Assembly (NCBI GenBank): GCA_023231475.1
Contig: JALJEE010000433.1
Location: forward strand, 1-45,462
Length of the DNA stretch: 45,462 nucleotides
Origin: Seison nebaliae
Lineage: Eukaryota
Direction of reading: 5' to 3'
In this document: positions 1 through 45,462 of the stretch, in pieces
Layout of the letters: each line of letters starts with the position of its first letter
How positions within the stretch are numbered: position 1 is the stretch's first letter
Notes under the pieces: model-generated
Seen by the model: the letters and a program-made list of their open reading frames with translations, nothing else
Databases searched by the model: none
What the model was told of the DNA's origin: nothing
Translations under genes and position numbers: made by a program

Positions 1-16
1 ATTTTCATTTAGATCA

Positions 17-130
17 TTTTAGTTTAAACTAAGTTTAAACTATTTTGACGTCACTTATTTTAGTTTAAACTAAGTTTAAACTTTTACTTGATAGTCAATT
101 CTATAGTTTAAACGAAATAGTTTAAACTAT
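17..130. repeat. Cluster of palindromic GTTTAAAC-containing repeats; possible subterminal array of a DNA transposon/MITE
   Basis: ttttagtttaaactaagtttaaact occurs at 17-41 and 58-82, with further tagtttaaac copies up to ~127. A MULE remnant lies nearby. Confidence 0.5.
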
Positions 131-899
131 TAAGTTTTTACTGTCACGCTACTTCACAGTCAAACAATTGCATTCCTACAATAATATATAATTATTACTG
201 TAAGTTTATCAGTTAATTGCTTTAAAATCAAATCATTTTCCAGTTTTAACTCTTTCCACCTATCAATTTACTATATGTGTAAAATTTCAGTTTGGTTATC
301 TGAGTAATATCGTACGTGTAGCGCAGTGGTTTCAAATATAAATGTTCAAGCGAAGCTTATAAGTCCGAATTCCATTGCAGTAGAAAGTTTTAACTAATAT
401 ACAAAAAATTGAGAGATACCAAAATTGGCATTACCGATTTTGCGGTGAAATTTGCACAACAAATATACATGGAAGTTTCTAAATCAATAGAAAATGAGGT
501 ATGCAAAGAGAAATCGTAACATATTGACCAGAAGTGGAGTGACGGAGAAAATTGCGCCCAACTTGATTTTTTGAGAAACGCGGAAAAAATGGCTCCCGTA
601 CAATGAGTCAAATATAATATATGTTCGCAACCAAAATATATAAGGAATATTTTCTCTTATCTGTTAGTCTTACTTCATCATTTGTTGTAAAAAAAACAAA
701 TTTAAAGAAGAACTGAATTTTTAAGAATATTTAAGAAAAATTGAAAAGTTTTCTTACGGAAAAAGAACTATAAAAAAAAAACAAATTAAAAATAATATTG
801 GGTTCAAAATGTATTAAATAATTTTAGATGCCGTGAAGATGCTTAATTTTTATTTAAAATTTACCCTATAGGATTTACATTTACAATAAAAAATAAATA

Positions 900-1425
900 A
901 AAAAATAAAACTGTATAGAAAGGATAATATGCGATCGGAATTAAAATTGCATATCTTTTTCTTGATGTCTTCATCTTTCTTTAATTGGGCGCTACGTAAT
1001 CTTCTCGTTGCTCCTTGTACGGTTCTGTTGAATCGAGTAACTTCCAAGTTAAACCTTCCGCTTTTTTTCTTACTTAAGTTGGGTCTTGGGATTATAAACT
1101 CAAACCCATTGTTGCCATCCTCAGCACCATTATTAGTTCGCGGCACTTTTGAAATTATTCTTGTATAGTTGGATCATAGTTTTGGAGGAAACATAGGAAC
1201 TGTCCAACCCGAAAATAAGGAATATATATATAATATATAAGTTCTTTTCGAAATATGCATAAGTTTCCTTAGCCTGATCGGAAACTGCTTCTCCTATCTT
1301 CCTAAATCCTACCGATATATCTTCAGGCGTTAAAATGATAATGCGGATAGCAATCTTATCTCTTTCCTAAATTCCTTATTTTCTTGATAAAGTGTTTTTT
1401 TACCTAAACTTTGAACATGCATTCT
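900..1425 (-). pseudogene. Degraded Mutator-like (MULE) transposase, C-terminal part
   Basis: Minus-strand translation across a frameshift and a stop gives HVQSLG..LYQENKEF..EIRLLSALSF/TPEDI..YAYFEKN..PMFPPKL*SNY..VPRTNNGAEDGNN. This matches the recalled MULE pattern ALAF.P..DYFE..FPP..W...PRTNN..EGW. Confidence 0.75.
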
Positions 1426-1850
1426 TCGTTATATTACAAAGCAGCAACACTATTAATATCCAATACATTAGGTAATAATTAATGACAGTTAAATTAAATA
1501 ATTGTTATGAAAATTATTCGAATATAAAATACCAATTACAAATTATTCTATTGAGAAATATTAAAATTTTATTCTTTATTTATTAAATAAAACATTTATT
1601 GAACAAAAAATGATTATTATTTACTCACTTTACAGCAACAGTACTCAGTGGTTTTCTCACGGGTACCCACTCCTAATATAGACTATACAAGATTTAATAT
1701 ATTTTTTAAAAATTAAATGGATTTTCCACTAATTTATTGAATAAGGATTCTTTTCAAATGCTTAGGCAGTTCAAAATTTGAGTGAAATAAAGAGAATTAA
1801 TATTCCATTAAGATAATCGAGGGAAGAATCAGAAAACGGATAATTCATAT

Positions 1851-2220
1851 TCATTTCTTTCCATTGAACAATTTCTCTTGTTCTTCAATGAAACGTGCCA
1901 ATTTAATGTCACGTTGAGAGAGACCATTAACATCATGTGTTGTCAATGTTATTTCTACTCGATTGTAGACATTGAACCATTCGGGATGATGATCCATTTT
2001 TTCCGCTTTGATGGCTATCGATGTCATGAAAGAGAATGCCTAAACCGAAAGAAGATGAATAAAGTCGAGAAGGAAGAAAATACACTTCTATAAAATTAGA
2101 GAATTGAAATTTTTTTTTAATTGCATCACGCTCCTCAATATACTGCCATCCGTTTTTGAGGAATTCTTCTGTTAGAACAGTCTCACGTTCATTTGGAGAA
2201 AATGCATTTGTCGAATTCAT
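1851..2220 (-). CDS. PCBD: Pterin-4-alpha-carbinolamine dehydratase (PCBD/DCoH), 2 exons
   Basis: Exons 2220-2086 and 2039-1851; intron 2085-2040 (46 nt, GTGTAT..TTTAG). The spliced product has [66 protein letters not shown], the PCBD signature. Confidence 0.95.
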
Positions 2221-3650
2221 TTTAGTTTTATTTGATAGAAAATTTTTTGGAATAAGAAAACTTTTGTGTTTGTATTGTCGTATATGTGAAAAGATGAAAT
2301 AAGCGCCATTCTGACACACAGTTTTATACATGACCATTTGGAATGAAGCGTGAAAAGATGGAAATATGTATTAGTTGTAGATGAGAAGCCTGCTTTTCTA
2401 TTTGCATTTTATCCTTCGACTAACGGATTGACGTCTATTGTTCAAGTATTCTTATACACCTCCTCTTCCATTCTCCTTCTTACACTATTTTGTACCGAAA
2501 CGAACCATAGCAGTGGTAGAAGAAAGGATATTGATTGGAATAGTGTTGAAATGACAATATGAACTAGATTGATCTCAATTCTCATAATTGTTTCTTTAGA
2601 GAAATAGAATAAGAAAAAATAAAAAAGAAAATGTGAAAACTTGGTATGGATACGAATCGTATCTTTTAATTGGGAAACTTATAGATTTAAATTGAAAAAA
2701 ATGGAAAAATATTAGACGGTTTGTGTTCAGGGACAATTTTTGTTAATCGATCAGTAAATTAAAGGACCTTCTGTCTCTTATACATTCATGTATAATTTAT
2801 GATGAATTGCCATAGACATATTTAATTCTAATTTCTATTGTTGTGGATGATTGATCTGACAAAAACTATAAATTCCAATTGGGATTCCTCTTAAAATGAA
2901 ATATTCTAATATCGAAAATTCTAATTCGGTCGAGTCGAACTGAAGTATTAAAAATCAATTTCATATTCATCTTTTTCACCACTTAAAGAAGAAGATGATG
3001 TCCTGATTGGAAAAAACAAGAAAATTATTTTAAATTATTTATCAAAATTATACTATTGACAATTCAGTAAATGAAAAGGATGAGGAACAAATAAACAAGT
3101 TAAATGTATTTGACGTAAATAAATTGCGGGAACGATTTTGGGGGTGAGAAAATCATTTGAATAAGAAGGAAGTTCTACTCGCATTTTATTTACAGACGGT
3201 CTACCAGAACAGAACATATTCCTTTGCGAACAATCGACGTTTATATTTGTGTTGTTTGTCATGTAATTGGAGGACAAGTCTCGTATAAAAGACAATAAAG
3301 TTTTGATGTGAATAATTATTTAAATTTCATTCACTATTCTTTCCTTTTTTATTTTAAATTACTATGTTATGTGAATGATTTCCGGATATAGAAAAGGTTG
3401 AACGAATGGCTGGTCGTTTCATGTGACATTTCAACCACATCACACCCAACAATTACTGCCATCACTTAAAGATTTGGTGTTGTATATTGGGGGTATCGTT
3501 CGGTGTTGCAATGTTGTAGAGAAGTTGCACATTCTAATTTTGGAAGGAGGGGCAAAAGAAACAACTTACATTTTTTTGTATTTCTTTTAATGAAACCATA
3601 AATTGTATGAAGATTGATGACCAAATATATAGAATGGATGACACCCATCC

Positions 3651-3664
3651 GTTGTCATAGTAAC
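3651..3664. promoter_or_regulatory. RFX X-box-like motif
   Basis: GTTGTCATAGTAAC fits the X-box consensus GTHNYY-AT-RRNAAC and lies ~870 bp upstream of claudin-like gene 1. Confidence 0.4.
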
Positions 3665-4536
3665 TGAAGAATATAAAATTTTAGTGAATAATTATTTTAT
3701 TTCGATCATCATTATTATTAGGACGAGACATAATGGAATAGAATAGTCTTTATGTGAAACGACTGATTAAAAGAAGGAGATAGATGAGAGAGAAGTTTAT
3801 TAAATAAAATAAAATTAATATATAATAGTTGCCTTTCATCATCATGAACTTTATGACAGACATGAGAAGAAGACGTCATAAAATTTTTCTTCTTTCTTCT
3901 TTTCGCACTCCAACTAATATTCCACCATCATGTCAAACGAACATTTTTTTCAGGCAATGGTTTCTTCCAGTCTCTTCTTGTTGTTCCGGTCTAAAAATTT
4001 TAGTTCCGATAAATTTTATGCTTGATTATATTTCTCTTCTTTCTCATCTCCTTCATCTCAGATCACTTATCTCAATTAATTTGAAGTTATATGGAATTGT
4101 TTCATTCATCTTTTTCCTTCTCTTCGTCCAAAGAAGAAATGGAAGAAACATATGAAAATTTTCTCAAAATTTTTCGTTTTTTCCAAATTTTACTTCCGAA
4201 AAAAATTCGATTCAAGTTGTTCAATCAAAAATTCCCAAATTATTATCGAATTCTGACGTTATTCTAATTATGAAGTAGGAGGAATGAAACCGAATATTTT
4301 CCTAGTTAATTATGTAATAGAAAATTATGGAGAGTTCACCATACTACTCGGAATCGAGCAGTCTCTTATTTGAATTCCCCAAATTACGTTAACTGACGAA
4401 AAGTGAAGAAAAGCGAAAATACAAGAATTTCTGATAGTTCTAATTCGACATGATAAGTGATAGCGAAATGGAATTTGCTTTTTAACTTTAAAACTAGTCT
4501 CTTTCTCATTTTACTTTAGGTTTAGTAGATGTCATT

Positions 4537-5154
4537 ATGAATTGTTTTTTTATTTCGGGAACTATTATTGTCTTCTGTTCATGCGTATTGCTACTCACAT
4601 CTCTGTTGACGAAAGAATGGTTCTCTAACAAATCCATTACAATGGCAATTTACGATTACTGCACATTGAAAGTGAATGACAATAAGGAATGTTTCACATT
4701 TAAACGACACGAAAACTCTGATAATGACAATGATCAATGGACGAAGGATGTGATACTAATGGTTATTGCCAGCCTTTCAGGAACACTAGCACTTTTTACG
4801 TTAATGGTCGCTCTCATTTCATTTTATTTACCGAGACTACGATATAAGAAACGAACTTATATTCCTCTCGTTTTGGCAGTTTTCTGTTTATTAACAAGTT
4901 ATTTTTTTATCTTTTCTTGTGAAATATTTCAAAATTTTCTTATTTATTAAGGTGGATTAATCGCATATACGTTCGGGTTCTTCCTCAGTGATCTCAAAAC
5001 GAAAAAAATCGACGATATTGGTTACTCGTTCTGGTGTAATGTGAGTGCAGCAATTGGATTTATCTTCGGTGTAATATTTTTCCTGTTGTCATTTCTTGAT
5101 TCGTACGTGTCGAACAAATCAATGAAACATCTCAGACCGACGTTGAACTACTAA
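4537..5154 (+). CDS. Claudin/PMP22/EMP-like four-transmembrane protein (paralogue 1), 2 exons
   Basis: Exons 4537-4897 and 4952-5154; intron 4898-4951 (54 nt, GTTATT..TAAG). Four hydrophobic segments, W and a Cys pair in loop 1 (EWF...YDYC...EC), and GYSFW before TM4. Confidence 0.8.
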
Positions 5155-5592
5155 AGTGATATGTACGTTTGGGAAGTATGAGAATCAGTTGACATACGGA
5201 TCGAAATGAGTATATCGAAACTCATAGAATGAAGTTCGTAAGAAAAGAATGATATTGAATTTCCTTCACTGGAAAATGCTTTGGTGAGATTGATTATGAA
5301 ATTCATTCAAAATTTTTTTCTAAAAAAAATTTTTACTATTTTAAAATAAATTTATTTGACATCGTCCTTAAAATATCGCACTTGAATCTCAATATTTAAT
5401 TGGAGTTGGTATGGGAATTTCCTTTTCATTCAAACTCTACTTTTCATGTGAATTATGATTGTGCCTCACGAAGATGATTAGTAGATTCCTCCATAGAATT
5501 AGTGTAAAAGATATTGTGGAAATGAGGAATGTGGGAAAGATGTAGGAGTCTCACATGTGTATCAGGCATTAAAAAGAAACATCACACTTCTC

Positions 5593-5606
5593 GTTGTCAT
5601 GACAAC
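5593..5606. promoter_or_regulatory. Perfectly palindromic RFX X-box-like motif
   Basis: GTTGTCATGACAAC, ~440 bp downstream of claudin-like gene 1. Confidence 0.45.
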
Positions 5607-8600
5607 GGTCTGCAATAATAAAATAATATTTACTCATTCACCTTATCATACATTCTTTTTTCTTGTGTATATTCCTCTATGCAAAACGGTATTCTACTTT
5701 TACCTTACCCTCCCACTTATACAAGATGAACACTAGTGAACAGTATGAAAATTCTCAGGTTACTGTCATTCTTAATCGTCCGACCGAATAACTTGGGAAA
5801 AACTTCGTTTTTTATATTGGATTAATGACATTTACCATATTTGTCTGGATGCCACTCTACTCCACCTCTCCAATAGAATAAAATGAAAAATAATAGGAAT
5901 ACATCGCCGCATATTATTAGAAAGAACAACAATTCGTTTTATAAATGTGCTAGCTTCCCATAAAAAAATATGGTTGGAACGGTAGGCAATCGTAGTGCCA
6001 TTATCAAATATCGCACTTACGACATATCCGTCATAAGTAGAATGATTGGAAATGGAACGATTGGAAAGAAAAGATTGAAGATAAATTAAGTAAAATCGTT
6101 CTTCTAACACTTCCCCTTCACTTTTATGTTTCTTTAAAAGAACTAATAAATTATTAGTAATAATTGATGTAATAATAATTTATTATCGAATCTCGAATTA
6201 TCGTGACCATTCTAATGTGGAAGAAATAACATTAACAACTTTTCTTAAATCATATGTCATTAAAAATTCAACAGCAATATGTGACTCATCCACACGAATA
6301 CACAAATGTCAGATGATGTTATGGTAAATGAAGGAAGTCATCATTTTCATTCCGGAAGAAAAAAAAGTAAAATTTGTCGATCAAAAAAAAGGAAAACTTT
6401 CTCACTTTCACGTTTCCATTCGGCATTTGGTAATTCCTTTCTTACTATGTCCTCTTTTCAGTTCTAATATTTTATTAAATTAAGACGATTCCAATTATCC
6501 TCCAAAAATGTCATCAATTCAACATGAACCTCTTCCCACATGTACCACTTTCACAAATCGAAAAGAACATTCCCTCTACAAAGAAGACCAAGGAGATAAA
6601 TATTGTATATTCAATTAATGAAAATATGATATGTTTCTCGTGGTTTCTCTTATCGAAATTCCACTCATTCACCCGTTCTGTGTCCTCTTTTTAAGCTGTT
6701 CTTACCACTTAAACAATTATCATCATTTCTCCCTCATTCAATCATAAATATTCGACCGGCTTCTTCTTTTAACGTTCTTTCTCTCTTCGACGCACGAAAA
6801 TTAGAAGAGAACTCTTATTCTCAATTTGTTCAGTATTTAAGAGGTGAATTATACGATTGAGAAGTTCGTTCATGAAGAAATAAAATCCTCGAGTCAAATC
6901 TAAAGTGAAGATTGATTCAATTCTTCTCCATTGAAACAAAATCCAATTTATTTTCTCTACATAATTTATGAAAGGCAATTTATTTTTTTACCAATGTCTT
7001 CTTTAAATTTTTCCTGAGAGAAGGACGCCATAATACTCGCGTTTACTCATATTTTGAATTAGAACTCTTATTTCATCGGTTATTAGATATTCTCAAAAGT
7101 TCACTTCATTGTAACAAAATTATTATACGAGAATTACAAACAATTGTTCTATTTCCGTTATGAAATTACTTTAATGTTTAAGAGAAACCCTTAGGTAAGT
7201 GTCGCACCGATTGGAAGAATTTAAGAAGGTTTTCATTTCAATAAAAATATATTATTTGACTAACTGTTGATATGGCAATAAATTGACCATTGAGACATTT
7301 GAAATGCAAATAATAATGATTTAAAATTATTTCCAAATTTTCGCTACCTGCAAAACAGTGATTTCGCAACACTATTTGAATTGAAACCATGATTATATTG
7401 AGTCACGGAAAGAAGTGAATGCTATTTCAATTTACTTCATCTAACTAATACGTTCATTGCTCTTTCACGTCAATAGAAACAATTTGTCATTCACTTACGA
7501 AAGAGAGTCTTATGGTCATTTCATTAGAGAAACGAATTGGTACCAAGGTAATCCAAGAAAAGTAACTTTTCTCTTTTACCAATTCTTTTCATCATATTTA
7601 TTTTCCTTCCACTATTTTCTTCAGTCGCACATTCTATTAACATTAGTCGTTTGTTCATTTCACTTCTCCCTTTCATATTTCATGTTATTCTTCATCTCAA
7701 ATTCTATTCCATACTGTTCTTAAATTTACCTGAGTTAGATGTACATGCGATTTGTGTGTAATTTCGTCTCCGTTCCTATACGATTGTATATATGGTATTC
7801 ATACAATTATATTATTTCTAGTCTAATTTGCTTTCTACTTCTTTCGAGAGAGACGGAAACTTATTTGTTCATTCTTTTTTCACATAAAAGAAAGTTTTCC
7901 GATATAAAAACGTGAATGACAATTTCCAATATCCATAGGATTCATGAAGACAAACTAACAAAATTGAAAGTTTCGTGGAAACTTCAATGATAAATTTAAA
8001 TGTTAAACATTGTTCTTTTAATTCAGTGTGAATTTCACACTGTGAAATTGAGAACAATAATTGACGTCAATTCGTATATTTTTTCAATATTTAATTTAAA
8101 TATTTTTGTTGATAACAATCTTCTTTTTTTGGGCGTCGATAATTAATTATATTTATCATCTTTTTCTACACAGCGTGTAGGTTAGTTGTCGGACAGATTG
8201 TAACTCTAAATAAAAGTTTTGTAAAGGTCCGTTCTCATTCCATAATTAGGACAGTTAATTTTTATTCTTTTCCACAATTTTCAATTGCTTCAGAAAAAAC
8301 GATAGTTCAAAATTTTACAAGGCAATGAAGAAGTAACTGGAAGGATTGTAGCTGTTTATAAAATTTTTAAAAAGACGACAGTTATCAACTCCCAGTTAGA
8401 ACAAGTCTTCAATTTATTCTTCAACTGTTCATTATTAACAGATAAACGTGTTAGTAAGTTTAGAAGATTCATAGATTTATCTGGAATATTGATTGACGAT
8501 ATTTCTCCAGGGATAAAAATTCAAAGAGATATATCTAAGATATGTAAGTTTCAAACTTATATGAGACGAAGTATATGTTATGTCAGATGGAATTGGAGAA

Positions 8601-11600
8601 CGACATTTTCTAGACTTTTGTGCTCTGTGTGAGGAAGAGAGTACAGAAAGACTTTTTATAAATGATAAGATTAAAAGAGAAAAAAAATTAATTCAATACA
8701 TTAGGCATGAGAAACTGAAGAGATTAATGGTAAATTATGACGTTTTCATTGTATAATATGAACGCAATGACAATTACGTGGTCGACAGCTCGAAGATTAG
8801 ACAATTTTGAGACTAATTTACTTTTAAATGAACGAAAAAGATTACTTATAAGAATATGTAAAATAAGAATTATAATTTTTTTCGAACGAATAATAAAAAA
8901 AATTAATTTAATTATTTAATTCATAAAAAACGCGACTACATCGATTAATTACGCCGTGCTGTTGACACCGAAGACAGCAAAAAAAATCTTCAGGTTTTTT
9001 CTAATTTATTCTGGTTGGAATTTTAAATAAATAATGATAATAAATAACATATAATTGTAATTTTTCAGTATCTCGTAATGTTAAAAACATGAATTTCTTC
9101 AGGAATTGTCCGTCAAGAAGTTGAAGGCATCTATAATTGTCCGAAAGAATAAAAAAATAAGTTGAGAATTGATGTTGATGTACGGTTACAAGATGTCCTC
9201 CAACCTGTACACTAATTTCCATATTTTTTAATAATTAATAATAAAAACACTAATTTTGTTAATATACAAATATAATGAATAAGTATTGAAATAATTAAAT
9301 AGAATGTTAATATGATTCATCAACTTTAACACATCTCCTCTAAAAAAGAATGATCCGGTTCTTTTTCTTATAGCACCCGCCCCATCGTCGCCGTCTCAAA
9401 TAAGTTCGTAGTGTTGCATTTAAATAAGAACATGATTTAAATAAATACAAGAAATTTGTTTTTATGAGATGAGAGATTGTAAGAAGAGACGACATGGAAT
9501 AGACTCATCCTAGTAGAAAATAATAAATATCCATTTAACCATACACCTGTTACCAACCGACCGACTAACTGAAACTCATATAGTCGAAGTAATATAAGAA
9601 GCGGATAAAAAGTATGACTTGTTGACACAAGCGGAGATGTAAGAAAATTGTTTTCTGGATGTTCTATTAAAGAACTTATTATATTTATATTAGTTGTATC
9701 TCAAATATCTTACGTAACTTAAACACATAGGTAAAATGTTTTTATAAGGACATCATCTTTCATTATTCATTGGTATTGTCTGCGGAGATAAGATCAACTT
9801 TTTACATTTCTCTTCTGATTCTTCCTCATAACCGACCAATCACCCTTAGTTTATTTTCATTTATTTCTTTCTCCCAATACACTTCCATATTGGATGGATG
9901 GAAAAAGATAAAGTTGAATTAATTCTATCAATGGAATCAATGTAAATAAAAGAATAATTATGTGTAAATTTTTTTATCAAATTTCATCGAATTCAGATTC
10001 ACAGGTTTTCGATCAGCCACCGAAATTCTTAAGCTTAACTGAAAGAAACTTTGTTTTCAGATGGAGTTAATTAATTTGGTGAGAACTCTATTTATTGTGA
10101 AGAGTTGTGATATTGATATGAACTTTTCAGATTTAATCTGGATTACATTGAACTTAAACTAGATATTTTCTGATTTGTCATCATACTATTCTACTTTACA
10201 AGTTATACCTAGTACGAAATTGTATCAAATGAAACTTTCAGTTTTGTATATATACGTTTAAGTAATTTAAGAAGAAAAGTTATAAATTGATTTTCTTTTA
10301 TTATGGACAATGTTCTTTGTCATTTTTTCGAGGGGAATTTTTATGAATTGACATAGCACCATATGATACTCATCGAGTTGTTGGAGAGAAGGCAGATTGT
10401 ATATACGTGAAGAGAATGAGGATATTTTCTATGGGAATTATAATAAAGAATGAAGGAAGAAGATGAAATTAAATGATTCTCTCACACAAAGATTCGTTCA
10501 TTCGAATGCAATATTGTCAGTTATTCCACAATTAAAATTAACGAAATTATTCCAAATAATAAATTGTTTCCATTGTCCATTTATGAGACTGTATTTATTC
10601 ACATCTAACAAAATAGAATAGAACGTTCTCATTTAATGGAGTCGTACGAAATCTGCTTCCGTTCGTTTCACGTTAACTTGTCAATTCTGATGATGAAGGG
10701 ATCAAATACGTTATGGTTAACATAATCAGTGACACATTAGATATGCGATCTCAACAGATAATATAAAAATTGCCGATTCTCAACAATTTCGCAATTATCA
10801 ACTATATGTATTCGATTCCTCGTCTTCGTTTTATTCCATATATCTATCCGTCCACTCTCTTCGTACCATCAAAACCGACATTTTCTTATTATACCTTACC
10901 ACCACCATCAGCTCTACCATCATCATCGCTATCGTTGTTCTTCTTTTTATTCCATCGATAAAATGGTGATACATCTTTTTAAATTTCTTTCTGATAAGAA
11001 ATACGATAGAAAAGAAAACGGTTATAATTGCGATAACTCCAGACGATAATGAGAACGAATTCTTTCTTTAATTCGCCATACACATTAATGGTGACTTCAT
11101 CAAATTAACACATCAACATTCCACGACCATTATGTTAAACGAATAACTGTAATCGTCCACCAAATATTGACGAATTCACGAAACCATTTATGTTCCTAAA
11201 ATATTTATAAAAGGAGAAGAAATCATAAGAAAATTTCAATTCAATTTATTGAAATGTTTAATATCTTCCTCCTACGTCGTCAATAAGAACAACATTTATT
11301 TTTATAGTCAAATTCATTCTTTTCCATTCATCCCCCCTTATTTTTCTTCCTTTCGAAAGAATGAGATAGGAGATCTCTGAAATTTTACGATACTTCATTT
11401 CTATACATTTCTTCTAATCAACTTTTCTTATTTAAGGTTGAGAGACATTGATGATAAATTAACTGTTCTATTATAAATGGACTGCGTTTGGAATGAATCA
11501 ATAACGCACCGATATTTTATAGCCAATTATTAAATAATTATTCTCAAATGAGTTCATCATAAATCTTCTTTTCTCATTCGATCTATCAATCCTCCAACAT

Positions 11601-12383
11601 TTTCTTTAGCTTTAAACGGAAATTTTGGAAAAAAGGAAAGAAGAATAATGAAATAGAATTAAATAGAATTCATACATTATTCAACTAGTGATTAGTGGAG
11701 CATCTTATTCCCAACTTATTATCATCTTCTGTATCAAAATTTATCAAATAATAATAATTATTTGGTAATATATTCGGAAATTTTAAGTTATCAAGTCAAT
11801 CGAATAGTTTTGACAGGAAAGTTTGTCGAGGAATCGTCTGCCAAAACTAAAATAGAAAGGTCGGTTACTATTGGCTTCGCAGACGAAAGGTTTGTTGTCA
11901 TATGCAATTCATATTTAAGTAAAGAAAAATATTATTATCCACCAAACGGTCGGTCGATCAAAAAACACGTTTGTCAAATGGTTCGTGTATCAAATAACTC
12001 AAATTCTGAGACCAAAGGTAATCATATGAATTCGAAAAATTTCTTTCGTTAATAAAATTTGTGTTTTCTGGAAGAGAATTCGTGAAATCTCTTCGAACGA
12101 AGGTTTGAGAAGAATAAGAAACATGTATCTCTAACGTCAGCAGAGACATTATTATACAAACGAATTTATCGATTGTCATAGAATGTTATCGAAAAAAATC
12201 GATTGTAACTTATCATTAGTCATTCAGAATTTACAATTTTACGGATGTTACATAATTATGTTTTCCTTCCAACTTGCGACATATGTCTTATCAATTTCAT
12301 TAAATTTATAATATTTGTATCTTTTCTAATGGTAAGAGTCTGATTTATTTCGCATTAACAATTTGTGACTTCTTCTAACATAT

Positions 12384-12646
12384 GAGTCTAGGACATAAGA
12401 GCCACAAGACAAAAGATCCACGGCACAAAAGAGCCACGAGACAAAAGAGCCATGAACAAAAGAGCCACGGATAAGACTCGATTCCTCTGTAAATTTTGGA
12501 AAACAAAAATCCTTCACATGACAACATAATCACAGTTATATACTGTGTTTTACTTATTTTCAATCAATAAATTTTAGAAAATCAAAGTCTGCGTGGCTCT
12601 TTTGTCCCGTGGCTCTTTTGTCTCGTGGCTCTTATGTCCTTCTCCC
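12384..12646. mobile_element. Complete 263-bp MITE (Mutator-like) with TIRs built from ~17-bp subterminal repeats and a 9-bp TSD
   Basis: Left arm aggacataagagccac followed by acaaaagagccac repeats; right arm has the inverted gtggctcttttgt repeats and ends gtggctcttatgtcct. The direct repeat ctaacatat flanks it at 12375-12383 and 12647-12655. Confidence 0.88.
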
Positions 12647-14095
12647 CTAACATATATGTGAAACTCATCTATCTTCTTGGAAGGAGAGAAAAGAGATTCA
12701 TCTTTCATCTGTAAATTGTAATAGTGGTGGCAGTAGTGATATGATTGGAACAACCTAGAATCTCACCAATAATAAGGAAGTTAAGGATATCGTTTGAAAT
12801 AGTGGAAAATGATATTAGGCGAAATAAATAAATATGACCAAACACACTCCCGAATGGAGTACTGTCTACCGTCGTATATCCAAAAAGGAGTGTTTGTTCT
12901 TCTTGCGTTCTTTAAAATTATTCGATATGTTCATAAAACGAATATATAATTTATTCGAGAGTAGTCTCCTTTTAGAATGAAACATTGAAGAATAATCAAT
13001 CAAATATCGAAGAAATATGACGACGTCAGAAAAAGGAAGTTATGTTGTCCTACAACAGAATTTTTTCTATTTTTCCTCTTCTTCCTTGCCTTCCTTCCTT
13101 TTTCCTGTTTTCAAACTGATTTACACATATCATCATCAGCATTATCATCAGATTGATCATCGACCAACATTATCATCATTGTGACCATTAACATTACACG
13201 TATATATTCCATAAGATGATGATGCTCTCTTATTAGAACTTATTGAGAGAGAGGAAATTCCATAGTGGAGCTATTATGGAATTGCCTTAACTTTCTCATC
13301 CTTTTCATAAAAAAGAAGAAAAACAATAAATTTCTCATGATTAGGATGATGAATGAAATGTGTATGAATGTGGAGAAGAATGATGAGGAAATGTCACATT
13401 GGACGAAGTGGCCAACTTAGTATGGGGATGATCCCGAAAAACTTATTTGGAGACGCTCTCCGACGACATTGTTGACAATCATTCCTCTTCTTCCCAATCT
13501 CGCGTTTGATTAATAAGAGAGAAATTTATTATTATTATTATTAATGTGAAGTAGATGTACGTTATTCTCATTCGATGACTAGGGTAATCAAGAATTGTGA
13601 TTAATGTTCTCTCATTCTCGAACTGTGGAACATATGTAATCTGATTGAATTCTTGTTCTTACATTCTTCTTAAGTTCAATGAGAAGTTTCGTCATCATTC
13701 GTCTTTTTGTTCTTATTCCATCTCTTAAAAGAAATCGATTAAATAAATAATAGATCACTTAATCTATCACTCATTATTTTCTTCCTCAACTTCAGCTGAT
13801 TACCCGTTAAAGAACTGTTGATTCATTCGAAATGATGATATCCGATTCGACTTTTACCATTCTCCAATTATTTATTTACTTCGATTATGTACAAGTCACC
13901 TCAATCAGCCGCAACTTATCGAACTAAATAGATCGATCGTCCATATATATCTTTCTCCCCCATAATTTTCTCTACGAATTTCTCTCATTCATCTTCACTC
14001 CATCTTCCACAAACTTTCTTCACTTCTACCATTTCTCAATGAATTACACGTATAATTGTTTGACAACAGAATTGTATAAAGAGAAACATCATAGT

Positions 14096-14808
14096 ATGGT
14101 TCTGGCGTTTCATCTTGGTAACGTCTTTGCATTTCTCGCAACAGTCGCTTTCCTCATCGCAATTAGATCATCAAATTGGTGCCAAACTGAAATCGATAGC
14201 GGTGATGGAAACGAGAAGAAATATGGAATTATTCAAGAAGGTATCTTCGAAAATTGCACCATCATCCACAAATGGACCAACAGTAGTACACTATTATATG
14301 AACTCCAGAGGAATACAAGCAGCACCGGTTTAACCAATTGTCAACCGTTACGTCAATTCGAGGATATAAAAAAATGGAAAGCAAATATCAATGGTTTCAT
14401 TCAAAAATATCTTCTTAATTTAAAAATTATATTTGACAGATAAAAAAATTATTTTGATGGTCATTGCTTCAGTAACGGCATTTCTTGGTGTTTTTACTTG
14501 TATACTGTCCTTATTCGCGGGTTGTACTCGTCGAGGTATATTATCTCAACGCATGATTGAAATTATCATATTCTTCTGCTTCTCATCATGTTTGAATGTT
14601 TATTATATTGAATTTATTAAAACTTTTCATTTTAGTTGTATTAACAACGACAACATTTTCATTATTCGCCGCTGAATCGAGGAAGACTGTTGGATCATTC
14701 AAATGGGGATTCTTCCTTTGTGTGGCTGCCGCTGGTGCATATCTGATTGCATTCAGTTCATATTTTATTTGTCGAGCGAATTGTAGTCGAACTCAGAGAG
14801 AAGACTGA
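14096..14808 (+). CDS. Claudin/PMP22/EMP-like four-transmembrane protein (paralogue 2), 3 exons
   Basis: Exons 14096-14393, 14440-14589 and 14636-14808; introns 14394-14439 (GTTTCA) and 14590-14635 (GTTTGA), both 46 nt. Contains the W..GIFENC..C claudin loop motif. TM2 IILMVIASV resembles VILMVIASL of paralogue 1. An alternative in-frame ATG is at 14039. Confidence 0.82.
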
Positions 14809-15596
14809 AAAGTCAATCCCACCAGAAAACAAAACAAATCCAATCCTTCTTCAAAGCCATTCAGAAAGCAATTGAACTTCATCCATTTTGTAAAGATATC
14901 GAAAAGTATTATAAATCCTTCAATTTTATCTCGGCAACTCTCCTATTTGAAAATTCTATTTATTCTCATGAAAATGATCTTTTCTTTTTGTCGAAATCCT
15001 CGCTCTCTCCTCACCTTACAAATGCCGATGTAGATGATGACAATTGTTTCATATCATTCTTTTTCAAAAATCATCTCATCGAATTCTAAAATTTTCAATC
15101 AATTTCCTACAAATGCAGTTTATCCTTTCACCTTTTACCTTTTCACACCACCACTTCATTCTCTTTTCATTTTAATTCTTTCCCCTTTTCACAGAGATAT
15201 CATCACCAAATTCATATTTCTTTATAAACGATAAAATTTTCCATTCATTTCTTTTAGAACATCATTTTGATATTATCAAGAATTAAACGTTATTAAATCG
15301 AATGAAATTCTAGAGAATTAATTGAACTGTGGACAACAAAGATAGTTTCTAGGAATGTTGAACGAAAAACAAGTTTCCAATTGAATTTCTGTCCAATGAT
15401 TATGTAAATAAAAATTCCCATTCCCATCATCGAAAAAGAATTTTAATTATTTGTTAAAAAATTTCGTCTGATTAAAATCATTATTTTTTGGTTTCCATCA
15501 ATTTCTCTTTTTTAATTTAATTCAAATTAATTTTTCGCAATAAAATTTATCTATTTTATTCATCTTTTCAAACTCCATCAATTTTTCGTATGTCCA

Positions 15597-16165
15597 TTAT
15601 TTTTGTGCGATATCAATATCTTTGATTGCGAAGAATTTGTCATGAGCCGAATCCACTTGAAATCGTACATGTTTCGCTTCCATTTTTTTTGAGAATGTTA
15701 TTTTGGTCGGTTTAAATCCACCTCTTGGATCCACTCGAGAGATATCTGAGTTAACATAATTTATATGAAATAAGGTAAACGGGTTACTAACCTACAGCTT
15801 TTACTTTTTTGAAATCGGTGCTGGTTGTATCAGTAGAGATAGAAATGAGTAATTTGTTGACTGAAATTAATATCAAGAAATTTATTTGTAAATTAGAACA
15901 AACTCCCATAACTGACCAGAATAATTTCATTGAAATGTAAGAGTTGGGGAAACGTAATGACAATAAATTGTGGAACGAATCCACTGGAAACCCAATAACT
16001 TGATGGATTTCTATAAAGACAATCACGATTTCAATCGAAAATGAAAAGAAACCCATCGATGACATGGTCGGGTCGATGCACATCGTCATTCGATGTTGCC
16101 ATCGAGACAACACCTCCAATTTTACGCAGTCCCATCGTATTATAAATTACTTTTCTTTTTACCAT
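15597..16165 (-). CDS. IFT25: Intraflagellar transport protein 25 (IFT25/HSPB11), 4 exons, 145 aa; not shown in the ORF track
   Basis: Exons 16165-16053, 16010-15904, 15860-15792 and 15745-15597; introns of 42, 43 and 46 nt (GTTTCT, GTTTGT, GTTAGT). The product ...VSMATSNDDVHRPDHVIDGNPSSYWVSSGFVPQFIVITF...AKHVRFQVDSAHDKFFAI matches recalled IFT25 (ATSSDEKHPPENIIDGNPETFWTTTGMFPQEFII...LRFIIVSAFDHF). An X-box lies upstream. Confidence 0.92.
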
Positions 16166-16199
16166 TATGATTTAGATGTAATCACTAACGCTACCAGCT

Positions 16200-16243
16200 G
16201 TTACTATGGAAACTAATATATAATGGACGGATACTATGGAAAC
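16200..16243. promoter_or_regulatory. Tandem RFX X-boxes upstream of IFT25
   Basis: GTTACTATGGAAAC at 16200-16213 matches the consensus and GATACTATGGAAAC at 16230-16243 has one mismatch. They lie 35-80 bp upstream of the ATG of a ciliary gene. Confidence 0.8.
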
Positions 16244-16744
16244 AATGGATAAATATATGTTCTATCATTATTAACTGGTGGTTGGAGAATTAAACTGAGA
16301 ATATTAAGCTTATCTCACCGATCAGATAAACAAAATTTAACAAAGAACTAAAATTTCTATAATAATTTTTATTTATTATTAAATTCTCGTAAATACATAC
16401 ATTAAATGGAACATTTCGATCTTGATCAACGTTCTCGATTGAACTTACCTATTCTTCGCCAACGACGAGCGAGAAATCCGACCGTCTTAAAAGATTAATT
16501 ACTTGAAAAATTATGGAGATTGATCCATAGAAGCTCTTAAAAAGTTACAAACGTAACCTTAAAAAACAAATTTAGTTTTTGGAACGAAAAGAAAAATCTG
16601 AATATTTTGTTTCGAATATAATCTACCACGATAGAAGAGAGATAACGGAGGTCGATGATTGAACCAAGGATGATAGATGGTGGAGAATATAAGGGGAATT
16701 GAGCAGAAAAATTCTTTAACAAGATTTTTTACCAACTAACAAAA

Positions 16745-16860
16745 GGAACGATTAAGAAGCAGAATGTCATCTGCATAGACCAGAACATGTAAGAACGATA
16801 TAAATGACGCTTAATTCGTTCAAGTTAGGGAGAAGGTCGTCGATGCCTATCCGTAAAAGC
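16745..16860 (-). pseudogene. Small remnant of a non-LTR retrotransposon reverse transcriptase
   Basis: Minus strand reads IGIDDLLPNLNELS, then after a frameshift HVLVYADDILLLNRS (YADD codons at 16777-16766). No long ORF. Confidence 0.55.
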
Positions 16861-17886
16861 CAAGAACTAATAATAGTAGAATGGCTAATATTCTATAGAA
16901 ACTCATTTTTTATCCAAATTTGTTTAATTATGGAAAAGATGTAAATAAAGGAGAAATATTAATTTATAAATATTATATATATAATTATAGAGGGATTAAT
17001 AAAAACCAGATTCTTGACTATAGATGTATGAAAGATAAATATGAAATATTGTCTTTTGATAGTTGATAAATGATTATGTTTTGATAGCGCGATGTTTATA
17101 AATATGTAGTGAAAGAAGACTGTCCTGGGTTAAAATCCCACTTACAAGTTGTTAGAAGAAAAAAATTTGTTCTAAAAAGAAAAATTTTGGATTCGAATAA
17201 AATATGAGGTAGAAACGTAACAAAAATATATGAGCTGAGGAAATGTCTAATCTGTAGGCTATACAGAAATACTCTATGAGTATACACTTTCTTTTATACA
17301 GTTACATGTACCTTAAATCTCCATTCAGAAGCCAATTTTGTTTTAAACTTATCATGCATTATTTTTAGAATATGCATGATTTTTTTCAGCATCTTTGACG
17401 ATTGCGAGAACGTGTTGTTTCCATTGTGAATTTCATATTTCAGAAAAGTTTTCGTACATTGTTTTCCAGTGATATCAACGTTATTAAAATACATTGATCT
17501 TCTTTGTTTATTGATATCGGGAAAGAGAAGCAATTGACACCGAAACCTGTTCCATATTAGACTTCAGACAAATGAAACAGATTTTATATCTGAAATATTT
17601 TGAATAATATTTGAATTTATGTAAATCGGCCGAACATTTTTAAGTTTTGCTTTAGATTGAATGATTGAATTATGTGAATGAACATGAGCTATTAACTTGA
17701 ATGAAATGAGGAATAAGTAATAAAATTATTATAAAAGAAATTGAATGTTGTGTGAATAAAATAATTGTGGATTAATTTTTATTACAGAAAAAGAAAAATT
17801 CTTCTTATTTTAATTTGAACGTTACAATTTAATTTGTTGAAATTCTCTAATTTTATATACTACCAAATTAGTTGAGCATCGAAAAA

Positions 17887-18345
17887 ATGAGTGTCATCGT
17901 CGATACATTAAAGAAAGAGAACGCTCTGAAAACATTGGAGAAATATGACAGTAGCGTCTGTGAGAATTTGAAGAAGACGTTGGATAAAGATATGAAGGCG
18001 AATGGTAATGATTTCGATGATATTCAGAAGGAAGCTCGTCAAAACATTCTCTTATTCTCTAAATGGCAAGATGCACTTCCTTCCGGTTTATCTGAATGTC
18101 TAAGAGAATATTGGACGAGGAAAGCAGTCTACTCTCCAAAGTTTGATCCTCGTTTCCCAAATTCAAATCAATCAAGAAATTGTTATATTAATTATGTCGA
18201 TTTCCATCGATGTCGCAAGATCAAAGGAGAAGATTATAAACCATGCGAATATTTCAAACGAGTCTATCAATCAATTTGTCCCGACCAATGGACGGAAAGT
18301 TGGGACGACCAAATGGAGAAAGGTGCCTTCCCTGGACATGTTTAA
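17887..18345 (+). CDS. COX6B: Cytochrome c oxidase subunit 6B with N-terminal extension, intronless
   Basis: C-terminal FDPRFPNSNQSRNCYINYVDFHRCRKIKGEDYKPCEYFKRVYQSICPDQWTESWDDQMEKGAFPG is the COX6B Cx9C/Cx10C signature. First ATG at 17887. Confidence 0.93.
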   Translation: MSVIVDTLKKENALKTLEKYDSSVCENLKKTLDKDMKANGNDFDDIQKEARQNILLFSKWQDALPSGLSECLREYWTRKAVYSPKFDPRFPNSNQSRNCYINYVDFHRCRKIKGEDYKPCEYFKRVYQSICPDQWTESWDDQMEKGAFPGHV

Positions 18346-18488
18346 AAAGAACTTCTTTTCAAATTAGTTATCAGAATGAAGTAGAAAAAGATGAAATTCT
18401 TGACTATTTTTTCATTAAAATAATTACAAAATTCTTTATGAATATCTTCAACAAAATTTTATTTAAACAAAAAATTAATTTAACAATA

Positions 18489-19217
18489 TCACAATTCGTC
18501 GGAGAGTTTTGGGCGTCGAATTTGCCTCTTTTTTGTCTTCTTCAACTCTTCTCGTTCCTTCTCCTCCTTCTTCTTCAACATTGTCGTTGCGAATTCCTTT
18601 TGTGCTCGATATAATTCAACCGATTCCTGGAACTTATTCACGAAATTATCCGAACGAGATTGTACGTCGAATTGTTGGAGATAAACAAACAATATCTCCT
18701 TCAACGTTTCCGTCAAATATTTCGAATTTTTTGCCACATCCTCAATCACCTCACTAATCCATAACCAGTAATAATTGCGGTTTTTACGGAATTCCATACA
18801 ATCCCCAGTGAAATAGAGACAGAATGTGGAGAATGATAATGAGAGTTCGTGCATTTTCGAAAATGTATCACGTTCATTTAAATCGCTCGGTAAATTATTA
18901 GATACATCGATATCGGGATTTTTCATTCTCTCATTATTTAAAGTGACATAAATTTGATTGAATAATTTTTGTAAAGTTTCACCTCGAACTTCGTCCGAAT
19001 ATTCAAGCATTTTTACTGCAAATGCCGAAAATTCTTGTTGCGATTGTTGCAGTAATGAAATGAAAGTCTTCTCTTCTTTATCTTTAAAAGTTTCTTTTAT
19101 CGTCTCTTCATCCTTCTCTAACGTCACATTTACACTTTCAGACTTATTCGTCATTTGTGAGAAGATTATCGGAAGAATTATGAGAAAAATTAAAAGAAAT
19201 AAATTAATTTTTCCCAT
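18489..19217 (-). CDS. CCDC134: CCDC134-like ER-lumenal protein
   Basis: The ATG at 19217 opens a signal peptide (MGKINLFLLIFLIILPIIFS). LPSDLNERDTFS..F..F.LYF, LQQFDVQSRSDNFVN and a charged tail ending RRPKLSDEL (KDEL-like) align by eye with recalled CCDC134. Confidence 0.75.
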   Translation of the reverse strand: MGKINLFLLIFLIILPIIFSQMTNKSESVNVTLEKDEETIKETFKDKEEKTFISLLQQSQQEFSAFAVKMLEYSDEVRGETLQKLFNQIYVTLNNERMKNPDIDVSNNLPSDLNERDTFSKMHELSLSFSTFCLYFTGDCMEFRKNRNYYWLWISEVIEDVAKNSKYLTETLKEILFVYLQQFDVQSRSDNFVNKFQESVELYRAQKEFATTMLKKKEEKEREELKKTKKRQIRRPKLSDEL

Positions 19218-19414
19218 TCTATAAAAGAAAAAGAATAAATAACTTTTACAATTAGAATCACCAAATAGTATCAGATAGAATTTATGGAATAATAATTTCG
19301 TTGAATATTCTGAAAATGTGGTTTGATTAGAAAAAACTGACAAAAGAAAATTATTTAGTTCAATTTTAGTTGAAAGACGTCATAATTTGAAATTTATAGT
19401 ATAAATGCGCAGAC

Positions 19415-19422
19415 TGACGTCA
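19415..19422. promoter_or_regulatory. Palindromic CRE/ATF-type site in the divergent CCDC134-RABL6 intergenic region
   Basis: TGACGTCA in a locally CpG-containing patch between two head-to-head genes 630 bp apart. Confidence 0.3.
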
Positions 19423-19846
19423 CGTTTGGTAACAGAAAGAAATTAAAAGAAATTTTTATTTATAGCGGAGCGATTTTTCTATCGGTGATGAAAGGAAAAA
19501 AAAAGAAAAAAAAAAGAATTCAAATTTCAAGTTGACAATTTTTTTTATCATATATTTCTCTCATAGTAAACTTATCAATTTAACACAATTCTTCATGATA
19601 ATTTTTAGATGGAAAATAAAGTTGTATTTATAAGTAGTAAATATGAAGAAAAAACGTAAATTATTTTAAATGGGAAGAAAATTGTTGATAGAGTTTCCAT
19701 GGTAGAAATGAATTTCATCCTGTATGATATGTAGTCATGATGATATTGTTGAGAGTAGGACATTTATGTGTTTCATTAGTGATTTGTTTGTTTTCATAAA
19801 ATTTTTTTTAAAAAAAAATTCCTTTTAAATTTCCTGCAGATTCCCT

Positions 19847-21061
19847 ATGAAATCATTGAAACAATTGTTCTCCATAAATTCCAATAACACGAACAATAAA
19901 AACGAGGGAAAACAGGAGAATCGAATTGCGTCATTTGGGGAACCGTTACCGAAGAATTTGCAGAAACGTTTCGCTCATGGTGTCGATTATAATTTGAAGG
20001 TGATCATTCGAGGAGATATCAATGTGGGAAAAACGAGTTTGTGGCAACGTCTGCAAGGAATGGAAAAATTGCCAGAAGATTACGAGGAAACGAAAGAGAT
20101 TCAAATAGCAAATATTTCGTGGCGATTATCGCAAGAAATGAATGAATCGAATATCGTCAAAATCGAATTGTGGGATGTTGTCGATGAAGCGAAACAATTG
20201 CGAAGTATTTTATCAAATGATTCAAATAATTTGAATTCACATCAGAATGATTTATTAAAAATAATGAACACAAATAAAGATGCTCATCAACAACAGAAAG
20301 TTTATGGATTAGATGCTCAATTCGTTCAGATATATCAACAAGTGGACGGAGTGATTTTTATATATGATTGTACGAAACCGTGGACATGGAAATATGTGGA
20401 GAGTAAATTGAAGAATGTTCCCCAACACATTCCCATTTTAATTCTAGCAAATAAAATCGATTTGTTCGAAGAATTGGAAGATGAGAATGAAAGGAATAGG
20501 ATGAAAGAAATGATTTGTTCATCGTTCAACTTTGTGAAGACTTTCGATCGATCGTCAATGATGTCGAATGATGTTCAATTTAGTATTTGTTCCATGAAGA
20601 AATTGTTCGGTATTCAATTCATTCATAAATTCTTTCGATTTCCTCTTTTATTAAAGGAAAGAATTACTCTCCATCATTTATTGGAACAGAATTTACATCA
20701 GTTAGATATTATTCAACATTCATTCGAAGAGAGTCCAATGAATGATTTCTTTAATAATCGTCTCAATATGAATAAATCAAATAATAGTAATAATAATAAT
20801 AAAGAAATTGATCATAATAATAATAATAATAAAGAAATTGATCATGATCATAATAATAATAATAATAATAATAATAATTTGAAAAATGATGAAGAGAAAA
20901 TGGAAGTGAAAGAAACGAGTGATAAAAAGTTGGGAGTGATACCAATGAAGAAGAATGAACCATTAGTTCTTGAGGATATCGAAGATGTTTATGAAGATGA
21001 CGATGTTTACATATCTCCAACGACCATTCCTTTCGAAGAGAGTGAAGAAGAAAGTGATTAA
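19847..21061 (+). CDS. RABL6: Rab-like protein 6 (RABL6/RBEL1), intronless coding region
   Basis: LQKRFAHGVDYNLKVIIRGDINVGKTSLW (P-loop), YEETKEIQIANISW, VKIELWDVVD, LDAQF and NKID. Followed by a poly-Asn and acidic tail. Confidence 0.9.
   Translation: MKSLKQLFSINSNNTNNKNEGKQENRIASFGEPLPKNLQKRFAHGVDYNLKVIIRGDINVGKTSLWQRLQGMEKLPEDYEETKEIQIANISWRLSQEMNESNIVKIELWDVVDEAKQLRSILSNDSNNLNSHQNDLLKIMNTNKDAHQQQKVYGLDAQFVQIYQQVDGVIFIYDCTKPWTWKYVESKLKNVPQHIPILILANKIDLFEELEDENERNRMKEMICSSFNFVKTFDRSSMMSNDVQFSICSMKKLFGIQFIHKFFRFPLLLKERITLHHLLEQNLHQLDIIQHSFEESPMNDFFNNRLNMNKSNNSNNNNKEIDHNNNNNKEIDHDHNNNNNNNNNLKNDEEKMEVKETSDKKLGVIPMKKNEPLVLEDIEDVYEDDDVYISPTTIPFEESEEESD
20770..20878 (+). repeat. (AAT)n poly-Asn tract with a duplicated NNNNKEIDH unit inside RABL6
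   Basis: aataataataataaagaaattgatcat occurs twice, followed by a long AAT run. Confidence 0.85.
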
Positions 21062-21528
21062 TTTCTTCTCGTTTATTATCTCCAAACTGATCTCGATAAA
21101 AACTCAAATGCGAAATGAAAATATTCAATTGAGAGAAAGCAACAACAACAACAATATCCATAAGAGTGATTAATATAGATCGATTTGAATGATCTATTTA
21201 ACTCTCTCATCATTCAACTAAATTTCTCATTCAACTAAAAGAAGAAGAACACCTTGTATATTCACATTAAAACTAACGAATTACATAATGAGGAGAGAAG
21301 TGGGGGACAGCGACGAATCTTGACGTCAAACCTTTGAAGAAATCCTTCTTCTTCTTCTTCTTCCTCCCTCCCTCCCCTTCTCTTTTTCCAATGTTCTATT
21401 ACTATGAAATTGGTTTTCCACGCAGTTGACGCATCTCACATCATTGTCACGATAAACAAACGCCAATTGAAAACGAGATAATTCACTTGCTTCTTTCTCA
21501 TGAGAACATCTATCGTACGCATCTAACA

Positions 21529-22914
21529 ATGAGATATCCTTATTATTATCCCACCGGTTTTCAGATGCCGCCACCAGCTCGAAAGTTTTAATTACTCAAT
21601 AAAATATTTCATTCCATCGTCTTCTTTGTATTTGAGTAAGGTCGAACATTTGGAAAATTCTTTCTCTTCTTGGCCTTCTCGCCGTTATCGGTCTGGCCAT
21701 AGCATTGACTGTCGTTCTAGTAAAGGATGATGATGAATGCACGACTACTACAACTGTAGCTGGGTTTATATTATTTATTTTTATTTTAATACTTTATTCG
21801 TGCTAGTCGAATCCCAAATTGAGTAACATAGAAGATTGAGAGTATAAAGTATAGTAACAGAAAGAAACAGTTATAAGAAATATCTTTTTAAATTCACATT
21901 TAGTTTTTAATTAATTGAATATTTAGAATACAAATTTAGATTAATAGTAGCAAAAAACGATTATAAATAAAATAATAATAATAATAATACAATTGGGAAA
22001 TGGTAATGGAGAATATAAAGTTCCGTAGAAAAATCATCAAATTACCTGTTCCATATCATTCAATGACTATATGGATTTATTTGAAGTACGAAGACAATTT
22101 TCCAAACTCACAAGAAAAAATGAAGAGTAGATGAAAAATGAATGTCAAATTGCCTCATTACAATTATGGCTGGGGGAATGGTCCATGATCCTTAAATGAT
22201 AAGGATCGATCCTTCTATATATTTTGGGAAAAAAAATCCAGACTCCAAACGACTCCTATACATTTATTGGATCGATCTTAGGTACGAGCCACAGTCATAC
22301 TCAGGATCGATCCAACACGTCGTTTGGAGTCGATCCATCTCAACTTCAACTGAAAATATTTTATTGAAAATAACTTTAAATTTTATCTAAACAATCTATA
22401 ATTTTCGACATTAATCTAATATTATAGTATGAAGTTATATATGTTTAAGGTCTATTTTTTAAGGGCTACAAGATGGTTTGATTGGAGATAACCGGTAGTA
22501 TCTGCCAGTGTATGTGAAGACGGAATGGGTGTGGAAAGGACACTTATACAACTAATTATACAACTAAAAAAAAGTAACATTCTAAAATATTGGAAAAGAG
22601 AGGGAAGAATTATTGAATTGATTTAAACTTGAATGAAATCATGTAAGATACATAACACACTGGAAATGATGAGATGAAATTATCGTAGGGTAGAAGGGAA
22701 TGTATATGTTATGAAACCATTTCAAATTTAATTTCTTTTTCTTCATTTCATAGAGCAACCACCACAACTACATCAGCGGCTGACAATCGTTTACATAAAA
22801 AAAGTTTAAAAAATATTTCTCTCAAATTCTAACCCTTTCTCTTTTTAAGACTATATTCTCCTTTTATTGATGATACTGATGGTTGGTTGTGGCAATCCGT
22901 TCCACAACCAATAA
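21529..22914 (+). CDS. Predicted small membrane protein (~92 aa, Thr-rich loop), 4 exons, unknown function
   Basis: Exons 21529-21584, 21641-21763, 22754-22788 and 22850-22914 join in frame through GTT..AG introns (56, 990, 61 nt): MRYPYYYPTGFQMPPPARKSNIWKILSLLGLLAVIGLAIALTVVLVKDDDECTTTTTVAGATTTTTSAADNHYILLLLMILMVGCGNPFHNQ. No recognised homology, and the last exon is uncertain. Confidence 0.5.
22201..22337. repeat. Nested inverted-repeat element (GGATCGATCC palindromes), possible small foldback/MITE
   Basis: A 14-bp palindrome aaggatcgatcctt at 22201-22214; gactccaaacgac (22241-22253) is inverted at 22319-22331; an inner ttggatcgatc/gatcgatccaa pair lies between them. Confidence 0.65.
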
Positions 22915-23199
22915 CAACTCAACCAATCCAACAAATTTAGAATACATTCCCACGAATCAAACCACTTACACATTTAATTCTTCATAAATGAGACTCTTAT
23001 TATTTTGCTTTTTCTTTATTTGTGAAGAATTCAAAAAGAATTTTTCTGTTAAAAAATAAATTTTGGAAAATCTTTTCTAAAGTTTGAGATTTAGATTAGA
23101 GAAGTGGAAAATCGAAGCTTTCACCATCCACAATTGTGATGTTAATTATTGTTAAATCTTCACGTATTTATAGATCGAATTTTCACCGTCATCGGTGAA

Positions 23200-24306
23200 A
23201 TGGAGGATATTTGTCGATTTTATATCATGCGAAAAGGGAGACACTGTCAAATGAAATGTCGGAAAAATGAAGAATTTTGTGCAGAACATTCTTCAATTAA
23301 TCGAATAAAATGTCCCATCGATGGGAATCATACTGTCGATATTAATAAATTGGAGAAACATCTTCTGAAATGTAATAAAGGAAAAATTTGTAATTCATTC
23401 CTCTATGAAAAGAATTGTAATTCATCACAAGATGATGATATTGATGGAAATGATAAAGTTCTTTTATCAAGTTTCCTTCCTGATGAAATGGATGATTTAA
23501 TGATGGATTTGAAAAAACTGTTTAATTTATTAAATGTTATTAATTATGAGAAATCGTTATCGATCGATAAAAGTGAATCGATTTTACCAGTCATGAAAGA
23601 ATCGATACAAATCGAATCGATTATCGATTTGATGAAACATGAGAACTTTTTTCAACATCCATCGACGTTCGTCGAATTGGGTTGTGGGAAAGGAAGATTG
23701 TCATACTTCATTAATCGATATCTTCACGAAATGAAAAGTTCTTCCAATTTCGTTTTAATCGATCGAAAGTCACAAAGAAATAAGTTCGATGGGAAATTCG
23801 AGAAAGATGTTGGTTCATGCCAACGATATTGTATCGATTTAAAACATTGTCAATTGAAGCGATTGGAGAATTGTCATTCAATCACAGCGATTGGCAAACA
23901 TGTTTGTGGCAATGCCACAGATTTGACACTGAATTCCTTAAAGAATGTAAAAGTGAAATTGAAAGGCGTTGCTATAGCAACATGTTGTCATCATCAATGT
24001 ATCTGGAGAGAATATGTCGGTCAAGAAATGTGGTGTGGTCGAATGAATTTAACGGAACGTCATTTCCAATTGGCCATTCGTTGTTGTAGTTGGGCCACAT
24101 CACATCGACAGGAAAAATTCCGTCATGGATCTCAAGAATTACAAACAAAAGATCGAGAAGATATCGGCATGTTATGTCGACAATTAATTGATGAGGGAAG
24201 AAGATATTTCATTGAGAAAGAACTTGGATTAAAGCCGGCTCTTCTCACTTCCTACATTCCCACATTTGTTACACCAGAAAATTTATTATTAATGGCAACT
24301 GTTTAA
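23200..24306 (+). CDS. TRMT13: tRNA:m(4)X 2'-O-methyltransferase TRM13, intronless coding region
   Basis: N-terminal CCCH (CRFYIMRKGRHC..FCAEH) and CHHC (RIKCPIDGNHTV..LEKHLLKC) zinc fingers, plus FVELGCGKGRLS, IGKHVCGNATDLTL, IATCCHHQC and VTPENLLL. Confidence 0.95.
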   Translation: MEDICRFYIMRKGRHCQMKCRKNEEFCAEHSSINRIKCPIDGNHTVDINKLEKHLLKCNKGKICNSFLYEKNCNSSQDDDIDGNDKVLLSSFLPDEMDDLMMDLKKLFNLLNVINYEKSLSIDKSESILPVMKESIQIESIIDLMKHENFFQHPSTFVELGCGKGRLSYFINRYLHEMKSSSNFVLIDRKSQRNKFDGKFEKDVGSCQRYCIDLKHCQLKRLENCHSITAIGKHVCGNATDLTLNSLKNVKVKLKGVAIATCCHHQCIWREYVGQEMWCGRMNLTERHFQLAIRCCSWATSHRQEKFRHGSQELQTKDREDIGMLCRQLIDEGRRYFIEKELGLKPALLTSYIPTFVTPENLLLMATV

Positions 24307-24524
24307 ATATTCTTTCGTTTCACGATCAAAAAATAAAATAAAATTTGAATAAAAAATTTCGATTGTTTTCTTACTAAAACGTCGACCGTTCAAGTTTGAA
24401 ATTTCATCTTTGAATTTTTTGGAAGAATTTATGGTCGGGGGTCTGTGTGAAGAAATTTGGAAGAATGAGATGAATTTCTTCAACCAACAAATAAATTACA
24501 ATTATTTTAGATGATTGTCGATTG

Positions 24525-26905
24525 TTAATAAAGTGTTCTCAATTCAGCATTCTCCTCTCGAAGTCTCGTCACTTCCTCGATGAGTTCGGCATTCATTTGA
24601 GAGATTGGAATCAATTTTTCCATTTGTGTCTTTATCTCGTTCGTTAATTTTTGTTGGTCCCATTGAAGTGAAGAGATTTCGAAACTGAGATCGACACTCA
24701 TTCCGAGGAGAACGGTTTTGGTTTTTTGGAATTCATCCCGAATATCTTCCATCTGTTTTGAGAGAGTGGACAATGTCAATTCTCCATCATTGTTCTTTTC
24801 ATCCACCATCTGAGTAAGATCGTCAGCACCATCATCGTTCGATAATGTCCTCGTATTACGATGTACACGTCGATTAACGTTATCGTAACTTTTTTGCCAT
24901 TTATTCTCTTTCAAATCGGGATTATTCGCCAAATGTGTCAAAGAATAGAAAGGTGCATTCGATTGTTTCATCAATGTGGATTCATCTTGTTTTTGAGGTT
25001 GAGAGGAATTACCACCATCCAACGGTATCACAACATTTCGACGCTCATTTGAATTACCATTAGAATTATCGATGTTAAATGTATTTCTCGAACTTGTCTT
25101 TAAATTATTAATAATCATATTTTTGTTATTGTTGTTGTTATTGGAGGTTGAGTTATGAAAAGTAGAAAAATTTGATTGATCAAAATTATCCCGTTGATGA
25201 GTTAGATTACTAAAATCGCTGCCGTTTGAGAAACGATTTTCATAATCACTTTTCGTTGTTGTCAATCGATCGATAAATTCTTTTTATGATTATTGGAGAA
25301 TAGTAATGAAATAAAAATAGAAGAATTAAAGAAAAAACTTGATCGATATTGATCTCTTTCGATTTCATTATAATTTCTATTCAAATTCTTTTCTTGTATC
25401 GGTTTCACTTTAAATATATTTATGAAATTATTTTACAACAAATTATTAACATTGTACTTGTTGTTGTTGTTGTTGTTGTTGATTCATAGTAGATTGTGAA
25501 TAATAATCACTAACACGATCATCAGTCAATTGTCTAGGATGAAATGGTTTATTTGAGAGACTGTTAACAGATCGATCCGATCGTTCCGTCGATTCTCCAT
25601 TCAGTTCATTTGACAAAGGTTTTTGTAAGATGGCTGATAAATTAGATGATTCTGATTTACTCGATCGTACTTTCGATAATAAACTATTATTATTATTATT
25701 ACTATTATTGATTGATTTATCGTTTTCATTCTAATAATAAAAAAATGAAATTACAAAAAATTTTCTTTTACAAATTAAAATTTTTTTCTAACAATCTCAT
25801 TAAATCGATTAACTTGTTGTGGTTCGTTTGATAATGATGATACAGATACTCGACTACTAATAACATTATGTCGGAATTTTAACGAACGTAATGGACGTTC
25901 ACAGCAAACAATGGTATTTACCGGTTTCAAATCGGACATGTGTAAATATCTCAAATCATAAATTAACGCATTTCCATCCGCCGTACCAGCTGCTATCGTA
26001 TAACCGGAAGTATAAATATCGATACTACACAATTTCCTTCCTGTCTGATACATTTTCAATTGTTTCTCTTTCTTCACGTCGAACAAACCAAGACGTCCGT
26101 CCAAACTGACCGATACCAACAAATACGGATTAATGGGCGAGAATGCCAATTGTGCATCTTCTAACGTCTGAGTTTTTCGGAAATCCTGAATACATTTCTG
26201 CGCGTTACAATCCCAGAGAGTGATAGCTCCGCTTAAATGAGCCGAAGCGACCAAATAAGGTCGATGATGTGAGAAGAAGGCGCAACTAATTCCCCCATAA
26301 TATTTCCGATTAGACGATGTTCGTTGAGAAGTCGACGTCGAATTACTGTGAACACTGTCCGAATCTTTCGATGGTTGATGACAAACATAACCTTCAACAC
26401 ATAAGGGAAATCGATTTCCAGTGACGAAATTATGAGTCACCAGATCTCCATTTTTTGTTCCGATGAGAACATTGGTATAAGTTCCATTGAAATCTAATGC
26501 CGTCACTTGACCATTATTACCCACATATTGTTTAGCAATCTTTATTTCATTTCTATCATTATTATCGTCATCGTTAAAAACATTTCCGTCATCATCTTCG
26601 GTTGAAAGAATGTCATTTGATTGATATAAATTCACAATTCCATTCATATGACCTGTACTGAACATATCCTCCGTAAATCGACATATTACCGCCTCGTTAA
26701 TATTATTCAGCGTCGTCACATAACCATCAGAAACGCTAATGATATTCGCATGATCAGCTGTCACACTACATGAGCCCAATTGAGTGTACTCATTATTCCA
26801 GACACAATCCGTTAAGAAATCCTCTTCGAATGGAACGAATTCTCGATGTAACGTATTCGTTTCGAGACTCCAGATTTTTGCCGTATCCGAAACGGTGAGA
26901 AACAT
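24525..26905 (-). CDS. NEDD1: NEDD1/GCP-WD (gamma-tubulin ring complex targeting WD40 protein), 4 exons
   Basis: Exons 26905-25814, 25730-25451, 25407-25339 and 25279-24525; introns of 83, 43 and 59 nt (GTTAAT, GTTAAT, GTTTTT). N-terminal WD40 repeats (FSPINPYLLVSVSLDG, AGTADG..IYDLR), a low-complexity linker, and the C-terminal coil LIEEVTRLREENAELR typical of NEDD1. Confidence 0.85.
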
Positions 26906-27544
26906 CACTAACACCTTTTATTCTTGATATAGAAGGAAATATTTCCTGTCTCTATACAACCACTAACTATTTAGAGATTATCTACATTCATTATTTATAT
27001 GTCTCAAATCTTATCTTCCCTCTAATAAGTCGGATGAGAAGACGAGTGAAGAGGGAAACTGGAATCTTTTATCCACTATATGTCCAGGAGCGACGATGAA
27101 TATTTAGAGGAAAAAGAGATATAGAAGATGTAAGTAGAAGAGAGCTCTTCTTCCGATTATGTTTCTTTTTTTATTTTTATTTTTTTGATATTATTAATTC
27201 GACCACTTACTATTAAATTCGCCCGAGCTCAAGTTTTCATCTTCTTCTCCTTTCTATCTCACTCACGAAAAACCATTTAATCGATTCCTTCTGTTCATTC
27301 ATTCTAAGAGAGGATATACTAGTGGCAATAGGTGACTAAAACCTAGACGAGAACGAAAGAAAAATAGTTGTAAGTGAAAAAAAAACATGGAACACAGAAG
27401 AGTATCAACAGAAGAATTAGAGAAGTTTTCGATTATTTTTCGTAATTCTTTTCCACTTAACTGAATAGTCCATTTATTTATTGTTATTCATCATTCAACC
27501 ATTCAATTTATTCATTCTGTTTGGTCTCATCAATATACTTTTTT

Positions 27545-27660
27545 GGTGACCGGCGATTTCGTCACCCTATGTTTTTTAAGTGAAAATCGGTGATTTCGTC
27601 ACCCACAAAACGGTGATTTCGTCACCCATTTAGCTGTATTTCGGTGATTTCGTCACCAAT
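27545..27660. repeat. Four copies of the quasi-palindrome cggtgatttcgtcacc; probable transposon subterminal array
   Basis: Copies at about 27551, 27588, 27611 and 27642. Confidence 0.75.
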
Positions 27661-27927
27661 TAATAAAACATTTTTTATAATTTGCTTCATGTTTATGGAA
27701 ATAAATATAATAAAATGATTTTAATTATCAATGGAAACTTTGTTTCATTATTGAAAATACAATAAGAGTAATTGTTGTTTAATTGCATAATTTTATTATT
27801 TTAATGTGATAATATGTGATAAATAAAAAATATACATCGAGTGGTTGTAGTATTGAAGTTGTTTTTGCCAAACTTCGCGGCAAATTCGACGGTCTAACCT
27901 AGCCAACGTGCACCGATTCCTTCTGGT

Positions 27928-28089
27928 TTACTTCATCCTCGTCCCATAATATTTATCATTTTTAAACGAATAAATAACTTTCTTCGACCGATTAATTTTC
28001 TTGTCGATATCCGCTACTGAAACACCTTCGGACAATAAGGCCGTTATCTGTCCCTTTTCGAACTCCGATAATGTTTTTGCTTTCCCCAT
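27928..28089 (-). pseudogene. Truncated Tc1/mariner (Tc3-like) transposase N-terminal HTH
   Basis: MGKAKTLSEFEKGQITALLSEGVSVADIDKKINRSKKVIYSFKNDKYYGTRMK* resembles the Tc3 N-terminal DNA-binding domain. It stops after 53 aa and no DDE domain is visible. Confidence 0.7.
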
Positions 28090-28616
28090 AATAAAATGTG
28101 ATTAGCAATAGTATGTGATAGTAAAATGTAAATAATAGCGTGGGTCGAAATATTTAGATTTAACAAATTGTTAAATTTAAATTTTACCATTGTAAACTAA
28201 ATTTTACATAGTTTTCTGCTATTTAATCTTGCAGTTTCTAAAGATATGACACGCTTATTTAAAATTTATTCATTATATACTGCTCTTAAAAATTTTAAGG
28301 ACTATCATTATGTATTGTAATAACAAAAAGCCCGAAATTTCGCTTCAAAATTTAAAAAAACCATTAAGAATATCCCGCAATAAGAATGTTTTTGGCACCA
28401 ATTTAAATCAAAACTAACAATTGAGAATATCGTAAGACATAAAATGACGTTTTAAATCTTCGCATAATGGGAAAGTGTAAAAGTTTAAATGAATATGGGA
28501 AACGTCAAATTTGTGTGCGATGGTGTATTATTACGATGGTATCGCTGAAATGTTGGTAATTAGGATTGGTATTGATACCAATCATACAACTAGGCGGTAT
28601 CGCAGGAGAGAGAAAT

Positions 28617-29012
28617 AATTCCCCCATAAGGTGAATACCGCTCCGGAATTCGAAACAGTTCCTGAGAATTGGTCAATATGCCGATGAATTTTTAAAACCG
28701 ATATATGGTTGTTAATTGGTTGTTATACTTATATACGAATCCCGGAGCGGTATTCACCTTATGGGGGAATTCACCCTGTTTCTCATTTTCGGAGAGGAAC
28801 TCACTCAAATATCGGAGCGGAATTCACCCAAAAAGATGCTTTCGGAGAAGAATTCACCCAAAAGTAGTTTTTCGGAGAGGAATTTACCCAAATTTGAGGA
28901 TTTCGGAGAGGAAGTCACTCTATTTTTAGTTTTTCGGAGAGGAATTCACTCTAATTTCAAATCTTCCAAGAGGAATTCACCTCCTTTCAGTTTTTCGAAG
29001 AGGAATTCACCT
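28617..29012. repeat. 36-bp inverted repeat pair followed by a ~30-bp minisatellite; probable non-autonomous element
   Basis: 28617-28652 and 28736-28771 are reverse complements with 1 mismatch. About 8 degenerate tttcggagaggaattcacc-core units follow. Confidence 0.8.
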
Positions 29013-29247
29013 TTTAATTTTATCTTTCAAGATTATTCCTGTTATATTTTTCCTTTTCATATCTTTTTATTTCTCGGTCATCCATGTCACTAAACTAATG
29101 GAGGAATTGATTGATAATGACGTTCTCTTTAATATGATGAATGTTGATTTGTAGAAATGATGAATCGGAATAAATGAATTTTTTTCTTAAAAAATTTATT
29201 AAAATTAGATTTCATGTAGAGAGAAAAGAAGTTTCCAATTAAAAATC

Positions 29248-29904
29248 TTACTGATATTTCCAGCTAAGTTTCAATGGGAAATATAAAAGTACTTGAAGGA
29301 GGAAAACCGATGAAATGATGAGAGCACTTATCGATTGACAATAAATATGAATGAAAGTTTTATTTTCCATAATTGCTTCACAATTGGACGGTAACAGAAT
29401 AAGTAAAGAATTCTTGAACAAAGTGACATCGGAACAAATTGTGGTGATTTGCAGGTAACTTCCGTAGAAGAATAGTGCCATTCCATATATCTTCATCTTA
29501 ACTGTGCACTTATTGTTATGATTGGGTCTGTATGAACATGAGTTCCAATGTCGTCCGTACAGCATGAACATTAGAGTGAAGTAAATGAAAATTCCATGTT
29601 CCGTTAACGAGATCTTCTTATAACAGTAGGCCAGATAGTAGGAGTGGAGGAAAATGACGAGGAATGGAATGAAGATATAATCGACGATTCGTGTCCGATT
29701 CCGCACATACTCCACCACACTCAACAAACTACCTATTGAGTAGACGATCAGATAAATCTTCCACTTATTCTCCAACAGATAATCTGAGAGAAGAACACAT
29801 CGGATTATTATCAATTGAATGATCAATCCCAAACACCATCGTAAATATGGTGTAGTCGTCACATCATAACCCATTAGTTTCAGATGTCCTATTCTCAAAA
29901 ACAT
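29248..29904 (-). CDS. Uncharacterised multi-pass membrane protein (218 aa, about 6 hydrophobic segments)
   Basis: A 657-nt ATG-to-stop ORF in AT-rich DNA with several hydrophobic stretches. Family not recognised. Confidence 0.65.
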   Translation of the reverse strand: MFLRIGHLKLMGYDVTTTPYLRWCLGLIIQLIIIRCVLLSDYLLENKWKIYLIVYSIGSLLSVVEYVRNRTRIVDYIFIPFLVIFLHSYYLAYCYKKISLTEHGIFIYFTLMFMLYGRHWNSCSYRPNHNNKCTVKMKIYGMALFFYGSYLQITTICSDVTLFKNSLLILLPSNCEAIMENKTFIHIYCQSISALIISSVFLLQVLLYFPLKLSWKYQ

Positions 29905-32900
29905 TATCCAATATGAATTTCAATAAAGAAATTGATTGAATTGATTTTTGATAATCTCTTCAGTTGTGATTCACTTCACTTTTTCAATCCGTTGAACTTA
30001 ATAAATTGAATTCTATTTAACAAATTCGTTTACATTAATCATACGAAAATTATATTATTCGTAATTGTTGGGAAAACTTACTGGAATTTTATTACTGCAC
30101 TTCTGGAATTATATAATTCTTCCAAATAAGAAGTTTAATAGACTGTTTTTTTAAATTATCCTGTCTCTTCAAGTCGGTTTTTACTTCACTTCTTTTCATT
30201 CTTATCAACTATATTCATTCTCTTCCATCCTCCACATTTGGTGTTGAGTTACAGTTGTTGTGTTGATATTCACTAAATTCTAATGATGTTTAATGCTGAT
30301 TCGTGTTAAAACGTTATCACATAATTTATAGCATGGACATCAAGTTAGGAGTTTGAAATTCTGTCATTCTGTAATTTTTCATTAGTAGATCTCTATAATG
30401 CAGAGGAAGCTGAAAACTGAAATTTTCCCTTTCTTGGTCCCCATTCGATTTATTTATACTATTTATTTTTTCGTAGATTTTTATGACATTATAATCAATG
30501 TGTTGAATAATAGGTTAAAAGGAAGAAATAACCGTAGATATTTTACACAATTTATCATCATGAGAAACTTATTTTTTGCTTTGATGTTCGTCATACACTA
30601 AATTTTCTAAATTTTTTCTAAAAATTGTGGAAAATTCCAAACCTTATAAGAATTTCTTTATAAATTGTCTTTTTAAAAATAAAATTTTTAATCTAATCTA
30701 AACGATGTTTAATAAACATTTTATTTTGTTTATTAAAAACTTGATCAATTTCAATTTACTAGATATTCTGACTGTTAATTTCCTTTTACTAATTGGGTGA
30801 AATCGAAAATTGGGAGATTGGAAAGCCGAAAATTGGAAGACCGTATATATAATTGAAGTTTAACTTAAGCAAATTTATTACAAAAAACAATTATTAGAGT
30901 ACACCAAAAATCTTTTATTTTCGTTTTTTTCCCAATTTTTTAAAAAAATATTCCGATTCCCATGTTGAAATATTAGATTTGATAAATTGTTTGTGGATGA
31001 GCATATCTGTTCACAATTTGGATTAGTTCCATAAAACTCCGTAATTAATAATTTCCTATTAGTCTACTCACAAAAAATCTAACTCTACATGTCAGAATAA
31101 AAATGAATCTAGAATATCTATTATTGAAGTTAATTCTGATAAAATAAAATTTTGCTATTGGTATGCGATCGATTGATGAAAAGTGGAAAGTATCGATATT
31201 TGTGGAAGTGGAAAGAAAGAATCCATTTCCATTATCTGCATTAATAGCAACTAATAATCAATATAGAAATGTCAATTGGAAATATTTCAAGGAAAAGTCT
31301 GAAGTAGTTTCTTAGGAGGATGTTCGAAGGAATTTTCAATGGAATATTAAGAAAATTTTGAATAAAAAAAATAAATCCATAAGTGCCAAAAATTGGCGAT
31401 GGATTAGGTCTATATTTACTTGAAATGAAAAAATGATGAACGATGATTGAAATATGATGAGGAATGACATGAGAACATAATTATGATACATGAGAAGTGG
31501 AATGATAAAATGAGATTTCACAGTGTGTTGATGATTGAATAAGAATGAGAGAGGTGATTAAGTGAAGAAAGTAGAGGAGATGTTTTAATTCAATTTTGAA
31601 GTGTTAACTAAATGAGGAGTTTTTTTTCTTGAGATTAACAGTCCCAATCTCTTCTCTTCAGTACTTACTTTCGCATACTTCGATTCTTCCGGGAAAAATC
31701 TGAGTTTGAAATGAAGATTGATGAAATGAAAGTTTGTTGTTGAATGAGATTGATGGAGATGAACGTTTTATAAAAAATACTTGAAGAATTGATTGAATGT
31801 GGATATAATTGACTTAATTGGAAATACATCATGATGTATTGGGCAATTAAACTATGAACTTGATGTGACTTGTTTCATGAATGGAACTTGTTCCGAAGGG
31901 GGACAGAGAATGATTAATTTAAATTTGATGAAATGGCGATAATTGTAAGCGGAGCTGTAATGAACCGAACTAAACTGAATTGAAATAGTTGGGCGAGTGT
32001 ATGAATTAAAAGGAACATGAGAGGGACTAAGCTTCGCATGTCTCCCCACCTGTATCACATTCGCCTGTGTGTGTGTGGAGGGGGACGATGTTGTGTTTGA
32101 CCTTGGATCTCAACCAGATGCCTATACATGATCCCTATATATATATATATATCTGTAAGGAGATTATGTGAGTTATTGAAAGAAACACAATTTTCTTTGA
32201 ATTTCAACAAAAGTCTCCTTTCGTTCAGAAGAGAAGCGAAGTAGAAACTGTTAATATTAAACCGTTCGGTCCATAGAGTCTCGTTGAACGAATATTAGAG
32301 AAAAGCAGTGGAAATGCTTCTTCTTCGGGACTTGACTTGAGTTGGCTTGACCGGACGAATGAACATACTGTTCCAATGTACACAGAACAATATAATTACT
32401 AATCAGATTATCTTTGAGATCGATTCGGAGCATTTCGACGACTACGGTTGAAGATGATTCAACATTTCTCTTCACTCCAAGTAACAATTGATGTAATATT
32501 TGCTGTAATAGTAATAGATGGTGGTGGTGTTGATGTTAGCAATAATGGCAAATGAAAATGAAAAAGAAGGAGGAGAAGAAGAAGAAGAAGTACTTATTAT
32601 TCATTAGTCGTAGATAAGGAATGGAATATGAAAGGAATATGGAAGAAATCTGTTTCCCAGTTTATTACACATTAATAATTCATAATTCGTATTTGAAAAT
32701 TTATTTATATTCTTTCTCCTCGACATCTCCCACTTCTTATCTGGTGGAGTACCACGTTGTATCTCCAAACGATATCGTTTCAATATTGAGATGTTGGCAA
32801 ATGTATTGAGACAGACAACGGAAATTGGTTCGAATCGTGCTCTCCGTTCATCTGACACTCCCAATGAGAACGTAATATTTATGTTTTAAAGTTGAATAGA

Positions 32901-33529
32901 TGTGACAAGTTGGAAATATTGGATAGTTGCTTTCACTGCGATAAGTCCTCCTCCATCTCTCGCTCAATCAACTCAGTCATGTTAAATGAGTCGTGTTCAA
33001 ATCGTATTTGGTAATCTAATAAAGCTTTAGTTATTGAACGAGAAATCGAAAGTTTAATGGAAACAGGAAGACGATCCATCTACTCTATTTTAATGATAAT
33101 AAGAGGAATAGATTGCATGCAACCATTCGATATTATGTGTCGGTTAACTAGTTTTTTTCTTGTTTTCGAATGAAACTGCCTGCTAACTGGAGAATGTGCA
33201 GAGTAGGTACTAAAGTGAATGTTTGAAGTAGACTAAGAAAAGAAAAGCGGAGTGAGAGAAAGAGGTATAGGAAATGCCATTGGCAAAGAATGGTAGTAAT
33301 GGAAAGAAAGTTTACTAGCGTCGGGATTGGAGAAAAGGTCATGAGAAAAGACTCATTAATTTCTTTTTATTTCCTAATTTCTTCTTTCCATCCATCATTT
33401 CTAATATACTATATCCCGAGTAGAAGTCGGTTTATATTTTTCATTCAATTTCCATGTTGAACGAACATCTTACTTATCTAATTGTTGCAATTTTCTAATT
33501 AACATACTCATTCGATAAGTGATAGAAAC

Positions 33530-34334
33530 ATGAAAAATTTGGTGATCTCTTGTATTCTCTTCTGGATTCAACGACCACTCGTCGCCCAACAACTGGCACG
33601 ATTCGATAACGATGATGACCGATCCGACTCTCTCAAATGTTTCAATTGTTACGTGCCTATGTTGGGTGTGACGAAGTCGACGGTTTATTGTTTGGGGATC
33701 ACTCACTTCTTCGAGAAGAAATTGGAAGTAGAACGAAAATCATTGAACAAGTCGAAGAACGAAATACTGGAAGAGAATTCGGTATTAATTCCCCGTCAGG
33801 TTTTCGACTATCAATTCGTTCAAGCCGATTACCAACAACAGAGCGATGGGAGAATTCTATTTCCGGCGGTGATATGTAGAAGCGATGAAGTATGTTTCGT
33901 TAGTATATTACTTCCAATACTTCTTTATTAGTCACCTTTTATTCCTTCTCCGAAAACTATATCTACTACGACTGGATGTTAATTGGGTTGACTTGGAAAT
34001 TGTGTTGGTGATCATTCCATTGTTGACGAATGTTAATGGAATACTGATGATACTGATGATAATGATGAAATTGAATAATATATCCATCATAACGAATTAA
34101 TAGACAGAAAGAGTGATATTCAGCAATGTTGACACTTCATTCAGACGTGGCTGCATTTCTCGCCAACAATGCAACATGTCGGCTTGCATCGAATATCATA
34201 ACTATGTCGCATGTATGCATTGCTGTCAAACAAACCTGTGCAATCGAACTAACAACTCGAAAAGAATAATATCAAATGATGATATAATGCTTATCATCGG
34301 AATGTTTTCCATTTTAATAGTAATGTTCATTTAA
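33530..34334 (+). CDS. Ly6/uPAR three-finger protein, probably GPI-anchored, 2 exons
   Basis: Exons 33530-33898 and 34104-34334; intron 33899-34103 (205 nt, GTTAGT..TAG). Signal peptide, LKCFNC...C...C...C..RGC..C..C..C..CCQTNLCN (10 Cys) and a hydrophobic C-terminus. Confidence 0.85.
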
Positions 34335-34776
34335 AAACATTGGAACTGTTAGTTTATTCTTTCTCCCTTCATGCTCTTCCTATCTCATCCACAAACTCTA
34401 ATAATCACACTGAAAGAAGATCGAAAGATATGTCGAAAAGGTGATCGATGAACCACTATCACTCGGAACGATTTCGTGAATACAGAGAAAGTAGTACCTT
34501 AATCGTCGACCTCGGTGTACATCTTAAGGGGAGGAAGGTTTTCTCGAATATTTTTTTTTTCAAATTTATGTCATTCTTCTTTCTCCTTCTTTTGTATTCT
34601 TTTGCCTCTTTTTTTTATTATGAGCGAGAAAAGGTGAAAGGAAATGGAAAACATTATTCCTGTAGATTATTCCTGTTATATTTTTCCTTTTCATATCTTT
34701 TTATTTCTAATATATTTACACATCTTTCCACTTTCTTTCCATTATGAAACATTATGTGGAAGAATAGCAATTCTTT

Positions 34777-34845
34777 CTATCCATCCATCCATCCATCCAT
34801 CCATCCATCCATCCATCGTTCCATCGTTCCATCTATCTATCCGTT
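34777..34845. repeat. (ATCC)n microsatellite with degenerate tail
   Basis: Direct reading of the sequence. Confidence 0.9.
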
Positions 34846-36827
34846 CAACTAACCATCTATCCGCCCCATCATCTACCTACAATAGATGGGGCAGTACGCT
34901 TGTGTTGGTAGGAAGGATGTATCGATAGGAATTGTTGTGATAAAATTTTTCATATTCCTATTTTTGAGTATTGGCATACATATGTATATGTGGGACATGT
35001 ATACCTTATTCGGATGTTACATAAATAATATTCATGTGGGAGAAAGAAAGGAAGAAAGAAAATGAAGGAATATTGAGGAGCTTTCGACATGCTCCTTTTC
35101 TCCCTTAGTTCTTGCTTTGTTTACTTATACATACAATGTACTTCCCATTATAATGCAATTTGAAGTTGGAGAATTTTCTACTTTGATTCTCCTCCTCATT
35201 ATCAGCATCAGTAGCATTATAATCATCACCGTCATCATGTAGTTAAATAACAATACCTGATTCTCAGTTGTTCTTACTGAAAATTGGTGTACGAGTAAGA
35301 ATGTGGAAGAATAACTTCCACTCATTCATTTCAGTTTACTCACCAACTCTTCCACAAACACACAAATGAACACAAAGAGATGCATCGAATAACATTCAAT
35401 GCTCACCTTCCATCAGTACATTATGATATTGGAAAATAATTACTTGTTTTCCTTTTCCGTCATTCTGCCTATTAGTCAACTAATTAACTTTCCGTTTTGC
35501 CTATTTTACATGTTCGTACGTTTCCTCTTCAATTGCTCATGAAGATTTTAATGAGATTTGGAAAATCGATAAATTTATTTTTTCTTATTCCGATCTGATG
35601 CATTCTAATTACATCTCGACAAGTGTCGAAGTAAATAGACGCACATTTTTGCTTCGTTGAAAGAAATTTGGTTAATTCTCTCATCGATCATCTCCCACCC
35701 CATTAAATGCTTCTCCACAATATGACGACGGGGTGACATAAGAAAAGGAATTTGCTCGAAAAATAAGTATCTTCATTCGTTTGCCTTTCCGTCCACTGCA
35801 CCGTGCACATATGGCTGATTGGAAGGAAGATGTGTTCTTCTGCCTCGTTCTTTTCTTCATTATCAAATCGGCATTTCTTTCATTACAATACCAAATTAAT
35901 TATGCACACATCTATCTGTAATTGAATCGCATAATATGTCTTTAATTATATCGTTCTGTACATATTCAAATTTACATAAATATTCATTGGTCTTTCTTTG
36001 AAACATGTTTATCTGGAAACTAAAAGAAAAGTATTTCGTTTTAATTTGGAATGGAGCTCTTAAGTTCTTCCTCTAATTCCAATCGAACTTCTCTTTCATA
36101 TCCCCCAACTTTCATTCTTCCATTGCAAACTAGTTTAACAATTGATTTTCATTCTTTCTTCAACCATTCTAATCTACCTTTATGGCTTTACACAGAAACC
36201 ATTCTCTCCAGACCATAATTCTTTCATTCCTCGCACCAATCTTTCATGAGACAAGTCTCTTCCCAACAATTCTTCAAAGGTTTCTCCTCAAAACTTTCAC
36301 GATGATAAATATGAATGAATTCACTTTCCAAATTACCTTCCCCAATTACGAATCCTAATTAGAGAGAACCAAATTTCCATATACTATCTTTACACCTTAC
36401 TGATTTTGAACGATTGGATTTGAGGGTTGTACCATTTCATTTGACGTATTCAACTACTCTCAAATCATTCCCATATGAAGAAGCTTCTCCATATGAACTG
36501 CAACTCCATTGTATTGATGATCGTATGTTTGTGAGATGATCTATTATCGTATATGATCATAGTTCATTCACATTCCTACATCAATCATTGGAGTAGGGAA
36601 GAAAGAAGGAAAGTTTTAACGAAACAAATCTGCTGTACGTGCAATTTTATGCGTACATCTAGGTGTGTATGGGACGAAGTTATTCTACTAATATCACCCA
36701 TTAGCTAGTTATCATTCTTCTGTATATCCAAACGATTCAATCGGTTGATGATGTACATATGCTGATGGTAGTATTATACCAATAGCACAATGGGTCTGTG
36801 TCTTATTGTGCGATTGTGCATATTCTC

Positions 36828-36905
36828 GTATGTGTATATATGTGTGTATATATGTGTGTATGTGTGTGTATGTGTGTGTATGTGTGTGTGTGTGTGTATG
36901 TGTGT
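36828..36905. repeat. (TG)n / TATGTGTG compound microsatellite
   Basis: Direct reading of the sequence. Confidence 0.9.
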
Positions 36906-37598
36906 CAGTAGTCAGTAGAGTTATGTAAAAGGAAAGAATCGATTATATAATCATTGTGTATGAGACGTAAATCATAAAATAAGTTGGGTGAAAGAATAAA
37001 GATTTAATTAATTTGATATTAATATAAATTAGAAATTAATGAATTTATTTATCAGAAACAATTTCTATTCTTTTCTTTTTCGGATGTGGAGTTACGTATG
37101 ACCAAATCTTTCGGTGCATCTTATTCATATATATATTACATATTATGTATGAACTTCAACTTTTCCCTCATTTCTATTTACTTCTAATCACACTCATAAT
37201 GATTAAAATAATGGAAATAATACGAAATGACATTCATCAACTACATCCATCACCTCCCTCCTTCTCCCCATCTGCCCCATCTCTCTATATGTCCATTGAC
37301 AGCAGTAGTAGCGGCGGCCGTAGTAGTGGTGGTGGAATATACATGTCGATGATTCTATAGTCTCTCTATAACCGTCTGTACAAGTGGCTCTGTTGCCAGA
37401 CAGGAAAAAGAAAAGTAGATTGAAAGTGCTGAAATTTATTATTTTTTCTTCTCTATTCCAATTGCATTGCACATCGATGATTCTTCTCATTATTGTTTTC
37501 ATATGTTTCTCCCATAGTTTGCCCGTCTCGCTACCTCCGAGGAGCAGAATAACGAACACTATTTCTATTTGAAACACTTAATCGAATTGAGTGACACA

Positions 37599-38232
37599 AT
37601 GGGAAATGAATATTCCAATATCCCACTTGATCTTCCCGTCAACTTCGATTTGGAAGAGATCAAACGACTCGGTTCATCTTTTTCTTCTCTTCTCTCAATC
37701 TCAACTCAAACTTTTCATAGGTAAACGCTTTCGTCGAATCGATTTGGATGGGAATGGATCGTTATCTGCAACTGAATTCAAATCAATTCCCGAACTTGAT
37801 CAGAATCCACTCGTCCAAAGAGTCATCGACATCTTCGATACAGATAAAGATGGCGAGGTGGATTTTAAAGAATTTATTCAAGGTCTCATTTCCATTAGAC
37901 TATTTCTTTTACATCTCCATTTCCTTTCTCTTCTCCCCGAAGGAATCTCATTATTTAGTGTGAAAGGTGAAAAGTTGAGTAAATTAAGATTCGCCTTCCA
38001 AATTTACGATGTTGATAACGACGGGTATATAAGTAACGGCGAACTATTCCAAGTGCTCAAAATGATGGTAGGCAACAATTTGAAAGATACGGCCCTCCAA
38101 CAAATCGTGGATAAGACAATAATGAATGCAGATAAGGACGGTGACGGTAAGATCTCATTCGAAGAGTTTTGTGATGTCGTTGGCGATTCGGTGAAAACGA
38201 CGATCGAAACTAAAATGACCGTTCAATTATGA
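37599..38232 (+). CDS. PPP3R1: Calcineurin subunit B (PP2B regulatory subunit), 3 exons
   Basis: Exons 37599-37671, 37721-37882 and 37943-38232; introns 37672-37720 (49 nt, GTTCAT) and 37883-37942 (60 nt, GTCTCA..GAAG). Product MGNEYS...[22 protein letters not shown]...[14 protein letters not shown]...[35 protein letters not shown], with four EF-hands and a myristoylation Gly2. Confidence 0.97.
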
Positions 38233-38349
38233 ATTTGTATAAACCATTTTCACTCATTCTTTCAATTTCCGTTAAATTTTATTTTGCTGATAAAAAAAAA
38301 GAAATTCCATCAATCGTTTTTCTAACTAAATCTCTTCGATTATTCTCCG

Positions 38350-41076
38350 TCAGTCTTCAAAAATACCTTCAATAATTGGATGTGCCAAATGGAAAGGTGA
38401 TTCCTGTTATTCTCATCATCAACAAATTCATCATTCGTCAAATGAAATTCTAACCAATAATTGTCGTCCATCTGAACTATTACATGATTGAGTGATGGGA
38501 GCACGATTATAGAAGTTTTGAAGTAATTGTCGACTGAACGGATTGATATTCATCATATTGAATAATTTCTTATGATCATTTGATCCATTAGTCGAAATAT
38601 TGAACGAACTAAGAAATGGAAAAGAAGGAATATATTTATAGGAATTATAATAACTAATTGTAAGTGGAGAAGAGTTTATCTAATGATTTCTCATCAACAG
38701 CCGATTTGCACAATTCCAAATTGATTGATGGGTAATAATGGATGTAATTAAGACACATCTCATCGAAGATACTCGTACCACCCTACGTTTCAAACGAAAT
38801 GAAGAGCAAATTAACATATTACATAACAATACATTAACATAAAACAAAGTTACCAACAAATGTCATTTTATTCCGTTCCATCGTGTTATGGAGACATTGA
38901 TGAATAATCATATCTCCCTGAATTGGAAATTAAGAAGAAATTCAATTGGACTTCATACGAACTGGAAATATTTTCACTTCATTCTGTAACAAACGAATTT
39001 CTTGAAATGTCGAATCATAATTCTCATCACGATTCAATGATATTATTTTCCCGTCTTTCCGCACGACATATGTGGAGACTCCAATTCCCGTCAAATGAGT
39101 ATGTAATTGAGAAGCGAAAACGGATATACCTTTTTCTGGTATGATCTTCATGGAACTGAAATGTTTCTAAAGTAGAAATAGAATTGGAACCTGTTCCGTA
39201 CATTCAGATAAACAGAAAGCAGTTTGAATAAATTTTGGGGATTGAGGTGGAATTGAATTAAGTTCGTTATATTCCAATCCCAATTCCATGATAGCGGCAT
39301 CGTTCGACCGGATATCAGGTGTGATGGTGAACCGAATTCCTGATGAATCTCTCACTCCAAGAATATGTCGGGGATTATTATAGTGAATCTCCAATACGAC
39401 ATAGGGAGGAAATGCTTCACCTCCAACAGGTGTGCCGGTGTTTGCAGGATAAATAAATTCCTAAAAGATTTCCAAAAAAATTTTGAAAAAAAATTAAATT
39501 TTTCTTCAAAACATATGAGAAACATTAGCACCCATGGCCCATGCACCCAATACTTTGCGGCATGATTCCAAGCCTGAAGGCTTCCCTTCACTCGTACATC
39601 GACCGTTATATTCCACGACTTCATCATCCGTCCAACAATGGAACAATTCCATATGGTGAACGATTCCTGATGATTCTGGCGACAGTTCCGCATCAAACTG
39701 AAAGAAAGAATTATTTTTTTACTCCTCAATATATTAACGGCGATTATATGATGTTTGTGAGATAATTTGGGGAATTTGAATGTTGTGCACCAATAGGTGG
39801 TCTCATCCGATGGTATTTCCACATTTCTCGCTCGGAATTTTATGGTGAAATTATTTGGGGTAGAATGAAGAGTGGAATAGAATAGTTTACTTTTTGGTAA
39901 TTGAATCATTTGGTAAATCGGTTCTCCAAAATGCAACTTGTTCAACATCGGAAGATCATTGCCAACAACGACGGAGGACGTGGACGATAATCCTTTCTCA
40001 ATATTGATCATCACCAAATGAGTAGTTCCTACCTGCGAAACAAAAACGTTACCAAGATGATGTTTCGGTTATCTAACTAAAATTTCATAAAACGGAATCG
40101 GCGGTTCTCGTTCTCGTTCGAATTGCACATAATTAAATGATTTCCATTTGAATTGTTTAATTTTCTTCAAAGTATTCATGGTGGAACTTCTTCCATTGAT
40201 TGAGCCATTGACGAAAAGAAGATGCTACAAATAAATGATTATGATTAATATGTAAATAATGAACTTCGATTAAACGATGTTCATTCGTATGTTGAGGATT
40301 GATGAGAATGAGATCGGAATCGATTAAAGATTTTTGAGATTGAGTAAATCCGAAAACGATTCCATTTGGTGAATGATTCAAGTTAGTTCGTATAATGAAA
40401 TCGAACGATTTTACATCACTCACATCATCACCATTCTCATTAACCGTCTTCACTCGATTCGTGTTCCAATACAATTTCATTTCATTTTTATTATCTAACA
40501 CGACCGAATTATAATTGGTCAATGATTCTTCGAAATTCTTCGACGATTCTCTAAAAATAATCACGAAATATTTGAATTCGAATTCTCATCGAAAATGAAC
40601 CGAAGACAATTCTTGAAAATTGATTTCAAACTGTCAATTCCATCGGACAATTTGAAGGATTCTAATAACTCTTCGATACAAGTCAAAATTGATTCGACTG
40701 ACGACTCTTCCAAATTCTTCAAAAATTCTCCACTTCGTTTTCCCATTAAATTTTTTGTGGACAAGGAAAACTGGTGTGGGAATTTGAAGAGATCTGAGTT
40801 GGTCTTTTCTCCATTCCAATCGGCATATGGAAAACGGAAAATTGGCTTCTGCCAAAAAGGAACTAATGGTCCGAAAATATTCGGACGGAAAAAAGGAAAT
40901 ATTTTCTTCCGACGAACTAAACTGCTACGATCGATGGCATTGTGAAGATAGTGAATTGCCGTTGGATAATTATCGAGAGTTCTCAGATGATGATCAATGT
41001 TTGTTAGTAAGTCGTCGATCGGTACTGAGTTAAGTTGGAGAAGGAAGAGAGTGAAAATGGTGAGATGGAGAAACAT
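38350..41076 (-). CDS. DBH/TBH: Dopamine/tyramine beta-hydroxylase (DOMON + copper type II monooxygenase) with a prohormone-like first exon, 11 exons
   Basis: Introns at 40600-40551, 40264-40225, 40077-40033, 39738-39698, 39523-39461, 39190-39146, 38962-38918, 38857-38783, 38654-38609 and 38454-38404. The spliced product has ETTYWC, GIVHHMELFHC, VLGAWAMGA, LEIHYNNP, DAAIMELGL, FASQLHTHLTG and DEMCLNYIHYYP, so all Cu ligands are present. Exon 1 linkage and the last exon are less certain than the core. Confidence 0.92.
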
Positions 41077-41405
41077 TTTTCGCTCGAGAAAATGAGAGAA
41101 TGAAAAAGAAATGGGAATGTTGTGCTGGAGGGTAGTTGGGAGAAATTAATAAATTATTCAAATGTTCCATCATTATCTTATCTTGTGATATTAATTTAGA
41201 AATTAATAAAATTATGTAAATTTATCGAGATGTTGAAGAATTGAGGAATATTGTTTAGTCTTAGGTGTTAATGAGAGATGTGGCGGTGGAATTAGAAAAA
41301 AAGTGAATTTACTTCAAAATAGGAAAAGCAATATTTTTGCGCTAATTGAAATAGGAAGAGGAATTTAAATGAAATGAAATAATTCGATATGAAAACTTAA
41401 TTCGA

Positions 41406-43345
41406 ATGGAAGAGATTCATCCGATAAAATTTAGTTTAAATGATAATGGACGATTTTATGCTTTTTTAAATCTGTACAATCATTCAGTGAATGCGTCACT
41501 ACTTTACAAGATCCTATCGAACAATCGGTATTATATCGCTAAACCGGCTATCTGTATTATTCCACCAAATAAGACAGTTCAATTAGAGATCATTCAGAAC
41601 ATCGACTATCCGGACGAGGAGAAAGTGAACCATCAATTCATTATCATTTGCCTCTTCCACCAGAATATCGAGCTGGGTGACCGTGAGAAATTACAGACTT
41701 TATTCAACTGTTAATTTATTTTAAGTTGATGTCAATGAAACTTTCATTTCGTAGCGAATAAAGAGAATGTGAGTCGAATTCAATTTTTTGCTAATCTACC
41801 CGATGACTTTGACGATTACGACGACGAAGGAATGAAAAACTTAAATTGTCATTTCACTAAATCTCATGATATCCGATTGACACATCCCATCATTGAGATT
41901 GTGGAGGATAAGGACTACGATCTAAGAAATAGGAATAACAATGCTAAAAAGGAGTCGGTAGACAGTTTAACATTTTCACTCATCGCTTATCCTTTGTAAT
42001 TTGAAGTAGAGGGTCAGAGGAAACAGAAAAAGAATTCGACGGAACCGTATTCCGATATCAGTTCGACCGGTACCAATCCACCGTCATCTAGACCACAGAT
42101 GGGGAAGAACGTTAACAATTTCATTCGTTCAACTAGTTAAAATATTCTCTAATAGTTCGTGGGTCAAACTTATCTTCAAATGATTCTCATACCCGTTCTC
42201 CTCATTCTACTCTTCTCTGCCGTCACTCTCCATTTGAGGAATCGTGGTGTGACAAGTTGATTTTGGAGAGTTCCATCATTTTTTTTCATTCATTTTCAGA
42301 AATTACCGTCGTCGCCAAACAAAAGACGATGAGACCACATTTGAAGAAACCGATATTAGTCATTCCTCATCAACAAGCGCATCCTCAACTTGCTTATCAT
42401 ACAGCCATGCGACCACATCCACGTCCACGACCTCCATTTCGACCCGGTTCCGCATATCCGTTCTTTCAATCCAAATTTCCCTTGAGAGTCGAAGAGGAAG
42501 AATATCAGGAATATCCAACTGAAGAAATTAGTTATGGGAAAGTGATGAATCATCAGCCGATCAATCCAACTGGTGTCGATTACCATTATGGTGGTGTCAA
42601 TCACCGGGGAAGACCGGGTGGAAGGATCGGTGGGAGACCAGTGGGCAGATCCGGTGGAAGGGGATCAATGAGGACAGGGAAACATAACAAATTTACGAAA
42701 GCGAAGAAATTGGCGGAACCGCCGATAGAAAAAACGGCAGTTAACACCCATACATTTATAGGTAGAAATCAGAAGATTAATCGAGCAAGTCATAAGATTG
42801 GTGCAAGTTCGGGTCATATGCCCATTGTTCAATCGAATAGTGTTCGGAGTATGATGGTGAACAGTGAAGTGGAAGCGAAGCAAAATCGAGAAATTGAGAA
42901 TTTAGTTCATGACAATTTGGCATTGGATAATCGAAATTTTATGATTAATCAAAATATCGGAGGTAACAACCGAATCGTTCGTGGAGCAGATGAAAATAAT
43001 GAACGTAGTAGAAACTTAAAACGAAGACATGTTCACACACTTCCCACATTTCAGGGTTCCCGCTATCGAGGTGTTCGTCCTAATATTCGAGATTATCGTC
43101 TTCTCGTCAAAGGAGCAATTGGGAAAGATTTCAAGTCACATATGGTTGATGTTCCTCGATTGCATCCTCTACAATTACAAGTGAAATCGTTAATGTCTGG
43201 TGATCTACAAGTGGATCGACCCGTTTTCAGTGATTACTTGAAAACGTTGTGTGAACAGGATCATTATGACAGAATTCTCCGAATCAAATGTATGGACACG
43301 GTGAAAAGAAATGCAGCGAAATTCAAGGGGAAAACTGTCAATTGA
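41406..43345 (+). CDS. Divergent MSP-domain (VAP/MOSPD-like) membrane protein with a long post-TM extension, 5 exons
   Basis: Exons 41406-41709, 41755-41964, 42010-42110, 42156-42255 and 42300-43345 join in frame through 44-45-nt GTT..AG introns. The N-terminus resembles an MSP fold (LNLYN..LYKI..YIAKP..IIPPNKTVQLEI...HQFII), followed by TM MILIPVLLILLFSAVTL. Confidence 0.65.
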
Positions 43346-43619
43346 TTTTTTATAAATAAATGTCAATTTCTTTTGATTCGTGCAAATTCAATCTCTTTTC
43401 TCATTTGCATTATCATCTCCGAGTCACTTCAAATTTCGAGTTCCATTCTATTCATGTTTCTTCCAATTGGAATGAGATGGCACAATTAGATTCGACGGAA
43501 AGTTATTTTTTACAATAAACAATCGAATAATTCCAAATAATTTAAGATAGTTTTAATATCGGATTTCAGTTCGTTATCTTCCTCCAAAACTAATCTAATC
43601 TTTCAATAGTCTCTTTTGG

Positions 43620-43808
43620 ATGTTAGTTATCATAACAGCAATCATCTTCGTTCTCTTCCTCATTTGGTGTTGGAGATTATTTCGGAGAAATGAAGTTGAT
43701 GATTCTGATGAGCGACCACATCTCACTAGCATTTCTCGCACCAGAACCAACTCGAATAATTATTTGGCTTTAAACACTTACATAGAAAGATCAGTATACT
43801 TACGATGA
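43620..43808 (+). CDS. Possible small single-pass membrane protein (62 aa)
   Basis: N-terminal hydrophobic helix followed by basic residues (WRLFRR). A 41-nt GTT..AG candidate intron (43569-43609) lies just upstream. Confidence 0.4.
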   Translation: MLVIITAIIFVLFLIWCWRLFRRNEVDDSDERPHLTSISRTRTNSNNYLALNTYIERSVYLR

Positions 43809-43922
43809 ACATTCAGATTGAGGAATGAAGTTGATGGTTTATTTGATGGTCCTTTGTGTCGAAGAGACGAAGAAAAAAAATGTATTTTTTGTTGCAAAAT
43901 AAATTAAATTAATGAACTAAAT

Positions 43923-44726
43923 CTATTCGTTAGACGATTCGGATAAAGTTCTCACATGTTTTCCTGAAGTTAATTTGGTTTCTTTATTCACTAAATTTTT
44001 CTCTAAAATGGGAAACTGATTTAACTCATCAGTCGTCGACATCACTTTGAGTCGTGGTTGAGTCTTTGAATATTTCGCTCTGAATGAATCGATTTTCGAT
44101 TTTTTTTTCTTCTTTCCACCCACCACATTCGTCGTTGTAGTCGTCGATGTTGTTGTTGTTGTGAATGATGATTGAATGGAATTTGTTGATAAATTTTTAT
44201 TCTTTTGTTTTGTTGTTGTTGTTGGGAGATCGGAAAGTTTAGGTGAAACTAAATTATTTATATCATCTAAATTCCGTTTTCTTCTTTCTTCAAAATTCTC
44301 ATCTGTACCATCCTCATCATTCTCTTCATCTAATTCATCTTCAAATTCCAGTGATGGTTGTTGCTCGTTGTCAATCGATTGTTTCAATGGTTCTTGTTCT
44401 GGTTGAGGTTCGATTTCAGGCGGTTCGAATGATAATCGATATGAATCATTTACACGATTCAACGTTGCTTTTTTCGTTCTGGGATCGAGAATTAAGAGGA
44501 ATTCTTTCTCCGGAACCTTCTGAACATTTCCTGTGAAATTCGTAGTAGAATGATCTCTTCTCGGAATGTTCATTTGGACTGTGCCATTCTCGGAAATGTC
44601 GAGTATAGCATTCGCCGAATCGTCAACGGAATTGGGAATGAAATTATATCGGATGAAATGGTAATCTGATTCTTCTCTTTTGTGTTGATCGAAAGCTCCT
44701 CCTAAGTCGACCACATACCGATTCAT
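43923..44726 (-). CDS. EAF: ELL-associated factor (EAF1/2 family)
   Basis: YVVDLGGAF...YHFIRYNFIPNSVD...LDISENGTVQMNIP...FTGN...KEFLLILDPRTKKATLNRVN matches the EAF N-terminal domain, followed by an acidic and Ser/Thr-rich tail. First ATG at 44726; an upstream exon is possible. Confidence 0.85.
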   Translation of the reverse strand: MNRYVVDLGGAFDQHKREESDYHFIRYNFIPNSVDDSANAILDISENGTVQMNIPRRDHSTTNFTGNVQKVPEKEFLLILDPRTKKATLNRVNDSYRLSFEPPEIEPQPEQEPLKQSIDNEQQPSLEFEDELDEENDEDGTDENFEERRKRNLDDINNLVSPKLSDLPTTTTKQKNKNLSTNSIQSSFTTTTTSTTTTTNVVGGKKKKKSKIDSFRAKYSKTQPRLKVMSTTDELNQFPILEKNLVNKETKLTSGKHVRTLSESSNE

Positions 44727-45462
44727 TTTCTCATTATCCAATTCAGCTACTCATTCGAATGGTGAAAATACTCTCACATTTTCTTCTTCTCCTCTAAGTT
44801 CATTTTTTGTTCGCTCAACCTATTTAACCTATTTAACTCGGCATTTCCAGCTGGAAACAACATTCGAAAGTGATTAATATTTTATTAAATTTCTTATTTC
44901 ACTTCCCAAACCAAATTCTACTAACTAACTAATTAAGATTTATGATTGAAAGTCTAATTTTTTATTGAAACTTATTTAATAGTTTATTGATAAAATTTAT
45001 TTAAACTATCTAAAAATATCTGATTTCAAAATACTATTATTATTATTTATTATCAAAATTCTCGTTAGGATAACTTACAAATGGACAAAATATTAAAAAA
45101 ATTCCGGTCCTTGCCAATGTTGATCAAGTGGTGCAAGTCGATAAGAGTTTCTTGATTAATTGGAGAAAATGTGATCGGATCGTAAGAAAAAAATGAAGTC
45201 CTTAAAATCGGGAATGAGAATATCTGGTGGTAAATCGTAGTATCGAATAGTATGAGAAAAGATTGAGTGAACGTGGAAATCATTATTATAAGTAATAAAA
45301 GAAGTGAGAGGATTCGAAACTGAAATTTTGTCAAGGAGAGAAAAATTTCTACGAGAAAAGATAATAGGCAGTGGAAGAAAAAAAACGGTGCCGAAGAGTA
45401 AAGAACGATTACACCTGTGGAAACAACAGACTAGTCTCCCGATCTCAATTGTAGGCGCGATC

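Follow-up and report, generated by a model that had tools for sequence, protein, structure and literature searches.

Animal donor sites have a purine at intron position +3, which is usually explained by pairing with U1, and a standard U1 is expected to favor A there. The 45,462-nt contig analyzed here over its whole length, hereafter the window, raises the question of whether an animal can abandon this preference and, if so, which step of splicing reads the replacement. An earlier note on this DNA had claimed that nearly all of its introns begin with GTT and none with GTA. The contig (G+C 32%, compact genes) is from Seison nebaliae, a marine seisonid rotifer with Nebalia crustaceans as its host (PMC8351084), and its DBH-like frame matches the deposited 741-aa S. 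nebaliae protein SNEBB_001402, which is encoded on the same contig. DNA contigs from runs X1 and X4 span 29030-34663, 34830-36826 and 36912-44400 with identical letters in the listed pieces, and this letter-for-letter agreement shows that, for 17 of the 28 introns counted below, the underlying DNA is no assembly slip; the two runs, which may include the source sample, do not count as independent evidence. The sequencing runs examined behave as DNA, with splice joints absent from them, and an Rfam scan of the window gave no matches.

The first tier of junctions comes from Trinity transcripts aligned by GMAP (supplement 2 of PMC8351084), of which at least 18 rows lie on the window's contig, fitting the window at offset 0. 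A DBH transcript with all ten gaps was located by its exon and intron lengths, and its coordinates are those of the window. The transcripts contain 18 gaps in four minus-strand genes (PCBD 2, IFT25-like 3, NEDD1-like 3 and DBH-like 10), each with one to three equivalent placements, only one of which is GT-AG; that placement begins with GTT in 17 gaps, GTG in one and GTA in none. All 18 start with GT, end with AG and are removed from the mRNA, as is characteristic of U2-type GT-AG introns, and the deposited DBH protein (model P0007) implies the identical ten introns. Nearly all genes in the examined parts of supplement 2 are on the minus strand, and the plus-strand junctions rest on homology or deposited models. 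In the second tier, the calcineurin B junctions were set by alignment to solved structures and provide one GTT and one GTC. The third tier consists of deposited protein models for the claudin-like genes (three introns), the Ly6-like gene (one) and the MSP-domain gene (four), and all eight of these introns are GTT; the gene finder behind these models may itself have acquired a GTT bias, and the existence of two MSP isoforms one residue apart suggests that RNA was an input to them. By ORF continuity alone, the MSP junctions are unconstrained, with 21,883 possible chains, some including GTA. Over all tiers, the 28 introns in nine genes on both strands comprise 26 GTT, one GTG, one GTC and no GTA (Table 1), which bears out the earlier claim. 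A bias in junction choice toward GTT is ruled out by the transcript gaps.

Table 1. Introns and candidate introns of the window, in order of position. IFT25-like is a putative gene name carried over from the earlier note.
Feature	Position	Strand	Length (nt)	Donor	Basis or remark
PCBD (pterin-4a dehydratase) coding intron	2040..2085	-	46	GTG	transcript gap; Pfam for gene
PCBD 5' UTR intron	2594..2640	-	47	GTT	transcript gap; missing from earlier list
Claudin-like 1 intron	4898..4951	+	54	GTT	deposited model P0010
Possible intron in unannotated ORF 8306-8756	8544..8586	+		GTAAGT	candidate only
Claudin-like 2 intron 1	14394..14439	+	46	GTT	deposited model P0009
Claudin-like 2 intron 2	14590..14635	+	46	GTT	deposited model P0009
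IFT25-like intron 3	15746..15791	-	46	GTT	transcript gap
IFT25-like intron 2	15861..15903	-	43	GTT	transcript gap
IFT25-like intron 1	16011..16052	-	42	GTT	transcript gap
Small TM gene, 3 putative introns	16400..16906	-			uncounted; 504 possible models
NEDD1-like WD40 gene intron 3	25280..25338	-	59	GTT	transcript gap
NEDD1-like intron 2	25408..25450	-	43	GTT	transcript gap; unused GTA 7 nt upstream
NEDD1-like intron 1	25731..25792	-	62	GTT	transcript gap
Ly6-like intron	33899..34103	+	205	GTTAGT	deposited model P0008; in-frame GTATGT 9 nt upstream, unused in model
Calcineurin B intron 1	37672..37720	+	49	GTT	homology-fixed junction
Calcineurin B intron 2	37883..37942	+	60	GTC	homology-fixed junction
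DBH-like intron 10	38404..38454	-	51	GTT	transcript gap + model P0007
DBH-like intron 9	38609..38654	-	46	GTT	transcript gap + model P0007
DBH-like intron 8	38783..38857	-	75	GTT	transcript gap + model P0007; three internal GTA sites unused
DBH-like intron 7	38918..38962	-	45	GTT	transcript gap + model P0007
DBH-like intron 6	39146..39190	-	45	GTT	transcript gap + model P0007
DBH-like intron 5	39461..39523	-	63	GTT	transcript gap + model P0007
DBH-like intron 4	39698..39738	-	41	GTT	transcript gap + model P0007
DBH-like intron 3	40033..40077	-	45	GTT	transcript gap + model P0007
DBH-like intron 2	40225..40264	-	40	GTT	transcript gap + model P0007
DBH-like intron 1	40551..40600	-	50	GTT	transcript gap + model P0007
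MSP-domain gene intron 1	41710..41754	+	45	GTT	deposited model P0011
MSP-domain gene intron 2	41965..42009	+		GTT	deposited model; tandem acceptors 42006 / 42009
MSP-domain gene intron 3	42111..42155	+	45	GTT	deposited model
MSP-domain gene intron 4	42256..42299	+	44	GTT	deposited model

Some introns were left outside this count. The earlier note had listed 30, of which 27 have a counterpart in our set; for the other three, in the small TM gene, searches yielded neither a transcript nor a deposited model. Two extra introns of the deposited Ly6 model, one GTG and one GTT, were excluded: both disrupt the C-terminal motif of Ly6, which makes them doubtful. The sole candidate counter-example is a possible GTAAGT donor, proposed from the sequence of an unannotated ORF that sits between the consecutive locus tags 001390 and 001391; transcripts, deposited models and Pfam matches for this ORF number zero, and protein searches returned none. 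Codon-usage scoring was applied to this ORF and to the small TM gene, and real exons, for example those of claudin-like 1, score equally low.

It is highly improbable that there is no special code and that the pattern reflects T-rich composition, a local oddity of the contig or the recent spread of a GTT-ended element. Introns are 47% T, the data come from one contig, and DBH supplies 10 of the 18 transcript-fixed introns. However, T follows only 124 of 351 non-donor GTs (35%) in the four transcribed genes, against which 17 GTT in 18 has p=2.5e-7 (95% interval 0.73-1.0), and the excess is retained when it is measured against the T content of intron interiors (p=3e-5). With DBH excluded, GTT begins 8 of 10 firm introns (p=0.005), and nine genes on both strands are concordant. 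An introner origin was rejected, the pairwise similarity of the introns being within shuffle range (best score 28 vs 29.7). The avoidance of GTA is visible when usable GTs, those with an AG 40-75 nt downstream, are counted within the nine genes: donors make up 26 of 165 GTT, 0 of 89 GTA, 1 of 104 GTG and 1 of 92 GTC sites (GTT vs GTA, p=1.2e-5). The decoy GTs are mostly exonic and decay would hide out-of-frame use, so this is a measure of mature mRNA and not of raw choice. Within the contig, the divergent donor code is real and is confirmed by transcripts.

For a short gap to be called an intron by GMAP, each of its two ends must score well under the splice models built into the program. All 18 gaps of the window were written as deletions. 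Of 127 gaps measuring 40-99 nt on other contigs, 116 were treated in this way and 11 were written as introns (difference p=0.36); the 127 were counted by hand in four of the 400 parts of supplement 2, with isoforms merged and without a control species. That GMAP treated most short introns elsewhere in the genome likewise argues against a local oddity and suggests that the window is typical of the genome; deletion calls do not tell which intron end is weak.

Apart from +3, the donors carry little signal. All but one of the 28 introns are 40-75 nt long. Only one donor has A or G at +3, as in the standard animal donor GTRAGT, 27 have a pyrimidine and 26 have U. Position +4 is unconstrained (A 11, T 10, C 5, G 2), its T not rising above background, and G is found at -1 in 8 of the 28 donors. 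G at +5 is as scarce as first noted (9 of 28, previously 8 of 30) and is enriched over the intron background (p=7e-4), and T is found at +6 in 18 of 28 (p=0.05); this leftover +5G/+6T signal lies in the normal register. From +6 to +8, none of the 28 donors has a G. The acceptor is TAG in 13 introns, CAG in 8 and AAG in 7, the T tract is loose, and no branch-point motif at a fixed position is evident in the 28 introns. This anatomy makes it scarcely credible that a standard U1 reads the donors through a register shift or a bulge, as at rare human donors. A GTT start is the hallmark of such registers, which account for about 1.5% of human donors (PMC4856993). However, the G that they predict at +6 is absent, which largely refutes the register; once +3 is set aside, shifted-register matches do not tell donors and decoys apart (AUC 0.50), and the enrichment of +5G is in the normal one.

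A compensatory U1 with A at position 6, opposite +3, had been offered as one explanation, and the U1 that we recovered does not support it. A pattern scan of metagenome contigs provided at least 130 U1-like loci, from which an invertebrate-type U1 (L049; Rfam RF00003, 152 bits) served as the reference. From each of the four DNA runs that contain the Seison contig, exactly one U1-like contig was recovered, identical to the reference at 74 of 91 letters (17 differences; 81%, with the likeness limit at 80%). The recovered U1 is intact and has a standard 5' end, ACUUAC, in the letters preceding the aligned stretch, and the letters downstream of that stretch contain both the strand that closes the first helix and a T run resembling an Sm site. 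In both studies its contig depth agrees with that of the single-copy window contigs (17.9 vs 14.9-17.5 in X1; 5.4 vs 5.7-9.8 in X4), which suggests that it belongs to Seison, although it may be that of the host or a co-sampled organism. The standard U1 pattern had no matches among viral contigs.

It is formally possible, though unlikely, that Seison has another U1 gene, further diverged and carrying A at position 6. The recovered U1 is barely above the likeness limit, and a U1 more divergent than it would escape detection. A hypothetical A6 duplex favors donors over decoys (AUC 0.62, p=0.015), a circular comparison in that T at +3 is rewarded; the +5G/+6T signal in the normal register would also fit, and comparable U1 changes are reported for Entamoeba and Mastigamoeba (bioRxiv 10.1101/2022.06.08.495308). 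Against a second gene is the single, standard U1-like contig in each of the four runs. A near-identical copy is disfavored by the unbroken contigs of 626-2242 nt at single-copy depth, and an A6-type U1 pattern had no metagenome matches, compared with at least 130 for a similar standard pattern, a result that does not bear directly on Seison.

Pairing with the recovered U1 does little to single out the true donors. Calculated without pseudouridine parameters, the predicted duplexes of donors average 2.05 kcal/mol and those of decoys 2.09, where the consensus reaches 14; duplex energy thus fails to tell donors and decoys apart (AUC 0.49). The number of matches to standard U1 distinguishes them to a degree (AUC 0.75), in part via intron composition, and 15 GTA or GTG sites with at least 7/11 U1 matches are unused as donors. 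The alternative suggestion of the earlier note, that donor recognition leans little on U1 pairing, fits these duplexes, which are no stronger for true donors than for decoys.

We tentatively favor a model in which an ordinary U1 is followed by selection at the U6 step, which is quite possible if not yet probable, and which presumes the pseudouridylation of U1, the sequence of U6 and a protein change. U1 would bind GTT donors weakly, tolerating a U-pseudouridine mismatch at +3. The choice of T would be made later, when U6 replaces U1 at the ACAGA step and a G·U wobble would join its G44 to U+3, and altered proteins near the U6/donor helix may raise the weight of this pair relative to other animals. 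U1 helices can accommodate a U-pseudouridine pair, as shown at +4 in human cells (PMC4856993). Such tolerance explains why GTT is usable but not why GTA is avoided, so the selector is probably elsewhere than U1. Position +3 lies opposite U6 G44, which A or G contacts weakly (PMC11732430), and Roy and Bowser state that GUUUGU could strengthen U6 pairing (bioRxiv 10.1101/2022.06.08.495308). Since U or C could pair with G44, the near-universal pyrimidine at +3 supports selection at the U6 step. G44 is conserved also in animals that prefer A or G at +3, and the wobble alone would therefore be insufficient for the switch and a second change would be needed. Against the U6-step model, the free +4 and infrequent +5G imply that the U6 helix is short too, and a U6-style score (AUC 0.79) brings no gain over T at +3 alone (0.80).

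A change in U6 itself, placing A at position 44 to form a Watson-Crick pair with U+3, would account for the lone fixed T, its free neighbors and the standard U1, and a changed ACAGAGA box is known in Cyanidioschyzon (PMC10158995). This is nevertheless very unlikely, the ACAGA box being invariant across 240 yeast and outgroup genomes (PMC10581693) and standard in Entamoeba (bioRxiv 10.1101/2022.06.08.495308). T at +3 could instead be read at the U1 stage by a changed U1C, LUC7 or TIA1-type U-rich binder while the U1 RNA stays standard. The standard U1 end with its very weak predicted pairing, the lack of G at +6 to +8 and the T-rich introns are consistent with such proteins, and Entamoeba U1C is described as strongly diverged (bioRxiv 10.1101/2022.06.08.495308). 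However, a lone fixed base with free neighbors would point to a base pair rather than to a U-tract binder, and we regard this alternative as rather doubtful.

The Seison donors are a variant of a known theme of atypical donors. Resemblance to Entamoeba, which had been noticed at the outset, covers the near-universal U at +3 and the normal-register placement of +5G and +6U (bioRxiv 10.1101/2022.06.08.495308). It does not extend to the strict motif or to U1: Entamoeba is intron-poor, with GUUUGU strict at about 88% and a U1 with ACAAAC, whereas the animal Seison has numerous short introns, GTTTGT at 1 of 28 donors, a free +4 (T in 10 of 28) and ACUUAC in the single recovered U1. The same source records donors that changed with U1 unchanged in yeasts, Thecamonas and Micromonas, and another U1 change in Mastigamoeba. 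In yeasts, neither U1 nor U6 varied when +4 switched, and the switches are associated with METTL16 and SNRNP27K, both of which act at the U6 step (PMC10581693). As in Seison, the base opposite a U1 pseudouridine became U in Saccharomycotina while U1 was unchanged, and the recovered Seison U1 has the invariant end of this type of switch; in contrast to Seison, the position is +4 rather than +3, and these are mostly intron-poor fungi with a strong remaining consensus (PMC10581693). The two metazoan donor classes, NN//GURAG and AG//GUNNN, share with Seison the GT-AG ends and faint exon-side, +5G and +6T signals, but GURAG is found in none of the 28 Seison donors and only 3 of 28 follow AG, so the majority belongs to neither class (PMC11732430). 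Fritillaria borealis is likewise a small-genome animal with altered splice signals and unmatched U1 5' ends; however, 95% of its introns are non-GT-AG, its U2AF is duplicated and its m6A is altered (PMC13326754), whereas Seison has kept GT-AG and has changed +3 alone. The human shifted and bulged registers share the GTT start with Seison but not the absence of G at +6.

We are inclined to think that the major spliceosome of Seison flipped +3 from a purine to U genome-wide and excludes GTA while U1 stays standard, U6 or its partner proteins setting the donor. In the literature searched, from which subscription journals are mostly absent, donors that are mainly GTT are not reported for Seison, for rotifers or for any other animal. 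The available sections of PMC10125929 and PMC10599564 contain nothing on GTT donors; those of the Seison genome paper name introns twice, for length only (PMC8351084), and its supplement 1 is free of splicing terms. GTT-majority donor use is apparently undescribed for an animal. It has a practical consequence: the Seison genome is misread by software trained on splice sites of human genes, and the published alignments present the introns of the window's transcribed genes as deletions. The assembly and RNA-seq of Seison nebaliae are publicly accessible, and an animal that fixes U at +3 and avoids the base best paired by its own U1 provides a natural experiment for finding the step at which the donor is chosen.

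Seven of the 28 introns counted in nine genes of the window end in AAG acceptors, and no branch-point motif at a fixed position was found in the 28. Among 123 complete U1 sequences, a U1-like locus from metagenome contigs (L110:202-371) is by far the nearest to the ends of the U1 recovered from the DNA runs.

The MSP-domain gene has a tandem acceptor, and one locus tag of this gene gives two deposited isoforms of 586 and 587 aa. The deposited Ly6 model carries two extra introns, which interrupt both the cysteine motif at the C-terminus and the hydrophobic tail; these introns are probably a misprediction. The Ly6 region is also overlapped by a GMAP-aligned transcript of minus-strand type. The COX6B-like frame, in which no intron was seen, has an N-terminal extension of about 85 residues before the Pfam domain. 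An unannotated putative gene is marked by stop-free frames, and unspliced transcripts map to five intervals that show no evident protein frame.

Coordinates of additional features in the window
Feature	Position	Detail
Unspliced transcripts	3081-3584, 6287-6732, 10361-10989, 16992-17594, 32752-33079	
Putative gene	8143-8756	intron-like stretches with GTT at 8254, GTA at 8544
COX6B-like frame	17872-18345	
Segment matched by low-depth contig	26640-26905	39/266 letters differ
High-copy repeat region	27114-29111	
Tc3-type transposase helix-turn-helix fragment	27931-28101	inside repeat region
Ly6 transcript overlap	34123-34366	
Extra Ly6 introns	34238-34416	
MSP-domain gene tandem acceptor	41965-42009	

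Summed depth over the repeat region reaches about 550 in X1, one of the DNA sequencing runs that contain the window contig. The low-depth X1 contig, whose listed differences from the window are mostly three bases apart, is a diverged second strain or a paralogue; two strains are described in PMC8351084.

Follow-up and report, generated by a model that had tools for sequence, protein, structure and literature searches.

A prohormone-like first exon probably joined in frame to a dopamine/tyramine beta-hydroxylase gene in Seison nebaliae

Co-transmission of amines and peptides normally relies on separate, co-expressed genes. Dopamine and tyramine beta-hydroxylases (DBH and TBH) act in the vesicle lumen, and a glycine followed by Lys-Arg (G-KR) is the amidation signal of peptide precursors. 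Can a single gene supply both the peptide and the amine-making enzyme? The question is raised by a locus of Seison nebaliae (assembly GCA_023231475.1, contig JALJEE010000433.1), for which a sequence-only reading had proposed a prohormone-like exon that runs in frame into a DBH/TBH. The window analysed here is the whole stretch of 45,462 nt, and all positions refer to it. Seison is a marine rotifer relative, and the accessible parts of PMC8557429 indicate that the peptide complement of its group has barely been sampled.

The exact database counterpart of the window's catalytic exon is SNEBB_001402, an NCBI predicted protein of 741 aa from Seison nebaliae, which forms a single-member cluster. 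Mapped onto the window, it comprises 11 exons on the minus strand, from an ATG at 41076 to 38353 (Table 1). Its ten introns are 40–75 nt long and start with GTT without exception, and the first five introns of a hand-built model are those of the NCBI model. The accessible text of the Seison genome paper (PMC8351084) does not describe this TBH gene model; it does report a directional mRNA library of S. nebaliae with paired 150-bp reads. No other exon of the gene is as long as exon 1 with its 476 nt. Exon 2, previously taken to extend to 40157, ends at 40265, and the DOMON domain is spread over exons 2–4.

Table 1. Features of the Seison TBH gene in the window
Feature	Positions	Strand	Basis
Start codon and predicted signal peptide, about residues 1–18	41023..41076	-	Sequence, hydropathy; cleavage site inferred
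Spacer or pro-segment, residues 19–54, predicted helical (low confidence)	40915..41022	-	Sequence, fold models
RRKK tetrabasic, residues 55–58, predicted convertase site	40903..40914	-	Sequence
Candidate 53-aa Phe/Pro-rich peptide, residues 59–111	40744..40902	-	Sequence; pLDDT <50
GKR, residues 112–114, predicted cleavage and amidation signal	40735..40743	-	Sequence
Acidic helical tail with Cys133 and Cys157	40601..40734	-	Sequence, fold model
Intron 1, 50 nt, phase 2, GTT..TAG, contains the stop of the 171-aa ORF	40551..40600	-	Sequence and NCBI model
Alternative 69-nt GT..AG element, stop-less, in frame; would delete residues 54–76 including RRKK	40849..40917	-	Splice scores; absent from NCBI model
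Divergent DOMON, exons 2–4, introns 40264–40225 and 40077–40033	39994..40550	-	Rotifer TBH alignment, beta-sandwich model
Cu2_monooxygen N-terminal catalytic domain, His415, His416, His485	39365..39840	-	PF01082 E 3.5e-43, motifs
Cu2_monoox_C catalytic domain, His564, His566, Met639	38675..39301	-	PF03712 E 4.6e-53, motifs
C-terminal domain exons and TGA stop (38352–38350)	38350..38674	-	Exon mapping
AATAAA within exon 2, possible poly(A) signal of a precursor-only mRNA	40487..40492	-	Not above chance

Judged by its motifs and predicted fold, the enzyme body appears to be an intact DBH/TBH with predicted beta-hydroxylase activity. Residues 368–666 match the Pfam families PF01082 and PF03712 (E-values in Table 1), and all six copper-ligand positions are retained in conserved motifs; we take His415, His416 and His485 to be the CuH ligands and His564, His566 and Met639 to be the CuM ligands. 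The Pfam DOMON profile gave no match in the Seison TBH and a weak one in Adineta P0015. The domain was recognised by the rotifer TBH alignment and by a full sandwich at about residues 173–316 of an AlphaFold2 model, which was based on 62 of the 122 proteins collected and reached a mean pLDDT of 79.2. Foldseek paired this model with human DBH (4ZEL) at an E-value of 1.8e-50. Identity to the rotifer orthologues is 37–40%. Of the 6025 candidates in the homologue search, 800 reached an E-value of 1e-30 or better; the best 120 of these 800 are headed by two double-length centipede models, followed by rotifer TBHs, and no MOXD-named protein is listed among these 120. In a quick tree of 37 rows, built without a MOXD outgroup, the Seison branch is long, and a split with a support of 99 leaves it together with the rotifers and a planarian. 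DBH and TBH are treated as 1:1 orthologues of one orthologous group in the accessible part of PMC10244343.

With human DBH (4ZEL) and the TBHs of Brachionus and bdelloids, the Seison protein shares the DOMON, the two catalytic domains, the C-terminal domain and the copper ligands; unlike all of them, it has about 140 additional residues between signal peptide and DOMON. Its DOMON is divergent relative to those of DBH/TBHs. Two cysteines that are near-invariant in the other 15 aligned sequences are absent from the Seison TBH, one in DOMON (near 40110) and the last one of the C-terminus (38353); probably, one disulfide was lost in concert.

How firmly is exon 1 tied to this enzyme? The 50-nt intron that had been postulated to take out the stop codon and to join CLR to ESSKNF in frame is confirmed as a predicted splice, and the NCBI model has the identical junction. 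Intron 1 is like the other introns of the gene in length, GTT start and low GC content (26% versus 37% in exon 1). Its donor is within the top 106 of the window's 4136 GT sites, its acceptor is ordinary and weak (835 of 4133 in the window), and in the leave-one-out splice scoring it takes third place among 12 introns with 11.0. It is also true, as had been noticed, that the DOMON exon has neither a signal peptide nor a suitable ATG of its own: exon 2 begins before the first DOMON strand and before Met183. Because exon 2 aligns from about residue 168, i.e., upstream of this methionine, with the N-terminus of mature Brachionus TBH, it needs an in-frame exon upstream. Of the ATG ORFs that begin in the interval from 41400 to exon 1, just two have at least 10 codons; they start at 41173 and 41170, and both are without a phase-2 donor. 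Farther upstream, short ATG ORFs with phase-2 donors occur, but they run antisense within an MSP-domain gene (41373–41714, plus strand; PF00635, E 9.6e-09), which stands head-to-head with TBH across about 0.3 kb. Given the start position of exon 2 and this divergent neighbour, exon 1 is the sole source of a signal peptide that was found. We consider it very likely that the predicted in-frame join of exon 1 and TBH is real.

Of course, two overlapping genes or isoforms could mimic a fusion: one mRNA for the 171-aa precursor and another for a TBH that has a trans-spliced leader or starts with a different exon; the joined protein would then be a prediction artefact. Double-length or extra-domain DBH models are seen in other arthropods (P0006, P0007, P0121, P0098), and as these are probably merged predictions, fused models can be artefacts. 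SNEBB_001402 is a prediction without a second cluster member, the acceptor of intron 1 is weak, and the 171-aa ORF ends with a stop of its own, about 70 nt beyond which lies an AATAAA. The latter, however, is at chance level (20%), and the stop lies just 10 nt from exon 2. Nor was an alternative leader exon ending in a phase-2 donor found before the MSP gene, and a start at Met183 would cost the enzyme its first DOMON strand and leave it without a signal peptide. Two separate transcripts are, in our estimate, very unlikely. Retention of intron 1, formerly suggested to yield the precursor alone, appears to have no support beyond the chance-level AATAAA. An mRNA that retained it while the downstream introns were spliced would likely be a substrate of nonsense-mediated decay.

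Exon 1 displays the general features of an amidated precursor, i.e., a predicted signal peptide, basic cleavage sites and a G-KR. The 171-aa ORF (41076–40561, minus strand) contains in its translation all that had been ascribed to it: leader, spacer, RRKK, a 53-aa segment, GKR and a tail with two cysteines. The N-terminus is hydrophobic, with a best 11-residue Kyte-Doolittle mean of 2.23 versus 2.31–2.77 in four rotifer TBH leaders, and is by this hydropathy a predicted signal peptide. The 53-aa segment comprises 10 Phe and 7 Pro, and the last residues of the candidate peptide before GKR are LM. The tail of 45 aa behind GKR contains 9 D/E and 5 K/R. Folded alone, the 171-aa ORF reached a pLDDT of 38.7; in the AlphaFold2 model of the full protein, residues 34–124 are disordered and the tail forms a helical hairpin that spans the splice junction. 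Between GKR and DOMON there is no dibasic site, which implies that the tail would remain attached to the enzyme. By the codon model, the reading frame of exon 1 could not be told apart from its reverse strand.

How easily do such features arise by accident? In 100,000 shuffles of residues 18–159, GKR appeared in 2.1%, a dibasic site with a G[KR]R behind it in 1.6% and a tetrabasic site with a G[KR]R behind it in 0.02%, all of these patterns having been defined post hoc. In the ESM Atlas, the best match was a peptide-precursor cluster, FMRFamide-related at 0.91, followed by galanin at 0.90, and named peptide-hormone precursors made up 8 of the 10 rows shown. This signal is weak: the recognition value was 1933, under the 2300 mark, with a family common to only 1 of the 10 best matches, and residues 55–160 alone, i.e., without the leader, gave at most 0.82. 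That the insert is more prohormone-like than chance is moderately supported by these comparisons. The proposed search for a neuropeptide family was less rewarding: the 171-aa ORF hit no Pfam neuropeptide family and produced one non-significant match.

Among the published precursors compared, as far as they are accessible in the supplement of Thiel 2021 (PMC8557429) and in PMC6425005, NKY-1 appears to be the closest likeness. NKY-1 precursors are known in annelids, molluscs, nemerteans, phoronids and brachiopods (accessible parts of PMC6425005 and of the PMC8557429 supplement). What Seison appears to share with them is a signal peptide, a helical spacer, a basic cluster and then an aromatic pair plus GPL early in a long peptide; the FW[RQ]P..G-type motif of NKY-1 is partially matched by eye, to the consensus as well as to sequences. 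The NKY-like pattern has a shuffle rate of 8e-5, an uncorrected value for a post hoc pattern picked among about 70 families. The Seison peptide, however, lacks the RY-amide C-terminus and has 53 aa versus up to 43 in NKY-1, and its amidation site is followed by the 45-aa tail and the enzyme, whereas the NKY precursors compared, in the accessible material, end there. The RY-amide is diagnostic of NKY according to the available portions of PMC8557429, PMC6425005 and bioRxiv 10.1101/712687, and because of its absence we do not file the insert as NKY. The mismatch is softened by the NPF-like precursors of Rotaria, in which the peptide ends at RR without an amidation glycine (accessible part of PMC6425005, supplement file 3): rotifer peptides can lose family-defining C-termini.

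Precursors of GnRH, corazonin and AKH also resemble the Seison exon in having a peptide with GKR followed by a helical tail with two cysteines. The Cys spacing is similar in the tail of AKH; it amounts to 26 residues in phoronid corazonin, as far as the published material is accessible, versus 23 in Seison. In these precursors, however, the peptide directly follows the signal peptide and carries a Trp close to its end. Seison differs in both respects and has no Trp in the 20 residues before its GKR (residue 112). PDF/cerebrin, NPY/F, NdWF, QSGamide, corazonin and tachykinin-type LM-amides were rejected upon by-eye comparison with the accessible published precursors, as were, as a match, 39 of the 41 'Rotifera' places listed from the accessible supplement file of PMC6425005.

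A hidden intron would spoil these comparisons. If the stop-less 69-nt element of Table 1 were spliced out, the true protein would be devoid of RRKK and the NKY-like stretch, and GKR would be its sole basic pair left. The unusual length of exon 1 fits this suspicion, and the neighbouring calcineurin B gene provides an example of a stop-less intron. The element's donor (8.7) and donor plus acceptor (9.8) score within the range of real introns, but 5 pseudo-introns with equal scores turn up in 8727 nt presumed to be coding, a rate of 0.57 per kb, from which about 0.27 are expected in exon 1. Only 15 of 917 coding windows are as intron-like in composition as the element; the Markov model of introns, however, is a weak one, with known introns scoring -0.30 to +0.17. 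On the other hand, the element has 39% GC and 5 CpG versus 17–38% and 0–3 in 12 introns, and simulated open intron-like 69-mers contained a tetrabasic run in 0.12% and the NKY-like motif never. The NCBI model leaves the element unspliced, and we deem its removal improbable.

What do the relatives tell? From the 122 proteins collected, 3 longer than 900 aa were left out and 119 aligned; 104 have an initial Met and are aligned at the Trp of DOMON. Seison has 186 residues before this Trp, compared with a median of 45.5 and a maximum of 174 in the 104 homologues and with 36–48 in 9 named rotifer orthologues. None of these 9 has the insert, and the conservation of RRKK and GKR that had been looked for in related TBH N-termini thus fails at rotifer depth. 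A leader GKR is found in 0 of the 104 homologues, a looser G-basic pattern in 3 of 118. No relative of the insert was detected among 1.84 billion representatives, among 21 word-sharing candidates of 94–300 aa in a word-indexed search, or among 121 homologue N-termini (best E 0.068); nor did the database searches or the rotifer alignment reveal a homologue of the peptide. With no relative in any of these searches and no counterpart in the rotifer orthologues, the insert is considered lineage-specific. A metagenome scan for rotifer TBH yielded 22 loci, none exceeding 46% identity to Brachionus TBH.

Long leaders as such have precedents. At least 100 leader residues are present in 8 of the 104 homologues, and three of the proteins, Capitella P0048, P0061 and P0044, have a signal peptide, 110–125 residues before the DOMON Trp and several basic pairs, i.e., the Seison order of signal peptide, long basic-site spacer and DOMON. 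P0061 and P0044 fall inside an annelid clade (SH-aLRT 99, quick tree), and the leaders would represent an independent gain of a pro-segment. One of the three has a furin-type site.

Since three homologues of the annelid clade have basic-site pro-segments of their own, an extension without a peptide is nothing unheard of, and the earlier caveat that GKR might mark a mere pro-segment is well taken. The fusion would then be real, and the insert would be a pro-segment or a sorting extension peculiar to the TBH of this lineage, trimmed at basic sites or kept, without any signalling peptide. This would also be in line with a GKR that alone is at a chance level of 2–4% and with the failure to match a peptide family. 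The annelid-clade extensions, however, are not homologous to the insert; they are shorter and have neither GKR nor the Cys pair. Moreover, simple release of a pro-segment needs no amidation glycine, and the order of tetrabasic site, peptide, GKR and helical tail is typical of prohormones. A pure pro-segment is in our opinion unlikely, yet to be taken seriously.

The preferred reading remains a polyprotein that is cleaved. Splicing of intron 1 would put exon 1 in frame with the enzyme and result in the order signal peptide, spacer, RRKK, peptide, GKR, helical tail and TBH. The product would enter the secretory pathway via the exon-1 signal peptide, and prohormone convertases would cut it twice, at RRKK and GKR, in secretory vesicles. 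The predicted 53-aa peptide would be trimmed and amidated at GKR; the mature enzyme would be soluble and retain the two-Cys helical tail. Peptide and enzyme would share vesicles, and co-release with octopamine or noradrenaline may follow. Of the original polyprotein proposal, the one fused model, the intact enzyme and the lack of another signal-peptide exon have stood, while no family is fully matched and the basic sites are not conserved. That one mRNA combines the prohormone-like exon with TBH, and that the peptide is cut out and amidated, has not quite an even chance in our judgement; the release of a bioactive amidated peptide is a slightly more tentative proposition.

As to the origin, an adjacent, fast-evolving neuropeptide gene, possibly NKY-like, was probably captured, by inference, and replaced the short leader exon of the enzyme in this compact genome. 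The bolder version, that a whole diverged NKY-like gene was fused with TBH, seems rather doubtful; amine and peptide co-transmission would then be hard-wired, the prohormone would act as a sorting leader for the enzyme, and retention of the intron would be an option for making the peptide alone.

The case is built on one species and one predicted junction. If true, joining prohormone and enzyme in one polyprotein would be a genetic shortcut by which amine and peptide are coupled in amount and location within the same vesicles, and a functional fusion in a compact genome. It would also provide a candidate neuropeptide for a barely sampled group (PMC8557429, accessible parts). If the insert is just a pro-segment, we are left with a minor lineage-specific oddity. 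Among titles and abstract openings from the accessible, mostly open-access literature, no report of a prohormone-enzyme fusion, of a TBH extension with convertase sites or of Seison neuropeptides was seen.

The surroundings of the gene deserve a few remarks. A promoter shared by TBH and the MSP-domain gene is possible. On the other side, a calcineurin B-like EF-hand gene (37591–38232, plus strand) lies tail-to-tail with TBH, the stops being about 120 nt apart; its stop-less intron of 60 nt spans 37883–37942. The usual donor pattern is GTR. Of the two calcineurin B introns (within 37672–37942, plus strand), one starts with GTT and the other with GTC, and with 10 of 10 TBH introns (within 38404–40600, minus strand) starting with GTT, Seison donors seem to favour T at +3. 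Of four sequencing runs compared with the locus as contigs, three cover it without spliced joints and one has no match; the contigs behave as DNA, which makes them silent on expression and splicing. Low-depth divergent contigs cover 37207–37536 and 37934–38003, and none was seen over exon 1 at 90% likeness; they may stem from a second Seison lineage, the mitochondria of the two lineages being 82% identical. Finally, an ORF at 18489–19379 (minus strand) has a signal-peptide-like start and a C-terminal SDEL, and its product is possibly ER-resident.
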